Below are positions 1 through 64,000 of a stretch of DNA of 64,000 bases, piece after piece (positions within the stretch are counted from its first letter, which is position 1; the number at the start of each line of letters is the position of its first letter). The DNA comes from Naegleria gruberi. Its lineage: Eukaryota. The translations under genes were made by a program, and so were the position numbers. The notes under the pieces are model-generated. The model had not been told where the DNA came from. It searched no databases and saw only the letters and a list, made by a program, of their open reading frames with translations. The stretch lies in assembly GCA_000004985.1 (NCBI GenBank), contig GG738862.1; one strand, written 5' to 3'.

Positions 1-1218
1 TCTTTCAATTCAAGCAAATTCAAAGAAGTTGACAGTATTTATGAGCACCTATTCGACATGGTTACTTGGTTGAACGAATTCAAATCATTTCTTCCAGAAA
101 ATGTGTTTAACCAATTGAAGAATTTCGAACAAGTTGAACGGAAATCTTCTCTATTCGAAAAGAAGGAATCATTTTCCAGAAATTCATCAGAATTTGGATC
201 TTCCAAGGTTGACAAACCGAATACTCTTCAAAACTCATCTGATTCCTCTTTGAAAGCTTCCAAAGTCATTTCTGGAAGTTTATTCAAATTAGGGTTAAAC
301 CATTCCAGATGTAGCGTTGTAAATGTCAAGCTATTTGGTTTCAATGAACAGGTTTCGACAAATGAAATTTCGAATATATTTTCCAAGATCGCTAATGGAC
401 TTTCAACTCTTTGCAAAACCATGCAAGTCTCGGATTTACTCATTTTTGGAATAGACGAATACCAACTCACTTTCGTCGATTCCAATAAGAAATGTGAAAT
501 GGCTTCCATTGAGGCAAGCTTAAAAATTAGCAAAATTCTAGATAATATTCTTGGAAAATCAGAGAAAAAAGTTAGTTATTGCATTGGAATTTTTACTGAC
601 ATGGCGTACATTGGAAATATTGGAAACCATTCTTTACGTTGCTATTCTGTGGTTGGTCCAATTGTTTCAAATGCTAGAAAATTGGCAATTTTTGGGCATA
701 CTCTTGATTGTAAAGTTTTGGTGGATAGTGGAACGTTATCACCTGTAGTAATAAGTCAATTTGTGATTAGACCAATTGACCGAATCGAAATGGAAGTTTT
801 CAATTCGAAAACTAAACAGATTATTTCAGTTCATGAAGTATTGAGGGAAAATTTGGTCAATCCTGATGAATGGCTTTATGAATTGGAACAATCGAATAGT
901 AATTCACAATTTAAAGTTTTACAAAATTCTTTCGTTTCGATATTTGAAGTGGAAACAGAAGAATCAAACTTTGTAGAGAAAGTCAGAGAAACAAGACGAA
1001 TCTTTCAAAGATACATTGATGAAAATCCTTCAGACATCTTGGCTTTCAATCGTTTGATTTATGTACTCAACTTTCTTCTAGATTATTCTGATGATTCGAA
1101 TGCTTCTCTTTTTGAATTGTTGAAAAATTACAAAACAGCACTCCACAGATCAGTCCAAACTCTTTCTCACCATAATTGTGAAGATGTTGAAATAACTCAT
1201 ATAAATTTTAAAGGTTAG
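1..1218 (+). CDS. Adenylate/guanylate cyclase-homology-domain protein, 5'-partial. The reading frame is open from base 1, so the gene starts upstream of the window.
   Basis: Class III cyclase-like motifs VVNVKLFGFN...GIDEYQL...GIFTDMAYIGNIGNHSLRCYSVVGPIVSNARKL, resembling the GIhtGpvvaGvvG...YdvwGdtVNlAsR consensus. The first metal-binding Asp position reads K, so the domain may be catalytically dead. No stop codon between base 1 and the ATG at 58. Confidence 0.5.
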   Translation, partial: SFNSSKFKEVDSIYEHLFDMVTWLNEFKSFLPENVFNQLKNFEQVERKSSLFEKKESFSRNSSEFGSSKVDKPNTLQNSSDSSLKASKVISGSLFKLGLNHSRCSVVNVKLFGFNEQVSTNEISNIFSKIANGLSTLCKTMQVSDLLIFGIDEYQLTFVDSNKKCEMASIEASLKISKILDNILGKSEKKVSYCIGIFTDMAYIGNIGNHSLRCYSVVGPIVSNARKLAIFGHTLDCKVLVDSGTLSPVVISQFVIRPIDRIEMEVFNSKTKQIISVHEVLRENLVNPDEWLYELEQSNSNSQFKVLQNSFVSIFEVETEESNFVEKVRETRRIFQRYIDENPSDILAFNRLIYVLNFLLDYSDDSNASLFELLKNYKTALHRSVQTLSHHNCEDVEITHINFKG

Positions 1219-1378
1219 TTTTTTTATTAGAAACATTAATTAATTCACTTCATTGAAGATCACTCAAAAGTTAATTATTAGAAAGGTTTTGAATCAGACT
1301 AATACAATTCCATCTTCAATGTAATCAACACTTTTCACATTTTCATTTTGGAATAACAAAATTAAAAATTGCTAGATT

Positions 1379-2398
1379 TTATTTCCTTTTTTTGGAATTG
1401 ACAAGATCATTTCCAAACGAGTCAATCATATATTTTTGAATTTCTTCATCGCTTTGTAATTCTTTTGATAGAAATCGAAATACCAAACGTTCCTTCCTGA
1501 CAGCTGTCAGAGCTATTTCTCTATCATTATTAAGGTGGATATCTAGCTGTTGGGTTGAATATTCATTAGGAAAAACTGCTTTCAACACTATTTCCTTATC
1601 CGCTTTAAGATTGTCACTCAAATGTCTTAGAAATTCCAAATTTAAATCATCATTAGATTTAGCAATAATTTTTAAAACGAAATCCTTATCTGATCTTAAT
1701 TCACTTGGAAAGAATTCAAAAGCTTTTGAATCTGCTTCAAATAAATCACTCACAAAATCCTTGTCACTGGTCAAATCAGAAGAAATATATTCAAGAACTA
1801 GTCCAATATCACCAAAACTTCTAGCAAGTAATAATACAAATTCTCTATCTGCTCTCAATTCACTGGAAGCATATTTAAACTGTAAATAATCTTTTTCAAA
1901 AGCTGCCATCACAACTTCCTTGTCATTTCTTAATCTGTTCGAGACAGCTCGCAACGGTTGACGTTTTTCTTTGAAATGAATTGAGAAAATTGCGAGAACA
2001 GCTGGTTTATGATCCCATAAATCGAATATAGAAACCATTTTTAGAATTGGGTTTTCAGTTGCATTGTGTTTGAAATTGGAATTGATCAAGTTGACTAAAA
2101 GTTTTGTAATTTGATTTCTGTTCCTTACAAGATCAAATCCTATAATGTTTAGGTGGTTTTTACCTCCCAAGAGGGAGAAACCTTGCATGGTATGTACAAT
2201 TAAAGTCACTTCATATTTCTTTGGCTTGCCAGATAATTTACGAAACAACATTTCGGATTTAATATTCGAATCCAGGATTAAAATGACAAGAAACCCACCA
2301 GTTAAATTATCAATATTCGACAGCATGGGTTGGTTGTCCTGATGTTGAATTATTTTTTTAAACTGGAAATTGAACAAAACATTGTTAAATAAATTCAT
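1379..2398 (-). CDS. DUF4116-like repeat protein
   Basis: 339-aa ORF with repeated ~35-aa units of the form ELR(A/S)D(R/K)EFVL/DKDFVL/DKEIVL/DREIAL, the pattern typical of DUF4116 repeats. Confidence 0.45.
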   Translation of the reverse strand: MNLFNNVLFNFQFKKIIQHQDNQPMLSNIDNLTGGFLVILILDSNIKSEMLFRKLSGKPKKYEVTLIVHTMQGFSLLGGKNHLNIIGFDLVRNRNQITKLLVNLINSNFKHNATENPILKMVSIFDLWDHKPAVLAIFSIHFKEKRQPLRAVSNRLRNDKEVVMAAFEKDYLQFKYASSELRADREFVLLLARSFGDIGLVLEYISSDLTSDKDFVSDLFEADSKAFEFFPSELRSDKDFVLKIIAKSNDDLNLEFLRHLSDNLKADKEIVLKAVFPNEYSTQQLDIHLNNDREIALTAVRKERLVFRFLSKELQSDEEIQKYMIDSFGNDLVNSKKRK

Positions 2399-2600
2399 TT
2401 GTAAAAAAGGAACAAATTTGAAATTCCACTCGTGTTGCCTAACAACTATTTGGGATTCATCTGAAAATTTATCTGGAGAAATAATGAGTTAACTTCATGT
2501 TAAAATTCTATTCTTCGAACAGCTCTATTAGAAAGTTGATACCATCTGTTCTTTTGAACTTGCACTTGCAGATATAATTAACTTTGAATCGAATAAAAAA

Positions 2601-3062
2601 ATGACTAAAAAGAAACAAGCTACTCCCACACCAACCACTTTTGCACCTCCCCAATTAAACGATTTTCTAATTCATAATTTTTGTATCGGAAGAGAAACCA
2701 CATCAAATGGTGCTTTAAAGTTAATCAGCTACGGAGATTGGGGATTAGCAATTTACCGAACTCCGATTGGTGTAAAATTTGGAGTTCATTCATCAGAGGA
2801 TTTTATTACTCAATTCTTGAATGAAGATTATTTGAGAGAGGACGAAAGAGAAGTATACGAAAGTATCGACCTAATGAGTATGTTAGAAATAATGCCAATT
2901 GAATTGGAAGAATTGAAATCTGCCAAATCAAAGATTAAAACATTTGAAGGTTTACCAGAAAAGTTTGGGAAATGCATTAGAACTTGTTGTAATGGAAATA
3001 ACAAATGTTTTGTTGGAATTGCAAATGCACATGTTTACTGTTTTGATTATGGAACTTCTTAA
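2601..3062 (+). CDS. Hypothetical protein (153 aa), Cys-rich C-terminus
   Basis: Clean ORF with an ATG start in a gene-dense region. No recognisable domain. Confidence 0.3.
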   Translation: MTKKKQATPTPTTFAPPQLNDFLIHNFCIGRETTSNGALKLISYGDWGLAIYRTPIGVKFGVHSSEDFITQFLNEDYLREDEREVYESIDLMSMLEIMPIELEELKSAKSKIKTFEGLPEKFGKCIRTCCNGNNKCFVGIANAHVYCFDYGTS

Positions 3063-3199
3063 ATATTTGTATGAAATTGATGAATAAATTGTAAAGTGCC
3101 TAGTTAACTTATTGATTGTACCCGCCGTGCTATGTTTGTGTTATTCTAAAGATAGATTTACTTCATATTGTTGAAGAGTGAAAGATTAAGGAAGTGAAT

Positions 3200-3318
3200 G
3201 GCTACGGCCATATCACGATGAATGCACCTCATCCCGTCCGATTTGAGAAGTTAAGCATCGTCGAGCCACATCAGTACTGAGGTTGGAGACAACTTGGGAA
3301 CCTGTGGTGCTGTAGTCT
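3200..3318 (+). rRNA. 5S ribosomal RNA gene
   Basis: GGCTACGGCCATATCACG...CATCCCGTCCGATTTGAGAAGTTAAGC...GGGAACCTGTGGTGCTGTAGTC, about 118 nt. The 5' end pairs with the 3' end as helix I. A Pol III T-run terminator (TTTTT) follows immediately. The same unit, including a ~35-bp upstream box, recurs at 20679 and 25039. Confidence 0.85.
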
Positions 3319-3946
3319 TTTTATCTTTTCTTTTACCACAGACTTGCTCCCAATCTTGAGCTTTTGGAATTTTGATGTAGCTTCAGGTTTGCCTTGTATT
3401 GGTTTCAGTTGGCATTGGATCTTCACCGCAGCAAAATTCCAACACACACAAAATTTCTATTATTTAACAGAGCGAGAAATCATACCAGATGATCCTCACA
3501 GGAAAAAATTGAGAAGGAGGGCAACAACCACTTTGATTATTGACCAAATTCTGGCTACTCATCCTCTGAGTGCAAGGAGGAGAGTTTCCAGATTCACAGT
3601 TCAGTCTGCATGATCACTGAAATGTCCTTCAAGGTAAGTATGAAGAAAGAAAAGAGTGTAAATTCGAACAAATCTTATAAGCCTTTCTAGATGTATGGTT
3701 TTTGAGAACTGAATTATGGTCGTTGTTTGTTATTTTATGATTTAACTTCTCTGAGATAGTTGAACATGAAGTAAACACAGAGTTGATAAATTACATTGAA
3801 ATTTAAGTAGGACGTGTATTGAACAAAAGTTCAACGTAGAAAATAAGGGGTCAAAAAAACTCAACTGTGTGCTTTATTGAATATTTACATTTTGATTTTA
3901 TTTACAATGAATGCCTAGGTTTACAAAATTTTGAGTTAAATGGAGA

Positions 3947-4156
3947 TTACCACATTTTGAATTGTTTGTTTCTCATTTCTAAAGTATTATGTGATTGAGA
4001 TTTAGAAGTTTTGCTTGTTTCAATAGAATTCAATGTTTTGTAATCAATTAAATTTCTTCTTCTTGTTCCACCAACAATATTATCCAGAGAAATTTCGGAA
4101 TTAAATTGTGAAGTATTATTGGAGGAATTATACATATTTCTTCTTGTTGAGACCAT
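3947..4156 (-). CDS. Small basic Ser/Asn-rich protein (69 aa); paralog of the 4355 ORF
   Basis: Shares the motif NI(V/I)(G/S)GTR(R/H)RN(L/N)IDY(K/H) and nucleotide-level similarity (ggaacaaga...attgatta) with the divergently oriented ORF at 4355. Confidence 0.3.
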   Translation of the reverse strand: MVSTRRNMYNSSNNTSQFNSEISLDNIVGGTRRRNLIDYKTLNSIETSKTSKSQSHNTLEMRNKQFKMW

Positions 4157-4354
4157 TTTCTTATTGTTATTTTCTTTTGTTGGTTTTCATTAAATTTCTT
4201 TCATCAAAATATTAAATTCTTGTGATGAATGGAAAATCCACTAAAAATCGGAATCACAAAATTAGTGGAAATCATCATGGAAATAAATAGATAATTGTTT
4301 TGGATGATGATATTTCCACAACAAAATAACTAAATAACAAAAACTAAGAGCAAA

Positions 4355-4651
4355 ATGCCAGCTAGAAATACTTCATCAAATTCTTCAAATTCTTCCGGAG
4401 ATAGAATTCCAACAAAAACAGAATGGACAAGATCAAAACCAATTGATTTATCTAAAAGATTACCATTATTTGATATTGATACATCTAATATTATAAGTGG
4501 AACAAGACATCGTAATAATATTGATTATCATCATGCAAATTTAAATGGTAAACAAATTTCAGTGAAAAGATCTTCGAAAAATTCAATTGAAAAGAGAGCT
4601 AAACAATCAAACACCACAAATAAGAAGATTACCAAATCGAAAAAGATGTAA
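4355..4651 (+). CDS. Small basic Ser/Asn-rich protein (98 aa); paralog of the 3947 ORF
   Basis: ATG start. Shares the GTRHRNNIDY motif with the 3947 ORF. Lys-rich tail. Confidence 0.35.
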   Translation: MPARNTSSNSSNSSGDRIPTKTEWTRSKPIDLSKRLPLFDIDTSNIISGTRHRNNIDYHHANLNGKQISVKRSSKNSIEKRAKQSNTTNKKITKSKKM

Positions 4652-5262
4652 ATTACAACTTGTAAATAATTCAGTAAATTGTAATTTGTAAATAAAATGT
4701 TTGAAATTTATGAAGTTTCAATTTCGAATTGATAAGAATAAGAGAAACCAAAATTTGCATCAAGCAATTCAACATGTGGAATGTTCAATAAATACGAAGG
4801 TGATCAACCCTACCAATTTCTTCAACAAACCTTACTGAACCAACAAGATTCGTCTAGTTGCCTTCACTGTTCATACAGTCAAAGACTGTAGCGGGATTGT
4901 CGCCATATTCCTGGCAGGCTTCCCGTCCAAAATTAATAATTGAAATTTCTCTATTAACACAGCTTCTAAGTAGCGATCTTTTATTTGGAGGCATGGTTGT
5001 TGTCTACAATCAACTTTGGGTGGTAATACCACATTGTCAGTTAGTGTTGGTGGTTCAGGAATTGTTAAAGTTATTGATAACTATAAGGATATTGTTCATC
5101 CAATATGATCAAACTCCATTGAAATAGTTAATAATTTAGTTGCAAATTAGATATTTGTTATAAACCTTTTATAATCTCAGGTTTCCAATAAAAAACAAAG
5201 TCCATATGTTGATTAATGATTTTTAATAGCATCTCAATAAAAATCAATAAAACATGCAATAA

Positions 5263-5377
5263 AAGACTACAGCACCACAGGTTCCCACTATCCCTTTTGT
5301 TCAGTTTATTAAGGTAATTGATGGCTATGGCCATATCACGATGAATGCACCTCATCCCGTCCGATTTGAGAAGTTAA
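5263..5377. pseudogene. Rearranged 5S rRNA-derived fragment. The 3'-terminal ~25 nt lie in minus orientation at 5263-5287 and the 5' ~55 nt in plus orientation at 5323-5377.
   Basis: aaaagactacagcaccacaggttccc is the reverse complement of the 5S 3' end. ggctatggccatatcacgatgaatgcacctcatcccgtccgatttgagaagttaa is the 5S 5' half, and homology stops abruptly after gaagttaa. Confidence 0.6.
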
Positions 5378-5539
5378 AAGGCAAACAATAATTTTTCAAT
5401 CTTTGGAAATTCAATTTAATAGTTCTACCACTGAATCGATTATTTGAAAAGTTACTTTGAGGTTTTCTGAATAGGTTTTTGATAATGATTCCTTTTTTTT
5501 CAAATCCAATAGCAACAAAGTATGAATGATTTTTGACTC

Positions 5540-6715
5540 TTATTTGGTTTCTGTTAAATTCCTGTAAGCCCATCTCACAATGGCATTTACAACATTACTA
5601 TCGATTCCTTGTATTTGTTTACATGCATGTTCAATTTTTTCTTCTTTTTCTCCTTTAAAGGATATTAAGGCATCCACAACATTTTCCAAATCATATCCAC
5701 AAACCATTTTTGACTGAAGGTCTTCCTCATTGATCCCAACTCCTACATCATAGTCTATCAAAACCATTCTCATTTGTTCCCTTCTCCACGATTTTGGTTT
5801 GCTTTTATCAAGTTTGAATTCAGAAATTTCTAAAAAACTTGTTGCCCTTTGCAAAGTCCCCTCAACTTTGGTTTGCTCTTCTAGTTGTAATTTCATTAAT
5901 TGTAATTTTGACTCAAGACTTGCAACCCTTATTGATGTGTTGTTTTGGGCACGCTCTTTTCGTTTTCGTTTCGTTTTTGTATATTTAAATTCTTTGCTTG
6001 ATTCAGAAAGACCCTCTGAAGAGGAGGTTAGTGGTTCTGAAAGATAGTCTAGGAGTGCTTCAACATTTGAAGTATATCTTTTAATGGCTTCCCAAGATGA
6101 ATGCCTTGAAATATTGCCCTTACCACCCCAAATTCTTTTATAAAACGAAAGAGGTTTATCATTACAGGAATGGATCTGTTCAATACTTGGTATAGTAATT
6201 ACATCTTCTGTTAATGTGACAGAATTATCCTGTCTGCTTTCTTTGACAATGTTAAATCTGTGATGACCAAAGGTTGCAGGTTCTTTGACACAGAATTCAA
6301 TGGGGTAATCAGCTATCCAGCTATTATACAACAACATTAAAAAGGTTTTAATCTTTCTCCTGCTCCTCGAAAAGCATAATACTTTGATAAACGAAGAGGC
6401 ATCTTGTATTTGAGTTGATGGTGGTGAACAATAAATTCTCGACACCTCACCATAAACATCCGCATGCACAGCTAGTGCTCTAATATATCTCTTAACCTGT
6501 GTTTCCCGAGGAATATGTATAAAAAACGACAAGTGGGTTGGCAATTTATCTATTGCTTCTGTCAATGAAACAAGCGCTTCATTTCCGTTCTCCTCTGTAA
6601 TGGTAACATATTGTTCACTCATTTTCTGTAGTTTTGGATTAATTAGATAAAATGGCGGTAAACTTGTTTGGCATTTTTTTACAAATGAAAGTTTGTTAAG
6701 CTTAAGGTTTTGCAA
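5540..6715 (-). CDS. Hypothetical protein (391 aa), possibly with a UBA/CUE-like C-terminal helix bundle
   Basis: Long intact ORF with an ATG start. Basic KRKRK stretch followed by coiled coil. C-terminal MVCGYDLENVVDALISFKG...VVNAIVRWA looks weakly UBA-like. Confidence 0.45.
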   Translation of the reverse strand: MQNLKLNKLSFVKKCQTSLPPFYLINPKLQKMSEQYVTITEENGNEALVSLTEAIDKLPTHLSFFIHIPRETQVKRYIRALAVHADVYGEVSRIYCSPPSTQIQDASSFIKVLCFSRSRRKIKTFLMLLYNSWIADYPIEFCVKEPATFGHHRFNIVKESRQDNSVTLTEDVITIPSIEQIHSCNDKPLSFYKRIWGGKGNISRHSSWEAIKRYTSNVEALLDYLSEPLTSSSEGLSESSKEFKYTKTKRKRKERAQNNTSIRVASLESKLQLMKLQLEEQTKVEGTLQRATSFLEISEFKLDKSKPKSWRREQMRMVLIDYDVGVGINEEDLQSKMVCGYDLENVVDALISFKGEKEEKIEHACKQIQGIDSNVVNAIVRWAYRNLTETK

Positions 6716-7244
6716 TTCGTAAAATAGAGTTTGGTTAAGGTCTGACTTTTGCTAAATTCACTGCATAATAGCCTATATTTTCAGTAAGGAAATTTACTTT
6801 ATTCTACTCTTCCAAATATTCTATCTTCCCAATCATTAAATAAATTCTCCTTCATCGTAATCACCTAGTCTAGGATGAACCACAAGTGAAAAATCACCAC
6901 AATGATTTCCGTCCACCTGAATTCTCTTTTGAAGTACTTTCCTCACATAAATTGGGGTGATAATTCAAATAATTGGAAACTTTTGATGATCCACCAATTA
7001 CGAAAACGAATGGTAGAGGAGCAATTAATATTTACAGATTGGAGCTCTTAATTCCCCCTTATCAAAAACATGGTGAATTATCCTTCTCTCTGAATGATAC
7101 CATTCAAGTTAATTCTTCATATAATTCAAATTGTTGCTATCATCATTATATTGGTCATAAGGTTCTGGTCTTTTTTTCATCAGCTGAGATTTTGATTAAG
7201 GGGAGATTCCTCAAATCAGCAAACAAATTAAACTCTCAAAAAAA

Positions 7245-10200
7245 ATGCGACCTCTCTTTTCCATTCGCTCTGACATTGTTCGGCACTTTTCTTCTGCTAT
7301 CCGACCTTTCTTTAATTCGGCAGAAAAACTGTTCAGAGAAATAATGAAACCACATTTAACCTTTGAAGAATGCGCAAGTCTGTATGCGAATACGAACACA
7401 AAATCAATGAGTCTTGCAACCCTTATGATTACTTTGTGCTCTAAGCATAAACGGTCCGAAGTGGAAAGAAGGAAATATATTGATGAATTGAAAAATATTA
7501 TTCATCATTTTGATGAAGGCTCTGCCACTATTAGAACCATTGATATTGCCATTTCTACATTAGTGCATGAAGAAGGCTATGATGAAGTTGTAACTCTTGT
7601 TAGAAAACTTGGAAATTCATCACTTGCTTCTCTGAAGAGTTTTAGATTGGATCAAATCTTAAAAGTTCTCTCAAGTTATCCGAATGATTTTGAATTGGAT
7701 ATTGCCAAACATATATTTTCTGTTTTACTTGAAAGAAAACAAGTCAGTTTATACGCCTACAATTACTATGCACAGTGTTTGTTTAAATATAATTTTGAAG
7801 AGGGGATGACATTATTACATGAAATGAATGCTCAAAAAATCAAAATTTTTGATAATCTGTTTATTTCCTCATTGACTTTCTCTTTAAAGAAAAACAAACA
7901 AAAAGAAAGTAGAATGATTTGCTCAATGATTGAACATTCCAAAACTACCAACAAAGTGCTATTAACCACAATGGTGAATTTTTATAACAAATGTGAAGAC
8001 TATGATAAGGCAATTGAAATTACTAGAAACGTTAGCAGTGATGGATTGGATACAACTTCATATAATTGTTTAATTCAATCCTATATTGGAAAAAGTGATT
8101 TAAATAGAGCAATAGAGATGCTTGCTGAAATGCAACAGCAAAATATTTCACCCGACTCGGCCACATTTACAATTATTTTAACTGCTTGTGCTGACAGTAA
8201 GAATTACGAACAAGGGTTGAAAGTACTTTAGTTAGAGAACAAAATCGAGCACATCATCTATGAGATTTGAATCAATGATTAATTTCTATAACAAATGTGA
8301 AAAATATGATAAGGCCATTGAATTATTTGATAGCGTTCCAAAAGATAGAGTAGATACGACATCATATAATTGTGTAATTCAATCCTATATTGGAAAAGGT
8401 GATTTAAATGGAGCAATAGAAATACTTGCTGAAATGCAACATCTAAATATTTTACCTAACTCTACAACATTGCTATTATTTTAACTGCTTGTGCTGACAG
8501 CAAGAATTATGAGCAAGGATTGAGGGTGTTGAATATAGTTGGAGAGAACAAACTTTCAAGTAATCATTAGATAACCTCAATGATTAATTTCTATAACAAA
8601 TGTGAAAAATATGATAAGGCCATTGAATTATTTGATAGCGTTCCAAAAGATAGAGTAGATACGACATTATCACAATTGTGTAATTCAATCCTATATTGGA
8701 AAAGGTGATTTAAATGGAGCAATAGAAATACTTGATGAAATGCAACATCTAAATATTTTACCTAACTCTACAACGATGGCTATTATTTTAACTGCTTGTG
8801 CTGACAGCAAGAATTATGAGCAAGGATTGAGGGCGTTGAATATAGTTGGAGAAAGCAAACTTTCTAGTACTCATTGATGACCTCAATGATTAATTTCTAT
8901 AACAAATGTGAAAAATTTGATAAGGCCATTGAATTATTTGATAGCGTTCCAAAAGATAGAGTAGATACGACATCATATAATTGTGTAATTCAATCCTATA
9001 TTGGAAAAGGTGATTTAAATAGAGCAATAGAAATACTTGATGAAATGCAACATCTAAATATTTTACCTAACTCTACAACGATGACCATTATTTTAACAGC
9101 TTGTGCTGACAGCAAGAATTATGAGCAAGGATTGAGGGTGTTGAATATAGTTGGAGAAAGCAAACTTTCTAGTACTCAGTTGATGACCTCAATGATTAAT
9201 TTCTATAACAAATGTGAAAAATTTGATAAGGCCATTGAATTATTTGATAGCGTTCCAAAAGATAGATTAGATACAAGTTTTCACAACTGTTTAATTCAAT
9301 CCTATATTGGAAAAGGTGATTTGGATAGAGCATTTAGTATTTTTAATCACATGAAGGAATACTGTTCTATTCAACCTATTATCCCTGATACAACTACGTA
9401 TTTGGTGTTATTGACAGGTTGTGCAGACAGAGAATCTCTGAGCAAGGATTGAGGGTGTTGAATATAGTTGGAGAAAGCAAACTTTCTAGTACTCAGTTGA
9501 TGACCTCAATGATTAATTTCTATAACAAATGTGAAAAATTTGATAAGGCCATTGAATTATTTGATAGCGTTCCAAAAGATAGATTAGATACAAGTTTTCA
9601 CAACTGTTTAATTCAATCCTATATTGGAAAAGGTGATTTGGATAGAGCATTTAGTATTTTTAATCACATGAAGGAATACTGTTCTATTCAACCTATTATC
9701 CCTGATACAACTACGTATTTGGTGTTATTGATAGGTTGTGCAGATTTAGTATCTCCAACCAAAGGAAAAACATTAATTAAAGAGATACAAGAAAAACAAC
9801 TAGATAGTTCTGAGATGATCAAATCTGCAATGTTGACATTCTATTCCAAAACTTGCAACCAGAAAAAGACAACCGAAATATTAACAGATATACTAAGCAG
9901 CAACCCCTCCATTATGTCATATAATTGTATTTTAGCAAGTTATGCTCGTCATGGACAGGGTAAAAAAGCTTTGAATTTATTCAAGTCTATGGTTAAAAAC
10001 AGTGTACAACCTAATGGAGATACTATCACAATTATTTTGAATGCCTTGTCACATAGTGGAATGGTTGAAGAGGCCATAAAGATTTACAGCACAATAGAGA
10101 CACTCAAAATAATCCCATCACCATCCCATAAAACAGTAATGGTTGATGTTTTTGCGAGGGCTGGATTATTTAATGAAGCTGAACAGCTCATTGGAGACAG

Positions 10201-10828
10201 TACTGAGGCAATACTATGGCGAACACTCATGGCAGGATGTAGAAAGCATAATAATATAGAGATAGCAGAAAAAATATTCGAAATTTTAACAAAAATAGAA
10301 CCAACCGATCCATCTCCTTACATACTGCTATCAAATATTTACATGTTTAAAGGAAATAATACTAAGGCAAGTGAAATAAGAGGTTTGATGGTACAACAAG
10401 GCATTAAAAAAATTCCTGGAATTGTTTATAGTGAAGATAAAGGTACAACCTATCAATTCATTTCTGGTTCCAGTAATTACCCATTGTTTACAGAAGTGGA
10501 GAATAAGCGAAAAGAGATTTATCAAAAAATTATTGGTGCTGGTTATGTATCAGATACTAGATGGGTTACAAACGCTCAACTAATATCTGAGGAGGAAAAG
10601 ATTGATTCTTTATGCAGACACGCAGAAAAAATAGCAATCTCCCATGCTTTTGTTTTGCAACCAAATAGAAAAAAGATACTTTTAACAAGTAATTTGAGAG
10701 TTTGTAATGACTGTCACAATGCCATAGCTTACATTTCAAAAGAAATGAATGTGGAAATAGTTGTAAGAGATGCAAACAGATATCATCACTTCAAAAATGG
10801 TAAATGTAGCTGCAATGATTATTGGTAA
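7245..10828 (+). CDS. PPR (pentatricopeptide repeat) protein with C-terminal E/DYW deaminase domain. The tandem array is interrupted by stops or frameshifts at three unit junctions; the terminal ORF 9419-10828 is intact.
   Basis: Repeated ~35-aa PPR helices (SYNCVIQSYIGKGDLNRAIEILDEMQ...). C-terminus HAEKIAISHAFVLQPNRKKILLTSNLRVCNDCHNAIAYISKEMNVEIVVRDANRYHHFKNGKCSCNDYW matches the plant DYW consensus HSEKLA...RVCxDCH...RFHHFxxGxCSCxDYW. Confidence 0.85.
7950..9520 (+). repeat. Tandem array of about five near-identical ~300-bp units, each encoding ~3 PPR motifs, inside the PPR-DYW locus
   Basis: Units begin near 7950, 8260, 8570, 8874, 9180 and 9470 (MTSMINFYNKCEKFDKAIELFDSVPKDR...EQGLRVLNIVGESKLSSTQL). 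Lesions sit at the same junction position: TAG at 8230, TAG at ~8565, and a 1-nt deletion at ~8868. Confidence 0.8.
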
Positions 10829-11238
10829 TCTTCTTATTAGTGAGAGATTCTGTTCTATTGAATTTTTCGAAGAGCTTTTGTTTTTTTTTTGTTTATTCAA
10901 TTTCTAACTCAGCAAGTGATCAATCAAAGAATCAATTTCTTGCATCAATTTGTTAGAAAGTTTCATTTTTCTTTCTCCTTTTAAAATCACAATGATAACA
11001 ATACTACAATCGTAAATGCTTTTGTTTCTCTCAAACGAAATGGCAACTGAGAATGGTAGAATAAATCCTTCTGAAACATAATATGCATACACCAACTCCA
11101 ACGACTGAAAACTGATCCATTAATTGAATTGACAAATACTGTTTCTTCGATATTCAATCTATCGAAACAATACAAATCCAAAATCAATGCTCTTCTTCCT
11201 TAATAATCTGTTGCTTCCGCTCTTTTATTTTGTAAGGA

Positions 11239-12370
11239 TCATGTTAAATCTTCATCATCAATATTTGTTTTCATTGTTTGAGAAAACAATTCGTTATTAA
11301 TTTCAGAACGCAACTTTTTTTGATTAATCTCCCAGATGGAAACATTTTGAGGTGATTCAGTAGTTCTTAAATGTTCTAGGCATGCACTATAACATTTGCA
11401 TAGGCAGGTTGAGTGGAAAATGACTTGGTTGAGGGATATTCTGTCTTTCACTTCATTTAGTAGTTCTATTGCTGTGGAAAGAGTTTGTTTTACAATTTCC
11501 AAAGAATGTGAATTTGTTTCTGCAATGTGAATACAGCAATCAGTGAACTCTGCCAATGGAAATTGAATTGTAGCATCCCTTTCGTCAAATGCTGAAACGA
11601 ACGTAACATTTGCACTGTGCTTCCAGTAAACAAATCTAAACATTTTAAAAGCATGTTCCAGAATGGTTGTCATTTGGGATTCAGCACATATTGAGGGATC
11701 ATATGCCCTTGCTAACATAACTAATTTGTAGAGTAGAGCAGGAATATGCGCAGATTGGGGTTGAAGGTGGTTTAAAGAAATAAATATTGCAATGAAGAGC
11801 TGCCAGAAAAAACTCTTGGGTGAGTGAAGGGAAACCAGTGTTGGAAGATGTCATCTCTTCATATAAACGAGAAATAGTATAAAAAACTGAGGTACTGGGA
11901 TGATTCATCTTGAACTTGTTGAGATTTGAAACAAAATTAGTCCATTCCTTGAAAAACTCTGAAGACTTTTTACCACCAGTATCGTGAAAGAAAGCATTGG
12001 AAGTAATGGCCATTGTGACTTTATCAATAACATCCATAGACAAAGGATTTGGATACGTACAAAGAACAGAGCTCGTAGAAACAATGGCTGATTCGATATT
12101 GTCCAAATTGATGAGTGTTTCAATCTTGGATTTTTCTAATTCGCTTAATGGGAAAAAGATGTCTATTTCTCCCTTGATGTGATCCTTATTTTTGTTGGTA
12201 TTAGTTTTTAATAAATTAATAAATTGGCCACCATCAATAGGAGTTCTGCTTAATATTTGTCCGTCTACCCGGTCCTGTCTCAGCATCATGCTTTCATCAT
12301 CATGGACTAACCGTGGTGGTGCTCTTTCATACATTTTTTTCGATTTATTTAAATCAGCACCATGAAACAA
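11239..12370 (-). CDS. Hypothetical protein, about 380 aa. Two adjacent ORFs (11699-12370 and 11239-11718) in different frames overlap by 20 nt.
   Basis: Both ORFs are long and adjacent on the same strand. No clean GT-AG intron at the junction, so a 1-nt frameshift or an unusual intron is implied. Confidence 0.4.
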
Positions 12371-12487
12371 GTTTCTTCTTTTTCAATGATTTTTAATTTG
12401 GTTGAAATAGTATGTAAATTAAGGACCCTCGGAAATAACAGTATTCATCATGAATTTATTTATTTCATTATCTTATCTCAATTTAGA

Positions 12488-13549
12488 TTACAAATTCAAG
12501 ACAATGCTAACAAGTTTGACAGCTTCCTCTGATTGTGGTAAACTAGTTACCAAAGCATTACTTGGTTGCATTTCATGACTCAAATTATAAACACAACTCA
12601 TTCCACAAAAATCAATTCCACATTCATTTCCAATTCGATTGCAAGCCACAAAATATGGAAATTGCTCTTTGGTAGAAATCATGGGTTGTAATCTATCCAA
12701 CCAATACTCGAGACAATCAGTTGAAAACCAATTACACATGAATACCAATACATCAGATCCAATTTCCTTATGGAAAGTGGTCAATTCTCTCAAATTAATG
12801 TCAGTGCAATAATTTGTTCCATTGTCAATATCCATACAAATTCCAACACCAATTCGAATATTTTCTCTATCCATTCCTGTTGGTTTATCCATGGTAGAAG
12901 TGTCGTGTGTGAGAATGCAACGCTCATTCAAGGAATAATCAAATGCTTTGAATGTATCACCTTCCTCTGCCCACACAGTATCCGCCTCAAAAAGGAAATG
13001 TTTTCTGTAGGTCACATAATTACCATTATGTGAAATCACATACATTGAATTATACAATTTACAATTGGATAGCTCATCCTTTCCATCTTGAATCAATTCC
13101 TTTTCTGGAAATCCCAAAAAAACAGTGCAATTGAATTTCTTGGCAAGTGCAAGTCCATATTCGAAATACTCTCCACCAGGACCAGATCTCTCACAGAATG
13201 GAAAGATATCCTCCCTATCTTTGAAAACATAGCCAGAGAGTGTCATTTCTGGAAAGACGAGAAAATCAATTAATTTCGAATCGAGTGGAGAAAGCATGTG
13301 TGAAATGTGTTCCTTGTTAATGTCTATTTGTTTGAATTTTATATCGCATTGACAAATGGCAACGTTTAGTGTGATTTTGCTGTTGCTGTTGGCGTGATGC
13401 AGGGAAGTATCTGATGCTGACATTTTTTTTATTGTGAACTCCGGTTGAAACTCCTTGTTGGATGCTGAAATTGTGTGGAAAAGCATCCACCAATCTGCAT
13501 TTTCAGGTTTTATCGTATTTTGAATGCTGTGGATTACAGTCATATTCAA
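12488..13549 (-). CDS. Carbon-nitrogen hydrolase (nitrilase-superfamily) protein
   Basis: The E-K-C triad is in the expected context: FLVFPEMTLSGY (Glu), YRKHFLF (Lys), IGVGICMDI (Cys nucleophile). 353 aa. Confidence 0.75.
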   Translation of the reverse strand: MNMTVIHSIQNTIKPENADWWMLFHTISASNKEFQPEFTIKKMSASDTSLHHANSNSKITLNVAICQCDIKFKQIDINKEHISHMLSPLDSKLIDFLVFPEMTLSGYVFKDREDIFPFCERSGPGGEYFEYGLALAKKFNCTVFLGFPEKELIQDGKDELSNCKLYNSMYVISHNGNYVTYRKHFLFEADTVWAEEGDTFKAFDYSLNERCILTHDTSTMDKPTGMDRENIRIGVGICMDIDNGTNYCTDINLRELTTFHKEIGSDVLVFMCNWFSTDCLEYWLDRLQPMISTKEQFPYFVACNRIGNECGIDFCGMSCVYNLSHEMQPSNALVTSLPQSEEAVKLVSIVLNL

Positions 13550-14085
13550 TGTTCAATTTTATGATGATGGAAAAATGTATTTCATTCCGAGAGATATTTC
13601 ATTTGAACTGATAGAAATAAATTGATGGGAGGAGGTGTTGCTGAACAAACCATGTGTCAAATAAGAGAAGAGTCAAGAAGAAGAAATTCTGTCAAGTGAA
13701 CACATGTGTTGTAAACTCATGATGGAACCCACTACGATTTTCTGACATGTCCAAATAATTGTAGTTCAATTACAACAGTATAATGCAATTTACAAAAGTG
13801 AGTGACATACCTACCATTTATCTAATTTGTTGCCAATCATGTCCAAATTTATTCTGTCAATTGTCCAAACCTTACTCAACCACCAATGAGATTGAAGTGT
13901 CATGGACAACGATAGTTCCAGCGTTTGTCCTTGTTCTGCAACATTCTATCCATTACAATATGCAGCTCTGGTGAACTTTCCACTGCGCCATTCTCGTGTC
14001 CATCATCGCTTTCGAATAAAAACTGCAGCAAATCTCACAAAATTTCACAACAAAAAAAAACAAAAACCAATCAATCATAAAAAGA

Positions 14086-14483
14086 TGCCACAACAATTCC
14101 TCATTGTCCTCGAAAAATGTGTCGAACAAGATGACGGCAGCAATGAAATCTGGTCTCAATTCAAGTGCAGCGACTCTGTTTTCGAATATGTTTTTGGAAT
14201 CGAATATCCAACAGGAACCACAGCTGGCGAAAGAATTGCCAGAATTCCAACCAGTGGCGCCAATTTAGATTTGTACGCTGGAATTGAGAGAATTTTCAAT
14301 AAGAATGGACAAGTTGTCTCCAAACTTAAGGGAATCATGACAAATGGTTCTTGGACTTTATTCCAATTGTTGAGTGATAAGGGATTCAAGTTGGCTGAAC
14401 AACGTAATTATGATGTTGTGCAATTTTGTTCAACTCTTAATGGAAGAAAGTTGGTTGAGAGAATTTTTGTTAGAGATTTGTAA
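14086..14483 (+). CDS. Small hypothetical protein (about 132 aa)
   Basis: ATG at 14086 (MPQQFLIVLEK...) inside the longer alt-start ORF 13902-14483. No recognisable domain. Confidence 0.35.
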
Positions 14484-14688
14484 ATCAATGATGCAAAGAA
14501 TAAATAGTTTAGTTTCGAATATTCACTACGAGCCAACGAGCTAAGAAATGTCGTCGAGCTGTGAAATATTTTCGCAATTATTAAAAAATAAAAATGGTGA
14601 GACCTTTCAATACTTTCATTCTCAATTTAGAGACATGAAAAACAAATTTAGTCATTATCCGCCAGTATAAAAGCTAACAAAACAACAT

Positions 14689-15357
14689 GTGCAACAATTA
14701 AACAACAAAACAAATATGACCAGGAACAACAACAATAATAAGAGGAAGAGTAGTGATAGTAGTGGAAAACAGAAGAAGAGGAAGATACAAACTGGGGAAT
14801 TACCATCATCAATACCTTTGGATTCAAGAGATGGAGAAGGAGAAGTGGATTTCATTTTGGAATCAGGAGATTTTGAATATAAACCGGAATATGAGGAGTG
14901 GAATCAAGTACCATCGGAAAAGCAATTAGTTTTTAGTGTTATTTGGGGAGTTTTTGCTAAATGTGCAAGATGTAAAATCAATCAACATTTGGATATGAAT
15001 GCTAGTTGTACAATTAATCATGAAACTCTTGGATCATGTGCACATCAAGTATTTTATTTGATGATGAAGGACTCAAAGGGAGAATTTCGTAGATGGTATC
15101 AGGATGTTTGGTGGAATGGTATTAGAAAAAGAAGCAAATGTATTCAATTTATATTCCGAAATTGTTTACCGAATTTTGATAAATATGATGATTGGGGAAT
15201 GGTATTAATATTGCACACCAACAACACATCTCAATTTGGAACACTCAAATGTAGACAACAAATGAATATTACTAGAATGTCAATAACTTGTAATATTGAA
15301 ACAGGAGAGGTTTGGAGTTCTTTTAGATTCAAGAAGTCAATTGAGAAAGTACGATAA
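14689..15357 (+). CDS. Hypothetical nuclear-type protein with KRK-rich N-terminus (NLS-like) and Cys/His-rich core
   Basis: 222-aa ORF with an ATG start. KRKSSDSSGKQKKRK looks like a bipartite NLS. Confidence 0.4.
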   Translation: MQQLNNKTNMTRNNNNNKRKSSDSSGKQKKRKIQTGELPSSIPLDSRDGEGEVDFILESGDFEYKPEYEEWNQVPSEKQLVFSVIWGVFAKCARCKINQHLDMNASCTINHETLGSCAHQVFYLMMKDSKGEFRRWYQDVWWNGIRKRSKCIQFIFRNCLPNFDKYDDWGMVLILHTNNTSQFGTLKCRQQMNITRMSITCNIETGEVWSSFRFKKSIEKVR

Positions 15358-15389
15358 CAACTTGTCAACCAACAATCAACAAATAAAAT

Positions 15390-17123
15390 ATGTCAGCATC
15401 CTTTAAATCTGACGTTCGTAAAATTGCTTTAACAATACCTCCCGAGTTGAACAATGATTCATTTCCTTCCATCCTACTTTTTTGTGTGTGTCAGCTCATG
15501 CTGAAATGTATTACAATAGAAGTACTCGAAAATATTTTGCTAAGTGCTTTTATTAATATTTATTTACCAATGATGACAAACAATAATGAACGCAACAAAC
15601 CTCTTGGCTGGGAAATTATTGATGATGATGATGTTACATCTCAACATAATTCGGAAGCAAGTATTGACATTGTTTCATTGTTAAGACAAGCAAGTGATGA
15701 AGTACAAAATATTGAACAAAGTGAGGATGTAGAGCATTCCCAACAAACAAGAAAACAATCAACAAGCAAGAAACCAAAAGCACCAAAACAGGTGCCAATT
15801 TTATACACTGATATTTTGGATAATTATACTGATTTTTCGTTTTTAAAATATAAATTAACTGGAGATGCAATTATTGAGGATGGAAGAGTTAATAGAACTA
15901 AGAGCAAATCTAAGCCAGTAGCAATTTGTAATATGGATCATTTCGGATTTTCAAAAAAAGATTTGTTTAGAAAATCTTGTAAACATTTCGTTGAATCTAA
16001 GCCCCATCTAAATTTAATATCAGCTAACAATAATTCTATTAAAAGCATCAAACTATTTAATATTAATGAAATGAAACAGAGTAAGGATATAAAATTTAAA
16101 GATAAAGAAGTTCTAGGAAGATTCTTATTTGGAATTGAATTGGCTGGATTAAATCATGGAATTAATGGATTTGAACATTTTATTCATTTGATTGCATATT
16201 TATTTAAGGATGAATTTATTCATGCCATTGGAACATATGATTACAAGGATAAAATTTTAAAAAAAGTAAAAGAATTACCAATTCAGGAACATTTAGAAAG
16301 TCTTAATGAATATATTGAGATGTATGAAAAAAAAACATTTCCAATAATATCTCCACTGAAATATATTGAAGAAGAGCAACATCAGGATTTGGATAGTGAA
16401 GAAGATCAAAATGAAGAACATGAACATTTTAATGAATTTAATACTGGAGTGGTTTCAACAACAAAGAAACATTCAAAGGAAAAACAACAACCACAAAAAG
16501 AAACAAATATTGAAAATGATGATAATGAATGGCATGATATAGATAGCTCAATGGATGACGATGTTGAAGAGGTAGTTAATATTGTTGAACAATCACGTGT
16601 AGATGTAGTCAATAATGAATCAAGTAAATTTACATTTACTAAAAAAATGGTTAGAGATATTTATGGAAAACAAGAATCCAGAATGTCATGTTTGAATTAT
16701 TCTAAATTTTCCAAAATAACTGAATCAGACAACACCAAAGACTCAGTTTTAAGAAAAGCAACAGCTATTTTGAATATACAAACTCTTTTAAAATTTGGAG
16801 TTCAGGTTGATGAAGAAAATTCAATAGTTGTCGCGAGCATGCTCAAGGTGTTGGAAGAATCAATAAGGTACCACATTAATTGGATTAAGGAAGCCGAAAA
16901 AGATGAAACTTTGAGCAAAAAATTGAAAAAAGAGGATTTGGAAATAGATTTAAAAGTATTTTATTTCAAATTAAATCTAGATGAAGCCTCAGGTACTGTT
17001 ACATTCGCTATTCAATTATTGAATGGAAAATCTCATGGAAATCCCGAATCGAGATTAAATGTGACAACACTAGCTGCCTGGCGTGGAGGCGAAGAGAAAA
17101 TGAGATCGAAAGTAGTAATGTAA
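15390..17123 (+). CDS. Hypothetical acidic protein (577 aa)
   Basis: Long intact ORF with an ATG start. Asp/Glu-rich internal segment. No recognisable domain. Confidence 0.5.
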   Translation: MSASFKSDVRKIALTIPPELNNDSFPSILLFCVCQLMLKCITIEVLENILLSAFINIYLPMMTNNNERNKPLGWEIIDDDDVTSQHNSEASIDIVSLLRQASDEVQNIEQSEDVEHSQQTRKQSTSKKPKAPKQVPILYTDILDNYTDFSFLKYKLTGDAIIEDGRVNRTKSKSKPVAICNMDHFGFSKKDLFRKSCKHFVESKPHLNLISANNNSIKSIKLFNINEMKQSKDIKFKDKEVLGRFLFGIELAGLNHGINGFEHFIHLIAYLFKDEFIHAIGTYDYKDKILKKVKELPIQEHLESLNEYIEMYEKKTFPIISPLKYIEEEQHQDLDSEEDQNEEHEHFNEFNTGVVSTTKKHSKEKQQPQKETNIENDDNEWHDIDSSMDDDVEEVVNIVEQSRVDVVNNESSKFTFTKKMVRDIYGKQESRMSCLNYSKFSKITESDNTKDSVLRKATAILNIQTLLKFGVQVDEENSIVVASMLKVLEESIRYHINWIKEAEKDETLSKKLKKEDLEIDLKVFYFKLNLDEASGTVTFAIQLLNGKSHGNPESRLNVTTLAAWRGGEEKMRSKVVM

Positions 17124-17135
17124 TATTTTAAATTT

Positions 17136-18526
17136 ATGATTGAGGCTACTAGAGCTAACGGAGTAATTGTTGATGGGAAAACATACAAAGTTGACTATTT
17201 AATGACAACTGATTTATTATCCTTGAAAAATATTAGTAGATTAATGTTTAAAAGAATGTGCCCATATTGTTTGAGTCTTTCAACATTATGTGATAGAAGA
17301 CATGTATTGAGAGCAAAAGAAGAACTTTCATGTATTTTATCTATTCCTCCCTCAAAGATAGTAATTTGTTTCCTCCATTTAAGGGAACGAATCATGGAAA
17401 GACTGTTAATAGATTCAATATTGACAATGAGTAGTACGAGAAAATTTTTGAAGACGTTGAAATCAATTAAGAATTTTCAGAACTTTTCATTGCGTCAACT
17501 TAACACCAAAAAAGGAATATTATATAGATGTTACTTGATAGGAAATATGGTTAAATCATTGTTAAAAAGTCTTATTGTTATCAAGAAATTTATCAATCCA
17601 ATGCAATATGAATTGATGACCAAATTTAAACGAGTAGTGGATTTGTTGAACGTAAAGGAACGAATGGATGATGAACAGTATGAAACTTTTATGAAAGCTC
17701 TCAAAGATATGCAACAATCATATTGCAGATTATATGTTAATGGTCCTAAAAGTTGGTACATGCACATATTGTTTCATCATGTTCCAAGTTTATTGAAAAT
17801 GTACGGCTCCTTAAAGCCATTTGAAACTCAGGGTTTTGAAGGTAAGTAATCATTAACTTTAATATTAATTGTAAACAGGAGCTCACATTGACGATAAAGA
17901 TCTATTGGAAAAAACCTCTCATAATGGAGGAAGAAAATCATATTTGCACTTTATGTTTCCAAACTTTAAAGATATAATGTTAATCCAATTTATTTTACCT
18001 AGATTAAGGAAATTGTTAATTTGTAACGAGTATGGTTTTAAATTTGACTGTAGTAAAAGAGATTCTAAATTGGTAAGGCAATTTCTTGATGAGCCCTATC
18101 CTGATATACTTTGTGAATATTCTCATTTATTGGAAAGAAATGATGATCAAATGTGTGATGACGAATGTTGTCAAAATAATTGATTCACATAGAATTATTA
18201 AAGCTCATAGGGATAATCTTGATGTAGGAGTTAGTATATTGTTTTATTTCGGATCGTATCTTGAAAATGAAGGTTATTTGGAGTTAACTGATAAAAATTG
18301 CAAAATATATTGCAGACCTGGAGATGTAGTGATATTTAAAGGAAATATTTATAAACACAAAGTTAATAATATTTCAACAGGATTTAGGATAGGAATTGTT
18401 TATTTCACACATAAGGGAAACAAGTCAAAACCATACTATGAAACAACGCAACGAGCCTCTTTGAAGCAACACAGAGAGTTGTTTCCTAACGAGAAGCCAA
18501 AGAAAAAGAAGAAGACAAATAAATAA
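17136..18526 (+). CDS. TET/JBP-family 2OG-Fe(II) dioxygenase (Naegleria Tet-like 5-methylcytosine oxygenase). Exon 1 is 17136-17841, a 37-nt intron follows at 17842-17878, exon 2 runs to ~18160, then an apparent frameshift leads into the catalytic frame, which ends at 18526.
   Basis: Catalytic-frame sequence IDSHRIIKAHRDNLDVGVSILFYFGSYLENEGYLELTDKNCKIYCRPGDVVIFKGNIYKHKVNNISTGFRIGIVYFTHKGNKSKPYYETT contains the HxD motif (HRD), a distal His (YKH) and an Arg (GFRIG) of the double-stranded beta-helix fold. It strongly resembles the published Naegleria gruberi Tet1 core as I remember it. The intron is GTAAGT...ACAG and splicing keeps the frame. Confidence 0.7.
17842..17878 (+). other. Spliceosomal intron (37 nt) in the Tet-like gene
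   Basis: gtaagtaatcattaactttaatattaattgtaaacag. Splicing joins ...ETQGFEG to AHIDDKDLLEKTSHNGG in frame. Confidence 0.7.
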
Positions 18527-18683
18527 ACGAACTTCATTCCTATCAATGTCAAAAATTTATTTGTTGTTTACATTCTAAAGAGAACATCCCTTCCAAAAAA
18601 AATTTACCTTCTACTTGTATTCTAATGTACAGCTCGACGACCGCTTGGCTCGTAGTGTTGTGTTTTGAAAACTTGATCACAAT

Positions 18684-20606
18684 TTGGATAAAAAAATGTC
18701 ATTAGAGGATGATGGAGAGAAGCAGATTTATTCTGTGTTTAATTTACCGGAAGTGGTTTCTAATGTTTTATTAAATTTATCTGCAAGGGAAAGAGCAAAG
18801 TTTCGTCTCATCAATTCGAATTGTGATCAAGTATACAAAATTGAAGAGGAATTATTATTTATTAAATTATGGACAAGATATAGAGATGGACATTCGTTCG
18901 GATATCAAGAAGAAACACTTTCTAATGAAGAATTGGAGCATTATCAAGAAATTTATGGAAATTTACAATTTCATTTGCGTGTTTGGTTGACTAAATGTTC
19001 AAATGGAAGATATGAGAGGGAAAATTCATTGTTATTGAGTATTTGCAATATTGGCGATTGGAGATTTATTCAAGATTGTCCATTTGTGAATGAAGATTTT
19101 CTTGAAGAATATTTAGATTCGAATTTGGTAAAGAGTTTAGTTTGTGTTCACATGGCGAAAGAAGTTTCGTATTTTATGGACATGAGAAGTGGAATATTCT
19201 ACCAAAATGTTAATATTAAATCTACTTTGAATTGGAAAAGACTTGGAACTATTCAAGAATGGTTAGAAAATATGCCCTTCGATATATTAGGAAAATTATC
19301 AATGACTAATAAGGGAAGAAAAGTTAATTATCTTGCAAAACTTATGAAAGCAATGGAAGGAAATAATATTGAGGCGATTATTTCTTTATTGAAACAGAAT
19401 TTATGTTTATTTCCCTATTTAAAGGATCAATTTAAAAGAAGGGAAGAAATTTTACAATTTTTATTGGAAAATAACGTTTATGGAACATCAATTATTGGTA
19501 TACACAGTTATTTACCTGCATTTATACCGTATGATTTGAGATGTGATCCAGATTTTGTATTGAAATATTGTAAAATTATTGATTTTTATTATTATTTACC
19601 AACTAAATTAAGAAATGATACTGAATTGATCATTAAAATATTGGAAATTCACAAAGATGTCACTATTCATCTCAGTTCAGTACCAAAAGAATTATTTTCT
19701 GATATTAGGGTTTTGAAAATATTAAGAAAACCAATTATGGAAGAATTACAATACAAAGATTTCCCACATTTGGAAATTGACACTATTGAAAAATTAATGA
19801 TATTTGGAGATTGTAATATTCTATATCCATACATATCTGACAAGTTACTCAATGATCAAGATTTTATCAGGAAATTTTTAATTGCTCAATATGGAGAGGA
19901 GTATAATGTAAATCCTACAAATTTGGAATCTGTTAAACATCCATTACAAATGGTGTTTATTGACCAATCATTGAGAAGTAACAAATCAATCATGGAAAAC
20001 CTCTCACAATACCATCTTTTATATTTATGTGGCGACTTGAAAAGAGATTTTGACATTTTATCAAAAATTGAAAAAACAAGTATTCTAAAGAAGGTCAATC
20101 CACTTTTAACATTGGAAGATTATCTTGAAATATTTAGAAAATTCATACAAAGATCTCCAACGAAAACTTTTACATTTTACTATTATATTTCAAATTTACC
20201 AACAAAATTATTCAATTGTAAAGAGGTTGTTCTGACAACAGCAAAATTATACAAAAAGTATCTTGTGGTTTTAAGTAAGATTGGAAGTGAATTATGTAAG
20301 GATGTGCAGTTTTGGAGGGAATTGTTAGAGGAAACTTCGTATGTTGATATTGGAAGTTTCGTCCCACATGAAATTCGAAACGATCCAAAAGTTTTCCTCA
20401 AACAATTGAAATATCCTGAATTGCAAATGTGTTCAAAAGAGTTGTTGGAAAATGTTGAATTTGTGGAGGAGTTTTTGGTTGCCAATAATCATTTCGAATA
20501 CATTTACCTTTCACCTAAAATGAGATCAAATAAGGAATTATTCATGACATTAAGTGAGAAAGATATGGAACTATTTCAATTTGCATCCCCTGATTTATTT
20601 GCCTAA
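18684..20606 (+). CDS. F-box-like / DUF4116-repeat protein (640 aa)
   Basis: N-terminal IYSVFNLPEVVSNVLLNLSARERAKFRLINSNC looks F-box-like. C-terminal repeats LRCDPDFVLKY, LRNDTELIIKIL and IRNDPKVFLKQL resemble DUF4116 units, as in the ORF at 1379. Confidence 0.5.
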   Translation: MDKKMSLEDDGEKQIYSVFNLPEVVSNVLLNLSARERAKFRLINSNCDQVYKIEEELLFIKLWTRYRDGHSFGYQEETLSNEELEHYQEIYGNLQFHLRVWLTKCSNGRYERENSLLLSICNIGDWRFIQDCPFVNEDFLEEYLDSNLVKSLVCVHMAKEVSYFMDMRSGIFYQNVNIKSTLNWKRLGTIQEWLENMPFDILGKLSMTNKGRKVNYLAKLMKAMEGNNIEAIISLLKQNLCLFPYLKDQFKRREEILQFLLENNVYGTSIIGIHSYLPAFIPYDLRCDPDFVLKYCKIIDFYYYLPTKLRNDTELIIKILEIHKDVTIHLSSVPKELFSDIRVLKILRKPIMEELQYKDFPHLEIDTIEKLMIFGDCNILYPYISDKLLNDQDFIRKFLIAQYGEEYNVNPTNLESVKHPLQMVFIDQSLRSNKSIMENLSQYHLLYLCGDLKRDFDILSKIEKTSILKKVNPLLTLEDYLEIFRKFIQRSPTKTFTFYYYISNLPTKLFNCKEVVLTTAKLYKKYLVVLSKIGSELCKDVQFWRELLEETSYVDIGSFVPHEIRNDPKVFLKQLKYPELQMCSKELLENVEFVEEFLVANNHFEYIYLSPKMRSNKELFMTLSEKDMELFQFASPDLFA

Positions 20607-20678
20607 ATTTATTGTTGAAAAGTGAATCTGGTGTCATTCAAATTATTAATTGAAGAGTGAAAGATTAAGGAATTGAAT

Positions 20679-20797
20679 GGCTACGGCCATATCACGATGA
20701 ATGCACCTCATCCCGTCCGATTTGAGAAGTTAAGCATCGTCGAGCCACATCAGTACTGAGGTTGGAGACAACTTGGGAACCTGTGGTGCTGTAGTCT
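20679..20797 (+). rRNA. 5S ribosomal RNA gene (copy 2)
   Basis: Identical to copy 1 across ~118 nt. The upstream box ttgaagagtgaaagattaaggaattgaa and a downstream T6 run are conserved. Confidence 0.85.
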
Positions 20798-21959
20798 TTT
20801 TTATTCCCGTTCCTACTTAAACATCTTTTTCATTCTCCTTTAAACCTTCTTCCTTAATTAATTTTGGCTTTTGACATTTTTTACCTTGCAACTTGATTTC
20901 ACTGCATCTTGCATGGCTCCTTAAGAGGATAAAAAAAGAATAAAAATTAGCTGACATGAATTCAATATTAATAAATTAGTATATTTCAAAATTTAACGTA
21001 ACGAAATTTCTATTTCAATTTCGAAAAGCATTTAATTTGCTTTAAAATTACAACTCAAATCTTTCATTCCTTCAATAATTCCAACAATTTTGAAACATTC
21101 TATTGGTATATGATTTTGTGTGAAACTTGGGGATGATTATCCCACAAATAACACATGTAATTCTCCCACATTCATATTACCAATGACATGCACACGATAG
21201 TTGACAATGAGACAGGGCAAATACTGCCAATATCTATGTGTGTAATTCGTATCAATACGGATATGCCTATTACAGCGAGTGCTGGGCAACAGTATCAGAG
21301 ATAGGTAACATTACGTGACAGATTAAGCAGGAATGATAATAGCTCTTCCTACGAAACCAAATAGGGACTTGAGAAAATTTAAATGTTGTCCTCCTCTCGG
21401 TATTAAACTTGTTAAGAATCATGAGGTGTTGGCTTGTTGAGGTTCTTGGACCAGATGTTAGAATGTTGTCCGAGATTCAAGTCGCATTGAGCACAATGTC
21501 AGTGATGTGGGAAAGATGTTTGATTAATACTACTACCAACTCATGTCTTTGAGATTTTGCTCCCTTGATTACTAGCATGAGGAATTATAATGAATGTGTC
21601 CTTAATATTTCTCATGTTCATGTTTACATGTATTCAAGATGTGTTGAATGCATCCAACATGTGTTGTAACATAGCAATTATCACATATTTCCGTCAAGAT
21701 AGAGAGGACTGTACAACGCAACATCTTTTATCTCTGTGTGAAATACCCACTGATCTCCTTACCAAGCTTGTTTTTTTTAAAACTGAAATCGATGCTAGAA
21801 AAGGAAAGCAGTAATTTTGATATTACTGTTGGTAACAAGTAAGCCATTCACATTGAATATTATTACTTTGAGTACAAATATTATGAACTCTCAATTGCAA
21901 TCTTCTCTAATAGATTGTAGATTGGAAGAGCAGTCGTTGTTCTATCAGTAATTTATCGA

Positions 21960-22175
21960 GCAGATGACGAACATTCAACAAACAATCCAAAACTGGGATA
22001 TTCATATCTAAAATTGATATCCATTATTTTTGTACTGGACTCTATATCCCTCCTTTATTAATTTGAACATCTGTATATCACTGTATATATCTTTGTATTA
22101 CAATAGCTTTTTTAGTCCACACAACAATGTTTTCTCGTTTTCTCTCTTGTCCTTAGAAAAGCAAAAAAAAACAAA
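21960..22175 (+). repeat. Upstream/promoter block duplicated at 50190-50390
   Basis: About 200 bp (aaactgggatattcatatctaaaattg...ggactctatatccctcc...aatttgaacatctgta...) are near-identical ahead of both Cys-rich/TLDc paralogs. Confidence 0.7.
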
Positions 22176-24035
22176 ATGTATCAAAGGAAAGCATTGATAA
22201 CTAACCAATCAATCCTTAGTGTCAGTTTGCTGCTAGTTTGTTTACTGGCATTAAGTATTTTGCATGTTCCATCATCTGTTTTGTGTGCTTCCTCAAGTAG
22301 CTCATCAAGTAATGGAACTGTGAGAGAATGGCTCAATGACTTGAATGATCAAGCTGCTAATCTACAATCCTCTGCTTCAAGATTGCAAAAAGCTATTGCA
22401 ATTTTGAGTATGGCCAACAATACAGCATCCATCATCAGCATGAGAAATGCCCAGCTAAAGAAGATTAATTCTGCACTTGACATGATTAATCAAGAAATTT
22501 CAATCTTTAAAATCACCTGCAGTAATAATGATGGTCCTGATTGTAGCATTCCAGTATGTGTATCAAAGTGTTTGAACTGCTCTGGACCTGGAAAGTGTGG
22601 TGTTTGTTCTGGTAATTTTGATGGAAGTGATTGCTCTGCATGTAAATCTGGATGGAGTAATTACAATAGCAATTGTACTGTTCCAATTTGTGATTCTAAA
22701 TGTATTATTTGTCAATCACCTGGAAACTGTACCAATTGCTCTGGTAATTATGATGGTTCTGTATGTTCATCATGCAAATCAGGATGGAATGGTTCTAATT
22801 GTTCAACACCTATTTGTGATTCTAAATGTGTAACTTGTCTCTCACCAGGAAACTGTACTAATTGCTCTGGTAATTGGACTGGATCTGCCTGTTCTATTCC
22901 TGTATGTGATTCCAAATGTTTGAATTGTTCAGCACCTAGTGTTTGTTCTCAATGTTCTGGTAATTGGGTTGGTTTAACTTGTTCAGTATGTCAGACAGGA
23001 TGGACAGGAGCAACTTGTTCAACACCAGTATGTGATTCCAAATGTACAACCTGTGCATCTCCTGGTGTTTGCTCAGTTTGTTCTGGTAATTGGCAAGGAT
23101 CTACATGTTCCACATGTAAGACAGGATGGACAGGAGCAACTTGTTCAACACCAATTTGTGATTCCAAATGTACAACCTGTGCATCTCCTGGTCAGTGTTC
23201 TGTGTGTTCTGCTGGTTGGACAGGAGCAACTTGTTCAACACCAGTTTGTGATTCTAAATGTACAACATGTGCATCTCCTGGTCAGTGTTCTGTGTGTTCT
23301 TCTGGTTGGACAGGAGCAACTTGTTCAACACCAGTTTGTGATTCCAAATGTACAACATGTACATCTCCTGGTGTTTGCTCAGTTTGTTCTGGTAACTGGG
23401 ATGGTCCTTCATGTTCTGTGTGTAAAACTAGTTGGACAGGTTCATCTTGCAATCTCGCTCTTGGTGATTTTGCAAACTCACCATTATTCTCCGCTAGTTA
23501 TGGAGCTAGGTTGATCACATCTATTTTGAGTGGCGTTATGAAGAAAACACCAACCAGACTCTATAGAGCCATGGCAACTTATGGTATGGGAATTGGTTAT
23601 GGCTATCATCCTTACGCTTTCCATAATGCCTGCAATGGTTATTCTTCAACAGTTACAATTGTGAAAACATCAGCAGGGGCTGTATTTGGTGCCTATCTAA
23701 GCATTCCATGGGAAGATTATAATGCTGGGGATACAACAACTCGTAAGACATTTTCAGATCCTAATGCATTTCTATTTAGTATGGTAACATCGAGCGGTGT
23801 GGAGAGATTTGTGAAATTGGGTTATTCTGGAGCTGTTGGACAAACTGTTACATACAATTTTATAACACATCCATTGTTTGGAGCGTCGGATATTTATTTG
23901 GGACAAGGGATGAGCTATCAGCCAGCACCTGATGCTTATTCGAAACCAGCAACTTTTCAACCTTTGGAACCTAACTGGAGTTATGGAACTACATATTCAT
24001 TCACTGTTTCTGATTATGAAGTGTATAGTATTTAA
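22176..24035 (+). CDS. Secreted Cys-rich (EGF/laminin-EGF-like repeat) protein with C-terminal TLDc domain
   Basis: Signal peptide (LLLVCLLALSILHV). At least 10 repeats of CxSKCxxCxSPGxCxxCSGNWxGxxCSxCKxGWxGxxCSTPxCD. The C-terminal region LYRAMATYG...AFHNACNG...VTIVKTSAGAVFGAYLSIPW...AFLFSM...SFTVSDYEVYSI fits the TLDc pattern. Confidence 0.75.
   Translation: MYQRKALITNQSILSVSLLLVCLLALSILHVPSSVLCASSSSSSSNGTVREWLNDLNDQAANLQSSASRLQKAIAILSMANNTASIISMRNAQLKKINSALDMINQEISIFKITCSNNDGPDCSIPVCVSKCLNCSGPGKCGVCSGNFDGSDCSACKSGWSNYNSNCTVPICDSKCIICQSPGNCTNCSGNYDGSVCSSCKSGWNGSNCSTPICDSKCVTCLSPGNCTNCSGNWTGSACSIPVCDSKCLNCSAPSVCSQCSGNWVGLTCSVCQTGWTGATCSTPVCDSKCTTCASPGVCSVCSGNWQGSTCSTCKTGWTGATCSTPICDSKCTTCASPGQCSVCSAGWTGATCSTPVCDSKCTTCASPGQCSVCSSGWTGATCSTPVCDSKCTTCTSPGVCSVCSGNWDGPSCSVCKTSWTGSSCNLALGDFANSPLFSASYGARLITSILSGVMKKTPTRLYRAMATYGMGIGYGYHPYAFHNACNGYSSTVTIVKTSAGAVFGAYLSIPWEDYNAGDTTTRKTFSDPNAFLFSMVTSSGVERFVKLGYSGAVGQTVTYNFITHPLFGASDIYLGQGMSYQPAPDAYSKPATFQPLEPNWSYGTTYSFTVSDYEVYSI
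23030..23400 (+). repeat. Near-identical in-frame 87-nt tandem repeats inside the Cys-rich gene
   Basis: gcaacttgttcaacaccagtttgtgattc(c/t)aaatgtacaac(a/c)tgtgcatctcctggtcagtgttctgtgtgttct repeats about four times, encoding ATCSTPVCDSKCTTCASPGQCSVCS(A/S)GWTG. Confidence 0.8.
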
Positions 24036-24214
24036 ATTCAAACAATAAAAGATTCTTCATGAGCCATTAAAATAATGTGATGAAATTCCAACTTGGAAAT
24101 CTTGCTGATTTTCAACTGCATTTATTTATTTTTGATGTGTTTCAAACGAAACGACATCACTTCTACCAAGTTTATTATTTATAAAACAATAATGATGTAA
24201 ACTAACAAATCAAT

Positions 24215-24946
24215 TTATTGAGACAAACATTGATTAATGGATGGACATTGAGATGGAAGAATAAAATTAGCATTATCCACCTTTTCAATCATGTCATAAA
24301 AAACTTGTTCTTGAGAAGCATTCGAAACTACAACATACGAGCTCAATAACCAACACTTATTGGAGGTCATTTGTGGTTCTCTGAATGTCCACATGGTTCC
24401 AGTGGATCCGTTTTGAGAAGAAACAACTTTCAATGCATCATAATTACCAATCTTTCCTTTTGTAATCTTTCCATTGGATGCTGGAATGCAAATTGAATTC
24501 CATTGATTGAAATCTGAAACCTTTCTACAAACACATTGACCATCTCTTAAACCATACAAAACAGTTACTGTAGAACTAATCTTGATATCCCAATTGGTGT
24601 AATTGAAAACAACTCCATCAACTGTATAACTGATATCTTGTCTCATCTTTCCAGTATTGTAATCTGCTGAAACTTTAAAGTTTCCATCGTAATGTTGTAA
24701 AGTGTTATTGGACAAGACAGCAATTTGATTGAAACTTCCTTTCAAAGAAAAGACATTTGGCAAACAACAAATATTTGAATCAGATGGAGCTCTCTTATTG
24801 AAAGCAGAACTTTCGAATAATTGATTGAAAACAAACATTGGAGAAGCAGCGTGGCACATTGAAGCCATGGTTGCAACAACAAGTAAGAATGAAAGAATTG
24901 TTAGTTTCAACATTTTTTTTGGTATGAGAAATTGTAAGATATTCAA
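24215..24946 (-). CDS. Secreted hypothetical protein (243 aa)
   Basis: N-terminal signal peptide (LTILSFLLVVATMASMCHA), several Cys and N-glycosylation sequons. No recognisable domain. Confidence 0.5.
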   Translation of the reverse strand: MNILQFLIPKKMLKLTILSFLLVVATMASMCHAASPMFVFNQLFESSAFNKRAPSDSNICCLPNVFSLKGSFNQIAVLSNNTLQHYDGNFKVSADYNTGKMRQDISYTVDGVVFNYTNWDIKISSTVTVLYGLRDGQCVCRKVSDFNQWNSICIPASNGKITKGKIGNYDALKVVSSQNGSTGTMWTFREPQMTSNKCWLLSSYVVVSNASQEQVFYDMIEKVDNANFILPSQCPSINQCLSQ

Positions 24947-25038
24947 ATTATTTTACTAATTTATACATTTTCAAATTGGAAACTCAATCGAAACAATTTA
25001 ATTGATCAATCTTGAAACTTTAGTTGAAAGAATAAAAA

Positions 25039-25156
25039 GACTACAGCACCACAGGTTCCCAAGTTGTCTCCAACCTCAGTACTGATGTGGCTCGACGATG
25101 CTTAACTTCTCAAATCGGACGGGATGAGGTGCATTCATCGTGATATGGCCGTAGCC
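25039..25156 (-). rRNA. 5S ribosomal RNA gene (copy 3, minus strand)
   Basis: Exact reverse complement of the 5S sequence. The upstream box is present but carries a ~20-nt insertion (tgatgaaagattattataaa) between box and gene. A T-run terminator follows on the minus strand. Confidence 0.85.
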
Positions 25157-26085
25157 ATTCTTTATAATAATCTTTCATCATTCAATTCCTTAATCTTTTA
25201 CTCTTCAATTAATAATTTTACTAAAATTGCAAAAGGAAAAAGAGTACGTGACAAATTGTTGCCAAAAGGTTTGTTGTTCTTTCTGGATAGGATTTGAAAT
25301 TGAAAGAACAAGAAGAACATCACTGCTAGATAACATCACGGAGATGTATTTATTGGTGTCTTGATGAAGATTGATGAAGTAGATGATGAATAATTATTGT
25401 TGGGAAGACATGTGAAAATTCAACTTTCCAATCTTTGGAAAATTGCTGAAAAACATTGCAAATCTACCTTTCCTGTTGTGATTTAATAACAAATCTTGTT
25501 CGTCCTGTTGAAATTGAACAAGTTTTCCAGTGCTGTTTTTGGCTGTGAAAATTAACGGTCAAACTTTCATCTTCTCCAACTCTACATCTGCTTGAAGGAA
25601 AATTTTGAAACTTTCTGGTATGATGCTAATTAACATTTAGAACAAGCCTAGGATGTTCTTGTTGCTTTTGATGATGTTCTTCATGATGAAAATATTAAAA
25701 TTATTAATTTGATGAAAATATTCTTAAAGTAATACAATCGCACCCATTTGATTGTTATATCATTGCTGTATACTAATGGATGATGTGGGTTTTACTTCTC
25801 CAACTCGACAAAATGTTCCATCAATTTAATCGGTGCCTTTTAAAATTTGTAATTCATGTTGAAATACAACAAAATTAATTCCCACATGTTCCATATTATC
25901 CTATCCTCTTGTTCTGAAAATATTTTCCGCAGTGTCGAAGAATTGCCTTTGAAAATCAGCAATGATGAAAACTGTAGCAGAGTGATGAAATTTTTTCCTC
26001 TTTTTTTTTGCTTGCACTTTCTTTCATCAAACTTCATTTAATGCAAAAACTCGGCAAAGATTTTCATTTACATATGTAACGGTTT

Positions 26086-27129
26086 TTGAAGAATAAAAAA
26101 AAGATTTTAATAATTTTCGAAAAAATGAGTAGGATCGGGAAAGTGTGGTCATTGTTCGATCATTTTTGCGATTTATTAGCATCTCATCACGCAATACTAA
26201 ATGAGGAACCATTTGTAAATTTCCCTACTACTTCACTATCGGTCAGCCAAAAGCTTTTTGAAGATTTTAAACAATACACCACCCACCATAGAGATTATAA
26301 AGGGTTTCCTACAAGAAAAGGACATAAAAAGAACAAGTCTCTTCTTCCGAAGAACACAACAATGCCAAAGAATCACGAAGGTATTGTTAAAATGTTCAAT
26401 AATTTCTTCAATGCAAAGAAATCTTACATTCAAGAAAAACTCGAGGAAGATAAAAAGAACGGCCCTACCATTGCAGGTGTTGTTGAAGTTGTTGAGTGTG
26501 ATAAAGATGACAATGAGCAAGAATTATCAGATGACGAGGTTGTTGTGGATCCCAATGACGAAGATGTTGAAAAGAAATCATATTCTGTCTCGAACGAATC
26601 AGTAACAAGTATAATTAAGAAAGATATGAATGAATTAAAATCCAAACAGAGGAAAATATCTGACATTCAAGACTATGAAATTGAAGAAAAGCCCTTAAAG
26701 ATTAAAAAGAAAGAACTTGTTAAACAACAAGACCAGCAGGCCAATCTATGCAGAGGTGCTATTATAACATTAAAGAAAGAGGCAAAGCAAGCTATTGATA
26801 TTGATACAGAATCTCAAGATAAGAATATGACACAAACAAAGCTGTGTGTTCAAAAGATAGAACAAGTGTTAGAAGAAACTGTACCTATAATTGAAAAAGA
26901 AGCAAAAGAACTTCAACAAAGAAAAGAAAAAGTATTGGCTGAATTACAAAAAGAAGAAGAACGTATCAAATTAAGCATGGGACTTGTAACTACTGCTTCT
27001 CAATTCAAAGAACATTTGGTTGGTTTTATTCATGAGAAGGAAATAGAGTTTGCTAAATTGGAACAACAAGAGGAGGAGAACTTGAACGATTTTTATGCAA
27101 ATCTGTTCAAAAACTCAAACAATAAATGA
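26086..27129 (+). CDS. Hypothetical Lys/Glu-rich coiled-coil protein
   Basis: 347-aa ORF. The C-terminal half, EKEAKELQQRKEKVLAELQKEEERIKLS, is predicted coiled coil. Confidence 0.45.
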   Translation: MKNKKKILIIFEKMSRIGKVWSLFDHFCDLLASHHAILNEEPFVNFPTTSLSVSQKLFEDFKQYTTHHRDYKGFPTRKGHKKNKSLLPKNTTMPKNHEGIVKMFNNFFNAKKSYIQEKLEEDKKNGPTIAGVVEVVECDKDDNEQELSDDEVVVDPNDEDVEKKSYSVSNESVTSIIKKDMNELKSKQRKISDIQDYEIEEKPLKIKKKELVKQQDQQANLCRGAIITLKKEAKQAIDIDTESQDKNMTQTKLCVQKIEQVLEETVPIIEKEAKELQQRKEKVLAELQKEEERIKLSMGLVTTASQFKEHLVGFIHEKEIEFAKLEQQEEENLNDFYANLFKNSNNK

Positions 27130-27187
27130 AAGCGAGTAATGGCCTAAAATTGGTGTAAATTTCCAAAAACGTTTGGCTAATGGACTT

Positions 27188-30100
27188 TTATTTAAAAACA
27201 ATTTTCTGATTGTTAATTAAAACATTGTAAAGATGAGAAAGTTCAAAGAGACACGACTTGTCACGAATGTTAATAATTGTCCTCAAATATTTCACTGCAT
27301 CCCTATTAAATATTCTACACTTGTACAAGAGTGGAAGTCCTTCAAGAGATTCTCTTGAAATAAGTCCAAATTCATCAATAATTGATTGTTGGAATAATTC
27401 CTCTTCCTTAGAGTTTGGTGCATAGGGTTTTGGAGCTATTCCCAAGAATTTACAGAACTCATCTTGTTCTAATTGATTGGCAAAATAGAGAGATCCAGCA
27501 AATATGTGAATGTCAGTCAACAAGTTCAGTAATACCTTGTCAGCAATTTCAAAGTTATTATTTGGTACACTCCATGCTGGTTCATCAATCATGATACGAG
27601 AGGTAGGACTTGTTCGTGAGCAGAACATGAGTATACGAGTTGGTGAAAATTTGTCCAACTTTTGAATATAATGATTAGCCTCTTCTGGACTCAAAATGAT
27701 AATTGTTTGTGAGTATTCACTGTAGGCCAGCCAAGTGACGGGTTTGAAGAATGGACTATTCTTGGAAGCATTCGAAACAGTTTTGAGGTAATTGTCAGTG
27801 GCATAAATGTTGTGATTCCAATTGATTGGAGAGGCCAATAGAGTTTCTTCCAAAGATTCAGATAATGGACGGGCTTTAAGTGGTTGAATGGAGACATCAT
27901 ATTCCTCTTGGAGAATGCCCTTCTTCATGAATAACTCCAAGGTATCGTCAATTACAGTAGCTGCAGGATCACATTTTTGAGGTCTCTCTACAATTCTTTG
28001 CTCTTCCAATTCATTTTCCAATTCTCTTTCCTGTTCCTCGTTGAGTATTTGTGAAAAGATAGTTTTAGAGTGAGCTCTCTTATTAATATTTGCTCTAATT
28101 AATTCCAAAGAAGGAGAAATATCTATGGAAAAGAGTTTTGAAATGTGAAGGGCTCTCTTTTCAAAGATACTGAGAAGGTATTGTTCATATCTTTCCTGTC
28201 CATAAAAATCACTAATTTTGAATAATTCATTTTCAGTGCACTGCTCTGCATATTCATCCATTTTAAGCTTGGCATCATATTCGGTTTTGGCAATTTTTTT
28301 AGAGTAGAAGAGCAATCCACTAGTTGACCATTGTAGATAGTGATCATTTTCCATTTGTACTCTATTGTGAATGGACCATTTCAATATTCTTTCTTGGATT
28401 GTAAGCTGTTGTGAAAAATTGTCATTAATAAAACGATCAACTTCTTGACTTGCCCAGAAGGCAACAGAGTGTCCTTTTCCTAATAATCTCATTCTCATAC
28501 AGGCTTGGCATAGTCTCTCAAATGTAAGACCATTACCCAGTGTTACGGCTGCTTTCATTCCAGTAGGGAATTTGAGATCTGTACCTCTTGTGTGAATATC
28601 ATCAAGATAAATCAAACATCTTTCCAATTTGTTCTTATAGGGAGATATTTCGAATGGAATTATCAAACCATTTCTATCCAAAACAACCAATTGATCTTGG
28701 GTGTTGAAAAATACAGCTGCATCTGCAACTTGTTCAGTCACAGAGTTTAACCAGTATTTGCAAAGATTCATATTACTCATTTCAAGCATGAGCGCTCCCA
28801 CATCAATTAATACTCGTTGGTTATTAGCATTCAATTCAGATATAAAGTTAGTAATCTCTGCTTGTTTGACAACATGATATTCTTCATTCTCTTTAGAGAG
28901 GAGAATTTTCAATAATTCTCCAGTAGTTCCCCTAAGGGAAGGAAGCTCATTTTCCTTAATGGTGATTGGCAAAAGGAATGCCTTCGTTCCAGAGAATCCA
29001 CAAGTAGGGAATTTACTTTCCTTACAAAGATTCCAAGCTGATGCTGAAATCTTTCTATCAAACTGTTTACATTCTCTTGAGAATACAGCTCGATTGAGGA
29101 AAAAGTCAATCACTGCCATGTTATTTCTTAAAGCTGGGTATAAAACTTGTGTCTTTTGAATAAAGTCTTCCAAGTTAATGCTCTTGTAATGTTTGATTGA
29201 TTCGGGAATATTTTTCATTTCATAGACCCATTTCTCATATTCCACATCGGGAGATTCTATTCTTTGAAGGAATTGGAAAACCACATCTAATTGTTCATTA
29301 GTCAATCCAGAATAATAATAACTCAATAATGTTAAAAGAATTGCAATATCTGGATGCCCAAACTCGGCTCTATCAGAAGGGCAATCCTTAGCTCTGTAAG
29401 GAACAGCCACCAATCTCTTGATATTAGGATTGACTCCATAATTAACTCTCCATCTCTTATTGAGCGAGTGATACAATAATCCAAAAGCAAATATACCTCT
29501 CATTAATAAAATTTCCGATTTTAAAATATCATTTGACATGGTAGAAAGAATATCCAACTCAGTTTGTGAAATGGTTTCTGCTGTTAATATCTTCTTAATA
29601 TTTTCTCGGTCGTTCAATTTGTAAGGAATGAAAATTTCACTTGCCCTTCCTTCTAAAATATCATCTACAATTAAATCAACTAATTGATTGTAAGATGTCT
29701 TATCTAAAACTCTAAAATAAGGGAAAGTATGAGAATCTCCTCTAGTAAAGAATTCAACATGTGAAGCGCCAAGTTTGTTGAATAAACTTTCAGCATGCTT
29801 TCTAACAATTCTCATAATTTTTTGAGGTAATATCCATCTCAGATTTCCCATATCCAAATCTTTTTGTTCTCCCACAGTATAAATTAATTGATATCTAACA
29901 TGAAGAATTTCATCACTTTCATCGAGAATATCTCTGCAGTGTTTTTCGAAATAGTCTTGTAATCTCAAATAATCGTGAGCAATTGATTCCTTAGCAATTG
30001 CTTTTTCAATTCCTTTCAATTCAAATGACAATCTATATTCTGGAACAGTGATAAGAATGCTCCTTTCCTTTTCCATTACTTCCAATACACTTCTAATAGT

Positions 30101-33100
30101 CTTTAAATCTGTTGCAGTAATTTTCAAATCTCTGCTAAATGGTAGATAGATTACCTTTCTATTAAGAATTCCACCAAGTTTAAATGAAAGATATGTATAA
30201 TTGGTCTGGAGTAATTGTTTTAGTACAGTCAATCGAGGAATTTGTGCTTCGTTAAATGCAAGGACTAACATTGGAATAATTACCGATGTTTTGCCTTCTC
30301 CCATATTGAATTGGAGAACCATGTTTGTACTTGAGGAAAGCATGTGATTTGCAACTTCATATTGTCTTGGTCTAATCATCAAATCGAGTTCAATTTCCAA
30401 TAATAACCATTGGGGGAACTTTTTAGGGCTCCAATTAACATGTCCACTATTTTCAAGTTCTCTATCAAATTGTACCTTCTTATTTGGATCATTGTTCATA
30501 AGTTTCAATCTGTTGTATCGTTGTTCCAAAGTTGTTAATACAGCAAGAGCTCCAATCAAGTCTTTACAACCACAATACTGTTCAGTATCTGATATCAAAT
30601 CCTGGAATAACAGATATGGGCATAAACGATTTGAAATTCCACATTCTGCTATTGCTGATTTTGCAGTATCGGAAAAATTAGAAAGTTTACATTCCAGAGC
30701 TTTCCAAATTTTTTCTTTCAATTCCAATATGACAGAAATATTAGGCAGTTGTGCTGAGGTTACTTGGTTTGGGTTATTGGCTGTCAAATAACTGCCCTCC
30801 AGGTCTAGAATGTACTCGTTGTAAAGAGGGTCATGAGAGTCATGTGAAAATAATTGAACATCATGCTCCAAGGTTTTGATTACATCCTTCTCACAATATG
30901 GTGATATGTCACCTTTTTCAAAAATGTATTTAGCCATTTCTGGAACATCAGCTAATCCAAAAACAAGCTTATTTCCATCTTCTTGTACCTTGGTAAAATT
31001 CTGAATATCAAATGTTTGATTTGTTTCGTTTGGCTGTAAATTCTCCATTGTAATGTTGACTATTGTTATGTCACCTTTAGCATTATTCATCATATTTTGG
31101 AGAACTGATTTAATACCTTGTAAAAATTTTTGAACTCGTTCTCTATTGTAAAGTGTAGATAAATAGTTATTGATATGATCGACAGCTTCACTCTTATCAA
31201 TAAAATTTAATCTTCCAAATTTGTTTTTCTCCATTAATTGCTCCTTATTGAATGCTATTTCAGCAAACCTTAGGCATGTTCTAATATCATTATTAAACGT
31301 TTCATGGTCATCCTCATCATCAAATGTTAGTCTACTATTTGCCGCTTTCAATAAATTTATAACGTCATCTTCATCAAAATCAGTACATTCCAAATCATCA
31401 ACACTTGAAAAAATTAAAGGTGAATGTTGATTTCTAAAAGAATTGGCAAATAAATTAATAATCATGAAACAAGCCAACATTTTCTTTTTTTCTGGGAATA
31501 CATAACCGAGATAAGATATGAAAACTTTGAAATCGGCAGGTGTTTGAGTTTTGGCTGCTTCATAGAGTGTGAGGAAATCATCTTCGAGGTCAATATTTTT
31601 CCAATCATACAGGAAGTTCTCCACTTTTTTTTCTGGATTGAACGAGGACACTGAATTGATAAGTTCAACTGCTGAAATTTTCTGAAAATTATTTTTTGAA
31701 ATAGATGCCAAGTACTTGCAAGCAACATAGGATGTCATTGAAGAGATCTTGATTGTTTCAACATAATTGACATCTTTTTGAGAACTAATTCTTAAACGTA
31801 CAATAGGATTGTAATAATTAAGGTAGGCTTTGTAATACCTTCTTGCCAAGAAGAGAGGATCTTCCTCGTCACTCTTTTTAACACTACTGCCACTTTCCCC
31901 GTCTAGGAAAATTGTCTCCTCTGACTTTTTAACAATAGAGTCCACAATTAGTTTGTAAGCATCCAAAAGACATAAACTTGATAAATTTGTTTTAGGCCAT
32001 GTTATCTTCTCATTGACTTTCATTTTTGGTGGATGGAAGCTTCTGTCAGGAGAAATAGATGAAATGGCCTCTAGTAGAGAGGTTTCCAATTTTGAGAGAG
32101 GTCTCATTGGCCAACATCTTGCAGATTTCAAAATTTTGAGAGCTGATTCATAACCTGTTAATTTTGTGAATGGATCGACTATTACAGAGCTGGTGATACC
32201 ATGAAGAAGTGCCAAAAAAAGCCAGGACGATAAGCTATCATTAGCTTCTAATTGCCACATGTACTCATTAACAGAATAGGTGAAATAAGGAGTATCTATT
32301 GATTTAGTCATATCGATACGTGTTAAATGGTGATGTTTGAATTTTTCTGTTGAAATTTCACCATTTGGTACAAGCACAATCTTTTTAGAAGAGTTTGGAT
32401 TTTCGTCCTTCAGCATTATGGCATTAGAAAGTCCAATTAATGTACCACAATAAAATGAATCGCAAACTATCATTGAAAACTCCTTTGATCGTAAATAGCT
32501 GTTGTTCACCAATTCAAAGTGAAGTCCCAAACGTGGAAGTTCCACTAACACTTCATCATTATTTGCAAATATATGAATATTATGTTTGAGTTCAATTCTT
32601 GAAATTGATTTCAATACTTCTGTATACGTTTCTCCAAAATAATTCATGAGTACTCTTTCAGTACCAACTTCTTTCAATTTCTTTTCTGTGACATCGAGTT
32701 TGTAAGCAATGCTACTTTTAAATTTTGGAGAAAAGAAAGAAATAGGTCTGAAAAGCACACAATTAGTTGTAACATCATACCAATGACTGTAGTTTTCCAC
32801 AAATTGAGCTGGAAGATCATATTCAAAAATTTTGTGAGACAATAAAATAGATGTTTCAGAGCCATGCTTCAGAATGAATTGCATACTTTTTCTAAACTCC
32901 AGTTGACAGCCGTCAATATCGTACGATGTCACAAAAGCATCTGGACGTGTGGCTTGTTGCACATCAAACACAAAATTACCAAACACTCTCTTATACTTTG
33001 CATCTGCTGTGATAGGATCAGGAAGTCTTCCAATTGGATTTCCATTGACAAGGAATGTTCCTCTAACAATATTGAAGGCAATTGCTGTAAATCCCGAATC

Positions 33101-36100
33101 GGTAAGAAGTGCTGCCTTAACCCATCCATTGGCTACCTTTTCCCATTTTGCATATGGATCAGTGTATCCAGACCAATAGAACTCAGCAAATATATTCAGT
33201 GCAATAGATGGTAATCCAATATATTTTTCAATTAAACAAGCAGTTTGGTAATAGCGTCTCAATAGGAAAACTTTGAGAGTGTTTTTAGGAAATGTGAATT
33301 GTTTGCTCAACACAGTGTTGTCATGAATTCTAGAAACACATTTACACCAAATTTCTACGTTTGTGTGAATAGCTAATTGAGGTTTTAGTACTGAAGGTTC
33401 CAAATTGAATGTAAGAACTGCACAACAATTAATGTCAATCAGATTTTGTCTAATTTTGGCTATTTCTAGAGGTGGAGAATCAGTCATTGTAACAATAAGC
33501 GTTTCAATGTCTTTGGACCACTTCAATATCAAGTTTCTGATTTTGGTCAAAAATTCAATGTACTTGTCAATAATTGATTGAGTAATATGAATATTGATAA
33601 CCCTCAGAGCAGCAACTATTAAAACTAGTACAACTTGGTATGATTTCCAGTTTTCCTTATACTTTTCCAATATAGATTCGAGCAATTCCAAAAGTTTTGA
33701 GCAAAACATTGAATTTTGTAATGGCTCATTAACTTCTCTGTACCACACATCAGAATCGTTTGGGCAATTTTGAAGCATGGATTGAAGCAGTAGAACAGTA
33801 ACATCTGGCCTCTGAATGGAAAGTTTTTCATTGGCCAAACATCTCACTATATTGTGCCACTGTAGTCTAAATCCTGCCCGTAGTGAACCATATTCTACAA
33901 ACTCGGCCAAACTTAGATTTGGATGACAGAGTGCTTGGTTGGCTATTACTTGATTTTGAGAGTGATCGAAACCACTAATAGCCCATTCCAGATTGGCATA
34001 TTCAGGTGATTCAATTTTAAAGGTAAAATTACTTTCCTTCATTGATGAATGAGTCATTGTGTATGTGTGGTCGTTACCAACTGTTGCCACTAGGTCACAT
34101 CCATTTGGTTTTAAAAAGCTATCCTCTGAACTCTGTACATGCTGCCGTGAGTAGTGAGTGTCAGAAAATCCTTTCACAGTACTACCAATAGTTGAGCAAG
34201 GTGGACGTCCAGATGTGAAATTCTCAAGGTAGCCTTGTTCTCTCCAAGTGCTTGGAATTTTATCTGTTTTCTGAACTCGGCATTGAAGCTGAGCCATACA
34301 GAAGAATGCATCTCTATAATTCATATAATAATTCGGAATTAATAATTCAAAAACAATTGCATATTGTTCCACATATCCTGAAGGTAAAAAATCTTCAAAA
34401 ATTGAAACATAAGTATTGTCCAAACTTCTTTTCAATGAGCATTTGGAGCAATATTTGGAATGCCTTGTATAGCCATGAACATTAATGAAATATTCACATT
34501 CCATATTATTGTATCTGTTATAGTTTCTTTGATAATCATTCTTTCCTCTCCTTACTTCTTCAAGCTTTTGTTTTTTTCTTTCTTCATTCTCTTTTAGAAT
34601 TTGATCCAATGTTTGTCTCATTGTCTTGTCGTGTCTCACAAAAAGGACACAATAGGAGTTAGCACTGAGTTTGTTTGTCAAAAAATCACATGGGCGTTTG
34701 GTTGTCTTATCGAAACGTGTGAAATATTGTTCCAATTCGAGAGCAAATTTCATATCACTCGGAGAATCGAGTAATAAATATTTAAATGTAGATACATCCA
34801 CTCCTGTTGAATATTCTTCTAACAGTTTGGAGCATGAAATGGCTATAATGTGCATAGCTTTCAAGAAGCCAAATAATGTCAGTATGAATCTGCTCTTTCC
34901 TATTGGATCGTTTTCATAGAATTTCGAACCTAAATTGTAATAGGCATCCATTTTCTTATATACTGTATCAGAGAATGATTTTCCCTTCTTACTTTCATCA
35001 ATGATTGTGAATAGCTCGTCTCTAACCCATGATTCATACTCCATTAATTGTCTTGTTGTGTAAATGTTATCATGTTCTTCCTTAGGAAGTGATGAATTCA
35101 AAAGACTGATTTCCCTTTGTTCAAAAAGGGTTTTGTTGTCCTTAATCTTTTGCAGAGAGTTACTTAAATTTTGAGAGCAAGAATCGGTATTCTTTGGAAA
35201 ATTAGTGTTAAATGTATCATTCTTTTTGATTTCCTGAATTGTTACATCCATTCTTTTTTGGATGAATTCCTTTGTGTCTCTAGTTGTAAATAATGCTGAT
35301 GACTTGGATACGTGAAGCATATCCTTTAACTTTTGATTATTCACCTCTTTGCTTAAGGTACTTTTAAGGTTTTCTAACTTGGTCGCTCTCAATGAAATTT
35401 TGATTATCATTTGCATTAGATAATCATTACTCATATTAATATACGTTCTCGCTTTTTTGCATAAATAGCTCATAAAATCCAGCATGAAAAGTTTGTAAAG
35501 AAACTTCCCCTGAATAGGTCCATATATTTTGTTGAATTTGTAATGCAGTGATGCTTTCAGGGAAATCCAGAAAGGAGATCTTCTTGTGCCATCCTGTTTA
35601 GGCCTCACAAAACTTCTCACTTTCTTTTTAATATTATTAGCTACAATATTAGTAGGACCACCAGAGAGTAGTGAAAGCATCCATTCTGTTATTAAAATTG
35701 GAGAAGAAACTTCTCTATCTTCCGAAACAACTGTTCCTTTCCTCTTTGTTTTTGCTGAACTCATTTCCTGACTTTCAGTCAAATAAGTTAATTGATTTAA
35801 AAATGATTGACTTTCTAATACTGGAATATTATCATCCAGTACTGAAACTGATAACTCGGGATAAGTCATGCAACAAATGTCACATTTATAAATATTTGCA
35901 TTCTTTGGATGACAAGTAAATGCTGACGCAATATACTTTGGTGTACTATCACTCGAATATTCGAACATTAACAAACAATTATTTCCAGTTAAATAGAACG
36001 AAATGCAATCATTACTTTCAGTCAGGTAAGATGTAATTGTTTTTCCCTTAGGAATGTCAATATCATTCAAATTAGATTGCACTGCAGCAATATTTGCAAA

Positions 36101-36415
36101 ATATTTATCCAACCACTTTAAGGAAATACCAGATAGTAAATTATCCGAATGTTCCTTTCTAAATTCCATCAAATGGTGCAAAACTTCCATATTTTCATCC
36201 AATCCACTTTGTTTTATCGTGTAAAACACATCGGAATACATTCTAAACATTGACTCTGATGCCGTCTTACTCCTCTGTGATGACGATAACGTACCAGAAG
36301 CCTTTGTTGGCTGATTATTGTTTGCATTATTTGCCGTTGTGTTAGTATTTGCTGTTGTTGAAGTTTGTTGCGAAGAAGAATTCGCTGATGGAACAAAAAC
36401 CATTTTTTTTTTCAA
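27188..36415 (-). CDS. Giant intronless protein (3075 aa) with an internal P-loop-like GEGKT motif. Resembles the DUF3638/DUF3645 family of giant proteins.
   Basis: Single uninterrupted 9.2-kb ORF. FNMGEGKTSVIIPMLVLAFN is Walker-A-like. About 90 aa downstream lies DILDESDEILHV, an acidic Walker-B/DEAD-like patch. The N-terminus is low-complexity and Asn/Thr-rich. Confidence 0.6.
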   Translation of the reverse strand: MKKKMVFVPSANSSSQQTSTTANTNTTANNANNNQPTKASGTLSSSQRSKTASESMFRMYSDVFYTIKQSGLDENMEVLHHLMEFRKEHSDNLLSGISLKWLDKYFANIAAVQSNLNDIDIPKGKTITSYLTESNDCISFYLTGNNCLLMFEYSSDSTPKYIASAFTCHPKNANIYKCDICCMTYPELSVSVLDDNIPVLESQSFLNQLTYLTESQEMSSAKTKRKGTVVSEDREVSSPILITEWMLSLLSGGPTNIVANNIKKKVRSFVRPKQDGTRRSPFWISLKASLHYKFNKIYGPIQGKFLYKLFMLDFMSYLCKKARTYINMSNDYLMQMIIKISLRATKLENLKSTLSKEVNNQKLKDMLHVSKSSALFTTRDTKEFIQKRMDVTIQEIKKNDTFNTNFPKNTDSCSQNLSNSLQKIKDNKTLFEQREISLLNSSLPKEEHDNIYTTRQLMEYESWVRDELFTIIDESKKGKSFSDTVYKKMDAYYNLGSKFYENDPIGKSRFILTLFGFLKAMHIIAISCSKLLEEYSTGVDVSTFKYLLLDSPSDMKFALELEQYFTRFDKTTKRPCDFLTNKLSANSYCVLFVRHDKTMRQTLDQILKENEERKKQKLEEVRRGKNDYQRNYNRYNNMECEYFINVHGYTRHSKYCSKCSLKRSLDNTYVSIFEDFLPSGYVEQYAIVFELLIPNYYMNYRDAFFCMAQLQCRVQKTDKIPSTWREQGYLENFTSGRPPCSTIGSTVKGFSDTHYSRQHVQSSEDSFLKPNGCDLVATVGNDHTYTMTHSSMKESNFTFKIESPEYANLEWAISGFDHSQNQVIANQALCHPNLSLAEFVEYGSLRAGFRLQWHNIVRCLANEKLSIQRPDVTVLLLQSMLQNCPNDSDVWYREVNEPLQNSMFCSKLLELLESILEKYKENWKSYQVVLVLIVAALRVINIHITQSIIDKYIEFLTKIRNLILKWSKDIETLIVTMTDSPPLEIAKIRQNLIDINCCAVLTFNLEPSVLKPQLAIHTNVEIWCKCVSRIHDNTVLSKQFTFPKNTLKVFLLRRYYQTACLIEKYIGLPSIALNIFAEFYWSGYTDPYAKWEKVANGWVKAALLTDSGFTAIAFNIVRGTFLVNGNPIGRLPDPITADAKYKRVFGNFVFDVQQATRPDAFVTSYDIDGCQLEFRKSMQFILKHGSETSILLSHKIFEYDLPAQFVENYSHWYDVTTNCVLFRPISFFSPKFKSSIAYKLDVTEKKLKEVGTERVLMNYFGETYTEVLKSISRIELKHNIHIFANNDEVLVELPRLGLHFELVNNSYLRSKEFSMIVCDSFYCGTLIGLSNAIMLKDENPNSSKKIVLVPNGEISTEKFKHHHLTRIDMTKSIDTPYFTYSVNEYMWQLEANDSLSSWLFLALLHGITSSVIVDPFTKLTGYESALKILKSARCWPMRPLSKLETSLLEAISSISPDRSFHPPKMKVNEKITWPKTNLSSLCLLDAYKLIVDSIVKKSEETIFLDGESGSSVKKSDEEDPLFLARRYYKAYLNYYNPIVRLRISSQKDVNYVETIKISSMTSYVACKYLASISKNNFQKISAVELINSVSSFNPEKKVENFLYDWKNIDLEDDFLTLYEAAKTQTPADFKVFISYLGYVFPEKKKMLACFMIINLFANSFRNQHSPLIFSSVDDLECTDFDEDDVINLLKAANSRLTFDDEDDHETFNNDIRTCLRFAEIAFNKEQLMEKNKFGRLNFIDKSEAVDHINNYLSTLYNRERVQKFLQGIKSVLQNMMNNAKGDITIVNITMENLQPNETNQTFDIQNFTKVQEDGNKLVFGLADVPEMAKYIFEKGDISPYCEKDVIKTLEHDVQLFSHDSHDPLYNEYILDLEGSYLTANNPNQVTSAQLPNISVILELKEKIWKALECKLSNFSDTAKSAIAECGISNRLCPYLLFQDLISDTEQYCGCKDLIGALAVLTTLEQRYNRLKLMNNDPNKKVQFDRELENSGHVNWSPKKFPQWLLLEIELDLMIRPRQYEVANHMLSSSTNMVLQFNMGEGKTSVIIPMLVLAFNEAQIPRLTVLKQLLQTNYTYLSFKLGGILNRKVIYLPFSRDLKITATDLKTIRSVLEVMEKERSILITVPEYRLSFELKGIEKAIAKESIAHDYLRLQDYFEKHCRDILDESDEILHVRYQLIYTVGEQKDLDMGNLRWILPQKIMRIVRKHAESLFNKLGASHVEFFTRGDSHTFPYFRVLDKTSYNQLVDLIVDDILEGRASEIFIPYKLNDRENIKKILTAETISQTELDILSTMSNDILKSEILLMRGIFAFGLLYHSLNKRWRVNYGVNPNIKRLVAVPYRAKDCPSDRAEFGHPDIAILLTLLSYYYSGLTNEQLDVVFQFLQRIESPDVEYEKWVYEMKNIPESIKHYKSINLEDFIQKTQVLYPALRNNMAVIDFFLNRAVFSRECKQFDRKISASAWNLCKESKFPTCGFSGTKAFLLPITIKENELPSLRGTTGELLKILLSKENEEYHVVKQAEITNFISELNANNQRVLIDVGALMLEMSNMNLCKYWLNSVTEQVADAAVFFNTQDQLVVLDRNGLIIPFEISPYKNKLERCLIYLDDIHTRGTDLKFPTGMKAAVTLGNGLTFERLCQACMRMRLLGKGHSVAFWASQEVDRFINDNFSQQLTIQERILKWSIHNRVQMENDHYLQWSTSGLLFYSKKIAKTEYDAKLKMDEYAEQCTENELFKISDFYGQERYEQYLLSIFEKRALHISKLFSIDISPSLELIRANINKRAHSKTIFSQILNEEQERELENELEEQRIVERPQKCDPAATVIDDTLELFMKKGILQEEYDVSIQPLKARPLSESLEETLLASPINWNHNIYATDNYLKTVSNASKNSPFFKPVTWLAYSEYSQTIIILSPEEANHYIQKLDKFSPTRILMFCSRTSPTSRIMIDEPAWSVPNNNFEIADKVLLNLLTDIHIFAGSLYFANQLEQDEFCKFLGIAPKPYAPNSKEEELFQQSIIDEFGLISRESLEGLPLLYKCRIFNRDAVKYLRTIINIRDKSCLFELSHLYNVLINNQKIVFK

Positions 36416-36583
36416 GCAATTTTATGAAATTTTTTCCATCACGTGATGAGAATATAAATTTATTTAATTTTGCGCAATCGGAATGAATTTTCGGAATTAA
36501 TTGAAAGTAAACAAGATAACAATAATAATATTGTTTTTACAGCAGCAACTTGTATTCAATTTGGTGAAAGTTATTAAAAAACT

Positions 36584-37150
36584 CTATTTCCTTAAATGTC
36601 TAATCAATTTTTGAATTTTTGGAGCATACTTGTAAGTGGCAATTAATCTAAAAGGTTCCAACAGACGATTCACAATGTAAGCCACTGCAAAATTAGCATA
36701 CTTTTCCGATTGATCGATTTTTGTGGCATCAATGAGATTCAACTGAATTAAATATTCCATCACTGCTCTTGTTGGCAATAATCCATTCTGGAATAACAAG
36801 TACAAACAACCCAATGTTGCAAAGTATTGAGAAAAGTAAAAGATTAAACCTGTAGCTCCGTAATTCTTGATGAATTCTTTGATTTTTTCGAGGAGAGTCT
36901 TTTTGATTGGTGGATTCTCCTTAGTTTCGGTTGAGGAAGAGGTTGGGTTGATGGTTAGAGGAGTTTGTTGGAAGGATTTCTCTTGAGTTTGTTCGTGATT
37001 TTGCTTGACAATGTTTTGGTAGAAAGTTCGAGAGCAGACAATGAGCGGTTCCATGAGGAAACTGTTTACGAAAGGTTTCGAATTGGATTTGGAGAGAATA
37101 ACAGTGGATCCTTTTGAGAGGACAAAAGATCTTCTTGTAGATGTAATCAT
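36584..37150 (-). CDS. FAM210/DUF1279-family protein, probably mitochondrial
   Basis: KEFIKNYGATGLIFYFSQYFATLGCLYLLFQNGLL fits the DUF1279 pattern ([KR]xYGxxxhxxxhxxSxxxhxxxYhhh). N-terminal MITSTRRSFVLSKGS is rich in hydroxylated and basic residues, like a mitochondrial presequence. Confidence 0.55.
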   Translation of the reverse strand: MITSTRRSFVLSKGSTVILSKSNSKPFVNSFLMEPLIVCSRTFYQNIVKQNHEQTQEKSFQQTPLTINPTSSSTETKENPPIKKTLLEKIKEFIKNYGATGLIFYFSQYFATLGCLYLLFQNGLLPTRAVMEYLIQLNLIDATKIDQSEKYANFAVAYIVNRLLEPFRLIATYKYAPKIQKLIRHLRK

Positions 37151-37306
37151 GTTGTTGTTTTTTTGTGTTTTGGAATGTGAAATTCAAAGCTGGAGTAGTG
37201 ACACTTGATTGTAAATCTATGTTCCACTGTGTAAAATAGAAATCCTTCCATTAGAATAAAGATCATCCACAAATCATTACGGAGAAGATAATTGTAAATG
37301 TTTATT

Positions 37307-40300
37307 TTACAATTCCACAATTTCAATTTCATCACTCTTATCTTTGAGTTGAATGACTGGATAAATATCATTCAAGAGTTGAGGATCATTGCTCACTGAG
37401 AGTTTCTTGAGAAGAATGAAAGGTTTCTTATTATTGACCGAAACCCAAATTGTTCCATTCTTATCTAGATTCATTTCAACAGTTGTTCCACTTCTTTCAT
37501 TTACAACCACTTCTCTCACTCCAGATTCTGGCATTTTAATTCCCTCCTGTCCACAGAAAAATCCATCATTCAAATAATAATACCATCCACATGTTTCATG
37601 ATTTGAAAAATTGTATTTCAATTTGCTTTTTGGTGCAAAGCCAAACATGATGCTTGAACTGATAGTGGAGAGGACTTTGATTTTGTATCTGAAAGTTTTG
37701 GTTAATACAACTGTGCAATTCCATTCACTTTGTGACATGCCAATCTTTTTGGCACGTTTTGGATTGGTGAGTTGAGCTGTGAGACTCTTTGCTTCTGAAT
37801 CGAATGTAATATCCACAATGGCTTGATCAAAGTTTGATCCACAAATGTTAATATTCGAACCAGCAAAATCATGTCCATTTAAATTACATTTAGATAAATT
37901 GGCACCAAACATATTAGAGTTGGTAATGAGAGTTTGTGAGAGGTTACATTGAGAGAAATCTGCCTCTGTAAGATTACAATTGGTAAAGACAGCTCCTTGT
38001 AAATTGGCATGTTTGAATACTGCTCTGGAAAGGTCGAGTTTTGTAAACTGAAATCCTTCCAAATTACAATCAGTAAAGTCCACTCCTGTGACACTTAATG
38101 AACTTTGCAACACATCCGTATCAAAGAAGGCAGAACAGAGTTTGGCTCCGCTGAGACTGAGTCCATCATTGAGGATTGACTTGATATTACATCCAAAAAG
38201 GATAGCCTTATTGAGCGAGCTGTTTCTCAATAGAGCTGAATCTAAATTACAATAGGTAAAGTTTGCTCCCTCAAAATTACAATTGGATAGATTAGTTTTG
38301 GAAAGGTTGCAATTGGACAAGTTGGCCAAACTGAAATCAGAGCCAAAGAAATCTAAGGATGACAAGTCGAAACCAATCAATGAAGATCTTGACCAATTGG
38401 TGGATCTTAGACTTGTAGATTTTCTCAATAATCTTTCATTAACCATAGAACCACTAAATTGTGAGCTACTCAAATCATATCCAGTACTCGTAGATGCTAC
38501 TTGTGTCAAGTCACACAAATTAAAGTTTACATTTCTACATATTGCCTTTTCAATGTTACAACCAAATAATTTAGAGATTTTGAGTGTAACTCCATTCAAA
38601 GAGGCTCCAACGAACTTGGAATTACTCAAATCACATCCAATCATTTCACAATTACTGAGAGTGCATCCACTGAAATCACAATACTTGAAATTGCAATTGT
38701 GGAATTTGGCCTTGGAAATTTGAATTCCAGATAAATCACAATCAACAATTTCAGCATCCATAATAGTGATATTACTCAAATCCAATTGTTTGAGATCCTT
38801 CTTGGTGAGAATGAGTGGTTTCTTTTGATATTTGGAAGTACTCAATAAGAAGGTGAAATCATTTTGAGAGAGAACAGTTGAATCAGTTGTCAATTCAGCA
38901 GTTTCCTCATCAATTTCATTGACAATTTCATCCTTGAGAGATGCTTTCATCTTGTTCAATCCGAAATATTCCGCAACATGACTCAATCTTTCCTTTAAAT
39001 ATTCACAATCAATACTAATATTACCATATCTGAGCCAATGCAATATATATTTGAACAATGCAGGATCACAATCAATAAAGTAAGAACCATCCTCACATTT
39101 TCTCAATGGATATTCACCATCAAACATTTTAGCCAACACTGAATTCTTTTCCAAACTCGTATCAGTAAGTGTTTGAAGAGTTGCCTTCATCTTTTTACCT
39201 CCAACGTTCAAAGTAATTGGTTGATTAGATTTTGGAAGCTTGACACGATATTTAGCTGTCTGATCCCATTTTTTAGTTTCACTCTCCAACTTTTCTTTAA
39301 GAGTTTCAATTTTTTCCTGTAACATTTTACAATCATTTTCCAATTTGGCTTGCAAATCTGCCTTATCCGCAATTTCCTTCTCAAACTTGTCCTTCTTTGT
39401 GAGATATTCCTTTTCCCAATCCTGTTCAGTTTTAATCTTTGATTGGAGACGTGAGAGAGATCTAGATTTGGAAGGACTAAATGCTGGATTATAGGCATTC
39501 GATGCTGGACTTGGCATTTCCTTCTCAGCATCCAAAGCAATTGCCTCTTTCACCAATGCAGCAATTGGTGAATTCTTAATCGATGCACGATAAGCAAGAG
39601 CTACTGAATTAGCAGATGGAGTTGTCTTTCCATGTTGATAGAGAGGATTGATGAATTCAATTTCTTCCTCATCTTGATCTTGTGTTGGTTGTTCTTGTTG
39701 GAAATTGAGAGAAACTTGACTTGCTTCTTGAGCAAAGAAATTCAAGTTGACAGCACTTGCGAATGGATTTGCTTTCTTGACACGGACAACTTTGACTTTT
39801 TTGACATTTGGTGCTGATGATGATTGTTGAAGATTTGTTGATGGATTTGATGATGATGGTGATGGTGATGAATTTTGATTATTATTATTCTTAATGATGA
39901 AAAATAATTATTATTCGAAAGTTGGTGAATGTAAATTTTACATACATTGATAAAGACACTTTGACTTCTATAAATTGTATTAGATGACAAGGCTCCCATA
40001 GAATTAAAATCCGTAATTACATGTTGTGAATCCGCATCCAATAAAGTAGACGAAACTTGTGGAGATTCCAAAGAACAAGGAGAAACCACAGAAGGTGATT
40101 CGTCCACAAATGATGATACTGGCGAAGGTTGTATATCCAAACTTCCACGTAATTCTTCAGCTTCATCAGGAAAATCCGAAATTTGTGGCTTTCGTGTAGA
40201 TTTCGAATTCTTTGGAGGAGTAGACGAATCTCCTTCGCCACCACCACTTGTTTGATTGGAACCTAAACCAATTCTGTCCTTGAAAGTGCCCAAGTTTAGT

Positions 40301-40308
40301 CTTCTCAT
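37307..40308 (-). CDS. KCTD9-like protein: BTB/T1 tetramerisation domain plus pentapeptide repeats. Two exons; the intron is 39890-39945.
   Basis: ITLNVGGKKMKATLQTLTD...YFIDCDPALFKYILHWLRYGNI is a T1-type BTB. Many A(N/D)LxG/CNLxx pentapeptide repeats follow. Exon 1 (40308-39946, 121 codons) joins exon 2 through GTATGT...TTAAG, keeping frame. N-terminal Ser/Pro-rich region and poly-His. Confidence 0.65.
39890..39945 (-). other. Spliceosomal intron (56 nt) in the KCTD9-like gene
   Basis: Minus strand: gtatgtaaaatttacattcaccaactttcgaataataattatttttcatcattaag. Confidence 0.6.
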
Positions 40309-40492
40309 TTTTTTTTGTATGGTTTTTGGGTGATTTTGTAAGGTTTCGAATTTTCTTGTCGAGATTCGAATAAAAATGTGAAAGGTGAATTTGGGTCGAT
40401 ATTTGTCGAATTACCAAAAAGAATAGTTTTACCAAATGATATCTTTACCATTGTATTAAAAGAGTAAAATACAATAATTAAAAAAAACAATA

Positions 40493-41242
40493 ATGAAAAA
40501 CAGTTATTCGAAACATTTGAATCGTCTAGTTTCCAAACACTGGACAAAAACCAATCAAAATTACCTTTCCTCTCATTCCAATACACCAATTCCATTCTCC
40601 TCCCAATCCTACAGTCTCATTTTCAATTCCAAATCTACCAAAGTTTCGTCTCCTTTCTTCCCAACCAATTCCTTCCAATCCTTTCTCTATTCCTCAACCT
40701 CAACCTCCAAACCAACTTCCACTCCAAACTCCAATCTTTCCAATCAAGTTTCAAGTGGTCGCGTTTTCGATAATTTAAATTCCTCGTCAATTTTATTTAT
40801 CGATCCAACGAGTGGAATTCCAATTGTTTTTCGAAAGGAAAAATTAGAAACTTTTCCAATGAATAGTGAGAAGGAAGCTTCTGAAGAGGTTATTTATCAT
40901 AATTTAAAGTTTCTGGTGAATAATTCGATTTTGGAAGAAAGTGATTTGGTTATTCGATTGTGTGAATTGTGGATTTCTAATTTTGGAGATCCTGAGGATG
41001 AACAACATTCAATGGTGTTGTTGGGACAATATTTGAGAAAATGTGGAATTAAGAATAAGAACATTGATCAAATAATGAAGCAAGTGAATAGTTTCGGTTC
41101 GCATTATTCGAATTCGTTCAAAACCAATCATTCTTTATTCAATAGGGGAAATGAAGAGGTGGAACATCAAGATGAAGTGAACATTGACCGATTATTGACA
41201 ACACACAAAGCATTTCCCTACATTCAACTCGAAGAAGAATAA
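40493..41242 (+). CDS. Hypothetical Ser-rich protein (249 aa)
   Basis: ORF with an ATG start. Low-complexity S/T/P-rich N-terminal half and an ordered-looking C-terminal half. Confidence 0.4.
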   Translation: MKNSYSKHLNRLVSKHWTKTNQNYLSSHSNTPIPFSSQSYSLIFNSKSTKVSSPFFPTNSFQSFLYSSTSTSKPTSTPNSNLSNQVSSGRVFDNLNSSSILFIDPTSGIPIVFRKEKLETFPMNSEKEASEEVIYHNLKFLVNNSILEESDLVIRLCELWISNFGDPEDEQHSMVLLGQYLRKCGIKNKNIDQIMKQVNSFGSHYSNSFKTNHSLFNRGNEEVEHQDEVNIDRLLTTHKAFPYIQLEEE

Positions 41243-41283
41243 AACCAAAATTTATCTTTTTAATTCCACAAAATGTGTGAAAT

Positions 41284-42963
41284 TTAAATTGAATTCATAA
41301 AATATTCATCATCGTCATGCTCAATTGTAGTTCCCATCGATTCTAGATAAGTTTTGGCATCACCTTTTATCCAGCCAAACCAAGTTGGAAATTTAGAGCA
41401 CCAAAATAATGCCTTCTCATAATCAACAGGAATTCCACATTCACCCCTCATGTATAATTGTCCCAATGATATTAAGACTTCTTTTCTCGATAAAAAGGAA
41501 CACGATTTGGAAAGTTGTACGAGCTCTGCAAATCCACGCTGTTTATCTTGTGCAAGAAATCCTTGAATTCCTGTAATGTGTTTCCTTGCTATCCATGGTG
41601 AATACCAGTCAATATCGTCTCGTTTCTGTAAGAATGTGTAGATTTGGAAAATTGTGGAAATAGGTAATTGAGAATTACAAGCCCAACAAAGTGAATGAAT
41701 TGTCGATTGTTTCATGTTTCCAACAAAATATTGGAAAAATTCATTACAAATCGTACTTCCTTTCTTTGATAGAATTGTGGCATTGAAAAATAGTTCACAA
41801 GATATTCCATGCCCGATTTGACTGGGAGAGGTTGCTATACGAGAAAGACGCAAATTATCAAAAGTGGACAAAGCAGAGTCGTTACAATAATTGGATTCTT
41901 CATAGTTGTTATCGTACAGAGGAAGAAACAAGGAAAAACATGTCATTGACGAAAGTACATTGGAAATTTCGTTGTGTATCAGTTCTCTCTCTGATTCATC
42001 AAATAGGTTTTCCTTATTTTGATTGATAATGCTTAATTCACCAAGAAAGCGCATGATATTCGAATAGACATCTTTGGAATTAAAACAATCACTTAAATTT
42101 GTTAAGGCAAGATTAGAAATCAGACTAATATCCTCTCTTCCAATTAATTTTACCAGAAATCTATTACACAAATCCATAGCACTCTGGTTTCCGTTATAAG
42201 CAAGACGACACAAGGCCAAAAAACCACATTCTTTCGTTTTTTCAAATAAGGTGACTCTCTTTAGTCCCAAATTCATTTCACTCAATTTTGTTTCAAGTTC
42301 AGTAGTAAACTTTTGGCTTATCTGACAAATCTTTTCAGAATTTCCCTCCTTTAAATATTCTAATAGTGATGAAATACAATTTTCTAAACTAGGTAAATTA
42401 TCATAACTCTGTTTCACATCTATCAAGCTCAGTTTCTTTGCAAACTCAACATCTCCATTCAACAATGAAGAAACATACCAAGCCAAACTTGTGGGCATAT
42501 ACCTTCTAAAATCACCAACAAACATGCAGAGTTCTGGATATTGGTCGATTATGAATATAATCTTTTTCAATAATTCACACATTTCTAATAGTGGTTCAGT
42601 GATATTGTCGTCTTTGTTGCTGTCCACTAAAAAACGACACAAAACAATGGACGGATCATCCCAACACAATTCATAAATTGTTGCTTCACTACCAATTTCA
42701 AACCTCACTCTCCAACTGACATCATTTTCTTGATATTCAACATGAAACGGAGCAATCTTTCTCCATAAAAAACCATTAATAAACAATCGTCCGATTACAT
42801 CTTGACTTGTTAAATTATGAAATGAAGAAGTACTTGAAGAACTCAAGGGAAATAAGGCAAATTCGACAAGGTATTTAAACGAAGAGGTTTTCCTCTTGAT
42901 GAAATACAGCAATCCGCCTCTTTCTTCTGCCTTTATCCCTTTGAAATAAAAGAACGTGGACAT
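41284..42963 (-). CDS. Sel1-like repeat (TPR-like) protein
   Basis: C-terminal FAELVQLSKSCSFLSRKEVLISLGQLYMRGECGIPVDYEKALFWCSK fits the Sel1 consensus (A...LG.xY..G.GV..D...A..W). 559 aa. Confidence 0.5.
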   Translation of the reverse strand: MSTFFYFKGIKAEERGGLLYFIKRKTSSFKYLVEFALFPLSSSSTSSFHNLTSQDVIGRLFINGFLWRKIAPFHVEYQENDVSWRVRFEIGSEATIYELCWDDPSIVLCRFLVDSNKDDNITEPLLEMCELLKKIIFIIDQYPELCMFVGDFRRYMPTSLAWYVSSLLNGDVEFAKKLSLIDVKQSYDNLPSLENCISSLLEYLKEGNSEKICQISQKFTTELETKLSEMNLGLKRVTLFEKTKECGFLALCRLAYNGNQSAMDLCNRFLVKLIGREDISLISNLALTNLSDCFNSKDVYSNIMRFLGELSIINQNKENLFDESERELIHNEISNVLSSMTCFSLFLPLYDNNYEESNYCNDSALSTFDNLRLSRIATSPSQIGHGISCELFFNATILSKKGSTICNEFFQYFVGNMKQSTIHSLCWACNSQLPISTIFQIYTFLQKRDDIDWYSPWIARKHITGIQGFLAQDKQRGFAELVQLSKSCSFLSRKEVLISLGQLYMRGECGIPVDYEKALFWCSKFPTWFGWIKGDAKTYLESMGTTIEHDDDEYFMNSI

Positions 42964-43174
42964 TTTTTTATATTAAGGATGTGATGAACTAACTCTCTGT
43001 TGGTTTTTCAACGATCGTGTGTGTAGTTTCCACCTTAATATTAATAATGTTAATAATATAAGTGTTAATTAAAAAATTAATGTCACACCTTAAATATCTA
43101 CGCAACACTAAGCATTCGTATACTAATTGAAATATTTTACAAATTATTTGGGTTTAATTTCCAAACTGGAAACA

Positions 43175-45350
43175 TTAAATGTTATTAGTTTTTTTCAAAT
43201 TTTGAACGGATAACCATTTAGAATAGGTTGAGGTTTGTTGTAAACGATTGAAAGTATCCTGGAGGTTCAACAGCAAATCAGTTTCAACACATCTCCAAAC
43301 TAAATCAAATTCAATCTGAGATTCAGCTTCACACTTTTCTAAAAGTGAATAAAACTTCCTCCTGCAAGTGAAAGGAAGGTTCACTTCATATTTTGAATAG
43401 TTTCTAATAAATTCAGCTTCAATTTCTTGTAATTCTTTGAACTTGACAAACTTTCTACCCTGTAGCGATTTCAACTTGATGTAAAATTCATAATTCTCTG
43501 AACTAAACTCCTTTTCACAGTATTCCTTTAAAAGTACAAGTAAATCTGCATTTTTCAATTCTTGATCCCAATCCAGTTTTGACATTTCCTTTCGTTTTGT
43601 TATCATTTTGTAAATTTCAATCAATAAAACATTTCCTCCACTAATTTGGACGAAACTCAAACAAAGTAAAGTGTTGAAAATTCCTGTAAATATTGATAAA
43701 TTTTGAATAGTTTCCACATTTGACGAGCTCACTACTGAATTTTCAATTCCAGTTAGAATTCCAATGAAAAGTGGTATAAAAGTCGAAATTAAATCAACTC
43801 TAAAATAGAAAGGATCGTCGAAAAAGAAGAACTTTCGAATACCTCCTCCCTTTAGCATGTTTTTTCTTTGCAAGAACAAATCTAATAGCAAACAAAGTCC
43901 ACAAAAAATCCACAAAATAAGAATAGCAGCTAATAAAATAATAGGTCTATAAACATCGGCTGCTATCTTGCTTTCATTCACAAAATAGTAAACGCTTGTC
44001 AAGTTCAGTAAATGTGAAATTGGGAAGGTAAGAACTACGGTCACTAGCAATCCTGCCTTTTGAGAAGCGAGCATTTTCAATAACTTTTCTCTCTTTGGAA
44101 ACATTACAATGAGAGAGTATAAATTTCGCAAATAATAGAACCGAACAATGGTGGTTCCATAAATGGTAACCCACCAAAAAAAGCAAAATAAAGAAACGCT
44201 ATACCAAAATCCAACACAAGTTCTGGATAGTCCAGTGAATGTAAGCATGATACCCAATATTAGAAGTGATGTGTATGGAATTCCAATTCTTCTTTTGATT
44301 GATGGTTTTTTGTAAACTTTCAAACCGAATAACAATAAAAAATAAATTACTATAATTAGGAATTGAGGAATGATAAAGTAATCCAAAATTGGTACGAAAT
44401 CCTCGCCATAACACCCATCAGTTTGGCACATATAGCACGTAGAAGGAAGTAAATTTTGCCAAGTTTCATTCAAGGAAAGATCACCAGACATGTTCAAATT
44501 AATCTTATCATTAACGAGAGTCCAATTTCCATTAATTTGTGTCTTTCCAGTAATGTTACTAATGATATCAATATCTAGTTGAGAAAAATTAGCATAACCA
44601 GTCATCCTTCTAAAAAATTGAGCATCCGAAATGTCAGGTCTGTTATCACAATTTGTAACTTCAAAATCAAACATGTTAGCAACTAACTGTATTGGTAGTA
44701 GATTGTGTGTAGACTTCATACGGGATGAGAGGTATCGCAACAAAGTCGGCAGTGTTCATGTAGATGCCAGATGCCATGTCAACATCGCGATAAAATCTCA
44801 GATAAAACGAAAAGTAATAGGGATCCAACAAGATGGCATCATATTTTGCAAAGTAATTTCTTCTCTGACACATGTCCACCTGTGGATAAATAGGAAAGTA
44901 GCTGGAAGAATCTAAACTATTTGATGACCCGACAGAAAGTGACAGATTTACACAGGTGAAAAATCTTGCCAAGTAATCATAAAAATCTGGAATAGGGCCG
45001 ATGGTTAAACCCTTCTCCTTGACCGATTCTATCAAATACTTTCGTCTAGAATCGTTATTATTTGTGGTGATTAGTTTAGTCAAAGTTTCATTAGAAAATT
45101 TACTTTTCCACACGAATAGTATTAGAAATGTTCTTACTCCAACCACAGAATCTCCGGTTTTAACTTGTGTAAGAAGTGGAGAAGTTGTAGTAACCAAGTC
45201 TAAAGCATTCTTTCTTTCACAAGTTGTGTGTGAAATGAGAAAAAACCAAGTGAATGTCAATAGAAGGAGAAAAGCTGATTTTTTCATGGTTGTCAAACGC
45301 AAATTTCGAAATTTCATGCACTCTAGTTCTACTTGTTTCCAAAATAACAT
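43175..45350 (-). CDS. 7TM receptor fused to a C-terminal RGS domain (plant AtRGS1-like architecture), with a signal peptide and extracellular N-terminal domain. The two ORFs (44676-45350 and 43175-44743) are in different frames, so a frameshift or tiny intron is needed near 44690-44740.
   Basis: RGS box LKEYCEKEFSSENYEFYIKLKSLQG...AEFIRNYSKYEVNLPFTCRRKFYSLLEKCE. About seven hydrophobic helices precede it. The upstream ORF opens with a signal peptide (KSAFLLLLTFTWFFLISHT). The ORFs overlap by 68 nt. Confidence 0.6.
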
Positions 45351-46160
45351 TTACTTACTGGTTTTGGGGCACAACTGGGCACTTTAGGCAAGTTTCACAT
45401 TTACCTTAGCTTAGGAACTCGTCATGTATGATTTTGAAAACATAATATGAAACCAACACATCATCATCTTAAGATCATCATTGGTCTATCTAAAATGTAT
45501 AGGAACTTGGTAAATTGACAACATGATGAAAATCTGATAATAAATATGATTTTAATCTGATAATAAATAGTAGTTACTAAAGACATGATTCAAGTTGGTG
45601 AAGTACATGTTGAGTTATGGTCCAAATACTTTTTCAAAATTAGAATGTACCTATCCCTATAATAACTTGACCAAAATTGATTAGAGAAAGTTCTTCTACT
45701 ATTGACCATTCCGAACAATACTACATTAACATGATTTTTCCAACTTGTCCAGTAGATATTTAAAATTAAATTACTAAAAATTAATTTCCACAAATACAAA
45801 TGGCATTATATTGATGATGGAACACAATAATGATGATGGTTGGTGAATGATCGAATGATGGAACACCAACTTGTGATTTTCCATCATGAAAAATAAATTC
45901 CAATTTCATGATGATAATCCACCAATAAAAATTACTATTATTATTACTATTTAGATCATGTTGAGATGATGTTGTGAAGGTTTGGTAGCTTCAAGATGTG
46001 AAACCACTCCGAAAATCATTAAAGTACATCACATACTCGATGTTGAAATATTTTTTATTGTTTTTTGTTATTTACATATTACATATTTATTTTTATTGTT
46101 TTTTTGTTTTATTTAAATCTGAGAAAAGATGAAGAACAGTTTATTCCAATAATCATTCAC

Positions 46161-47306
46161 TTATTGAAGAGAAAAAACTTCATAATCTTCAATTTGGAAA
46201 TATTGTGATCCTGTCAAGTATGATTGTGCGGTTGAACCTGGTGTCAATATTCCATCACCATAGCTGTGACCTAGATTAGCATAATTGTAATTATCTGCAA
46301 TATGTAAATCATGTCCTGCTCCAAATGCTGGTCCATATTGAGGATTGTGATAAATTGAGTATTGAGAAGAGTTGTCTCCAATCTTGAAGTAATATCCATA
46401 TTGTTGAGTCAATTTTGTAAATCTTTCAACTTTGTCAGCTGAAACTAAACTAAATAGAAATGCTGATTTGTCTGGAAAGAATGCTCCAGTAGTTGAGGTC
46501 CATGAAATACTTGTATAACCTCCAAATACAGCACCTGTTTTTGCCTTGACAATTACAACGGTTGAACCTTTGTTATCACATTTCGAATGGAATGCTTGAG
46601 CTGAGAAACCATCTCTTGATGCCTTAAATATTAATTTGAGTCCATTTGGTGTTGGAATGCCATTCAATATTTCTGTTGCTAATCTTTCTGATTGTTTTTG
46701 AGATAATAGTGTTGAATCTTTCAATCCACTTATTTTGGATTCGAGTTCTTTCTTTACTTGTTCTTCCTTATTCTTCTTTTCTTGTTCTTCTTTCAATTTC
46801 TTTTGATATTTGAGTTTCTTCTCTTGTTCTTCTTTCATCTTTGTTTCCAGTTCCTGCGAGGATTCAGATTTGAGCTGTTTGTTATCTTTGAGTTTATTCT
46901 TTTGGTTTTCTTTAGATTTAGATTCATGTCTTTCATGTAATGGTCTTGTTTGATATAATAGTTCAAGATTTTCAATTTCAATTTCCAAAATAGATTTCAA
47001 TTCATTCAATTCATTTCTTGTTGTTGATTTATCAGATGTGTAAGATTTAAACAAAGATGATTTCTTTCCACTCACTTCAAATGCATCCAATAAAATGTTA
47101 ATTTCCTTCAATGCATTTGATGTGTCTTTCAAATATTGCTTTTTATCTTTCAATACTTTGAACACATCTCTTGTTGAATATGTTGATGATGAAGAATTGT
47201 TGCTTGTTCCTTTACTAAGTAATGTTACTGTTGATGATTGTGCATGTGTAGCCATTACTAATGCACTCATCAATATTATTAAGGCAAATAAACAACAACG
47301 CAACAC
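46161..47306 (-). CDS. Secreted coiled-coil protein with C-terminal TLDc domain
   Basis: Signal peptide, K/E-rich coiled coil, then LKLIFKASRDGFSAQAFHSKCDNKGSTVVIVKAKTGAVFGGYTSISW...AFLFSL...YFQIEDYEVFSL, a canonical TLDc. Confidence 0.75.
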   Translation of the reverse strand: MLRCCLFALIILMSALVMATHAQSSTVTLLSKGTSNNSSSSTYSTRDVFKVLKDKKQYLKDTSNALKEINILLDAFEVSGKKSSLFKSYTSDKSTTRNELNELKSILEIEIENLELLYQTRPLHERHESKSKENQKNKLKDNKQLKSESSQELETKMKEEQEKKLKYQKKLKEEQEKKNKEEQVKKELESKISGLKDSTLLSQKQSERLATEILNGIPTPNGLKLIFKASRDGFSAQAFHSKCDNKGSTVVIVKAKTGAVFGGYTSISWTSTTGAFFPDKSAFLFSLVSADKVERFTKLTQQYGYYFKIGDNSSQYSIYHNPQYGPAFGAGHDLHIADNYNYANLGHSYGDGILTPGSTAQSYLTGSQYFQIEDYEVFSLQ

Positions 47307-47751
47307 AATTGTGACGATTGTTGGTACAGATATTACTGTTAATCTGTTTCATTCAACAGATCCACAACTATTAAATGTTGGTTATCTTTTTGTGGGCCTG
47401 AAAATAGAAGTACAACACAATATGGTAATTGAATGTGATTACAACTATTACAATTGGACAATTAAAGAAATATTGAAAGTTCAATAATAATTATCACAGT
47501 TACTCCATTAAAAGGACAATTAACTTGACTCTCATCCAATTTTTAACCATACCAGTGATATTTAAATAATCTTAAATAACCCATTCTGGGCCCAAAATGA
47601 TATTTACTTTTAAAGAAACTTTACTTTGTAAATTTGGAAGTTTGACAAAAAAGATATGTAATTTGTTTGGAGAAACACTTGCTTTGGGTTATTCAAAAAA
47701 CACTATAAAACACCACCTATTCACACCTTACTTGAAACAATCGAAAAAGAA

Positions 47752-48501
47752 ATGGAAAAATCATCAAATAACTCCAATTTGGTTTTCATTACAGGTGTAA
47801 CTGGTCATTTGGGAAGTGTTCTTTGTAAGAAACTGTGTGAATGTGGCTACAAGTGTAAAGGTTTGGTTAGAGATGAAGATTCCAAAACCTTGGCCATGAA
47901 GGAGATGGGTTGTTCTGATGTAATTGTTGGTGATTTGGTAGATTGCAATCCAAGTGACATGGTTGACTGGTTGAAAGATTGTGATTTTGTCATTGATGCT
48001 GCAGGAGCTTCAATGCAATCAGAAATTGAACAGGTTGAATTCATTGCAGGAAAGAAACTATTCGATGCTGCTGTCAAATCCAATGTGAAAAAGTATATTT
48101 GCATGTCTGCGCTAGGTTGCGATATCATTGCCTCTGGACAAACTGGAAAGGAACAACAATTGGTTTGTAAAACATGTAGTGAGAATCCAAAGTATGCTAA
48201 ATCTCAATACAAGTTGGATAAGTACATTCAAGATCAAGCTCCAAGAAATTTGGACTATCTCATTGTCAGATGTGGAGATTTAACTCAAGAGAGTGGATGT
48301 AATAAGATTATGGTGGCTCCCAATTTGAGTAAGAAGTATCATGAAAAGAATTGTTGCGTGTCCAGGCAAGATTTGGCAAACTTTATCGTGGCTGCCATGA
48401 AGAGCAATAACTTGACAAGAACTACTCTCGAGGTGATTAATAGTGAAAGAGATGGAGTAGCACCAGAGGAAGCTCTTAAACAAATTAATGTTGCCATCTA
48501 A
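47752..48501 (+). CDS. NAD(P)-binding Rossmann-fold protein (atypical SDR, NmrA/NAD(P)H-binding family)
   Basis: N-terminal VFITGVTGHLGSVLCKKL matches the TGxxGxxG dinucleotide-binding motif. 249 aa. Its 3' end lies 4 nt from the convergent RCC1-repeat gene. Confidence 0.65.
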   Translation: MEKSSNNSNLVFITGVTGHLGSVLCKKLCECGYKCKGLVRDEDSKTLAMKEMGCSDVIVGDLVDCNPSDMVDWLKDCDFVIDAAGASMQSEIEQVEFIAGKKLFDAAVKSNVKKYICMSALGCDIIASGQTGKEQQLVCKTCSENPKYAKSQYKLDKYIQDQAPRNLDYLIVRCGDLTQESGCNKIMVAPNLSKKYHEKNCCVSRQDLANFIVAAMKSNNLTRTTLEVINSERDGVAPEEALKQINVAI

Positions 48502-50006
48502 TCATGAATAATCAACACATCGTGGAAAGGAACTGTCTCTGAAGAGTGAGTCAATTCGTGAGTTGCATACCTTTTCATTTTCAATAAATTATTGATCAGT
48601 AAAGTGTTATTTCTAATAACATCCATCATGACTGCAATCAAACTGCTTCCACAAGCCACATCAATCACTGTATGGCTATCAATGTAATTAGCAAGCTCAA
48701 CGTTTTCAGCATACTGCACCTTTAATTTTTCCATAATATTGTAAGGAGTATTAGGAGCATTCGTTGCTGAACCACATGACATTAATTCCCTGGTTCTAGG
48801 ATTGAACGAAACAATACTTGTGAAACCTCCAAACATTCTCAAATCATGAGCATAATCCACATGCTTTGAAAATTGATATGATTTCACAGTCTCGAATCCA
48901 CCTATATTATCATGCCCCACGTATCCATTAATCATAAATAAATTATTGGTTGTGTAACAAGTGAGATGGCTCAATCTTAATGCATTAATATTTACAACTC
49001 CAGGAATACTTGGTAATTTCTCTAATACATTGGATGATGTGACTGAAAGAGTTTGTCCATAATTATTCATTCCCATCACATAAATATCTCCATTCACTGT
49101 TTGAACAATCATGTGTCCATAACCTGCTGTAATATTTCTAATAATTGGATAACCAGTTCCAACTGTAAATGGAGTAAAATCAGTCAATTGTTGTTCCACT
49201 CTTCCTGCAATGTAAATGTATCGATTATCCAAAACTACAATGGTGCTATACGTTCCACAAACTGCATGTGTAATTCGTTGTCCATCCATAATAATGTGTT
49301 TTGTGGCAACCAAACTGAATGGTTCCACTCCAGAAGTAGTTGGTTTCTCCAATTTACCATATTGACTATTTTCAGAAAGGACATCTTTAGAATCATCATT
49401 TGGTGTAATGAATACAATTTGAAATCAAATGTACTTACGAACATAAATCTTGTTACTCTCCTTAATGGCAATCACATGATAATAGCCAGCCAATAAAAAC
49501 TAATGATCATCATATTATGTTAAAATACACACAAAATGATATGAAACTTACCTTTACTTTTGTCTTATCATTGGCAAAATCCTCAGATGTTGGTACAATT
49601 ATTGTTTCTATTGTATTATTCTCTGCAGCATCACTTCTCAAAATGAGTCCTTTCGCTGTGTGCCCATATTTAATAAATAAATAAATTAAAATCATGATCA
49701 ATAATATATTTAAATATAATATTAGAGATGATCACAAAACATACCTGTAGAACAAAAGAATTGTGATCCGGGTGCAGTGATCATATGAATCTGATCATTT
49801 CCGACCTCTTTGGGCATTTTGATCTTCAAATAAAGTTGATCTTTGAATGCAATAAAGACCTTCCTCTCTACACATGGCAAATCACTCAAATTAGAAGGAT
49901 CAAAAGATGAATTTTGTTGTTGATGTCTCTTTTCTGCTATATTACTGTGATTATTATTGCTGCTGATCATTTTTCTGTTTTTTCTAGAGCTTGTTTTGTT
50001 GCCCAT
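48498..50006 (-). CDS. RCC1-repeat (beta-propeller) protein. Four exons: 50006-49745, 49655-49552, 49499-49439 and 49384-48498. N-terminal MGNKTSS looks like a myristoylation signal.
   Basis: Three introns (49656-49744, 49500-49551, 49385-49438) with donors GTATGT, GTAAGT, GTAAGT and AG acceptors. The exon sum is 1314 nt (438 codons) and stays in frame. RCC1-like blades GYGHMIVQTVNGDIYVMGMNNYGQ. Confidence 0.65.
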
Positions 50007-50315
50007 TTATTTTTAGGTTGTGTTTGATGAACTTTTGTTCATGATCACCGATCAAGTGTAAGCATGTCCATCTAATGAGCCAAGCAAGGAGTGAATAAGT
50101 TTTTTAAAACATGCTCATTGTTAAAGAAGCAATGAATACATTGAGATGATTACCACCATTCAATGAACACTCATTTAACACTAAATAATGAATGTTCAAT
50201 AACAAACAATCTAAAACTGGGATATTCATATCTAAAATTGTTCCCATTATTATTGTACTGGACTCTATATCCCTCCTTAATTAATTTGAACATCTGTAAA
50301 TCACTGTAAATATCT

Positions 50316-51536
50316 ATGTATTACAATAACTGTTTTAGTCATCCACACAATAATCCCTTGGAAAAGCAAACAAAAAAAATGTATCAATATAAAGCATTGC
50401 TTAGTGTCACTTTGCTGATAGTTTGTTTACTGGCATTAAGTATTTTGCATGTTCCATCATCTGTTTTGTGTGCTTCCTCAAGTAGCTCATCAAGTAATGG
50501 AACTGTGAGAGAATGGCTGAGTGACTTGAATGATCAAGCTGCTAACTTACAATCCTCTGCTTCTAGATTGCAAAAAGCTATTGCAATTTTGAGTATGGCC
50601 AACAATACAGCATCCATCATCAGCATGAGGAGTGCTCAACTCAAGAAGATTAATTATGCTCTTGACATGATTAATCAAGAAATTTCAATCTTTAAAACCA
50701 CATGCAGTAATAATGATGGTCCTGATTGTACCATTCCTATATGTGTATCAAAGTGTTTGAATTGTACTGCACCTGGCATATGCTCACAATGTTATGGCAA
50801 TTGGAATGGTACTGACTGTTCCTATTGTAAGATGGGATGGAAAGGCATTGATTGTAACACTTCTCAATGTGATTCAAAGTGTTTGATATGCACTGGACCC
50901 TCTCAATGTTCAGTTTGTTCTGGTAACTGGGATGGTGCTAACTGTACTACTTGTAAGGCAGGATGGGCAGGAACTAATTGTGCTACCCAAGTTCCTGTGG
51001 GAGATTTATCATCTTCTTCCATATTGACACCAGTTAATGCCACAAGATTTGTTTCTGAAATAGTTAATAGTGTAAGATCCAAACCAATTACACTATTGTA
51101 TAGATCTTCAAGAGATAGTTATAATCCTTCAATCTTCCATAGTTTATGTGATAATAAGGGGCCAACTATTACAATTGTTAAGGCTAATACGGGAGCCATA
51201 TTTGGAGGTTATACTTCAATTAGTTGGAATTCAGGTGGTGTCAATTTTATAGTGACCCAAATGCTTTCTTATTTAGTATTATTTCTTCAACAGGAGAGCA
51301 AAGATTTACAAAGATACTCCAACAACCACCATACGCCTATAGTATTTATACATCTTACCACCATTTCCCTGTATTTGGTGCCGGGAATGATCTTTATATT
51401 GGCACAAGTTATTGCAGCACTACCCCTTCCTCATACATATATCAATCCAGAGCTTATTTCGCTTGTCTCCCAAATGTTAATTGTGATACTTGGGTTCTTT
51501 CAGATTTCGAGGTTTACTCGTTGTAAGCAAATTTAA
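50316..51536 (+). pseudogene. Paralog of the 22176 Cys-rich/TLDc gene, disrupted by a 1-nt deletion in a T homopolymer (~51243). The TLDc C-terminal part continues in frame +2 (51224-51526).
   Basis: N-terminal 120 aa are near-identical to the 22176 gene. The frame breaks between ISWNSGGVNF and (Y)SDPNAFLFSI...SDFEVYSL; restoring one T in caattttatag gives GGVNFYSDPNAF. This could be a sequencing error rather than a true pseudogene. Confidence 0.6.
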
Positions 51537-52079
51537 TCTGACGAAAACAACATGTGGATACTCAATACTGTTGAAACCTTTCAAATAGGGACTGTGGCAA
51601 GATAAATGATCTGGTGGTTCCAAAACACTGCTGTGATAGCAGCATTCCCAATATTTCTTATTGTGCCATCCAAAAGAGATAATTTACTAGTAAATGATTG
51701 CATATCCTTTCACTTCAGCCTCACAAACAACTCTACAGTATCCAAAGGAAGCCTTCTCGTTTTTCCTTTCTATTCTTGATATCCACCAGTGGCTGTATCC
51801 TTGTTCATTTCGGTTTTTCCTTCCATGAATTGTTTAATTAAGTCCACTGTTTGATTTTTCCTTCCATGTATTGTTTAATGAAGTCCACTGTTATTGATTC
51901 TTGTTGATGGTTATTCTGTTATTATTGTTGATGATGATGCAGTTTGTTGCCAAGAGTCAGAATTTTATGAATCATCAGACTAGGATGATACCTCCTTTCT
52001 CTTTCTTGCCATTTTTTTTAAACATTAAATTAAACTTTGTTACAAAGGCGGGAACAAGTTCATAGTCTTACAAAAAAAA

Positions 52080-53229
52080 ATGCCTTCAAGTGATTATGTT
52101 GTTCCCTATGGTTTTGATTTTGGAAGTTACATGACACAGGCTGGAAATACCGATCACTACAATTCTTCAGCAGATTTTCGAACAATCATGGGATTTCCAA
52201 AGGAAAAACCAATCATGGCCTTATTATTGGATTCGGAGAGAAATTATGGATCAAGTAGAATGAAGGAAGGCTGGATTGGAGATGAAGTATTTTGGAAGAG
52301 TGGAATTGCTCGTTTGGAATATCCTATTCGGAGAGGAATTGTTAAGGATTGGAATTTATTTGAGTTGTTTCTAGAGTTTGCCTTTTCGAATGCTTGTAGA
52401 ATATCGAGTGCTGAACATCCAATAATTGTTACTGATTCTCCTTTTGTTCCGAATCAGCAGATCGAAAATGACTGAATTGATGTTTGAGAGATTTAATGTT
52501 CCTGCTTTTGCAATGATCAATTGTGCAATGGCCAGTTGTATGCATTATGGAAGAACAACTGGAACAATTGTAACTTCTGGAGAGGGAAAAACTTTCGTAC
52601 AATCATTTTATGAAGGCTATTTGTTGAAGGAATCTATTGTAAAGATGGAAGTTGGAGGTTGGGATATTACTGAAAATCTTCAAAGAATGCTCAATCAAAA
52701 AGGACATTCTTTCAAGACTTCAAGTGACTTTGAAGTTGTGAGATTGATTAAGGAAAAGCTATCCTTTTTAAAGATGAGTGAAGCTGAAATGATGGTAGAG
52801 AAAGAATATGAGCTACCAGATGGAAATATTATCAATTTGGGAGAGGAATTGCACGAATGTGTCGAGCCATTATTTAACCCACATTTGGCTGGACTTGATT
52901 GTTTGGGCGTTCATGAGCTTGTTACCAAATCAATTCAAGATTGTACTATTGATGTGAGGATGGATCTGTATAGAAATATATTACCTGCTGGCGGTAATAC
53001 AATGATTTCTAATTTTACTGGTCGATTGAAATGTGAAGTTGAAGCATTGGCTCCACCTAATGCCAAAGTCAAAGTTATAGATGATGCATCGAGAAAGTAT
53101 TCGGCTTGGAATGGAATGGCAACTCTTTCTAACATGTCAAGCTTTCAAGATAAGTGGTACACAAAAGAATACTATGAGGAGAATGGGTCGTCTTCTTTAC
53201 TGAGGAGTTGTGTTAATTTTTCTGGGTAG
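52080..53229 (+). CDS. Divergent actin / actin-related protein, with an apparent 1-nt insertion frameshift at ~52455
   Basis: Aligns along the full length of actin: GDEVFWKSGIARLEYPIRRGIVKDWNLFE matches [44 protein letters not shown] matches KMTQIMFETFNVPAM, and YELPDGNIINLGEE matches YELPDGQVITIGNE. The phosphate-1 loop is degenerate (VVPYGFDFGS where actin has VVDNGSG). The frame switches between PFVPNQ and [10 protein letters not shown]. Confidence 0.8.
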
Positions 53230-53398
53230 TGATTTAAATTATTCCAGTAATTTTGGACGATTCTTCTTTCCTTATTGAAGCAATAAGGTAAAAAAAAGCA
53301 CCCAACAACATTGGAAAGCCACAAATGGCTGTCTGAACACAAAAGAATGTGTAAACAGATGTTCTTTCATAACAGGAATAATTATTGAAGATGAAAAC

Positions 53399-53827
53399 CT
53401 ACATGATACAAAATACACACTGCACTGGATTCAAATTAAAGGTTGACAAGGTGATACAAACCACTTGTGGCCATCCTCGTGGTCGTAAGATTGAATCAAC
53501 ACTTTTGTCCTGCTTTGTGAATTCACCCACAAAATGCCCAATGTAGATAAAGATTGCCAACACAATACAGTAAATTCCAGGAGCTGTTGTAAATGCCATA
53601 GATGACGACCTATCCTGTGCCATCAGAATTGCTACCAACCCAAATATGAACAGAAAGTAAATATTACTATTAACAAGAACACGAGCGAGTGGGGCAAACT
53701 CTAATCCTTTCGACAGGGTGACTGCCATACTTTCAGGAGGTTTATATTTGCTTTGTCTTCGCTGTTTAATGCTATCAGATTCTGAATGGGTTGTTTCGAG
53801 GAGTGGTACTTTTAGAGTTCTTGACAT
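53399..53827 (-). CDS. Small membrane protein (142 aa, about 2-3 TM helices)
   Basis: ORF with an ATG start. Hydrophobic segments IYFLFIFGLVAILMA and GIYCIVLAIFIYIGHFV. Confidence 0.35.
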   Translation of the reverse strand: MSRTLKVPLLETTHSESDSIKQRRQSKYKPPESMAVTLSKGLEFAPLARVLVNSNIYFLFIFGLVAILMAQDRSSSMAFTTAPGIYCIVLAIFIYIGHFVGEFTKQDKSVDSILRPRGWPQVVCITLSTFNLNPVQCVFCIM

Positions 53828-53976
53828 TGTTTTGATTTGTTTTTTTATCTTCTTAATAAGTCCGTGAAATCTTCTATTTTCTCTTGTTTGTTCTGTTTGG
53901 AGTTCGTAAGTGCAAACAATGTTCTGAATTTAACAATTTAAAAAGCTGTAAACATGGGGTGAAATAAACTCTTTAT

Positions 53977-55005
53977 TTAATCAATACGAATGACAACCTT
54001 ACCAACATGCTTTTGAGATTCCATATGCTTGAATGCTTCTTGAGCTTGATCAAAACTAAAGACCTTATCAACAACTGGATGAATATCATTATTTTCAATA
54101 GTCTTGACCATATCTTCAAACATGGCACGAGAACCAACAATGAATCCTCTCAAAATTGCTCCAGAAAATAAAACACTCATTCCAACATCAAAATTATCAT
54201 TTGGATCCTTTTGAGCTAATAAACCAATCATGTGAACTTGACCTCCTCTCTTGACAGATTGTAAAGAACGTTGCAAAGTGCCAGCACCTCCAACTTCAAT
54301 AACATGATCAACACCATTTGGCACAATTTCTCTAACTTTTTCTTGCCAATTTGGAGTTTTAGAATAATTAATTAAATGTTGAGCTCCCAAAGATTTGGCC
54401 TTTTCCAATTTTTCATCACTTGAAGAAACAACAATGACCTTTGCACCAGCAGCAACTGCAAATTGAGCAGCAAAGATGGAAACACCACCAGTTCCAATAA
54501 CCAAAACTGATTGAGATGGTCCAACATGTTTAATTCCATTTTGTGCAAGTGCATGATAAGCAGTCAATCCAGCACATGGCAAAGTAGCTGCCTCTTCAAA
54601 TGTCAAATTGGATGGCATCTTGATAATTCCATGCTTTTCAAAAACTCTATATTGACTCAAAACTCCATGACTCGATCCACCCAAATCATTGGCCATATGT
54701 TCATCCTTCATATCTCCAGCAATCCAATCCTGATGAAACAATCCACATACTCTATCTCCAACAACAAATTCCGAAACATCCTCTCCAACACTCACAACTT
54801 CACCTGCTCCATCCGAGCAAGGAATTAATTGTGATGGAAATGGTCCCGGATACAAACCCTTAACCACCAATAAATCACGAAAATTCAAGGAAGCAGCACG
54901 CATACGAACGAGTACTTGTCCTCTTTTTGGTTGCGGAATGGTGGCTTCCTGGGTGAGAGCCAAATTTTCAATGCCTTCGTGTTTGGCAATGTGGTAGGAT
55001 TGCAT
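53977..55005 (-). CDS. NADPH:quinone oxidoreductase / zinc-type alcohol dehydrogenase-like (MDR superfamily)
   Basis: PQPKRGQVLVRMRAASLNFRDLLVVKGLYPG...VLVIGTGGVSIFAAQFAVAAGAKVIVVSSSDEKL is the GxGxxG Rossmann motif, and ...HVGKVVI ends the fold. Typical Qor/zeta-crystallin-like layout, 342 aa. Confidence 0.85.
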   Translation of the reverse strand: MQSYHIAKHEGIENLALTQEATIPQPKRGQVLVRMRAASLNFRDLLVVKGLYPGPFPSQLIPCSDGAGEVVSVGEDVSEFVVGDRVCGLFHQDWIAGDMKDEHMANDLGGSSHGVLSQYRVFEKHGIIKMPSNLTFEEAATLPCAGLTAYHALAQNGIKHVGPSQSVLVIGTGGVSIFAAQFAVAAGAKVIVVSSSDEKLEKAKSLGAQHLINYSKTPNWQEKVREIVPNGVDHVIEVGGAGTLQRSLQSVKRGGQVHMIGLLAQKDPNDNFDVGMSVLFSGAILRGFIVGSRAMFEDMVKTIENNDIHPVVDKVFSFDQAQEAFKHMESQKHVGKVVIRID

Positions 55006-55293
55006 TTTGCACAGTTTTCGAGTTTTTTGATTTTTTTTTTATTTTTTTTAAATTTGTTTTTGGCGCGAGATTCTTGTGAGAATTAATTTTTTTGAGATTT
55101 GTGATGAATTTGATAAAATTGGAAGGTTGTGAGAGTGGATTGTTTTAAGATATTTGTTAAGCTTTGATGTTCTTTGGATTGTTTTCATCAAGATAAACAC
55201 TTTTGAAAAGAAACTGAAAGAGAACAGAAAAGATTAAGGATGACAAGAGATGAAAGTACTTTAAAAAGAGTGAGAAACAAATGATTCTTACAT

Positions 55294-56741
55294 TTATTTA
55301 GAAAATTCTATGAATTTGTTAATGGCATCAACTTCTTGTTGCATTGTTTCGTCTCTAATTTCATTAATTTCATTTGTGAAATAATTCAAGAGTTGACCAA
55401 ATTTGGAATTCCATTCTTCTGAGCTAGTTGAAGGTTTTGTATTTGTTGTATAATCATGGCTTTGTTGTACAGTATCCATTTCTTGTAAGTAACCTTTCAC
55501 ATTCTCAACATATCTCACCAAAGCAATTGCCTTTCGAATACCATTAGTTTCGAAATAATTTTCAAGATTTGAGTCAACATTGACATGTTTTTCCTCTCTA
55601 ACCTTCTTACCCTCAACAGTTTCATATGAAAGTGTCAATTTCACATTCGAAACTCCCTTAAAATTATTCTTTGCTTTCAACCTTAATAAAATTATTCCAC
55701 CCTTAACTCCTCTTTCGTCCAATTGACCAGCTGAACAAGTATCCACTTTCATAATTTCTCCAGTCGATTCTCCAGCAAAATTTGTCCCAAAACATTTTTC
55801 AATTTCATAATTTTCACATTCCATAGTCAACTTGACATTGTAACAAATTGGCGTTACAATATAATTGAAATCCTCATTCAAAATCTTCTTAAATTCTTCG
55901 GTAGATTTGACTGAGAAATAATTACAACCACGAACTCGAGTCAATTCGTCCACAATTTTCGAATTAAAGTCCAAACCAATTCCAACAAAAGTGGAAAAGA
56001 TAGAATATGGACCAGAATTCGCATCTTTTGTGAGAATATCGAGAGTGGCAGTACCACCAACATTTGGACAAGCATCTGTCAAGTAAATGATTCGATTAGA
56101 GTTGGATAAATCAGACGAATCTAAACTGGAAAATAGATCAATTCCTCTTTGCATGCCAGCTTCGAAATTTGTACTTCCTTTCTCTTTAATGTTTAGAACA
56201 GTTTCCTTGAGTGATTTCTTATCTAAATCCTGAACTATTGTTAGAGGAAGCAAAGTTTCGGCCTTATCATCGAATAAAACAATTCCCAATCTTTCGAATT
56301 CTCTCAAATTTTCAATTATTTCACAAATTACTTCATTAGCAACTTGCATTTTAGTTTTTTCCTTGCTGGACATGGCAGATCCCATCGATCCACTAATATC
56401 CAATACAATCTTTACAATAAAGTTTACAATAAATGTTAAATTAATAAACATACGACGAGATTCAAATCTTTTCTTTCATTGAGTCCATCTTTACAGCTGT
56501 GTAATCCTAAAGCCAAGTGAAGTTGCTTTTCCAAAGTGATCGGATCGTGATCAATAGCAATCGAATAGGCAGCTTCCAATAACTTATCCGAAACTTTCAA
56601 ACCAGTTTGATAAAAGTATTCTTTCATAATTCCTTCAAATGTAATAGAAGAAGGCAAAGGCAATCCTGCTCCATTACTATTAAACAAGACATCTCTAAAT
56701 GCTCCAATATTGAATGCTCCCGAAGAGTGTGATGCTCCCAT
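55294..56741 (-). CDS. von Willebrand factor A (vWA) domain protein with an N-terminal myristoylation-like MGASHSS. Two exons; the intron is 56410-56453.
   Basis: The 44-nt intron has a GTATGT donor. Splicing joins ...KDLNLV to IVLDISGSMGSAMSS, reconstituting the MIDAS motif DxSxS. Exon 1 is 96 codons and exon 2 is 372 codons, in frame. Confidence 0.7.
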
Positions 56742-57064
56742 TATGACAAAATTATTCGAATAAAACTTGCAAACTGCTTTTGATCTATTGATATTTTTTT
56801 GATTGAATGAAACTGCTGTTTCTGGTGGAGTTTAAAGAAATTTGAAATGTTACAAAGTTCAGAGATAAAAGGAGCGCTGATGTTAATCATGACGTGGAGA
56901 TTTGTTGTAAACAATTCAATATCTATGTAAAGCATTATACAATGAACCAAATTTTCATTTCCAATTTTATATTAGAATAAGCCAAGAATTTTGTTGTAAA
57001 TTTCCAATTTATTTTGTGAATATGTTACATTGAAACAGTAAACTGTGCGCTCAAAATATAGAGC

Positions 57065-58369
57065 TTAGTAATGTTTCTTGTGATGTTTCTTTGGTTTCTT
57101 GTGGTGTCTCTTTCCTCTCTTCTTTTCCTTCTTTTCATTCTTATCACATTCTTCCTTCTTCTTGCAAAATTCAGAATCTTTGTGATAAACCTTGAAAATG
57201 TCAACCATACCATCCATGTGATGGTTATCAATGTGACAATGGAATAACCAGTTACCAGTATTGTCAACTTCAACATCCAAAGCTCTGGCAATACCTGGAG
57301 CTACGAAAACTGTATCTACTCTTCTGATACCATCTTCCAATCCAACAATACCATGCCAGTGAACTGGATGCAAATCAAAGTTACCAATAGTTCCTGCATA
57401 CCATCTGACTCTTTCACCTTCACACATAGAGAATCCACCAATATTGTTAATACTCATGTATCCATTGATTGAATCCTTTTGATTACTGGCAGTTAATGAA
57501 CCAGCTTTGAATGCCTTGTATTGAGCTTCTGTCAATGTACCAGTTGCATTCAAATACTTTTGAATGTTTTGATCCAAGTAGAAACTGGTTTGTTCGTTGA
57601 AAATCTTTGGAAGAACAAAGAATTCTCTATCAACATCCTTTGGAGAACCATCCTTTCTAGCATAACCTTTTTTAGTAATAACAATGAAACCAATCAAACC
57701 AGCTTGAGTTTCTGCTGGTTCATCCAAAGCATGTGAGTGATACATCCAAGGAATTGAACTCAATGGACTGTCTTCAAGTGGACCTGCACGATCAGGAACA
57801 TTGAAAATATATTCGAAACTAGCACCAGCAGGTACAGCATCACCAGTTCCAGGACTAGCAAATGACATATCCTTATCATTATCTACGTAGGCAGCTCCTT
57901 CTGATAACTTATCATATTGAACACCATGAGGATGGATACCAGCTGGGAATTCCAACTTGTTTCTAAACAAAACTCTAATTTGTTCACCAACTTCTCCTCT
58001 AATAATTGGACCAACAATTCCCAAATGTGGAGCTTGTTCCTTCTTTGTGGTAAAAGTCTTGTCAGTATACTCGATATACTTTGCCTTCAAATATTTAAGA
58101 CCAATGGTTGTGGCAGATGGACGATGATTGACTCCAAATTCCATTCCCATGAACATATCCTTTCCATAAGGTCCATAATTCCACTCAACTCTTTCAGCTT
58201 GAATGTAATAACGTCTAATACGAGTTGGCTTGAAAGGTTTCTTTGAAGGAATATTGTTTTCTGCTGGAAGATTTGGTTTTGGCAATGAATGGTCTTCACC
58301 ATTATGTGCCAAAACAAGTGCAGCAAAGAAGAGAGAGATTACCAAGAGACAAGTAAGTGTCTTGTGCAT
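57065..58369 (-). CDS. Multicopper oxidase (ceruloplasmin/hephaestin-like cupredoxin domains), secreted, with a His/Lys-rich C-terminal tail
   Basis: Signal peptide (LLVISLFFAALVLA). Copper-site motifs HPHGVQY, HSHALDEP, HPVHWHG, LFHCHIDNHHMDGM (compare ceruloplasmin LLHCHVTDHIHAGM). Tail KRHHKKPKKHHKKHY. Confidence 0.75.
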   Translation of the reverse strand: MHKTLTCLLVISLFFAALVLAHNGEDHSLPKPNLPAENNIPSKKPFKPTRIRRYYIQAERVEWNYGPYGKDMFMGMEFGVNHRPSATTIGLKYLKAKYIEYTDKTFTTKKEQAPHLGIVGPIIRGEVGEQIRVLFRNKLEFPAGIHPHGVQYDKLSEGAAYVDNDKDMSFASPGTGDAVPAGASFEYIFNVPDRAGPLEDSPLSSIPWMYHSHALDEPAETQAGLIGFIVITKKGYARKDGSPKDVDREFFVLPKIFNEQTSFYLDQNIQKYLNATGTLTEAQYKAFKAGSLTASNQKDSINGYMSINNIGGFSMCEGERVRWYAGTIGNFDLHPVHWHGIVGLEDGIRRVDTVFVAPGIARALDVEVDNTGNWLFHCHIDNHHMDGMVDIFKVYHKDSEFCKKKEECDKNEKKEKKRGKRHHKKPKKHHKKHY

Positions 58370-59461
58370 TTCTTTCGTTTTTTTGATTGTTTTGATGATA
58401 AAGTTGTTCAGTCCATTAGGCTTATAAAGGAATGGTATATGAAATGCCTGGTTACTAATTAATAGTGAAAGTTGAACGCTAAAAACTTAAGTAAATCCTT
58501 TTATGTACTTTGAGATGAGGAGAGGTCATTTCCAATCTAATTGATGAAGTCTTTTCGGGTGTAGGACATTGTTGTAATTTTAAACATTGGTGTTCTGTAT
58601 TATTTTTCCTCCTTAATCTTAATGTTGATTTGATATGTTCATATATTACTATGAGGAATTAATAATTATTTGTGTGGTTGTGATGATGAGGGAATTCATA
58701 GTCATTGTGTTGTTTGATGTCTGGCGAATATTTTTTTAAAAAGATTTTTTTGTTAAATATTTTTTGGTGATTACAATAATTATTTAATAAATATTATTTA
58801 AAAAAATGTGCCATCATCAAATTGTCATTGATAGCTAGCGGATTCGATCCAGATTGATCGCGATCAATATATTTTGGCTTAACAACAATAAATAGTAATA
58901 ACACCATCAAGCAATTCATATTATTACCTTCATCAAAAAGTATAATAGTTGATAGTAGAAACAATGGCAGAACAAGAAGTACCAATATTGATACACAAAA
59001 TCTCATGAGCAGAATATTCGTTACTTTTGGTCATTCCAAATTCTCCTCCAATCATACAAAACAATTAAAAGTTGTGCGTCCGACACTATTACATCAACAC
59101 TGGTTATTTCCAAGCAAATTTATATTAATATAATAACATGATCATTAGCAAACCATATGATAATTATAATTATAATTTTCCATCGATATCAAGGAGTGTA
59201 GTTGTTGCTGGCTTGTTGTTGATATCAACAACCTTTGCAGATTGCGTGTCCAAATTCGAAGCCTATCTTCGGAAAGATCCCAAATAGCAGGTTGCCTTCT
59301 CTGGACTCAACGAGTAAGCACAAGCCAACAACAGGGATGGCTTGACTATTTTGCACCATTTAGAATAATTATTTGATGGACAAAACACAAACTTTTGAAG
59401 GTTTGATATGCTTGCTCGTTAATCGAAAGGTTTCAATTTTGTTAACAATAGAAAAAACAAG

Positions 59462-61679
59462 ATGAAGATTCCCCTGCCGACACAAAGTTATGAACAACAA
59501 GAACATTTAGTTAGTACTGACGAGGAAGAGGAAGATGATTTTTCATCATCTCTTTCGTATTGTTCCTCTTCGTATGTGATGGACCAAATTATGATGAAAA
59601 GGAAGAATTCGTTTAGTGGTGGTAGTTATGGAGCAGCACATCAACAATTGTATGGTAATGAAGAGGAGGAAAGGAATCATGTCATTTGGTGTGATGTGTG
59701 TAAACAGGAAGGATTTGAAGAAGCTGCCACTCATTACTGTTCAACATGTTTCAAGGAAAATCAGAAAGATAAGAGTAATCGAGTGATTGTTGTTCAACAA
59801 AATGATGAAAGGGAGAGTTTGGAAGAAGAGGAAGACGAATCGAATGTAACAATATGTCACTATTGTCAATATCATGCCAATAGACATAATAGGAGAGATC
59901 CACTGCATCAAATAGTGTCCATTAGACAGGAAAGGATATTTGCATCATCGAGCTTGTTACGTTCTGGTTCATTCATGTCGAGTGCTTCATCTTTTGATTC
60001 GAACATGTCCAATTCATCACCAATTCCTTTTTTCACAACTGGTAGTACATCAACTGGACCACTGTTCAATTATGGTTGTAATGGTAATAACAGCAGTAGT
60101 AATAACATGTTGGCGAGTAGTAATATTGTCAGATATTGTTTTAAACATGAAGAGGCCATTCCACTTAATACCTACTGCAGAACTTGTGAATTGGTAATTT
60201 GTTCTCAGTGTGCCTTGTCCAAAGCACATAAAGGACACTTGATTGAGTTAATCAAGGATGTAGAAAATAGTGAAAGAATGCAATTGGGTGAACATGTTAA
60301 GGTTCTTAAACAATCATTCGAAGAATGGGAAGAGGAGTTCAGTGTCCATGATGAAGACTTGGAGGAAGAACTGACACTAATTGATGAACGAGAAGAATCA
60401 CTCACATATCAGATTAATTTAGCATTTGATGAAATGAAGGAATGTCTAGAAAAGAGAAGAAATGTTCTCATAGAACAAGTGGAACAATCATCTCATGAAA
60501 ACAAACAATCTGTTCATAACATTCTCAAAATGAAGAAGGAATCCAAAGAGTTACTTGGAGAGTTTGACAATTTGGAAGAGATGAGTGGATTTGATGTAAT
60601 TGATAAAAAGTTGAATAGACTCAATCTTATCATTGTACTATACGAAAAGATGCAAAAAGAATTCAAGACGAGAAAACTCTCTGACCTTCATAGAATATCT
60701 CTGGACAAGTTTGCAAGTAGGAAGAATATTATTCAACATCACATTGATGAGCTAGGTCAAGTTGTCAAGAAGACAAATGATGATTCTGGTCCATCATCGA
60801 CTTCTGTACCTATCAATTTCAAACATATAGAAACTATTGGATCAGCTAGCAATTCAAATAATAAGCATGTGCAGTTTAGCTTTCCATCCGATGTTAAAAT
60901 TTCTCATCAACATGCATGTATTGTTGTAGCAGATTTTGGCAACAAGAAGATTCGTGTTTTGGATTTGATAACTAGGCAGTTCAAGTACGATATTGATACT
61001 GCGTCAGCTCCAAGAAACATTTCAATAGATCACACAGATGACGACTCTATTATTGTATCATGTGCAGATCACTGTGTTTACAAGTATTCATTACTTAATC
61101 AGGGAAAGTCAATAGTTTGGAGGAGCGGATCGCCAAATGAGAGTGGAAATTCTCAACATCTTTTCAAATATCCAAGAGCAAGTATTGTGGATATAGATGG
61201 CAATGTATACGTGTGTGATCATGGTAATCACCGAATCAAGGTATTAACATCTAGCAATGGCCAATTTGTGAAAATTATTGGAATAGATCAAAATTCAATT
61301 TAAACGGCCTTGGGGTGTTTGTATTGATAAGGATGGAAATTTAGTTATTAGTGAGAAGAAGAATAATAGAATACAAAGAATATCAAAGGAAGGAGATATT
61401 TCACTCTTTATGTTAGGAAAGAAAGGATCATCTCAATACGAATTTAACAAACCGAGAGGTATATTAATTGACAATCACACTGAGCATATGTTTATTTGCG
61501 ATGGAGCTAATCATAGAATACAGGTATTTTCCAAAGCAGGAAAATTAATCAAAACCTTTGGTTCTGAAGGTTCCAAATCAAGCCAATTATTTCAACCTCA
61601 TAGTTTATGTTTTGATTCAGTGAGTGGTCAATTATTTGTAGCGGATTGTGGAAATCACCGAGTACAGATATTCCAATAA
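59462..61679 (+). CDS. TRIM-like protein with B-box zinc fingers, coiled coil and C-terminal NHL repeats. The frame is disrupted near 61285-61300.
   Basis: B-boxes CDVCKQEG...HYCSTCF and CFKHEEAIPLNTYCRTCELVICSQCALSKAHKGH, then a long coiled coil. NHL blades FSFPSDVKISHQHACIVVADFGNKKIRVLD, YVCDHGNHRIKVL, RPWGVCIDKDGNLVISEKKNNRIQ, FNKPRGILID...ICDGANHRIQVF and VADCGNHRVQIF. The stop at 61301 is bypassed by a 1-nt frame change into ORF 61410-61679. Confidence 0.7.
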
Positions 61680-61732
61680 ACTTTTAATCGCTTTCACTGC
61701 TGCTTGAATTGTCTTGCTTAGAGCTTAGAAAC

Positions 61733-63996
61733 TTAATTGCCTTGTTTGGTGAATTCCATGTAACCCAATCTTTTTCCTTGTGAATTGAATGGAAAGGAGT
61801 TCTTTTTTGAACTATCGTGTTCGTAAAGTGTAGAATCTGAAAAGTTAGCAGTAAATTTCTTTGTTCCGACTGTAAGTTCCATATATCTTGGATACCTGTC
61901 TCTATGGTACTTTCGTTTTCCTCTCAGCAACTTGGCGCTTGTTTTGGCGTCGAAAATTATAAACTCCTTTCCCGAATTATAAACTGTGACCTTATATTTT
62001 GAAGCTTTCTTTTGCTTAAATGGAGCGTAGGCATGTTCAAGGAAATTATTCTTTGTAGGATTGAAAGAGCCAATATGTTGTTGTCCTGGATCTATTTGAA
62101 TGAATTCAATTTGTGGAGAGAGGTTACTATTCATCTTTTTTGGTCTCAGAATTTCCTGAATGTCATTAAGGGAGTACTCAAAGAATGTTGATAATTTGAG
62201 GTTATTGGTAATGTATTTTACACGTTGATCTATTTTTCTAAATCCCTCACTTGCAGTGTCATATGCAAAAGTAATGTCCACTTGTGAATAGTCATGCTTC
62301 TTTGATGGTTCTGTTAGTGATAAATCTCTTTCTGTACTCTCTATTGTTCTTCTTCCTTTAATCGACACAAGAGCGTCAAATTCGTGAAGTTTTTTAAACG
62401 AGTTGATAATCATTAAAATTCTTGCAAGACCATTAAATTGAGTGATGGTTGGCTTTAGATCACCTAATAAAATAGGATTTACCACCTTCTTAATATCGTA
62501 GCCACAAATACCTATCCTAAACCCTCTCATTGCATACTTTATCAATCTAGTTTCAAAAGTTGTTGATTGTCTATCCACATCCACAATATTACATCTAGTT
62601 CTTATTGCTTCTCTAGCTCTTGGTACGCAAAATACTTGATTTCCATCAAAACCAATGCTGCAACAGGCAATATCAAATCCCATCAACACTTCAGCCTTTT
62701 GTTTATCAAAAGATTTGTAAATTCTCAAAATTACTTAAACTTACTGGTGATTTGTAAATTCTCAATACTATTTGTACAGATTTTTTGTGATATCCTGAAC
62801 ATTTGAAGGTGATAGCATGTTGTGTTCTGATAATTAGTAATTCTCCATCCTTAGTATTTTTCTTGAAAGTGTTAAAAATACTAACAATCTTCTTTTCAGC
62901 ATCTGTTTCTGAAAGACCATACAAAAATAAATCAATATCACTCTTTCTCCAAGGCTTATTTTGGAAATACTGTCTAATGGTATATTCTTCTGATGAAGTA
63001 TTTTGACTCGGGCTAAATTTAGTATGCATATCATTTTCTTCATCTGTCACGTAATCATCATCTGATGAATCATTAGTATTTGGAGCTTCTCCATCACTTG
63101 CATCGTTATTACCCCAAAATTTGGAAAGACTTTTTTGTTGTTTCCATAGCTCAGTATTATATAACCTGCCACGTGAAAATTGTGTATCGCTACGAACTTT
63201 AACTTTCAAACAGGAAGCTAAAACTGATCCTCCAGCCACAAAAACATTAGACCAATCCATCTCCTTAAATATTCCATCTGTGAAAATGTCAAATTGTTTC
63301 AGAAATTGTTCTCTTGACTCTACAAGTTCAGGAGGTGTAGGAATTGTTAAGGATGACTTTTTGGCTAGCTCAAAAGCTTCACAAGGATCCTCAAAGTTGA
63401 AAAGTAACTTGCTTGGTTCCAAAACTGGATCTTTGCACCTGAAAGATTTCCTAATACTGTTGCTAGATCCAAAAATATTAATCAAGTTGATATATGGATC
63501 ATTGAGGATTACATTTTCTCTATCAGCAACAAATAAATTTCTCAAAAAGTCCTCATATCTTTTGTATTTCAAATTCTTTTCTCCGATTTCTTCTATTGGA
63601 TATCTACAAATATCAAAATATTCTAGAATACCGTTCAATCTGAAATATTTAGCCTCACTATAGACTTGTTTCTTTGTTTCTGTTAGAGTTGGGAAATTAT
63701 CAATCTTTCCATTCAAAAGATATTCATGAATAAATTTGAAAATTTCTGGATCTCTATCAATAAATATTTCGATTCAATTTGGTAGAATTCTTTACAATGG
63801 TATAGAGCAAACTGTCAGGTTCTCTCAAAAGCTTGGATTTGGTTAAACTAAACTTGACTCCTCTAACATTGAAAGTGATATCCGTCATGTTCTTGGACAT
63901 TTCCATTTCTTTCAAGTCTTCGAATTCCCTGGTTAGTTTTTCTTTTTGGTCCTTGATATATTTCTCAACTTTTTCCTTTTCTTCAAGAGTGATCAT
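61733..63996 (-). CDS. KCTD-type BTB/T1 domain protein fused to a large domain of unknown function. There is a 49-nt intron at 62696-62744 and an apparent 1-nt frame disruption at ~63735-63750 inside the BTB domain.
   Basis: ITFNVRGVKFSLTKSKLLREPDSLLYTIV...(frame change)...FIDRDPEIFKFIHEYLLNGKI is the T1 BTB signature (I.lNVGG..F.t...TL...YFIDRDp..F..IL.flR.G). A GTAAGT donor sits exactly where ORFs 62706-63716 and 61733-62728 change frame. GGS...SDIDLF motifs in the downstream domain may indicate a nucleotidyltransferase-like fold; I have low confidence in that. Confidence 0.55.
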
Positions 63997-64000
63997 GGCA

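Follow-up and report, generated by a model that had tools for sequence, protein, structure and literature searches.

A 64 kb window of nuclear DNA from scaffold_18 of Naegleria gruberi NEG-M, which is the stretch analysed here, contains exactly three full-length 5S rRNA genes. Each of them matches the Rfam model RF00001 over model positions 1-120 without truncation, with a score of 105.4 bits (the gathering score is 38), and the 119-nt 5S sequences of the three copies are identical. The genes are solitary and intergenic; each has unique coding flanks, and protein genes separate the copies, with spacings of 17.5 kb between copies 1 and 2 and of about 4.2-4.3 kb between copies 2 and 3, which are inverted relative to each other. 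A run of at least four T (4-5 nt) directly follows the 3' end in all three cases. The first-pass annotation, which had described three full 5S copies lying singly between protein-coding genes and followed by T-runs, is borne out on both points. These three genes are already known, as they are listed in Table S1 of PMC3369914. Exact matches of proteins encoded in the window establish which organism and scaffold it comes from. No match to rRNA genes other than 5S was found in the 64 kb window, and there are no tRNA or U6 genes in it, hence no other Pol III upstream regions for comparison. The features of the three units, and of a broken 5S relic, are as follows.

3171-3199, plus strand: upstream box of copy 1, TTGAAGAGTGAAAGATTAAGGAAGTGAAT, at -29 to -1 (pattern search, in-register identity)
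3200-3318, plus strand: 5S rRNA gene, copy 1, 119 nt (Rfam RF00001; scaffold_18:419203-419319 in Table S1 of PMC3369914)
3319-3322, plus strand: T-run terminator of copy 1, TTTT, then ATC (read from sequence)
5261-5287, minus strand: relic piece 1, 5S nt 96-119 with TTTT, inverted (27/27 identity)
5288-5307, no strand assigned: 20-nt filler between the relic pieces, with no similarity to the 5S unit
5308-5377, plus strand: relic piece 2, box remnant (-15 to -1, ATTAAGGTAATTGAT) and 5S nt 1-55 with C6T (93% repeat match)
20640-20678, plus strand: upstream block of copy 2, made of the core box at 20650-20678 and the extension AAATTATTAA common with copy 3
20679-20797, plus strand: 5S rRNA gene, copy 2 (Rfam RF00001; scaffold_18:436682-436798 in Table S1 of PMC3369914)
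20798-20802, plus strand: T-run terminator of copy 2, TTTTT (read from sequence)
25034-25037, minus strand: T-run terminator of copy 3 (read from sequence)
25038-25156, minus strand: 5S rRNA gene, copy 3 (Rfam RF00001; scaffold_18:441037-441153 in Table S1 of PMC3369914)
25157-25185, minus strand: proximal degenerate box of copy 3, TTGAATGATGAAAGATTATTATAAAGAAT, a 20/29 match in the normal -29 to -1 register
25180-25218, minus strand: distal box of copy 3 with the AAATTATTAA extension; the box part, 25180-25208, is a 27/29 match displaced 23 nt upstream

The three units have a common anatomy, with a conserved block of ~29-39 bp directly upstream, the gene, and the oligo-T run. A 23-nt string from the box has three matches in 64 kb, all of them preceding 5S genes, with 0 expected by chance (pattern search). 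Copies 1 and 2 have the 29-nt box in a fixed register, -29 to -1, where copy 3 has a degenerate form of it. When the three intact copies, all located within 22 kb, are compared with one another in register, 28-35 of the 36 positions from -36 to -1 are identical (28-29/36 for copy 1 against the others), and the flanking 36-nt windows (-72 to -37, -108 to -73, and downstream) agree at ~10/36 positions, which is the background level. Similarity ends beyond about -40 and +7, and the remaining flanking sequence is unrelated. Copies 2 and 3 have 39-40 nt of upstream sequence in common, a 40-nt arm being 98% complementary to 25179-25218. The chance expectation and the in-register identity uphold the earlier claim that a conserved box precedes each copy at the same distance; the variable position of the box was, however, wrongly given as a/g, and is in fact G/T at -6, with T in copies 2 and 3. 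On the downstream side only the T-run and ~3 nt more (~7 nt in total) are conserved, as compared with ~30-40 nt upstream, and this asymmetry matches where Pol III factors sit.

The proximal and distal boxes of copy 3 have TTGAAT as their overlap, a sign of duplication by slippage over 23 nt; the slippage would have occurred between the TTGAA motifs at the start and near the end of the box. An insertion had been noticed at this place before and was taken to be 20 nt long. The insertion is real, and it is a partial tandem duplication of the box with a length of 23 nt. The presence of a perfect 5S gene next to a 20/29 proximal box means either that the box tolerates change, or that this copy is kept uniform though unused.

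The relic had been described as an inverted 3'-end fragment of 5S lying ~35 bp from a 5' half, at 5263-5377; it is real, and its bounds are 5261-5377, with 35 nt between the inverted piece and 5S nt 1. The 40 nt from 56 to 95 are missing, and only 15 nt of the box remain, with two indels and with the same T at -6 as in copies 2 and 3. Scored as a whole 5S, the relic falls short of the Rfam gathering score of 38 with 25.9 bits, and it is not a full-length foldable 5S. Two pieces in opposite orientation with nt 56-95 missing fit the earlier notion of a rearrangement scar. The sequence points to an unspecified break-and-repair event, and the region may be seen as a dead copy that lost sequence by deletion, was partly inverted and took up filler DNA, that is, a relic of a birth-and-death process and not an active element. 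A simple in-place inversion was considered as the origin of the relic and rejected; the sequence after nt 55 has no clear match to the reverse complement of the distal half-box. The part of the window at 2.6-8.2 kb, in which copy 1 and the relic lie, has a duplicate on a 59,947-bp scaffold, where paralogues are encoded.

Related units were sought outside N. gruberi. A scan of metagenomes with a 24-nt 5S pattern returned 21 loci, of which only one, L008, is Naegleria-like, the others being from other eukaryotes. The 5S of this environmental copy differs by 1 nt, and its upstream region has, in register, TTGTTGAA at -32 to -25 and AAGT..AT at -8 to -1; the in-register upstream identity is 18/36, and the fraction of off-register comparisons with as high a value is 0.005-0.016. 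Beyond the three local copies, L008 is the only related one with such partial conservation in register. A peptide search with translations of the 5S antisense strand led to two ENA contigs. In L022, the 5S is at the contig edge, without upstream sequence. L023 represents a more distant relative with 12 substitutions in 5S, some of which are apparently compensatory, as they fall on mutually pairing positions of a hand-drawn helix I; the order of motifs TTGTT, GAGTGAA and AGATTAA is kept there, with different spacing, and the in-register identity is not significant. A peptide query spanning the box gave no match, nor did scans of genome contigs and viral contigs. When homologues of the gene that immediately precedes copy 2 were sought, only its own protein was found. 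The conservation of the box across species is weak.

Several explanations of these observations have to be weighed. Dispersed copies could be an assembly artefact produced from a collapsed tandem 5S array, and Table 1 of PMC3369914 does mark N. gruberi 5S as 'tandem: Y' (the entry for 'located with rDNA units' is N). We re-analysed Table S1 of the same study, so that genome-wide dispersal was assessed on published coordinates and not on sequence. The table holds 279 5S hits on 117 scaffolds (~264 near-full-length and 15 shorter). Neighbouring hits on the same scaffold are a median of 34 kb apart, just two gaps being below 1 kb, and these solitary hits speak against an array, as do the unique coding flanks of each copy in the window. 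Moreover, the junction of gene 2601-3062, spacer, box and 5S recurs in ENA contig L024, which was assembled independently from a metagenome and represents a strain with 99% identity; misassembly is thereby excluded. There is virtually no chance that a collapsed array lies behind the pattern; the N. gruberi 5S family consists of dispersed solitary units, not of tandem arrays, and the dispersed reading of the first-pass annotation survives the objection of a tandem array or misassembly.

Many dispersed genomic copies might also be expected if the 5S unit were a mobile or retroposed SINE-like element, with 5261-5377 as a 5S-derived SINE insertion, as had been suggested for both, and 5S-derived mobile elements do exist elsewhere, for example the Cassandra TRIMs of plants (PMC10853983). 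The window offers no support for this. Target-site duplications were not found around the units; the best direct repeats on either side measure 0, 6 and 7 nt, which is no more than chance, since shuffled sequences reach these lengths in 43-83% of trials. There is no A-rich, poly(A) or LINE-like tail in the 3' flanks of the three copies, where the T-run gives way to unrelated sequence, and no unrelated SINE body follows the 5S head. A Cassandra-type layout (LTR, PBS, PPT) is likewise absent, and no repeats other than the solitary units contain 5S. Each of the three copies is a complete and canonical 5S RNA, identical to the other two, and what they share begins ~30-40 nt before the mature 5' end, with sequence that would be missing from a retrocopy of a Pol III 5S transcript. 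As to the relic, two opposite-orientation pieces of one unit with 40 nt lost speak for breakage and repair and not for a SINE-like insertion. The mobile or retroposed reading is therefore largely refuted, and we regard it as very improbable.

The most likely meaning of the conserved block, judging by its conservation, is that of an upstream Pol III element; this had been proposed before, and the proposal stands as the favoured one, with the promoter role inferred from sequence. A competing explanation is that the block has no function, and that what is duplicated or converted is merely a unit of ~170 bp (-40 to +130), the three copies being recent local duplicates. Copies 2 and 3, separated by 4.3 kb, share the longer block (40 nt, 98%) together with T at -6, which means that a part of the similarity comes from local duplication or gene conversion and not from selection; the relic has the same T variant, conservation outside N. 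gruberi is weak, and copy 3 tolerates a disrupted proximal box. Against these points stands the shape of the conserved tract. Unselected conversion tracts should stop at variable points on both sides, whereas this one is asymmetric, as it spans ~30-40 nt on the upstream side and ~7 nt on the downstream side, including the 4-5 nt of the functional T-run, and it coincides with the zone of TFIIIB/Pol III assembly. Copy 1, located 17 kb away between unrelated flanks, nevertheless matches the box at 28-29 of 29 positions, and L008, from another organism, retains TTGTTGAA at exactly -32 to -25. On balance, a functionless block seems unlikely, even if it deserves more weight than either of the two preceding alternatives.

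We thus think it probable that the 5S genes are self-contained Pol III units, in which the upstream block is a promoter-proximal element, and which were multiplied by duplication at the DNA level, with selection or gene conversion preserving their uniformity. Each unit would work autonomously as a gene of RNA polymerase III. Its upstream block would span the region of TFIIIB and Pol III assembly, roughly -40 to -5, and act as a gene-external, promoter-proximal element beside the internal control region, while the T-run would end transcription. New copies would be produced by small DNA-level duplications, and only those duplicates that include the upstream block would be functional and kept. 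Purifying selection, probably together with gene conversion, would maintain full identity in the RNA-coding part and near-identity in the box, and copies 2 and 3, 4.3 kb apart, would belong to a shared sub-type.

The box A consensus, in the form of the pattern given in PMC3369914, is found at +50 to +64 (AGTTAAGCATCGTCG), and the strict box C consensus NNG(G/A)TGGGNG(T/A)CCN(C/T)NNG of the same study is unmatched near +80 to +97, where the sequence is GAGGTTGGAGACAACTTG. This region still resembles other 5S RNAs, and the mismatch to box C is compatible with an internal control region (ICR). A 'TATA box' and an ICR are reported for N. gruberi 5S in PMC3369914, where no TFIIIA was found in N. 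gruberi by BLAST or PSI-BLAST; in Trypanosoma brucei, the TFIIIC subunit Tau95 was not detected on the 5S gene (PMC10781861). It is conceivable, though rather doubtful, that the block of ~30-40 bp is the main 5S-specific promoter of Naegleria and recruits TFIIIB and Pol III without TFIIIA, an arrangement that could extend to other Discoba. Such a role would be compatible with the deviant box C and with the report that N. gruberi lacks TFIIIA (PMC3369914). The sequence upstream of the U1 gene nearby was compared with the 5S box, and no shared element was found.

Solitary 5S genes are known from several other lineages. Neurospora crassa and Schizosaccharomyces pombe have dispersed families of such genes. 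In Yarrowia lipolytica, there are 108 dispersed 5S genes and 8 relics (PMC2566860), and Acanthamoeba castellanii has ~100 dispersed copies on most of its chromosomes (PMC9528979). As in these four organisms, the 5S genes of N. gruberi are scattered singly among protein genes in tens to hundreds of copies, and have identical or nearly identical coding sequences, unrelated flanks, T-run terminators, and relics. Fungi with dispersed 5S have short TATA-type motifs, which the N. gruberi block exceeds in length (29-39 nt) and in uniformity (at least 93% identity among the three copies). The tRNA-5S fusion of Yarrowia has no counterpart in the window, which is without tRNA genes. The large rRNA genes of Naegleria reside on an extrachromosomal plasmid, leaving 5S as the sole chromosomal rRNA gene.

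In S. pombe and plants, 5S and other Pol III genes of types 1 and 2 have a TATA-like box at about -30 to -24, and the TATA of Neurospora 5S is at -29. Upstream elements within ~40 nt of the start, in the TFIIIB footprint, exist besides the internal boxes (PMC7279448). The N. gruberi block resembles these elements in being a short conserved sequence within ~40 nt of the start, but TTGAAGAGTGAAAGATTAAGGAAGTGAAT has no canonical TATA at the usual -30 to -24, and its most AT-rich part, GATTAAGG, is at -15 to -8. SINE3 of zebrafish is a mobile element derived from 5S, and 5S pseudogenes that retain the 5' half are found in Aspergillus nidulans. Cassandra TRIMs of plants contain a 5S-related sequence (PMC10853983). 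The N. gruberi units share with Cassandra and SINE3 a dispersed 5S sequence with an internal promoter, and differ from them in having no LTRs, internal region, tail or target-site duplications, as well as in combining a full canonical 5S with conserved non-transcribed upstream sequence. The N. gruberi relic is similar to those of Yarrowia and Aspergillus in that a 5' half (nt 1-55), preceded by some of its upstream sequence, differs little from functional copies and lies near them. It is a more complex case than a simple truncation, however: nt 96-119 and the terminator survive too, but in reverse orientation and on the 5' side of the 5' half, with 20 nt of filler between the two pieces.

It is well known that 5S genes may be dispersed, with short promoter motifs upstream of them and a relic here and there. 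What is added here is that the 5S genes of N. gruberi are dispersed solitary units, contrary to the tandem entry in the summary table of PMC3369914, and that the unusually long and uniform block upstream of them is a concrete candidate for a promoter. This candidate bears on how Pol III may recognize 5S genes in Discoba, where TFIIIA has not been identified, and of which Naegleria is a tractable free-living representative.

In Rfam searches of the whole window, three 5S rRNA genes and no more exceed the threshold, with the same sequence and no differences between them.

5S rRNA genes in the window
3200-3318, plus strand: copy 1, full-model Rfam match, 105.4 bits
20679-20797, plus strand: copy 2, full-model Rfam match, 105.4 bits
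25038-25156, minus strand: copy 3, full-model Rfam match, 105.4 bits

Copies 1 and 2 lie 17,479 bp apart, copies 2 and 3 about 4,355 bp, in an AT-rich (G+C ~33%), gene-dense region of long ORFs with few introns. Four complete ORFs match N. gruberi NEG-M proteins of one 502,116-bp contig exactly (EFC45729, EFC45731, EFC45627, EFC45630). The coding flanks are unique to each copy, and the only common 3' flank is TTTT(T)AT(T/C), in agreement with the first-pass annotation of three full copies, each followed by a T-run.

Upstream, the copies remain alike. In register, 28-35 of the 36 nt preceding the RNA are identical in pairwise comparisons, and 39-40 nt are common to copies 2 and 3; identity is at background (~10/36) in the next two upstream 36-nt windows and in the window past the T-run. 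The upstream box, at -29 to -1 relative to 5S nt 1, is confirmed for all three genes: the string TTGAAGAGTGAAAGATTAAGGAA has three matches in 64 kb, each directly upstream of a 5S gene, against a chance expectation of zero. A mismatch-tolerant scan adds one box-like site, a degenerate copy at -29 to -1 of copy 3. Position -6 varies between G and T, not A and G, and copy 3 has an insertion of 23 nt, not 20, that duplicates part of the box in tandem. The distance from box to RNA is equal in copies 1 and 2; in copy 3 the in-register box is the degenerate one, and the better match is displaced upstream.

Boxes upstream of copy 3
25180-25208, minus strand: distal box, 27/29 identical
25157-25185, minus strand: proximal box, 20/29 identical

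The two boxes overlap in TTGAAT, and the duplication is of the kind expected from slippage between TTGAA at the box start and (G/T)TGAA close to its end. The block is strongly uniform within N. gruberi, as seen in three local copies; we found no literature description of it beyond 'TATA box'.

A 2012 BLAST survey listed 279 putative 5S genes in the N. gruberi genome (PLoS One; PMC3369914). We parsed the published coordinates (Table S1 of that paper) anew for all genome-wide counts, and found 279 matches on 117 scaffolds, of which 264 reach 110 nt or more and 15 are shorter, with a median same-scaffold neighbour spacing of 33.8 kb and only two gaps below 1 kb. Of the eight copies on scaffold_18, three lie within the window: rows 419203, 436682 and 441037 fit the observed spacing, so the window corresponds approximately to scaffold_18 416,004-480,003. 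From this scatter and spacing, the family consists of dispersed solitary genes, loosely clustered; the entry 'tandem: Y' for N. gruberi in Table 1 of PMC3369914 is not borne out by the coordinates in its Table S1.

An independently assembled metagenome contig, L024 (positions 1-685, ENA ERZ929261), is 99% identical to window 2546-3230, and in it the gene (2601-3062), a 138-nt spacer, the box and the 5S follow one another as in the window, with indels in the spacer and none in the box. The contig is orthologous and comes from a Naegleria strain of 99% identity. In this strain's contig, copy 1 lacks nt 6-14 (CGGCCATAT) close to the contig end, either a real 9-nt deletion or an assembly-end artefact. 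The L024 junction and the unique coding flanks rule out misassembly of the 5S copies and, with the Table S1 coordinates, the alternative that all copies lie in a tandem array.

A broken copy lies at 5261-5377.

Parts of the 5S relic
5261-5287, minus strand: 5S nt 96-119 and TTTT, reverse-complemented without a mismatch
between the pieces: 20 nt of unrelated filler
5308-5377, plus strand: last 15 nt of the box, then 5S nt 1-55

The box remnant has one base inserted and one deleted, nt 1-55 carry one substitution, nt 56-95 are missing, and the whole scores 25.9 bits, under the Rfam 5S threshold. A single unit is present as two oppositely oriented pieces, with a deletion and filler DNA; we could not derive the arrangement from the sequence by a single clean inversion. 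Of the two origins suggested initially for the inverted 3' fragment and 5' half, scar-like breakage fits and a SINE-like insertion is not supported. Birth-and-death evolution is expected to leave such relics (PMC3123226).

The suggestion that the unit spreads like a mobile or retroposed element is likewise unsupported. The RNAs are canonical and full-length, and the common sequence starts upstream of the RNA. No target-site duplications beyond chance flank the copies, and around them we found no A-tail, LINE-like tail, SINE body or LTR-type architecture. Cassandra, a 5S-derived mobile element (PMC10853983), looks different. The observation of dispersed 5S units is correct but ordinary, and the N. 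gruberi genes and their dispersal are already published.

Dispersed 5S genes of matching arrangement occur in Neurospora and S. pombe, with short conserved upstream TATA-type elements. The arrangement also matches Yarrowia (108 genes, 8 relics; PMC2566860) and Acanthamoeba (~100 copies on most chromosomes; PMC9528979). The N. gruberi upstream block differs from these known families in being longer, more uniform and of non-TATA sequence. Solitary 5S genes of another eukaryote (GGGTACGGTCATCTTG...) in VFQM/VFQO metagenome contigs (L004-L007, L009, L011-L018), with unrelated flanks, provide a useful contrast to the long box: upstream they have in common only a short CTTTC/TTATC pyrimidine motif (-5 to -1) and, around -30 to -22, a patch rich in AT.

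Three environmental Naegleria-type copies allow comparison between relatives. L008 (JGI metagenome) has a 5S with a 1-nt difference and unrelated distal flanks; in register with copy 1 it shares TTGTTGAA (-32 to -25) and AAGT..AT (-8 to -1), and also has GAATTAA near -17. Its upstream identity is 18/36; only a 0.005-0.016 fraction of off-register comparisons score as high. L023 (ENA) has 12 substitutions in the 5S, some apparently compensatory, as they pair with each other in a hand-drawn helix I model; its upstream motifs (TTGTT, GAGTGAA, AGATTAA) follow the N. gruberi order with different spacing, and the match in ungapped register is not significant. L022 has an identical 5S at the contig edge, then TTTTT and a fourth, unrelated downstream flank. 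The partial matches of L008 and L023 indicate that the block, uniform within N. gruberi, is only partly conserved between relatives, at the motif level.

Several neighbouring loci deserve mention. A probable U1 snRNA gene (3473-3641, minus strand) is convergent with copy 1, 154 bp from its 3' end; it matches the full Rfam model at 47.9 bits (E 2e-10; gathering score 69.5), with 5' AUACUUACCU, loop sequences GAUCAUGCAG and UUGCACUC and Sm-like AAUUUUUU, and its upstream region has nothing in common with the 5S box. SNORD111 gives a weak C/D snoRNA-like match at 49895-49974 (35 bits, below threshold), and ARAGORN finds no tRNA genes in window 1-64000, despite the three 5S genes. Genes 2601-3062, 5540-6622 and 7245-8231 have twins on a 59,947-bp N. 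gruberi scaffold (EFC36156, 100% aa; EFC36147, 94% aa; EFC36155, same 90%-identity cluster), reflecting either a duplicated segment or a haplotype left unmerged. ORFs 7245-8231, 8874-9452 and 9419-10828 are crossed by some five ~305-bp tandem repeats (7965-9738; 60-100% identity), probably a repeat-domain protein gene. Secreted paralogues with a C-terminal TLDc domain are encoded at 22176-24035, 50316-51536 and 46161-47306, one of them between copies 2 and 3; two have cysteine-rich EGF-like repeats and near-identical N-terminal ~130 residues. DUF4116-repeat proteins (1379-2398, minus; 18684-20606, plus) adjoin or lie close to copies 1 and 2, probably by coincidence; the family is abundant in the genome. 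ORFs 14689-15357, 15390-17123, 17136-17849 and 18086-18526, just upstream of the gene adjoining copy 2, have no Pfam matches; 14689-18526 has lower GC and strong positive GC and AT skew, and its genes may form a cluster that is lineage-specific or mobile.

What does the block do? The conserved tract is strongly asymmetric, ~30-40 nt upstream against a terminator only downstream. On type 1 and type 2 genes TFIIIB and Pol III assemble in a zone in which Pol III genes of S. pombe and plants have TATA-like elements (PMC7279448), and we infer that the tract covers this zone and that every unit works as an autonomous Pol III gene. Positions +50 to +64 of the N. gruberi 5S carry a box A pattern, and a strict box C pattern has no match; an ICR and a 'TATA box' are given in PMC3369914. 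Asymmetry and position over the assembly zone lead us to read the block as a likely promoter-proximal element, which favors the upstream Pol III element offered in the first-pass annotation. Neutral hitch-hiking of the block with the RNA is an unlikely explanation, to which the sampling of only three local copies lends some weight. A still less probable reading makes the block the main, TFIIIA-independent 5S promoter. It would be compatible with the failure to find TFIIIA in N. gruberi (PMC3369914); trypanosomatids, also Discoba, are likewise without an identified TFIIIA, and on the 5S gene of T. brucei the TFIIIC subunit Tau95 went undetected (PMC10781861).

The relic and the neighbouring copies 2 and 3 have one sub-type in common, which suggests that local exchange or duplication took place. 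With the block as a candidate promoter-proximal element, a duplicate would have to carry it for the new copy to work, and its uniformity would be kept by selection and probably also by gene conversion.

Follow-up and report, generated by a model that had tools for sequence, protein, structure and literature searches.

A DYW-type PPR gene of Naegleria gruberi, probably broken inside its own tandem array of PLS triplets

Plant DYW-type PLS-class PPR proteins are site-specific mitochondrial C-to-U RNA-editing factors, and the locus described here raises the question of whether a gene of this type in Naegleria gruberi can still supply such a protein when its PPR tract is interrupted again and again. 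The DYW-type PPR family of N. gruberi (Knoop & Rudinger 2010, FEBS Lett 584:4287) and its mitochondrial C-to-U editing (Rudinger et al. 2011, RNA 17:2058) are both cited in PMC4202320, which puts the number of DYW-PPR genes at 10-11 and that of mitochondrial C-to-U sites at two. Since these genes were published in 2010, the surprise of a plant factor outside plants, as remarked on in the preliminary description of the locus, is already known and nothing new. Rudinger et al. (2011) reportedly placed the two editing sites in cox1 and cox3. In the window, i.e., the whole 64,000-nucleotide stretch of DNA that was analysed, positions 7245-10828 (+) hold a PPR gene of the PLS class, the 3' end of which encodes an intact E/DYW cytidine-deaminase module. 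The ORFs of this gene match, with 100% identity, proteins predicted for N. gruberi from a 502-kb scaffold, and the NEG-M reference annotation splits the gene among three "predicted proteins", NAEGRDRAFT_66501, 66502 and 66503, which no paper found in a literature search by accession number was seen to name. We consider it somewhat probable that the locus represents a single nuclear member of the published N. gruberi DYW-type PLS-class PPR family, a gene whose full-length product can no longer be translated.

The features that the preliminary description had placed in the locus were all found where it had placed them, far above chance expectation. The ORF at 9419-10828, with a DYW domain at its C-terminus, exists, and the profile-HMM search that had been proposed for the E and DYW domains matched both the DYW deaminase (Pfam PF14432, E=2.8e-34, aa 375-469 of this ORF, profile positions 1-93 of 93) and the E motif (2.6e-16), so that this reading was not refuted. 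The DYW domain can be aligned end to end with PDB 9KFX, 7O4E and 7W86, with HxE, CxDCH and CSCxDYW intact. The zinc-binding and C-terminal motifs HAE, CNDCH and HHFKNGKCSCNDYW are all present (HAEKIA at 10619-10636, with HAE at 10619-10627; CNDCH at 10703-10717; HHF...CSCNDYW at 10784-10825), and the DYW motifs do not vary between the intact relatives P0002 and P0003. At 10415-10459 there is a PG-box-like PGIVYSEDKGTTYQF, and no separate Pfam match to an E+ motif was obtained at E<=0.01. Read from its first ATG, the ORF keeps ~7 PPR-like motifs and has the same architecture as the homologue P0003 (444 aa); the annotated model NAEGRDRAFT_66503 (XP_002678365, 386 aa) begins at ATG 9668. At the other end of the gene, the 328-aa ORF has a presequence-like N-terminus, an orphan region (aa 1-236) and the first repeat unit, with Pfam PPR matches at aa 212-319. 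By a crude composition test, an Arg-rich N-terminus (net +3) was seen in this ORF only; the models of the paralogues P0002 and P0203, which both begin inside a PPR motif, have no presequence-like N-terminus. No Pfam family was matched in aa 1-237 and no homologue of the N-terminal domain was found outside N. gruberi; the domain remains an orphan.

These two ends are joined by a tandem array, which had been recognized correctly but counted as about five units of ~300 bp: the unit is 306 bp, equal to 102 codons or one P-L-S triplet, and there are six units when U6, which runs into the unique C-terminus, is included (Table 1). Tandem Repeats Finder reported a period of 306 at 7965-9649 (5.5 copies, 88% matches, score 2180), and alternating P, L and S motifs were matched by Pfam PPR, PPR_1, PPR_2 and PPR_3 in all three ORFs. 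By hand alignment to the published PLS motif consensus, with motif borders that are approximate, the 102-codon unit was parsed as S (~33 aa), P (35) and L (34). Identity is 96% between U3 and U4, 93% between U2 and U3, and ~74% between U1 and the others; this gradation (74%-96%), the head-to-tail, in-register arrangement and the differences between scaffolds are the marks of unequal exchange. The RNA-specifying residues, read with the published PPR code, are the same in U2-U4 (T/D in S, except E/D in U2, and N/N in P), and a triplicated tract with the same code residues would specify a periodic target. The dN/dS of 0.26 for U4 versus U1 indicates past purifying selection on the array; for the young unit pairs, values of 0.42 and 0.74 were obtained, which look relaxed and rest on small counts (8-11 substitutions).

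Table 1. Positions of the features of the locus in the 64,000-nucleotide window
Feature	Position	Strand	Details and evidence
N-terminal ORF, 328 aa	7245..8228	+	NAEGRDRAFT_66501 / XP_002678363; ORF call, exact match to P0121
Tandem array, six PLS-triplet units	7956..9810	+	TRF, in-register alignment; tblastn of U4 recovers every unit
U1	7956-8259	+	304 bp
U2	8260-8564	+	305 bp
U3	8565-8870	+	306 bp
U4	8871-9176	+	306 bp
U5	9177-9493	+	317 bp
U6	9494-9810	+	317 bp, continues into unique C-terminus
Lesion 1, in-frame TAG	8229..8231	+	U1 tail; Ser in second copy
Lesion 2, frameshift 0 to 1	8256..8262	+	One codon missing just downstream; second copy in frame
Lesion 3, 1-nt deletion	8468..8472	+	Start of U2 L motif, frame 1 to 0; second copy intact
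Lesion 4, in-frame TAG	8568..8570	+	U2/U3 junction, CAT TAG versus consensus CAG TTG; Ser in second copy
Lesion 5, +1 frameshift	8664..8672	+	U3 P motif; common to second copy
Lesion 6, 1-nt deletion (G of CAG)	8866..8869	+	U3/U4 junction, frame 1 to 0
Middle annotated fragment, 188 aa	8886..9452	+	NAEGRDRAFT_66502 / XP_002678364; spans U4 and U5
317-bp direct duplication	9122..9755	+	TRF period 317, 97%
Lesion 7, mosaic junction of 317-bp duplication	9428..9438	+	One nucleotide short of in-frame, frame 0 to 2
Terminal intact ORF, 442 aa from first ATG	9500..10828	+	S-P-L-S-P2-L2-S2-E-DYW
E motif	10247..10423	+	Pfam PF20431, E=2.6e-16, aa 277-335
DYW cytidine-deaminase domain	10541..10825	+	Pfam PF14432, structure alignments

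Relative to the unit consensus and to a second copy of the gene, P0123, seven disabling lesions were counted, two TAG stops and five frameshifts, all in 8229-9438. The three that had been reported earlier (TAG at 8229-8231, TAG at 8568-8570 and a 1-nt deletion near 8868) are present, but the frameshift near 8259, the -1 near 8470, the +1 near 8668 and the -1 in the 9428-9438 junction had been missed. The frame path across the locus is 0>1>0>stop>0>1>0>2, and no single ORF runs from the putative targeting sequence through the PPR tract to the deaminase. The idea that the three reported lesions share one position is borne out for TAG 8568 and the -1 at 8868, which both strike the CAG/TTG codons at the L-to-S boundary and may have come from one ancestral G deletion, but not for TAG 8229, which, in unit register, falls ~13 codons further upstream, within helix B of the L motif. 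Lesion 5 holds a TCACAA hexamer, found otherwise only in U5/U6, within U2/U4-type sequence plus one extra base, and looks like a misaligned gene-conversion patch. The lesions are clustered, with seven in 1,204 of 3,581 nt (p=0.007 by simulation, or p=0.047 when they are taken as five independent events), and both flanks are lesion-free over 328 N-terminal and 442-479 C-terminal codons; ~5% of random substitutions in these flanks would make a stop. Reassignment of TAG was ruled out because this codon closes 3 of the 23 long open frames in the window.

P0123 (NAEGRDRAFT_54547) is a syntenic copy on a 59.9-kb scaffold, which also bears NAEGRDRAFT_76175, has the order N-term-U1-U2-U3 as in the window and on which the upstream neighbour gene is also duplicated, with 94% identity. 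The two copies are identical at 294 of 295 residues (99.7% aa) through U1 and then at 131 of 160 (82% aa). P0123 is open through lesions 1-4, which are specific to the window copy, and halts at the common U3 frameshift, ending ...SQLFNSILYWKR before its stop. Independent-copy confirmation was obtained in this way for one of the seven lesions: the U3 frameshift occurs in two independently assembled scaffolds, and hence, at least that lesion is real and old and not an assembly artefact. No annotated DYW fragment is found on the second scaffold, and, to judge from the predicted frames, neither copy can yield the full-length protein. Collapsed paralogues, which had also been suggested, are unlikely, given the order retained on the second scaffold; tblastn with U4 detected no other family member elsewhere in the 64-kb window, and collapsed or dispersed paralogues were rejected on this ground. 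Exact-sequence look-ups of P0001, the 328-aa ORF, P0123 and P0002 returned nothing on record in other assemblies.

The 3' part of the array carries a 317-bp direct duplication with a period not divisible by 3. Its copies are identical at 291 of 291 positions (9122-9412 versus 9439-9729), and their differences are confined to an 11-26-nt mosaic junction; the duplication is apparently very recent, and its imprecise junction would be the newest lesion. A 544-codon ORF (ATG 8877 to the DYW end) existed before this event, with an architecture as in the paralogue P0002 (536 aa). We infer that the ancestral product had ~1,190 aa, in which an N-terminus resembling a presequence and 236 aa of orphan sequence preceded the six P-L-S triplets, with P2-L2-S2, E and the DYW deaminase after them. 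Its triplets would have arisen from tandem duplication of a 306-bp (102-codon) unit via unequal or illegitimate exchange, and the same repeat-driven processes may later have wrecked the array, so that the lesions would be traces left by inexact duplication of units and by short, misaligned patches of gene conversion. The 442-codon E/DYW ORF would be a recently orphaned remnant, severed last by the 317-bp duplication, rather than a working editing factor; its intact look may reflect the youth of the decay and a concentration of mutation in the repeats. A PPR-DYW factor with a tandem PPR array decaying via unequal exchange, as proposed in the preliminary description, is the reading that the HMM match and the shared frameshift favour.

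Some of these observations can be turned against a remnant. The lesion-free flanks could mean continuing selection instead of youth, and the 544-codon ORF that preceded the duplication, which resembles P0002, fits a maintained shorter gene. The 3' ORF alone might be functional, either as the 442-aa protein that starts at ATG 9500 or, up to the very recent past, as the 544-aa protein from ATG 8877, serving as an active editing factor or a trans-acting deaminase, with the N-terminal ORF and U2-U3 as 5' debris of array turnover; we regard this as possible but doubtful. Zero lesions in 1.33-1.44 kb, versus seven in the adjoining 1.2 kb, would be expected of such a gene, but repeat-driven mutagenesis explains this clustering equally well. 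Its catalytic, zinc-binding and E motifs are intact, whereas a clearly dead metagenomic relative, L082, has lost the catalytic His, and its length and motif order are those of P0003 and similar to those of P0002; the short trans-acting DYW proteins of plants, e.g., DYW1, the structure of which (PDB 7W86) was matched, offer a precedent. Against it, the ORF retains few PPR-like motifs and has just been truncated by the 317-bp duplication, and conservation is not supported by the second scaffold, with its missing DYW fragment. The absence of a presequence-like N-terminus also speaks against a working 442-aa protein, although this is weak evidence, with the paralogue models similar in this respect. 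Furthermore, PMC4202320 sets 10-11 DYW genes against two known sites of editing in the species, so that redundancy and decay are to be expected.

It is a good deal less probable that some or all of the lesions and the 317-bp duplication are products of a two-haplotype repeat mis-assembly, or of sequencing error, and that the true gene is intact. Units 93-96% identical in two divergent copies are hard for an assembler, the copies of the 317-bp duplication are perfectly identical, and independent confirmation covers one of the seven lesions; for the U3 +1 frameshift, assembly error fails in view of its presence in the independently assembled second copy. In addition, none of the window indels lies in a homopolymer run, the window has no assembly (N) gaps, two of the lesions are clean nonsense codons, repeats are usually collapsed and not expanded by assembly errors, and related loci from a different project show like breaks together with a 6-nt in-frame deletion that removes the catalytic His. 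Rescue at the level of RNA or translation, by a long intron or exon skip that removes the scarred array or by recoding that bypasses the lesions, is very improbable. The intact flanks on both sides suit it, and a donor-like GTAAGA is found in U1 only (GCAAGA in the other units), from which, at 8197, or from GTACTT at 8223, splicing to an AG near 9430-9500 would join the N-terminus to U6-E-DYW; the near-identity of the N-terminus and U1 between copies, versus 94% in the neighbouring gene, could be a sign that the N-terminal ORF is constrained. When all single introns were enumerated, 275 GT-AG pairs would give one ORF, but this number matches chance expectation and 0 restore the proper PPR register. 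The second copy codes through the region, with open in-frame PPR coding for >120 codons where the intron would lie, and for this reason intron rescue was not accepted as the main explanation; the reference annotation, too, has three separate models. Programmed frameshifting was rejected as well: the window indels are not at slippery sites, the two stop codons are not bypassable by frameshifting, and L082 is without the catalytic His. There is but a slight chance that the locus is alive, with the scarred 1.2-kb tract spliced out as a new long intron, or skipped, so that the N-terminal domain and U1 are linked to U6-E-DYW; if true, decayed coding repeats would have been "intronised", rescuing an editing factor.

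The locus is probably a case of gene decay and not a new system. It shows directly that a PPR tract grows by one whole P-L-S triplet per step, and it presents imprecise junctions and misaligned conversion patches as probable destroyers of such tracts. The models 66501, 66502 and 66503 are fragments of one locus, which is relevant to the counting or testing of Naegleria editing factors. As PMC4202320 sets N. gruberi (10-11 DYW genes) and Acrasis (12) against two known sites each, some of these "genes" may be remnants, a partial answer to the puzzle.

Compared with the N. gruberi DYW family, the terminal ORF NAEGRDRAFT_66503 is an annotated member with PLS PPRs, an E motif and a canonical DYW domain, and its nearest paralogue, NAEGRDRAFT_72252, is 47-50% identical; the window gene differs in lying in three annotated fragments, with the seven lesions inside its PLS-triplet array. 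The land-plant PLS PPR-E-DYW factors (OTP86/At3g63370, PDB 7O4E; synthetic PPR-DYW, PDB 9KFX) have the same order, P-L-S...P2-L2-S2-E-DYW, and the same deaminase signature, HxE...CxDCH...HxxxF...CSCxDYW; 9KFX is matched with E=2.6e-46 across the E2/DYW region, plant proteins are 31-36% identical over the whole 442 aa, and Physcomitrium PPR-DYW factors are active in E. coli (PMC6397227). Unlike the land-plant factors, the window gene has no contiguous ORF from targeting sequence to predicted deaminase, and its PPR tract consists largely of near-identical triplets with the same code residues. DYW2 and MEF8 are, besides DYW1, short trans-acting plant DYW proteins, and Naegleria is not known to have an E-class PPR protein that could act as a partner. 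The domain match to DYW1 (PDB 7W86) has E=3.7e-24, and the terminal ORF, if it alone is expressed, would give a short, E/DYW-dominated protein; unlike the short plant proteins, it keeps its PPR-like motifs.

Acrasis kona is likewise a heterolobosean in which DYW genes far outnumber editing sites (12 genes, 2 confirmed sites; lineage-specific expansion), and decaying copies are expected there; it is a separate lineage, possibly with a separate acquisition (PMC4202320). A metagenome scan with a single-protein query returned no relative, and one with an alignment query gave 80 loci, all of plant or moss type at 31-38% identity and uninformative on the protist clade. The closest relatives outside Naegleria, 44-47% identical, are L001 and L082, single-sample metagenome contigs of an AT-rich protist (ENA assembly ERZ27315067). 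L001 has a tandem PLS-unit array with a period of 309/308, cut from its DYW ORF by a 1-nt loss; this break creates a slippery-looking A_AAA_AAC. In L082, the PPR ORF and the DYW ORF are split by frameshifts, and the catalytic His, which the window gene keeps, is lost. The indels of both lie in short A-runs, unlike those of the window gene. Together, the window locus, L001 and L082 are protist DYW members that were amplified by PLS-triplet duplication and then broken.

The locus at 7245-10828 (+) consists of three open frames in succession, each carrying a separate reference gene model. The terminal open reading frame (ORF), which matches an N. gruberi "predicted protein" of a 502,116-bp scaffold at 100% identity, ends in a full-length DYW_deaminase domain (Pfam, E=2.8e-34), with an E motif (E=2.6e-16) and several PPR families upstream; PPR repeats were also found by Pfam in the other two ORFs. 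Its last 192 residues aligned end to end with synthetic PPR-DYW 9KFX (E=2.6e-46), OTP86 7O4E and DYW1 7W86. The nearest paralogue was NAEGRDRAFT_72252 (47% identity by BLASTP, 50% in a separate alignment), followed by the ENA metagenome homologue P0003 (44%) and by plant proteins (31-36%). Both the C-terminal DYW domain and the decaying tandem array within a PPR-DYW gene, as proposed in the preliminary description, were borne out by these domains together with the repeats and lesions described below.

Features of the PPR-DYW locus and of two related protist loci
Feature	Position	Strand	Description
ORF 1	7245-8231	+	328 aa; NAEGRDRAFT_66501 (XP_002678363, 328 aa)
ORF 2	8874-9452	+	192 aa; NAEGRDRAFT_66502 (XP_002678364, 188 aa)
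ORF 3	9419-10828	+	469 aa from TTG; first ATG 9500 (442 aa)
NAEGRDRAFT_66503 (XP_002678365)	model start ATG 9668	+	386 aa, within ORF 3
U1	7956-8259	+	304 bp
U2	8260-8564	+	305 bp
U3	8565-8870	+	306 bp
U4	8871-9176	+	306 bp
U5	9177-9493	+	317 bp
U6	9494-9810	+	317 bp
Lesion 1	8229-8231	+	in-frame TAG
Lesion 2	about 8259	+	frameshift and one codon lost
Lesion 3	about 8470	+	-1
Lesion 4	8568-8570	+	in-frame TAG
Lesion 5	about 8668	+	+1
Lesion 6	8868	+	-1
Lesion 7	9428-9438	+	-1, at 317-bp duplication junction
HxE (HAE)	10619-10627	+	intact
CxDCH	10703-10717	+	intact
HHF...CSCNDYW	ends 10825	+	intact
L001	1-1774		ENA ERZ27315067 k141_1309238; tandem PLS-triplet array running off contig start
L082	1312-3820		ENA ERZ27315067 k141_310422; DYW-type PPR locus, three ORFs, two frameshifts

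Tandem Repeats Finder placed the array at 7965-9649, with a 306-bp period, 5.5 copies, 88% matches and a score of 2180; a 2-copy 317-bp repeat (97%) is nested in it. The repeat and its period agree with the five or so ~300-bp units noted earlier, but cutting the array in register gave six (U1-U6). At 102 codons, the 306-bp unit spans a single S-P-L triplet of PLS-class motifs. Identity among units U2-U4 is 93-96%, against about 74% between U1 and these three. In the published PPR code, the fifth and last residues of a PPR motif specify the RNA base; in U2-U4 these residues are the same (S motif, T/D, or E/D in U2; P motif, N/N), so the RNA specified by the triplicated part would be periodic, and such a sequence seems an unlikely target for a site-specific factor. 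A 16-bp intergenic tandem repeat (2.1 copies) was also observed upstream of the gene, at 6800-6833.

Tracing the PPR-sense frame across the locus gave the path 0 > 1 > 0 > stop > 0 > 1 > 0 > 2, that is, seven lesions. The three reported previously are each present among them; lesions 4 and 6 alone have a position in common, both hitting the CAG|TTG codons where the L motif gives way to S, and in unit register the TAG at 8229 is some 13 codons further upstream. One insertion and one substitution suffice to turn the CATT-GATGACC type into CATTAGATAACC, and lesions 4 and 6 may go back to a single ancestral G deletion copied along with the unit. All seven are confined to 1,204 of the 3,581 coding nt (simulation, p=0.007; p=0.047 if counted as five independent events). 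None of the window indels lies in a homopolymer run, the window contains no N gaps, and TAG is an ordinary terminator there, being the stop codon in 3 of the 23 long open frames.

Traces of the growth and breakage of the array were found. The two copies of the 317-bp duplication (9122-9412 and 9439-9729) are identical at 291/291 positions. Every difference falls inside a short junction, a mosaic of U4-type and U6-type sequence that is one base too short for an in-frame 318; this is direct evidence that an imprecise exchange took place very recently between neighbouring unit tails. At lesion 5, the hexamer TCACAA, found elsewhere only in U5/U6, sits inside U2/U4-type sequence with one extra base, a signature that points to a short misaligned conversion patch. 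The dN/dS of U4 versus U1 was 0.26 (21 synonymous and 29 non-synonymous changes), which indicates that the duplicated tract was formerly under purifying selection; values of 0.42 and 0.74 for young unit pairs fit relaxation, although they rest on 8-11 changes and are underpowered. On the most economical reading, which partly reconstructs the array history, the repeat itself would be the mutagen: unequal or illegitimate exchange would duplicate whole P-L-S triplets, with the frameshifts introduced at imprecise junctions and by conversion patches.

A second N. gruberi protein, NAEGRDRAFT_54547 (P0123, 455 aa), falls in one 90% cluster with the N-terminal ORF and is encoded on a 59,947-bp scaffold. 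The upstream neighbour NAEGRDRAFT_66500 has a twin on that scaffold (NAEGRDRAFT_76175, 314/334 residues), and hence the copy is syntenic; it is either a haplotig that has diverged or a segmental duplicate of recent origin. A mainly heterozygous diploid state has been described for Naegleria (PMC9928731). P0123 matches the window at 294/295 residues over the N-terminus and U1, falling sharply to 131/160 from lesion 1 on. It reads through lesions 1-4, which occur in the window copy only, with Ser at both TAG sites, the U1/U2 junction in frame (VLSLKNKIKHITIRMLNAMINFY) and U2 in frame, and terminates at the same U3 frameshift (DTTSSQLFNSILYWKR* versus DTTLSQLCNSILYWKR* in the window, the asterisk marking the stop). 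Lesion 5 is thus older than the split of the copies or was exchanged between them, and on this comparison at least lesion 5 can be taken as real. Neither copy encodes a full-length protein. No DYW-ending fragment more than 47% identical, other than the window protein itself, was present in the protein collection; the 59,947-bp scaffold probably stops in the array or has no annotation past it. When window 5543-8228 was compared between scaffolds, an identity boundary was seen at about 8228, with 94% in the neighbour and near identity in the adjoining PPR N-terminus and U1; this jump points to a tract of recent gene conversion or loss of heterozygosity, or to an N-terminal ORF under strong constraint.

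We lean, by a modest degree, towards regarding the locus and its DYW ORF as a remnant or pseudogene. That the 3' ORF is still functional is distinctly less probable, though several observations speak for it: 442-479 lesion-free codons adjoin a 1.2-kb tract with seven lesions, about 5% of random substitutions in this stretch would create a stop, and every catalytic motif is intact. An ORF of 544 codons (ATG 8877), with the architecture of NAEGRDRAFT_72252 (536 aa), existed until the 317-bp duplication, and the 442-aa ORF has the same architecture as P0003 (444 aa). However, the ORF has just been shortened again, repeat-driven mutation accounts equally well for the clustering of lesions, and DYW family genes far outnumber known editing sites (PMC4202320). 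A presequence-like N-terminus is present only in the ORF at 7245, but its absence from the 3' ORF is weak evidence, because the paralogue models NAEGRDRAFT_72252 and P0203 likewise start within a PPR motif (MSFYTKCG... and MSEKAKEIYFSMKEYGVSPD...) and have no such N-terminus. Other members of the DYW-PPR family may be 5' truncated, mis-annotated or broken upstream.

We give little credence to an assembly artefact, since the U3 frameshift was assembled independently in the second scaffold, an argument that applies to lesion 5 only of the seven. Slimmer still is the chance of RNA-level or translational rescue. Single GT-AG introns restoring one ORF numbered 275, about the chance expectation; in none is a proper PPR register regained, and open PPR coding sequence occupies this region in the second copy. 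Programmed frameshifting cannot bypass the two stop codons, and the window indels lie off slippery sites.

The closest non-Naegleria relatives lie on two contigs of ENA assembly ERZ27315067, from an AT-rich protist. In L001, array anchors are spaced by 309 and then 308 bp, and a one-base loss (GGAAAGAAA to GGAAAAAA) lies between the array and an intact 444-aa DYW ORF; the loss yields GGA AAA AAC, which resembles the slippery heptamer A_AAA_AAC, and the break could be a true lesion, an assembly error or recoding. In L082, an A5-to-A4 loss near 3285 separates a 519-aa PPR ORF from a 164-aa E/DYW ORF, a second frameshift lies close to the 5' end, and the catalytic His of HxE has been lost through deletion of 2 residues (IL--YPEKMAM versus LCQHAEKMAI). 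The A-run indels could be errors in single metagenome contigs, an explanation that is improbable for the in-frame deletion of His, and L082 is clearly a pseudogene of the same subfamily. All three protist loci examined at the DNA level are therefore frame-broken, which fits birth-and-death of protist DYW families. Such loci may partly account for the surplus of DYW genes relative to editing sites that is noted in the literature (PMC4202320).

Elsewhere in the window, 27188-36415 (-) is a single 3,075-aa open frame for a giant protein (DUF6606, DUF3638 and DUF3645). Downstream of the PPR locus are a carbon-nitrogen hydrolase (nitrilase superfamily) at 12488-13549 (-) (PF00795, E=3.5e-19) and two overlapping same-strand ORFs (11239-11718 and 11699-12370, -) with no Pfam match, which look like one gene split by an intron or frameshift; the exact translation of 11242-11718 was absent from the protein collection. 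For the genes at 59462-61303 (+) and 41284-42963 (-), a 738-aa ENA protein (5.7-kb contig) falls in the same 90% cluster as the NHL-repeat protein model P0128 (NAEGRDRAFT), and a Logan fragment (12.9-kb contig) in that of P0126; N. gruberi-like DNA is thus present in other public assemblies, none of which covers the PPR locus.

No paper naming gene models 66501-66503 was found in the literature searched, which did not extend to the primary Naegleria DYW papers. Their reading as pieces of one decaying, repeat-expanded locus, together with the visible decay mechanism, appears to be the new part, and is of use for annotation and for the mismatch between genes and sites. DYW-type PPR factors outside plants have been published for N. 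gruberi (Knoop & Rudinger 2010; Rudinger et al. 2011), as cited by PMC4202320 and by a 2026 preprint, and hence the "plant factor outside plants" aspect is already known. Rather than a new system, the locus represents a gene type already known, from the very organism of its first description outside plants; compared with solved PPR-DYW structures, its DYW domain keeps the catalytic HxE, CxDCH and HHF...CSCNDYW motifs.

Follow-up and report, generated by a model that had tools for sequence, protein, structure and literature searches.

The 64,000-nucleotide stretch of the Naegleria gruberi genome analysed here (the window) raises the question of why conserved genes within it change their reading frame. 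According to the original prediction, at least seven genes require frame changes that are not explained by introns, and eight sites were listed. Six of these eight breaks are genuinely present in the reference sequence; those assigned to a 7TM-RGS gene and to a Tet-like gene are not. The listed site in a PPR gene at 8868 falls outside the span given for the phenomenon, which started at 11699. The window is the 2010 Sanger reference sequence of N. gruberi NEG-M. It was compared with contigs of a sister strain (ENA ERZ929261, run ERR1078381) which are 98-99% identical to it. Four of the listed breaks are covered by these contigs (L002, L003 and L005). A comparison with related-strain loci had been proposed as a check, and at all four testable sites the ORF of the sister strain is uninterrupted. 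The reference differs from it there by -2, -2, +1 and -2 nt.

The actin-like gene NAEGRDRAFT_88141 (52080-53229, plus strand) passes from frame 0 to frame +1 between positions 52458 and 52459, where the reference lacks two nucleotides (CAGC--AGATCG vs CAGCAAAGATCG in the sister strain). Its two overlapping ORFs (52080-52475 and 52426-53229) lie in different frames. The sister-strain contig L002 has the two extra nucleotides and encodes an intact actin-like protein of 383 amino acids (P0032). Thus, the frame change predicted at about 52455 is real. The public JGI model (P0001) spans the break by skipping 10 nt (52449-52458), and this pseudo-intron causes a gap of four residues in XP_002678373. 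A possible further break at about 11710 had been proposed for an orphan gene (about 11239-12280, minus strand). It also exists and is located at 11770/11771. In sense orientation the reference reads TTTAAA--CCACC and the sister strain TTTAAAAACCACC; the two missing nucleotides shift the frame by +1. The corresponding sister-strain protein (P0052, contig L003) is intact with 341 amino acids.

In the B-box/NHL gene (59462-61679, plus strand) the frame changes within the A-run 61287-61290, as predicted for about 61290. The reference contains one surplus A (A4 vs A3 in the strain), which leads to a +1 frame. On contig L005 the site reads GATC-AAATTC and the ORF (P0303) is intact with 738 amino acids; the JGI model XP_002678374 (P0184) ends at the premature stop after 613 of these 738 residues. 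A homologue with 59% identity (P0116) is likewise continuous through the break. When the differences between the strains were polarised with this outgroup, no surplus of derived changes was observed in the reference.

The KCTD/BTB gene (61733 to beyond 64000, minus strand) contains two frame changes of different nature. The first, predicted to split the (Y/I)FIDRD motif, does so, immediately before IFIDRD; its position is 63770/63771 and not about 63740. Here the reference lacks two nucleotides and enters frame +1 (sense AATC--GAAATA vs AATCCTGAAATA in the sister strain). The deleted dinucleotide is CT (TCCTGA to TCGA) in non-repetitive sequence. On contig L005 both bases are present, and the frame stays open through the site over at least 706 amino acids. 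The second frame change coincides with a canonical intron of 49 nt (62696-62744, minus strand, GTAAGT...AAAAG). The sister strain has exactly this intron sequence, and its ORFs of 332 and 706 amino acids are split at the same place. Consequently, conserved frame changes mark introns and private ones mark lesions. A 37-nt tandem duplication, considered as an alternative origin of the 62720 frame change, was discarded in favour of this canonical intron.

For the TLDc gene (50316/50379-51526, plus strand) a covering sister-strain contig was sought and none was found, and the evidence is an internal comparison. Among the three TLDc copies within the window, the paralogues at 22176-24035 and 46161-47306 align gaplessly across GGYTSISW...FYSDPNAFLFS. 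The comparison reveals a T4 run at 51245-51248 where the frame needs T5, corresponding to a -1 shift. The break expected at 51243 is therefore real. The JGI model XP_002678372 (P0187) continues in the wrong frame and its C-terminus is out of frame.

The DYW-type PPR gene (7245-10828, plus strand; PPR/E/DYW domains according to Pfam matches) has to be considered separately. A three-frame view and an alignment of repeat units identified its damaged 5' PPR tract (8229-9445) as a tandem array of 306-nt units with at least six lesions within 1.2 kb. The unit alignment located in-frame TAG stops at about 8229 and about 8568, 1-nt deletions at about 8463 and about 8868, a 1-nt insertion at about 8668, a segment that is 2 nt short at 8230-8275 and an out-of-frame chimeric unit at about 9440 (all plus strand). 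The junction at 8868 (CTCA-TTGATG vs CTCAGTTGATG in adjacent repeat units) is thus truly broken by internal comparison, as one lesion among several and not as an isolated indel. In the sister strain (L003) the tract is open over at least 577 amino acids and about 0.9 kb shorter, equal to about three 306-nt units; its PPR gene has a 1-nt deletion of its own at window position 10614, within the DYW part. We take the tract to be a tandemly amplified array of repeats in true decay. It shows the several lesions expected of an old pseudogene, and it resembles multi-lesion pseudogenes and decaying tandem arrays in the number of lesions, the two nonsense codons, the chimeric unit and the different damage in the sister strain. 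It differs from them in its 3' part (PPR-E-DYW, 9419-10828), where the ORF is still intact with a full DYW domain. Therefore, a shorter protein might still be made.

The remaining five breaks are isolated, with one lesion per gene: -2 AA, -2 AA, +1 A, -2 CT and -1 T. The description as single-nucleotide disruptions does not apply to most of them, since in three of the four resolved events (actin-like, orphan and KCTD genes) the reference lacks two nucleotides. The proposed origin in a long-read or homopolymer-prone assembly has to be revised as well. The NEG-M assembly technology was Sanger sequencing (PMC9928731, Table 1), and ±1 homopolymer changes account for only two of the five isolated events, NHL (A3 to A4) and TLDc (T5 to T4), the KCTD deletion lying in no repeat. 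NHL (+1 A) and KCTD (-2 CT) refute the idea, suggested by the actin-like and 11771 sites, that loss of a sense-strand AA underlies all +1 sites. The five lesions are spread over about 44 kb of coding sequence, a rate of about 1e-4 per base or roughly 1 per 10 kb, and affect five of about 31 window genes (about 15%).

The affected genes are otherwise constrained. Pooled over the broken genes, pN/pS is about 0.28 (26 synonymous changes at 1313 sites, 29 non-synonymous changes at 5248 sites), with values of 0.26-0.36 for the individual isolated genes; the pooled value falls between those of the two intact genes (0 and 0.66). The lesions are therefore recent or artefactual. Several lesions together with a pN/pS near 1, as expected for an old relaxed pseudogene, were not found in the isolated genes. 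Apart from these lesions, the coding indels in about 17 kb of sister-strain contig aligned outside the PPR array have lengths divisible by 3 (one of 15 nt, two of 3 nt), with the exception of a 2-nt indel between the strains at the KCTD stop codon. Non-coding indels between the strains are frequent and often 2-3 nt in size.

Two explanations survive, the same assembly errors and strain pseudogenes that were originally proposed, and all testable breaks are private to the reference. In both cases the breaks would be small lesions in the deposited NEG-M sequence which do not call for special decoding by the cell. We regard consensus errors in an unfinished Sanger draft of a heterozygous genome as the most likely source of the five isolated breaks, at about even chances of being correct. 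Such errors could arise from low-coverage read tails or from haplotypes collapsed at indel sites. The accuracy of unfinished 8x Sanger drafts is of the order of 1e-4 errors per base. Isolated 1-2 nt indels at about 1 per 10 kb, privacy to one assembly, otherwise constrained genes and truncated or patched gene models are all features shared with errors of such drafts. The absence of the lesions from the nearest strain at four of four testable sites supports lesions of the reference, and a gene breakage of about 15%, if real, would be high for a viable clone, which supports consensus error. What differs from draft errors is the predominance of 2-nt deletions, one of them outside any repeat. This counts against consensus error; base-calling usually goes wrong by a single base within a homopolymer.

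The isolated indels might instead be genuine NEG-M alleles, i.e. recent, strain-private and probably heterozygous null mutations in dispensable family members. To this alternative we assign a considerable probability which remains below that of consensus error. The haploid consensus of a clonal heterozygous laboratory strain would then have happened to capture null alleles. The sizes of the five lesions resemble those of the non-coding indels between the strains and not pure homopolymer errors; the lesion spectrum therefore looks like natural variation, and the location of the KCTD deletion in non-repetitive sequence points in the same direction. All isolated broken genes with a recognisable domain (actin-like, NHL, KCTD/BTB and TLDc) belong to families that have further copies in the window or are reportedly expanded in N. 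gruberi, the fifth being the orphan gene. Since null alleles are most tolerable in genes of this kind, this also counts against consensus error. Up to 64 actin genes have been reported for N. gruberi (PMC9928731), and the biology of Naegleria, a heterozygous diploid with mainly clonal reproduction (PMC9928731), would favour such alleles. The low pN/pS is equally expected of young null alleles, and the PPR array proves that real decay does happen at this locus. The asymmetry between a broken reference and an intact strain is to be expected, because a metagenome consensus shows majority alleles. NEG-M has been described as polyploid.

The breaks share with young unitary pseudogenes the single frameshift per gene, the intact orthologue in the nearest strain, the low pN/pS and the many paralogues. 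Their density in the window is, in contrast, far above expectation. Real lesions would mean recent frameshift alleles in about one sixth of the genes and, by extrapolation from five of about 31 genes, thousands of them genome-wide, with an unusually high, tolerated null load concentrated in expanded families; this we consider possible but doubtful. Thousands of broken genes would far exceed the loss-of-function loads known from other outbred eukaryotes, and decades of laboratory culture at ordinary mutation rates are estimated to provide too few mutations.

Unrecognised spliceosomal introns, short or non-canonical, are improbable as an explanation for all frame changes. The window does hold very short canonical introns that change the frame, with 37 nt (17842-17878), 44 nt (56453-56410) and 56 nt (39945-39890) in addition to the 49-nt KCTD intron. 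A further intron of 30-33 nt may cover the stop at 17121-17123. Enumeration of in-phase GT-AG introns also yielded an 82-nt candidate in the 7TM-RGS gene (43175-45350, minus strand; intron 44721-44640). It is canonical (GTATGA...CTAAC...AACAG), has a donor like those of the window's other short introns and explains the +1 frame change; the spliced model is a complete ORF of 697 amino acids from ATG to stop. As judged from these sequence features, the supposed disruption at about 44700 is an ordinary short candidate intron. For this gene, the statement that none of the breaks is due to a GT-AG intron accordingly does not hold. In JGI metagenomes the scan for an RGS relative produced no more than a 27% match lying away from the junction. 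An intron should show GT-AG boundaries, in-phase removal that spares the homologous residues and a frame change found in relatives too. The 49-nt KCTD intron, conserved in the sister strain, fits this description and the RGS candidate fits it in sequence; the actin-like, NHL, KCTD 63770, 11771 and TLDc sites do not. The sister strain reads the actin-like, NHL, KCTD and 11771 genes in one frame with a difference of only 1-2 nt. In NHL, KCTD and the actin-like gene the shift must fall within only 14-47 nt, and each in-phase GT-AG candidate in these intervals removes conserved motifs (VYVCDHGNHRI, FIDRDP). The TLDc paralogues align without a gap.

Rescue of the genes in vivo by recoding, that is by programmed +1/-1 frameshifting, transcriptional slippage or insertional RNA editing, is judged from the sequence comparison to be effectively excluded, with a probability close to nil. 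A +1 direction shared by several breaks, purifying selection on the flanking coding sequence and the two missing sense-strand AA dinucleotides (actin-like and orphan genes) would fit it, but at four of four testable sites the 'missing' bases are present in the DNA of the closest relative. Each of these sites is read in one uninterrupted frame in the sister strain; the two strains have no shift site in common, which is evidence against recoding. The result also takes away any hint of frameshift recoding in Naegleria. The lesions are heterogeneous and without a common motif; neither X XXY YYZ nor AAA-TAA/TAG is shared by the sites CAGCAGATC, GATCAAAATTC, AATCGAAAT, TTTAAACCACC and GTCAATTTTATAG. 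Unlike Euplotes sites, the isolated breaks lack a stop in the 0 frame where the shift occurs; the exceptions are KCTD and NHL, in which a stop comes within a few codons. Slippage or editing would be indicated by homopolymers of about 7 nt or more or by relatives that also lack the bases in their DNA; the homopolymers at the sites have 1-4 nt, too short for slippage, and the relative has the bases. Euplotes +1 frameshifting and transcriptional slippage in endosymbionts are similar in that many genes need +1 or -1 shifts in conserved coding sequence. The window differs from both in having no conserved site, AAA-TAA/TAG motif or long poly(A/T) tract and a nearest relative that needs no shift.

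The Tet-like site at about 18155 had been described as a break inside a conserved motif with flanking frames clearly of the same protein. The ORF 18077-18526 (plus strand) has no start codon, and only its C-terminal 100 residues, from about 18170 onward, resemble NgTet1. No Tet similarity was detected in the frame upstream; the assumption of one protein therefore does not hold here. The sole in-phase intron candidate (18053-18137, 85 nt, GTAAAAG...GGAAAG) has a weak donor. The supposed break would belong to an incomplete Tet ORF within a copy of a CACTA-ended transposon. The Tet-like ORFs are carried by an insertion of 4,134 bp (14524-18657, plus strand) that is absent from the sister strain and contains additional ORFs of 222, 577 and 237 amino acids. 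Terminal inverted repeats CACTACGAGCCAA are found at both ends with TT on each flank. The sister-strain contig L007 aligns to window 14071-14523 over its positions 1-453 and to 18658-20701 over 453-2491; the empty site reads TTT instead of TT. An ORF with CPYC and HILFHH motifs encodes a putative transposase, for which no Pfam or PDB match was obtained; the ORF upstream of the Tet region gave no PDB match. TET/JBP transposons of the EnSpm/CACTA-Mirage-Chapaev-Transib clade have 5'-CA...TG-3' terminal inverted repeats and 2-5 bp target-site duplications, and are further recognised by presence/absence polymorphism, a transposase with C(2)C and H(3-4)H motifs and a TET/JBP gene (PMC12730594). This transposon is a more interesting lead than the frame breaks.

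The contigs recovered by exact-protein look-ups all came from the sister-strain run ERR1078381, apart from one Logan contig (P0307), which is bacterial and unrelated; NEG-M data were not among the matches. A homologue search with a 2,970-residue concatenation of five repaired proteins gave one unrelated match only, and shorter queries were productive. In a search of representatives with a concatenated query of 1,167 residues giant NHL-repeat proteins dominated, and P0052 and P0116 were still recovered. A literature search on N. gruberi frameshifts, sequencing errors and PRJEB11402 yielded nothing specific. BUSCO values for N. gruberi are 7 fragmented and 39 missing, vs 6 and 32 in relatives (PMC6125883). 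As a test of random error we judge these values insensitive, because gene finders patch shifts of 1-2 nt.

The value of the result is mainly practical. NEG-M is the model genome for Heterolobosea, and at least three public protein models in the window (XP_002678374, XP_002678372 and XP_002678373) are wrong because of the frame lesions. These JGI/NCBI models reproduce the broken frames exactly and have inherited the damage as a truncation, an out-of-frame tail and a pseudo-intron, respectively. The sister-strain contigs provide the sequence for correcting the faulty models. Should the window's rate apply genome-wide, more than 10% of the models may be affected, and with them gene-family counts and orthology calls.

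The comparator was a set of contigs assembled with megahit from a single ENA metagenome (ERZ929261, run ERR1078381) and obtained by exact-protein and cluster look-ups. Contigs L001, L002, L003, L005, L007 and L008 from this source are 97–99% identical to the window outside the PPR repeat array. Since they include intergenic DNA and the intron of the KCTD gene, they represent genomic DNA of a closely related strain, here called the sister strain. Between window and sister strain the Cu-oxidase gene shows seven synonymous changes, no non-synonymous change and no indel, and the 1 kb of non-coding DNA flanking it contains eight indels. Apart from the sites of the frame breaks, coding indels in approximately 17 kb of aligned strain contig outside the PPR array were of 15 nt or 3 nt (twice) or fell on the KCTD stop codon. 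The latter is a 2-nt indel located exactly at the stop (window 61733); as a result, the C-terminus in the sister strain differs and is extended. The intergenic DNA 5' of the actin-like gene (window about 51850–51990; L002 1–140) is unrelated between the two strains; a rearrangement, chimerism of the contig or a larger indel could account for this.

The window has a GC content of about 33%, is dense in genes and contains long ORFs. All four isolated frame breaks that were testable against the sister strain were private to the reference. In the actin-like gene the strain reads CAGCAAAGATCG versus CAGC--AGATCG in the window, and its ORF is intact with 383 aa; the repaired window protein is 99% identical to Naegleria gruberi NAEGRDRAFT_88141. 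The gene with a suspected break near 11710 is disrupted at 11770/1 (TTTAAAAACCACC in the strain versus TTTAAA--CCACC in the window) and forms an intact 341-aa ORF in the strain. At 61287–61290 of the NHL gene, A3 in the strain faces A4 in the window, and the strain ORF comprises 738 aa versus 613 aa for the public model. Another metagenome provides a homologue of 59% identity that is likewise continuous: contig L004 (ENA ERZ27315067, 5,659 bp), which served as outgroup and presumably derives from a different Naegleria-like heterolobosean, encodes an intact 641-aa B-box/NHL protein. The KCTD gene is broken at 63770/1 (sense strand, AATCCTGAAATA in the strain versus AATC--GAAATA in the window), and in the strain the open frame extends over at least 706 aa. 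For the TLDc gene no matching contig of the sister strain was found. Two paralogues within the window span this break without an alignment gap; the site is a T4 run (51245–51248), and T5 would preserve the frame.

The original prediction of recurrent frame breaks was largely right. Its description of them as single-nucleotide events was not, as three of the four events resolved against the strain are 2-nt deletions. A long-read or homopolymer origin does not hold either: the reference is a Sanger assembly (PMC9928731 Table 1), and of the five isolated breaks only those of the NHL and TLDc genes are ±1 changes in a homopolymer. Finally, the claim that no intron explains any break fails for the 7TM-RGS gene. 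Here the shift is accounted for by an in-phase canonical GT-AG intron candidate of 82 nt (44721–44640, GTATGA...CTAAC...AACAG). Its removal yields a complete 697-aa ORF, and its donor agrees with those of the other short introns of the window. Canonical introns with a GTATGT or GTAAGT donor were found at 17842–17878 (37 nt), 39945–39890 (56 nt) and 56453–56410 (44 nt), the removal of the last restoring a VWA beta-strand and the MIDAS motif LVIVLDISGSM. The KCTD intron (62744–62696, minus strand, 49 nt, GTAAGT...AAAAG) has the same sequence in the strain, whose called ORFs are also split there. Since this intron is common to both strains, shared frame changes are introns and reference-private ones are lesions. 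Within this intron, 17 nt (TTGAGAATTTACAAATC) repeat an exon sequence located 37 nt upstream, possibly a relic of an intron that arose via tandem duplication, or a chance match.

The isolated frame breaks are ordinary lesions in a draft reference sequence, and the chance that they are consensus errors of this draft appears about even. Such errors are favoured because five lesions per roughly 44 kb of coding DNA correspond to a rate of about 1e-4, close to the expected accuracy when a heterozygous genome is represented by an 8x Sanger draft that was left unfinished, and because the broken genes look fully constrained. It is also possible, with a probability somewhat short of even, that the lesions are genuine alleles private to NEG-M. 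One of the three 2-nt deletions lies outside any repeat, and such sizes fit the natural non-coding indel spectrum here better than base-calling error. Each affected gene either belongs to an expanded family or is an orphan, and Naegleria has been described as a heterozygous, mainly clonal diploid (PMC9928731). Rare null alleles would be masked in a metagenome consensus, which would account for the asymmetry between broken reference and intact strain. However, about 15% of the genes would have to be broken, which again favours consensus error.

An interpretation of the broken genes as old pseudogenes was rejected, as their pooled pN/pS of about 0.28 is inside the range of intact genes. When the NHL differences were polarised with the outgroup, derived changes were not in excess on the reference side. 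Decoding of the breaks by programmed frameshifting, transcriptional slippage or RNA editing is effectively excluded, since they are private, heterogeneous (−2 AA twice, +1 A, −2 CT and, by inference, −1 T), without a common motif and associated with homopolymers that do not exceed 4 nt.

In the DYW-type PPR gene, the 5' tract consists of tandemly repeated units of 306 nt, or 102 codons (window 8275–9508). Unit alignment revealed that unit 8275 has lost 1 nt and contains a TAG stop, and that unit 8580 has a +1/−1 pair, whose −1 is the break originally placed at 8868. A chimeric unit near 9440 is out of frame, and 8229–8275 holds a further TAG and a segment that is 2 nt short. In the strain this tract (L003 3023–4756) has an open frame of at least 577 aa and is shorter by about 0.9 kb (about three units), although the shortening may be repeat collapse in the short-read assembly. 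The strain gene has its own 1-nt deletion (window 10614) truncating the DYW domain. Consequently, the same putative RNA-editing factor gene carries different damage in the two strains. The PPR gene is in real decay, along different paths.

In the Tet-like gene, similarity to NgTet1 (PDB 4LT5/5CG8) is restricted to residues 226–325, starting at about 18170. No Tet similarity was found in the frame upstream of this homology, and the donor is weak in the sole intron candidate that is in phase. In L007 window position 14523 is directly joined to 18658; therefore 4,134 bp (14524–18657) are absent from the strain. This segment starts with CACTACGAGCCAA and ends in its exact reverse complement, forming perfect 13-nt terminal inverted repeats with TT at either flank. 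Allowing up to two mismatches, the 13-mer has no further matches in the window. The segment contains a 222-aa ORF (14689–15357) as well as ORFs of 577 and 237 aa, which share a frame and are split by one in-frame TAA (17121–17123). These two encode a putative transposase with CPYC and HILFHH motifs, and the 37-nt intron connects them to the partial NgTet1-like ORFs. The TAA lies within a 30–33-nt GTA...TTGAG segment, which could be removed as a very short intron in phase; failing this, the transposase copy would be disabled. TET/JBP-carrying transposons of the EnSpm/CACTA-Mirage-Chapaev-Transib clade have been described in fungi (PMC12730594). The segment fits this description, although its putative transposase has no match in Pfam or PDB. 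The segment is thus a putative CACTA-type DNA transposon with a TET/JBP gene, polymorphic between Naegleria strains.

Three public JGI/NCBI models carry the broken frames of the window exactly, which identifies the window as the published NEG-M reference. The NHL model XP_002678374 (gene 59462–61679) terminates at the premature stop after GIDQNSI, with 613 aa where there should be about 738. The TLDc model XP_002678372 (gene 50379–51526) has an out-of-frame TLDc tail of about 70 C-terminal residues. In the actin-like model XP_002678373 (gene 52080–53229), 52449–52458 is omitted as a 10-nt pseudo-intron, leaving a 4-residue gap. Because of the frame breaks these three models are wrong; in practical terms, the gene models affected by such breaks are correctable.

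Follow-up and report, generated by a model that had tools for sequence, protein, structure and literature searches.

The window analysed here, a stretch of 64,000 nucleotides from contig GG738862.1 of Naegleria gruberi, contains between positions 17136 and 18526 a sequence that the first-pass annotation took for a dioxygenase of the TET/JBP family, extended at its N-terminus and interrupted by a frame break. This arrangement raises a question: Is it a single dioxygenase gene that has acquired a new domain and then lost its frame, or have two unrelated sequences come to lie next to each other and, in this case, by which route? The explanation that we favor, and with good confidence, is that positions 14524-18657 constitute a cut-and-paste DNA transposon of the CMCT clade (CACTA/EnSpm, Mirage, Chapaev, Transib), present as a single decayed copy with CACTA ends, which would contain, in this order, an accessory gene, a DDE transposase disabled by an in-frame TAA and, directly after the latter, the last 115 codons of a Tet gene in truncated, out-of-frame form. 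The three internal ORFs all lie on the + strand, and the putative features are as follows.

14524-18657, + strand: whole element, a decayed 4,134-bp DNA transposon of CACTA type (CMC/CMCT clade), bounded by inverted repeats
14524-14562, + strand: left terminal inverted repeat, CACTACGAGCCAA-CGAGCTAAGAAAT-GTCGTCGAGCTGT, with three CGAGC motifs
14689-15357, + strand: accessory gene, a 222-aa ORF with its first ATG at 14716, homologues of which lie beside related transposases
15390-17120, + strand: N-terminal part of the predicted transposase, with the first catalytic Asp (GAT, 16980-82) in FKLNLDEAS; contains NAEGRDRAFT_66508
17121-17123, + strand: in-frame TAA nonsense codon inside the transposase, across which a Willaertia ORF aligns
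17124-17841, + strand: core of the predicted transposase; contains NAEGRDRAFT_66509 (from 17256)
17842-17878, + strand: 37-nt GTAAGT..ACAG intron, specific to this copy
17879-18183, + strand: C-terminal exon of the predicted transposase, with the stop codon TGA at 18181-83
18103-18181 (probably 18169-18181), + strand: junction zone from transposase-derived to Tet-derived DNA
18182-18526, + strand: Tet-like dioxygenase remnant, equivalent to NgTet1 residues 221-319, with a Lys-rich tail and TAA, in +1 frame relative to the transposase
18629-18657, - strand: right terminal inverted repeat, reading CACTACGAGCCAA-GCG-GTCGTCGAGCTGT on this strand; the + strand ends ...CTCGTAGTG-3'

The Tet-like segment

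The close resemblance to the catalytic core of NgTet1 (XP_002667965.1; PDB 4LT5, 5CG8/9), a protein of the same species, is borne out by the alignment: residues 221-319 correspond without gaps to positions 18182-18478, with 65 of 99 residues identical (66%; tblastn E 2e-41), and a phmmer search matches the segment to the PDB chains 4lt5_A and 5cg8_A with E 3-4e-42, the NgTet1 query being itself identical to 4lt5_A. The ligand motifs that had been pointed out earlier are present in the ORF spanning 18086-18526, namely HRD (H at 18206-08, D at 18212-14), YKH (H at 18356-58) and GFRIG (R at 18386-88), and in the gap-free alignment they coincide with H229, D231, H279 and R289 of NgTet1; the jelly-roll residues do align, therefore, with the Fe ligands and the 2OG Arg, a point upon which the first-pass annotation had made its assignment depend. 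Besides these four residues, the remnant retains R224, D234, V293, F295 and H297, which are involved in base contacts or the pocket of NgTet1 (residue roles and fold description in PMC4678852). Its score against the Pfam Tet_JBP profile (PF12851) is sub-threshold, 16.1 bits versus a cut-off of 34.9, and covers only positions 89-164 of 164; despite this score, we consider the pairwise similarity to NgTet1 decisive, at the sequence level, for the part that is covered. Among the columns that are identical in three full-length Tet homologues, 35 of 39 are kept, and this limited decay argues for a recent truncation of the remnant. A word-indexed protein search gave no match with the fragment by itself and, with an alignment of NgTet1 and the fragment, matched only NgTet1 and two metagenomic homologues, a yield that reflects the index; the Tet comparisons presented here took in NgTet1 and metagenomic homologues.

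The further claim that all the hallmarks of the double-stranded beta-helix are present has to be given up, for only the last ~100 residues of a core of ~265 are found in the window. This structured core of NgTet1 spans residues 57-321, with 8+4 strands, five helices and the contacts N147 and A212 (PMC4678852). Residues 1-220 of NgTet1, P0033 and P0032 have no match in any frame of the whole 64-kb window (tblastn), and the YPSTAFN motif, conserved before residue 221 in full-length Tets, is absent from all three frames. A product of the remnant would lack both N147 and A212, about one in three strands and all but one of the five helices (an AF2 model of NgTet1 from a 4-sequence alignment, poor with its pLDDT of 56, was used only for a rough count of these elements). 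The remnant differs from NgTet1 also in having no start codon in context, in being out of frame with the upstream ORF and in ending with a 13-residue Lys-rich tail that NgTet1 does not have. Its frame is open from 18086 only and has candidate ATGs at 18140, 18143 and 18158; none of the proteins starting at these codons is present in the protein collection and the remnant is unannotated. Because the first ~220 Tet codons are lost and the rest is out of frame, the locus is predicted to be incapable of producing a dioxygenase. The flagged Tet gene is a dead remnant, an unannotated pseudogene with the C-terminal third of the domain.

The upstream frames and their junction with the Tet sequence

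The part preceding the Tet-like segment had been described as an N-terminal extension of ~150 aa with a CPYC cluster, a description that fails in both extent and kind. After splicing it amounts to 336 aa, which lie also in frame with the 577-aa ORF of 15390-17123, and the cluster belongs to what is predicted to be the catalytic core of a RAG1/Transib-like, CACTA-type DDE transposase of roughly 920 codons. The N-terminal part aligns with the transposases of Willaertia, L001 and L002, and P0028 is 100% identical to the region of ORF 15390-17120; the N. gruberi proteins XP_002678368.1 and XP_002678369.1 are also 100% identical to the ORFs, on a 502-kb scaffold. The intact Willaertia ORF spans the TAA of 17121-23 at 41% identity, with '*' at the aligned column, and the same alignment across the codon is seen in alignment A1 and in the match of L1_985 to 16749-17840. 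An intron removing the TAA was ruled out, since homologues align across it without a gap. In terms of annotation, NAEGRDRAFT_66508 and NAEGRDRAFT_66509, listed as separate "predicted proteins", would be the two halves of one nonsense-mutated transposase.

The core motifs downstream of the TAA are the second Asp (17211-13), C-x2-C (17259-70), C-x2-H (17367-78), H-x4-H (17763-80) and Glu (17838-40). The columns D..D..C-x2-C..C-x2-H..H-x4-H..E are invariant or nearly so among relatives, from the second Asp through the Glu in alignment A1, and conservation of the first Asp is seen in A5, a core alignment of four sequences; the window copy thereby carries the D/D/C-x2-C/H-x4-H/E signature of CMC/CMCT transposases (as given in PMC12730594). 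A total of 27 relatives of the core were found among 1.84 billion proteins, and none of those scanned has a Tet_JBP domain. The transposase matches no Pfam family and has no detectable similarity to Transposase_21 or DUF4218; membership in the KDZ group was rejected, given the absence of a Pfam KDZ match and the presence of RAG1 matches instead. Indeed, the family profile matches RAG1 chains with E 3.5e-6 and amphioxus RAG1L with 6e-4, and the AF2 model of P0010, a relative used in place of the window copy (pLDDT 81, pTM 0.81), has as its top 45 Foldseek matches exclusively RAG1, Transib (HzTransib) or RAGL structures (E 2e-10 to 2e-5, ~520 aligned columns, TM-scores of only ~0.5). The transposase family is thus predicted, from this model, to have a catalytic core fold of RAG1/Transib type. 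A second, divergent member of the family in N. gruberi is NAEGRDRAFT_82344, which lies on a 7.6-kb scaffold.

The 37-nt intron proposed earlier is found at 17842-17878. Its removal joins the frame of the ORF beginning at 17136 to the frame ending at TGA 18181-83, and homology resumes past it (FEG followed by AHIDDKDLLEKTSHNGG), the segment 17878-18102 matching the Willaertia ORF with 42% identity. At this position the genes of Willaertia, L001 and L002 have no interruption. The offset between the exon-2 frame and the Tet frame (+1) is also real and no good GT..AG pair bridges it: in the enumeration of 28 GT..AG candidates, none had good splice sites and at the same time kept the homologous DSHR residues, and a spliced bridge between the two frames was rejected on these grounds, weak splice sites or deleted homologous residues. 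What does not hold is the interpretation of the break as an indel. The last detectable transposase homology ends at 18102 and the first Tet homology appears at 18179-18182; the transposase frame enters Tet-derived sequence and stops at the out-of-frame TGA of 18181-83, which begins one base ahead of the first Tet-homologous codon at 18182, while the Willaertia ORF extends ~20 residues beyond the end of the window copy. As read, like the TAA and the splice, from the assembly sequence alone, the frame break is the point at which transposase-coding DNA meets 5'-truncated Tet DNA, and correcting it by 1 nt would leave no dioxygenase restored.

Element ends, relatives and comparison with known transposons

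The Tet remnant of 18182-18526 is situated between the transposase and the right inverted repeat. The exact 13-mers CACTACGAGCCAA and GTCGTCGAGCTGT each have two occurrences in the 64 kb, one on either strand, with their order unchanged; for GTCGTCGAGCTGT at <=1 mismatch, 0.01 matches are expected and two were reached in 0 of 100 shuffles (the background of CGAGC is 0.47 per kb). The ends thus read 5'-CACTA...TAGTG-3' and have the 5'-CA...TG-3' (CACTA) terminus of CMC/CMCT elements. Target-site duplications of CMC/CMCT elements measure 2-5 bp. The flanking TT on either side would allow a 2-bp duplication, likely a chance match in AT-rich DNA, and the 3-bp flanks (ATT vs TTG) and the 5-bp flanks differ. 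No second copy of the element was found in the window by tblastn, and we infer the mobility of this single copy from its structure.

In L001, L002, L003 and L004, the transposase is directly preceded, in the same orientation, by a homologue of the accessory gene (blastp/tblastn E 2e-12 to 8e-49; alignment A8); L006 has a weaker match (E 3e-7), located downstream on the opposite strand. The accessory protein has no relative in Pfam or the PDB, and its pairing with the transposase is also found in N. fowleri, in Willaertia magna and on three metagenomic contigs. A Tet sequence is nearby in only two of the seven loci that have the pair. On the metagenomic contig L001 (JGI 3300002220), an intact transposase of this family, 985 aa in length, and a homologue of Tet in full length (328 aa, with 49% identity to NgTet1) are separated by 1.3 kb, the two genes being convergent there and on the same strand in the window. 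Inverted ends above shuffle controls were detected in none of the loci L001-L006; this Tet may lie inside an element and is a candidate only, given that no such ends were found around it. Metagenome scans with Tet alignment A3 and transposase alignment A5, as well as scans of viral contigs with both, yielded no confirmed loci. The adjacency in L001 suggests that Tet-carrying transposons exist outside fungi.

The fungal TET+ DNA transposons (CMCT-clade EnSpm, ESTA, Plavaka; Kojima 2025, PMC12730594; basidiomycete KDZ) resemble the present element in having a Tet/JBP sequence between inverted ends, a transposase with C(2)C and H(3-4)H motifs and RAG1 similarity, and 5'-CA..TG-3' termini. They differ from it in host, which is here a heterolobosean protist, in the type of Tet, here that of NgTet and in the window present only as a truncated copy, and in the transposase and accessory proteins, here without a Pfam family; the study of TET+ transposons covered fungal genomes only (PMC12730594). 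With respect to what defines a TET+ transposon, a Tet sequence together with a transposase between the ends is found here, while a full-length Tet ORF is not. Literature searches found no prior description linking Naegleria with Transib, CACTA or Tet transposons.

Among plant En/Spm (CACTA) elements, that of maize has the inverted repeat CACTACAAGAAAA. The element of Naegleria shares with this group 5'-CACTAC... termini, short repeated end motifs and the presence of more than one gene; it differs in its lack of detectable Transposase_21/DUF4218 similarity, in an accessory protein unrelated to anything known and in that the 3-bp target duplication is not seen. With RAG1, Transib and ProtoRAG RAG1L it shares the best profile and fold matches (see above for their modest TM-scores) and the same order of D, D, Zn-ligand-like C-x2-C and H-x4-H, then E. 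Transib/RAG elements were reportedly defined by Kapitonov and Jurka, in 2005, on the basis of heptamer-like CACAATG/CACAGTG termini and a 5-bp target duplication. The termini are here CACTACG, the 5-bp duplication is missing and there is no RAG2-like partner, the partner being a ~230-aa protein without relatives; on account of its termini and flanks, the element does not belong to Transib/RAG proper.

Origin of the Tet remnant and its meaning for Naegleria

How did a third of a Tet domain come to lie inside this element? Most likely, the element once carried a full-length Tet gene as cargo, of which an internal deletion, like those by which autonomous DNA transposons become defective, would have left the present remnant; a single deletion between two adjacent genes fits the start of the Tet sequence within 0-80 nt of the 3' end of the transposase. 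Fragments of host genes are captured by CACTA and Pack-MULE elements in plants, and the alternative that survives best, rather improbable in our judgment, is that a 3' piece of a host Tet paralogue was picked up in this way by an element that never carried a working Tet, the L001 neighborhood being unrelated or coincidental. The window has indeed only a fragment, oriented differently from the Tet of L001, around which no inverted ends were found, and five other loci of the family have no Tet. However, the fragment reaches exactly the natural C-terminus and stop, it begins next to the transposase's own, slightly shortened 3' end, and a second, independent adjacency of Tet and transposase within 1.3 kb is unlikely to arise by chance between two rare gene families.

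We give very little credence to the idea that the locus functions as a chimera, through an unannotated splice or programmed frameshift producing a transposase with a C-terminal Tet module, or through a 128-aa mini-protein starting at ATG 18140. The open Tet frame with its three ATGs, the scarce decay of the remnant and the existence of some GT..AG pairs bridging the frames (e.g., 18030-18192 and 18053-18137) are compatible with it; yet a premature TAA is already present in the transposase, the candidate introns have weak splice sites or lose homologous residues, the three ATG-start proteins are missing from the protein collection, and an active double-stranded beta-helix is not expected without N147, A212, most helices and the N-terminal strands (PMC4678852). 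Equally remote is the prospect that the transposon inserted beside or into a resident Tet gene, the Tet piece being host DNA outside the element, as the lack of a clean target-site duplication might indicate. The remnant lies inside the repeats because the right one, at 18629-18657, is downstream of the Tet stop codon (by 103 nt, with the last base of the element at 131 nt); moreover, the transposase stop at 18183 and the Tet start at 18182 leave no space for a transposon end, and the 5' two-thirds of Tet are absent across the other side of the element and the rest of the 64 kb. Weakest of all is the single Tet/JBP gene with a novel N-terminal extension and a frame broken near 18150-18165 by a recent indel or a sequencing error of 1 nt, which is refuted as a gene model: its Tet segment is intact and well conserved and abuts an upstream ORF on the same strand, but homology to RAG1-like transposases extends over the whole of that upstream part, the scanned relatives of which have no Tet_JBP domain, Tet residues 1-220 are absent from the window, and the joined frames would encode a transposase with one third of a Tet domain attached to it.

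Returning to the transposon with its putative decayed Tet cargo, the arrangement of the locus hints at transposons as possible carriers of the Tet genes of Naegleria, by analogy with the situation in fungi. We advance tentatively, as a possibility somewhat short of even, the broader proposition that Tet dioxygenases of Naegleria type are current or recent cargo of heterolobosean CACTA-ended RAG1-like transposons, the first Tet-carrying transposons outside fungi. By analogy with what has been proposed for the fungal elements, the role of such a cargo would be to oxidise the 5-methylcytosine of the element and so protect it from silencing by cytosine methylation. NgTet1 serves as the model Tet enzyme in both structural work and biotechnology; a recent methylome study of N. 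gruberi detected no 5hmC genome-wide (PMC12344493). If true, the cargo reading would explain the family of Tet paralogues in N. gruberi, the position of NgTet1 on an unplaced 1.1-kb scaffold and the absence of genome-wide 5hmC, since the enzymes would counter the silencing of their own elements locally and would not act as epigenetic regulators of the host. The capture of Tet by transposons would then have arisen also in Discoba, very far from fungi. This hypothesis has now become testable, with a Tet remnant within a transposon of N. gruberi and, on a related contig, an intact Tet gene that neighbors an intact member of this transposase family. Tet aside, the locus reveals an unannotated family of RAG1/Transib-like transposases with CACTA termini, a conserved partner gene and no Pfam model. 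This family, which has members in Naegleria gruberi, N. fowleri and Willaertia magna, bears on the early evolution of the group that comprises RAG1, Transib and CACTA.

The Tet sequence and the frame break

Positions 14524 to 18657 hold a defective CACTA-ended, RAG1-like DNA transposon which contains a truncated, untranslatable Tet sequence. The first-pass annotation had described this Tet sequence as part of a TET/JBP-family dioxygenase gene with an N-terminal extension. Its Tet similarity, intron and frame offset are real, but the catalytic domain is not complete and the gene model is wrong: a transposase lies upstream, Tet is truncated at its 5' side and the frame break is a junction.

The frame of ORF 18086..18526 matches NgTet1 (PDB 4lt5, 5cg8) with E of 3-4e-42, and tblastn with an NgTet1 query checked to be identical to 4lt5_A aligns residues 221-319 with window 18182-18478, gap-free and with 65/99 identities, in agreement with the likeness to the NgTet1 core noted earlier. 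According to this alignment the remnant keeps the Fe ligands H229, D231 and H279 and the 2OG Arg289, together with R224, D234, F295, H297 and V293, which in NgTet1 contact the flipped 5mC by stacking or bonding, or line its pocket (PMC4678852). Residues 1-220 of NgTet1 have no match in the 64-kb window, whichever frame is read, and the same region is likewise not found in it when the full-length homologues P0033 and P0032 are the queries. A Pfam Tet_JBP match is present, below threshold and spanning just the final 76 profile positions. The YPSTAFN motif, which all full-length homologues carry ahead of residue 221, is not found upstream of 18182 in any of the three frames. The structured core of NgTet1 (residues 57-321) is formed by an eight-stranded and a four-stranded sheet with five helices; N147, A212, most of the helices and several of the strands are missing from the remnant, with four helices and four strands preceding residue 221 by a rough count on an AF2 model of low confidence. 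The Tet sequence is a 5'-truncated one and not a complete gene. It retains 35 of the 39 columns in which three full-length homologues agree, and therefore was under selection until recently. What had been flagged as a gene is itself a dead remnant, and the interest lies in its context.

ORF 18086..18526 is in the +1 frame, differing by one from the exon-2 frame before it. Detectable transposase homology stops at 18102, even if a weaker C-terminal likeness (a D.L..L...N...C..C pattern) may continue to ~18170, and the Willaertia protein runs ~20 residues past the transposase stop of the window. Tet homology starts at 18179-18182, and the TGA at 18181-83 that ends the transposase frame takes its bases from the Tet codons ATT and GAT. 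There is no space between the two that could accommodate a 3' UTR, an end of the element or Tet codons 1 to 220. No intron explains the shift, as the first-pass annotation had already stated: none of the GT..AG pairs enumerated across the frames forms a convincing bridge. A one-base repair of the frame would not restore a dioxygenase. We read the frame break as a deletion or fusion junction of two adjacent coding sequences.

A RAG1/Transib-like transposase family

The supposed N-terminal extension of the Tet gene is the core of a transposase. With ORF 17136..17849 as the query, exhaustive HMMER searching retrieved 27 relatives among 1.84 billion proteins, including those of Willaertia magna and N. 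fowleri, a second N. gruberi protein and metagenomic sequences. These relatives, of 800-1000 aa, have a common motif series in fixed order: KLxxD (first Asp), LAIWxGxE, (S/T)DLxxL (second Asp), CP(Y/F)C, ICxLHxxERIxE and WYxHIxxxH...GSLxxFxxQGFExxH. Two of them (P0015 and P0025) have at their C-terminus a Ulp1 protease domain (Peptidase_C48), which also occurs in other transposon proteins, and none of the relatives scanned has a Tet_JBP domain.

The profile of the family alignment matches RAG1 chains with E 3.5e-6 and amphioxus RAG1L with E 6e-4, most strongly in the RAG1 H937/H942/E962 region, and one family member matches Pfam RAG1. For the AF2 model of the relative P0010 (pLDDT 81, pTM 0.81), the top 45 Foldseek matches are all RAG1, HzTransib or RAGL, over ~520 columns and with E from 2e-10 to 2e-5; the next fold is Hermes, with E 3e-3. 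These uncharacterised RAG1/Transib-like DDE transposases form a family that occurs in Heterolobosea (N. gruberi, N. fowleri, Willaertia magna) and metagenomes and has no Pfam model.

Transposase family members
Window 15390-18183, + strand
L001 (metagenomic contig) 2465-5422, - strand
L002 905-3847
L003 (Willaertia magna) 9001-10518
L004 (N. fowleri) 8473-11104
L006 ~9560-11206

The second N. gruberi transposase, NAEGRDRAFT_82344, is on a 7.6-kb scaffold, and in N. fowleri (VFQX01000068.1) the transposase is divided into gene models of 450 aa and 367 aa.

In the window copy, ORF 15390..17123 and ORF 17136..17849 share one frame and are separated by one TAA; the first catalytic Asp is at 16980-82. 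The intact Willaertia ORF (9001..10518) aligns with window 16698-17843 at 41% identity, the TAA falling at an aligned column, and again with 17878-18102 at 42% identity, this time in the frame obtained when a 37-nt GTAAGT..ACAG segment (17842-17878, + strand) is removed. Since the alignment runs across the stop and beyond this segment, the TAA is a nonsense mutation within one gene. Removing the segment, recognized already in the first-pass annotation, keeps homology and extends the frame to TGA 18181-83; it is a genuine intron, or at least needs removal to keep homology. It is particular to the window copy, because the Willaertia, L001 and L002 genes run through this point without a break. 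The N. gruberi annotation divides this single pseudogene into two 'predicted proteins', XP_002678368.1 (NAEGRDRAFT_66508) and XP_002678369.1 (NAEGRDRAFT_66509), 100% identical to the two window ORFs and placed on a 502-kb scaffold; by this identity the window belongs to the N. gruberi NEG-M genome.

Element ends, partner gene and surroundings

Local alignment revealed a GC-rich match between the sequence left of the accessory ORF and the reverse complement of that right of the Tet stop, in a window that is AT-rich (GC ~33%).

Layout of the element
14524-14562, left end: CACTACGAGCCAA-CGAGCTAAGAAAT-GTCGTCGAGCTGT
14689..15357, + strand, 222-aa ORF (partner gene)
Transposase, + strand
Tet remnant, + strand
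18657-18629, right end, read on the minus strand: CACTACGAGCCAA-GCG-GTCGTCGAGCTGT

Both exact 13-mers are found two times and no more in the 64 kb, with one copy on each strand and the order preserved, and 0.01 matches are expected for GTCGTCGAGCTGT at <=1 mismatch. Among all CACT/AGTG pairs scanned these ends rank first (13/14), and they contain three and two copies of CGAGC, which has a background of 0.47 per kb. The termini read 5'-CACTA...TAGTG-3', the hallmark of CACTA elements; the flanks are compatible with a 2-bp TT duplication and show no 3- or 5-bp duplication. The Tet stop codon lies 103 nt before the right repeat and 131 nt before the last base of the element, which is 4,134 bp long, single-copy in the window and flanked by host-like genes. 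The 222-aa ORF, the transposase and the Tet remnant are one transposon.

Partner gene (~210-240 aa)
Window 14689-15357
L001 5537-6262, - strand
L002 200-889
L003 6517-7332
L004 6118-6756 and 7798-8436

In L001, L002, Willaertia and N. fowleri (where it is duplicated), a homologue of the 222-aa ORF directly precedes the transposase and shares its strand; L006 has a weaker match, downstream and on the opposite strand. Cys, Trp and Phe positions are conserved in the protein, for which neither Pfam nor PDB contains a relative; by its position it is a second transposon protein, likened by analogy only to the DNA-binding TnpA of En/Spm. In N. fowleri, 11 kb contain four called genes of 212 aa: 6118-6756 and 7798-8436 match the partner gene by tblastn, and 15494-16132 and 16923-17561, of the same length, do not. 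At L007, a gene for a histone-fold protein (PF00125, 1528-1914) takes the partner's place directly upstream of a distant transposase relative (P0018, 1070 aa, 1925-5137).

Neighbouring genes
1379-2398, - strand, DUF4116 repeat protein
7245-8231 and 8874-10828, PPR proteins, one with E motif and DYW deaminase domain
13902-14483, 193-aa ORF just left of the transposon
18684-20606, + strand, DUF4116 repeat protein, directly right of the transposon
22176-24035, Cys-rich EGF-like repeat gene with C-terminal TLDc domain
27188-36415, - strand, single 3,075-aa ORF with DUF6606, DUF3638 and DUF3645
50316-51536, second TLDc protein

The 193-aa ORF, whose stop is followed by 41 nt before the left inverted repeat starts, has no Pfam match and no relative in the other loci, and is presumably a host gene. 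Another DUF4116 gene lies near the N. fowleri transposase (L004 12469-13314); this proximity is probably coincidence because DUF4116 is an expanded family. The EGF-like repeats appear in the DNA as alternating 126-nt and 90-nt direct repeats (22539-23449). PPR-DYW deaminase genes, encoding plant-type RNA-editing factors, are a known peculiarity of Naegleria.

Possible linkage of Tet to the transposase, and possible origin of the remnant

The 6.4-kb contig L001 (JGI 3300002220) encodes P0033, a full-length Tet homologue of 328 aa that is 49% identical to NgTet1 and has all catalytic motifs. Its gene is 1.3 kb from, and convergent with, an intact 985-aa transposase of the same family accompanied by the partner gene. 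Tet orientation hence differs between the window and L001, in which ~130 nt of flank remain at each contig end and no inverted ends could be defined. The partner/transposase pair is without Tet at five other loci; adjacency at two of seven is far above expectation for two rare gene families. The scaffold that carries NgTet1 itself (P0029, XP_002667965.1) is 1,110 bp long and the contig of P0032 1.3 kb, as expected of genes embedded in repeats, though this is no proof.

In evolutionary terms, the ancestor element would have carried a complete Tet gene downstream of its transposase, and one internal deletion would have taken the transposase end, the spacer and Tet codons 1 to 220. Alternatively, the element would have captured a host Tet fragment. 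Under descent from an element with complete Tet, the cargo, when intact, would lift silencing by oxidising 5mC on the element, by analogy with Tet-carrying DNA transposons of fungi, which include CMCT-clade families with RAG1 similarity and were surveyed in fungal genomes only (PMC12730594). In the literature searched we found no report tying Naegleria Tet genes, or Naegleria, to CACTA/Transib elements, even if an earlier mention is possible. Repeats and transposons are methylated in N. gruberi, in which genome-wide 5hmC was not detected (PMC12344493); both observations are compatible with a local, element-centred role of Tet.

Follow-up and report, generated by a model that had tools for sequence, protein, structure and literature searches.

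To our knowledge, the TLDc domain has been characterized experimentally only in cytosolic proteins, which act on the V-ATPase or protect against oxidative stress. The TLDc proteins with solved structures (OXR1/Oxr1p, NCOA7, TBC1D24/Skywalker and mEAK7/TLDC1) are cytosolic, and several of them are bound to the V1 sector of the V-ATPase, as stated in the titles of their PDB entries. The literature searched contained nothing relevant on secreted or EGF-linked TLDc proteins, on Naegleria TLDc proteins or on coral TLDc proteins. Tenascin, whose domain order has been described (PMC2120995), and ficolin/angiopoietin share with the proteins analyzed here the order of heptad helices, EGF-like repeats and a globular C-terminal head. 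Likewise, surface or secreted multigene families subject to segmental gene conversion resemble the present locus in three respects: near-identical tracts with sharp edges in paralogs that otherwise differ, repeat numbers that vary, and the presence of some pseudogenes.

The DNA under study is a 64,000-nucleotide stretch of the nuclear contig GG738862.1 (hereafter, the window) from Naegleria gruberi NEG-M, a tractable free-living amoeba. It contains three TLDc genes, copies A and B and gene C (Table 1), and a tRNA scan of the window found no tRNA genes. Our analysis makes it likely that A and B are old paralogs with a mosaic history inside a modular N. gruberi multigene family; the frame of B is broken in the reference.

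Table 1. Positions of the TLDc genes and their segments in the window.
Feature	Position	Strand	Remarks or evidence
Upstream (promoter/5'UTR) block, copy A	21977..22175	+	Common to copy B
Copy A, intact 619-aa ORF	22176..24035	+	ORF, Pfam TLD, AF2, Foldseek
Coding part of putatively exchanged 5' block, copy A	22176..22591	+	To ~codon 135
3' part of copy A	23022..24032	+	Residues 283-619; ~97% protein identity to paralog NAEGRDRAFT_76184
TLDc head, copy A	23463..24032	+	Residues ~430-619
In-frame insertion in TLDc head, copy A	~23574..23594	+	7 aa, ATYGMGI
Gene C	46161..47306	-	Hydrophobic N-terminal segment without ATG, K/E-rich helical region, TLDc head (46167-46721)
Upstream block, copy B	50201..50378	+	Common to copy A
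Copy B	50379..51526	+	Signal/anchor, helical N-module, 2 EGF-like units, split TLDc head
EGF-like units, copy B	~50703..50993	+	2 units
TLDc head, copy B, first part	51009..51248	+	Frame 1
T4 run in copy B	51245..51248	+	One base fewer than in all paralogs; sequence, paralog alignment, TLD hit after repair
TLDc head, copy B, second part	51249..51526	+	Next frame

The product of copy A begins with a signal or anchor segment (residues 1-37), followed by two heptad helices (residues 49-117), eight EGF-like Cys repeats identified by repeat parsing (residues ~115-428, in units of 30-45 residues) and the TLDc head. The helices, at residues 49-79 and 84-117, were modelled by AF2 with a pLDDT of 85-91, and 9/9 and 7/9 of their heptad a/d positions, respectively, are hydrophobic. 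The Cys repeats score 30-36 bits against Pfam EGF_TEN, under the curated cut-off of 65, and were modelled with low confidence. The heads had been called TLDc by the sequence-only reading, which named an HMM search as the check, and the profile Pfam TLD (PF07534; curated cut-off of 24.5 bits) bears this out, with 38 bits for copy A (2e-9), 97.8 bits for gene C (8.7e-28) and 71.7 bits for copy B after repair of its frame. The fold predicted for copy A agrees with the assignment. Residues 430-619 were modelled with a pLDDT of 70-93, and the best 15 PDB hits of this model in Foldseek were all TLDc domains (E 1e-7 to 1e-4, target TM up to 0.75), among them TBC1D24, OXR2, NCOA7, mEAK7 and Oxr1; the model superposes on 6r82, 4acj, 7obp (TM 0.75), 7u4t and 7fde. 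Unlike known TLDc domains, those of copy A and of its paralog NAEGRDRAFT_76184 (P0005) form a subtype in which the SRDG and CDNKG motifs are no longer present; the insertion in copy A falls in the 'SRDGF' loop.

The same earlier reading was right that the Cys-repeat region of copy B is shorter than the eight-unit region of copy A, and that the loss of one T, which it put at ~51243, moves the remainder of the TLDc domain to another frame. It placed the start of copy B at 50316, which does not hold: the ATG at that position arose by a base change within the upstream block that is otherwise conserved, and the homologous start is the ATG at 50379, as in the public model XP_002678372.1. Without repair, the two pieces of the head match Pfam TLD positions 3-77 and 79-148, the first with 46.9 bits and the second, taken alone, with 15.6 bits, below the cut-off. 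The addition of one T leads to a single continuous hit over positions 3-141 (E = 9.3e-20) and yields SISWNSGGVNFYSDPNAFLFS, which is equal in length to the matching segment of P0004 and gene C. An intron was ruled out as the cause of the frame change, since the homology is colinear without spare residues across the break; the distance from SISW to FLFS is 21 residues in copy B, the same as in P0004 and gene C. In the reference sequence, a T5 run within the TLDc head of copy B has been reduced to T4, and the product of copy B would then consist of the N-module, two EGF units, 77 of the 170 TLDc positions and then ~96 out-of-frame residues. XP_002678372.1 (385 aa) continues in frame 1 past the break to 51536. 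Proteins of the window match the public XP_002678371.1 and XP_002678372.1 exactly.

Downstream of the lesion, the true frame contains no stop in 92 codons and retains the family motifs FGAGNDLYIG and DFEVYSL, indicating that the lesion, if real, is recent; beyond it, no relaxed constraint and no other disabling changes were seen in copy B. As it stands in the reference, copy B is probably a pseudogene or null allele of very recent origin, but the loss of the T could also be an assembly error or be confined to one haplotype of a heterozygous site. An intact copy B in the living amoeba, with the gap due to base calling, assembly or a single haplotype, is possible but less likely. In its favour, only one base of a homopolymer is affected, and the open frame with its conserved motifs is what such a reading calls for. 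Against it, NEG-M was assembled from Sanger sequences (PMC9928731 Table 1), in which miscalls of T4/T5 runs are uncommon, and the public gene model was made from the same sequence. Furthermore, the TLDc gene 3 kb away is also disabled in this strain by loss of its ATG, which makes decay of the family here plausible. A search for an independent copy of B found no exact-protein match in the ENA, JGI and Logan assemblies, and a homology search, the reference model aside, yielded no orthologue of more than 49% identity. In a scan of the JGI metagenomes for copy B, all TLDc genes returned were distant, none exceeding ~40% identity over a long match.

Comparison of A and B by blastn gave one segment of high identity, 21977-22591 in copy A against 50201-50776 in copy B, which confirms the near-identity of the upstream block and N-terminus noticed initially. 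This segment of ~600 bp contains the promoter, the signal peptide, the helical module and the first half EGF unit. In its non-coding upstream part, 158/178 bases are identical (89%) with three indels, whereas the next 300 bp upstream are identical at 115/283 positions, which is the random level, and no A/B similarity was found in the flanking DNA beyond 21977 and 50201. The first 144 aligned codons comprise 110 identical codons, 17 synonymous and 17 non-synonymous differences, with ~10 of the latter before codon 135, and one 6-codon indel. At ~codon 135 the divergence changes abruptly. The same codon is used for 102 of the 115 identical residues of the 5' block (89%), compared with only 39% at the conserved residues of the TLDc domains, for which the protein identity is 35%, compared with 89-95% in the N-module; the TLDc-coding parts of A and B gave no blastn alignment.

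A recent duplication of the whole gene with its promoter, followed by ordinary divergence and by repeat loss in the downstream copy, would explain the upstream block and N-terminus common to A and B, and the two genes also have the same overall domain order. This was the segmental duplication originally proposed, and we consider it improbable. The collapse of A/B similarity past codon ~135 and the lack of similarity in the flanks point to an exchange of the 5' part, with only ~600 bp recently common and the remainder as diverged as any two members of the family. In addition, the TLDc domain of copy A is 93% identical to that of P0005, its nearest relative, whereas that of copy B is nearer to gene C and P0004 (41-44%) than to copy A. 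It is very improbable that the 5' blocks are alike through strong purifying selection on a common promoter and N-terminal module, with no recent exchange. The N-module is indeed kept family-wide, with 24 invariant columns in five members, but the synonymous sites and the non-coding upstream DNA of A and B are as conserved as the protein, and the N-module of other paralogs is only 36-68% identical at the protein level.

A mosaic history of A and B is supported both by the abrupt shift in synonymous and non-coding divergence along their alignment and by the change of nearest relative by segment of copy A, which is copy B for the N-module and P0005 for the TLDc domain. The ~600-bp near-identity probably arose when sequence passed recently and non-reciprocally between paralogs that had already diverged, either through gene conversion or through recombination that formed a chimera. 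The 3' half of copy A is probably tied by a second exchange to P0005, which is located on a different, 59.9-kb scaffold and matches copy A over 337 codons in a pairwise protein alignment; all comparisons with the paralogs P0004, P0005, P0006 and P0010 are at the protein level. The number of EGF repeats was probably altered by unequal recombination within the 90/126-bp units. In contrast to the surface or secreted families with gene conversion, the Naegleria family is small (~13 genes) and gives no sign of programmed switching or expression-site control. A functional frameshift in copy B, whether programmed on the ribosome or kept by selection as an alternative C-terminus, has hardly any probability, since the shifted frame, although open for 96 codons to an end 10 nt past the true stop, where the equivalent frame has 4-5 stops in A and C, is also free of stops in 5.3% of codon shuffles (not significant), its tail is devoid of family or Pfam signal, and no slippery-site or structure evidence was seen.

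Gene C had been described as a third secreted gene with a coiled coil and a TLDc domain. Its TLDc head stands, but the term 'secreted' is not supported for this strain, in which no ATG is found ahead of the hydrophobic N-terminal segment, and the public model (P0086, 364 aa) begins at MATHAQ. A related, 97.7%-identical environmental strain has an in-frame upstream ATG, which has been removed in this strain by deletions of 10 bp and 4 bp. Homology of the N-terminal region of gene C to the family N-module was rejected (hhalign probability 0.07), and gene C was therefore treated as a separate TLDc lineage.

A profile of the N-module matched 14 proteins among 1.84 billion representatives. Of these matches, 11-12 look like family members, most of them from N. 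gruberi and the remainder environmental sequences in ENA, of which one falls into a cluster with an N. gruberi protein; this search detected no relatives outside N. gruberi-type sequences. As far as such profile matches indicate, about 13 genes carry the N-module, all of them in sequences of the N. gruberi type. The heads of the family, as assigned by Pfam, are TLD, Fibrinogen_C or Laminin_G_3, with ~6 TLDc members, ~4 fibrinogen-related members (P0010, P0161 and P0163 carry Fibrinogen_C) and three with a LamG/ConA-like lectin head, and nearest neighbours by N-module cross the head types. The common layout would be a signal peptide or anchor, ~70 residues of paired heptad helices that probably serve for oligomerisation or as a stalk, 2-8 tenascin/teneurin-like EGF repeats and a globular C-terminal head. 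Compared with tenascin, A and B have no FN3 domain and carry TLDc as the head; they possess the heptads, their EGF_TEN scores are below the cut-off, and Fibrinogen_C occurs only in paralogs, so the resemblance is one of analogy and not of family membership.

The N-terminus of both A and B is a hydrophobic segment of the signal or anchor kind, which precedes the Cys-rich EGF-like repeats. In copy A this N-terminus is the sole hydrophobic segment, 62 of the 63 Cys residues lie outside the TLDc head, and 13 of the 14 N-glycosylation sequons lie upstream of it. These features hint at export, and we infer from them that the family consists of glycoproteins that leave the cell or stay anchored at its surface; an uncleaved type II anchor is one possible identity of the 19-residue hydrophobic core. 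Unlike the solved TLDc relatives, the Naegleria head is predicted to face outward or toward the lumen, and this predicted topology, with the signal or anchor, the Cys residues and nearly all sequons ahead of the head, argues against a cytosolic location with binding to the V1 sector of the V-ATPase. By analogy with the layout of tenascin, ficolin and angiopoietin, the heads, TLDc included, may be extracellular ligand-binding modules.

The combination of EGF-like repeats with TLDc had been called unusual, which is correct relative to the studied TLDc proteins and too broad otherwise. Coral genomes commonly encode proteins with EGF and TLDc domains, and TLDc is also fused to further domains of the extracellular type, namely collagen, Ig, FN3 and papain-like protease. 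In the coral proteins (Acropora, Montipora, Stylophora, Porites; auto-annotated as 'fibropellin-like' or 'crumbs-like'), EGF-type repeats stand right before the C-terminal TLDc domain, as they do in Naegleria, and P0007, the sole coral sequence inspected, likewise has a hydrophobic N-terminus. In contrast to the tenascin/teneurin-like 8-Cys units of Naegleria, the coral repeats are of the calcium-binding EGF_CA type; the coral proteins lack the heptad N-module and their TLDc domains are only 34-40% identical to those of Naegleria. The coral and Naegleria fusions are probably independent.

The duplication and the frameshift represent routine turnover of a gene family and matter chiefly for annotation: in the public N. 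gruberi set, copy A has no matching protein among those searched, the model of copy B ends in a frameshifted tail and that of gene C lacks the N-terminus. In this family TLDc occupies the place that the classical extracellular recognition domains, fibrinogen-related and LamG, take in the paralogs, which by analogy hints at an extracellular binding module. We tentatively propose that TLDc has been recruited in N. gruberi as an extracellular ligand-binding head, swappable with fibrinogen-related and LamG/ConA-like heads by domain shuffling on a common lineage-specific stalk. If this is true, TLDc would have a role that has nothing to do with the regulation of V-ATPase, such as the recognition of prey, substrate or cyst-wall glycans, and the EGF-, collagen- and Ig-linked TLDc proteins of corals and other organisms may have that role too.

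The window (G+C ~33%) is eukaryotic nuclear DNA, and two of its ORFs match N. gruberi NEG-M proteins of a 502-kb scaffold exactly. One of them belongs to copy B of the two Cys-rich/TLDc genes; its ORF runs from 50316, and the ATG homologous to the start of the other gene, copy A, is that of the public model, 50379. The searches of public N. gruberi proteins recovered no equivalent of copy A, whose sole match on the 502-kb scaffold is copy B; from sequence comparison, copy A is apparently a gene missed by annotation. The coordinates and sequence description of the sequence-only reading proved accurate, small shifts aside, including the shorter Cys-repeat region of copy B (two units, compared to eight of 30-45 aa in copy A).

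Coordinates of features in the window
Feature	Position	Strand	Remarks
5S rRNA	3200-3318	+	Rfam, 105 bits
5S rRNA, partial copy	5308-5377		
DYW-type pentatricopeptide-repeat gene	7245-10828	+	C-terminus ...CSCNDYW; split into several ORFs
Tandem repeats	7965-9738		~305-317 bp; two 100%-identical 300-nt copies, 9122-9421 and 9439-9738
5S rRNA	20679-20797	+	Rfam, 105 bits
5S inverted pair	20648-20801, 25034-25187		154 nt, 94% complementary
Copy A	22176-24035		intact ORF, 619 aa
ORF directly downstream of copy A	24215-24946	-	243 aa; hydrophobic N-terminus
5S rRNA	25038-25156	-	Rfam, 105 bits
Gene C	46161-47306	-	TLDc, 8.7e-28
ORF	47752-48501		exact match to XP_002678371.1
Copy B, frame-1 ORF	50379-51536		exact match to XP_002678372.1
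ORF pair	52080-53229	+	52080-52475 and 52426-53229, in two frames

In the AlphaFold model of copy A (mean pLDDT 63), residues 2-29 form a hydrophobic helix at the N-terminus. Two further helices, at 49-79 and 84-117, are predicted with confidence (pLDDT 85-91) and have hydrophobic residues at 9/9 and 7/9 of their heptad a/d positions. The EGF repeats are in part of low confidence, and the C-terminal domain (430-619) has pLDDT 70-93. In a Foldseek search against the PDB, the top 15 matches were all TLDc domains, among them Skywalker/TBC1D24 6r82, OXR2 4acj, NCOA7 7obp (TM 0.75), mEAK7 on V-ATPase (7u4t) and Oxr1 on V1 (7fde), followed by Jagged/Delta EGF repeats. The proposed TLDc identity is thus confirmed by Pfam TLD HMM matches and predicted fold, and the domain belongs to the TLDc family by both. 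Of the 63 Cys of copy A, 62 lie outside the C-terminal globular domain (head); the protein also has 14 N-glycosylation sequons, and its only hydrophobic segment is the N-terminal one. These features suggest a glycoprotein that is either exported or held by a type II anchor.

The upstream block and N-terminus reported as shared by copies A and B were recovered by blastn as one high-identity block (21977-22591 vs 50201-50776), outside which only weak repeat-to-repeat matches (~70%) were found; the TLDc-coding parts gave no blastn alignment. The non-coding upstream part is identical at 158/178 positions (89%) with three indels, and 300 bp farther upstream identity is at random level. Inside the block the same codon is used at 102 of 115 conserved residues (89%, equal to the non-coding identity), compared to 6/15 in the remainder of the first EGF unit and 26/66 (39%) in the TLDc region. 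The N-terminal helical modules (N-modules) are 89% identical as proteins and the heads 35%, no closer than other pairs of the family, the head of copy B being closest to gene C and the database protein P0004 (41-44%). The fall in codon identity from 89% to 39% speaks against the segmental duplication first proposed and marks a ~600-bp tract of 5' sequence exchanged between old paralogs. Selective constraint on the promoter or N-terminus was rejected as the cause, as synonymous and non-coding sites are conserved as well.

At the other end, copy A is ~97% identical over residues 283-619 to a paralog from a 59.9-kb scaffold, NAEGRDRAFT_76184 (P0005), whose N-terminal part is quite different. Judged from these alignments, copy A is a three-part mosaic, since it shares its 5' end with copy B and its 3' end with P0005, with diverged repeats between. 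The most economical reading is that old paralogs exchanged sequence repeatedly and non-reciprocally, through gene conversion or chimeric recombination, alongside unequal recombination within the 90/126-bp repeats; the event behind the A/B similarity is an ordinary one. Relative to the 97%-identical P0005, copy A carries a 21-bp in-frame insertion (23574-23594, ATYGMGI) in the most conserved TLDc loop, because of which its Pfam match begins only at profile position 44.

The one-T deficit noticed in copy B is exactly one base: TLDc homology is colinear over the T4 run 51245-51248 but lies in another frame beyond it. The parts before and after the break align to Pfam TLD profile positions 3-77 and 79-148, respectively, and insertion of one T yields a single match (positions 3-141, 9.3e-20). 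An intron at the break was rejected, as SISW...FLFS spans 21 residues in repaired copy B (one T added), P0004 and gene C. Beyond the lesion the true frame runs for 92 codons with no stop and retains the family motifs, so the lesion, if real, must be very recent. The wrong frame (51249-51536) likewise stays free of stops for 96 codons, terminating 10 nt past the true stop; the equivalent frames of copy A and gene C contain 4-5 stops, and 5.3% of codon shuffles also leave the shifted frame open. No second copy of the locus was found in the assembly collections searched. In the reference sequence, one family member is freshly frameshifted; given the Sanger origin of the NEG-M assembly (PMC9928731, Table 1) and the decayed neighbouring gene, we consider it rather probable that NEG-M truly carries the lesion, in one haplotype or more.

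That neighbour, gene C, is a third TLDc gene, as previously noted. An ENA metagenome contig (L001), from an environmental strain, is 97.7% identical to 45783-49010; there the gene opens with AAAAAAATG, and its product of 390 aa starts MCQQSSQLFVLRCCLFALIILMSALAMATHAQS.... NEG-M lacks this ATG owing to two deletions, of 10 bp and 4 bp (47270-47340, minus strand, vs L001 1480-1560), and the public model (364 aa, start MATHAQ) consequently begins downstream of the hydrophobic segment. The description of gene C as secreted is supported in the related strain, which has the upstream ATG, but is not demonstrable for NEG-M, where no in-frame ATG precedes the hydrophobic core. The two strains differ in this gene by 11 synonymous and 16 non-synonymous changes, and no relation of its N-terminal region to the N-module was detectable.

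Elsewhere in the window, the dispersed 5S rRNA genes share ~30 nt of conserved flank. The inverted pair brackets copy A and the 243-aa ORF, which has no Pfam match; it could serve as a recombination substrate, but no such copy adjoins copy B. The break in the pentatricopeptide-repeat gene spans the tandem repeats; introns, real frameshifts and assembly collapse are all possible, because some of the units have lengths not divisible by three. The ORF pair, actin-like from the translations read, is probably split by a short intron.

A search of 1.84 billion representative proteins with a profile built from the mature N-module returned only 14 matches, of which 11-12 look like family members. They are mostly N. 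gruberi proteins, the rest being ENA environmental sequences, one clustering with an N. gruberi protein. All members share a hydrophobic N-terminus, a helical module ending C-x(3-5)-G-x-[DN]-C, and EGF-like repeats, and differ in their heads: TLDc (A, B, P0004, P0006, P0159, P0005), Fibrinogen_C (P0010, P0161, P0163; P0160/P0169 similar) or Laminin_G_3 (P0162, P0165, P0166). Nearest N-module neighbours cross head types, the TLDc protein P0159 being nearest to one fibrinogen-type and one LamG-type member and P0005 to P0161, which indicates that heads were shuffled more than once. No members were detected in other heteroloboseans in the database searched, where the Willaertia TLDc proteins are BTB-TLDc, a cytosolic type. 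The family is small, lineage-specific and head-swapping, and its proteins are probably secreted.

To our knowledge, the studied OXR1/NCOA7/TBC1D24/mEAK7 groups carry no signal peptide and work at the cytosolic side; the Naegleria proteins are not members of these groups. Against them the architecture is unusual, as had been suggested, but EGF with TLDc is not unique, being found in dozens of coral EGF_CA+TLDc proteins. Other fusions include collagen/Ig+TLDc (Pocillopora), FN3+TLDc, papain-like protease+TLDc and bacterial collagen+TLDc; our literature search found no paper on the EGF, collagen, Ig, FN3 or protease types. The layout of heptad region, spacer repeats and globular head resembles that of tenascins (domain order from PMC2120995) and ficolin/angiopoietin-type proteins, and some paralogs have a fibrinogen-like head. 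However, the likeness is an analogy only, since the Naegleria proteins lack FN3 and their EGF match falls under the Pfam cut-off. The part that merits follow-up is that TLDc is apparently used in an extracellular-type role, as a head that can be exchanged for lectin-like ones.
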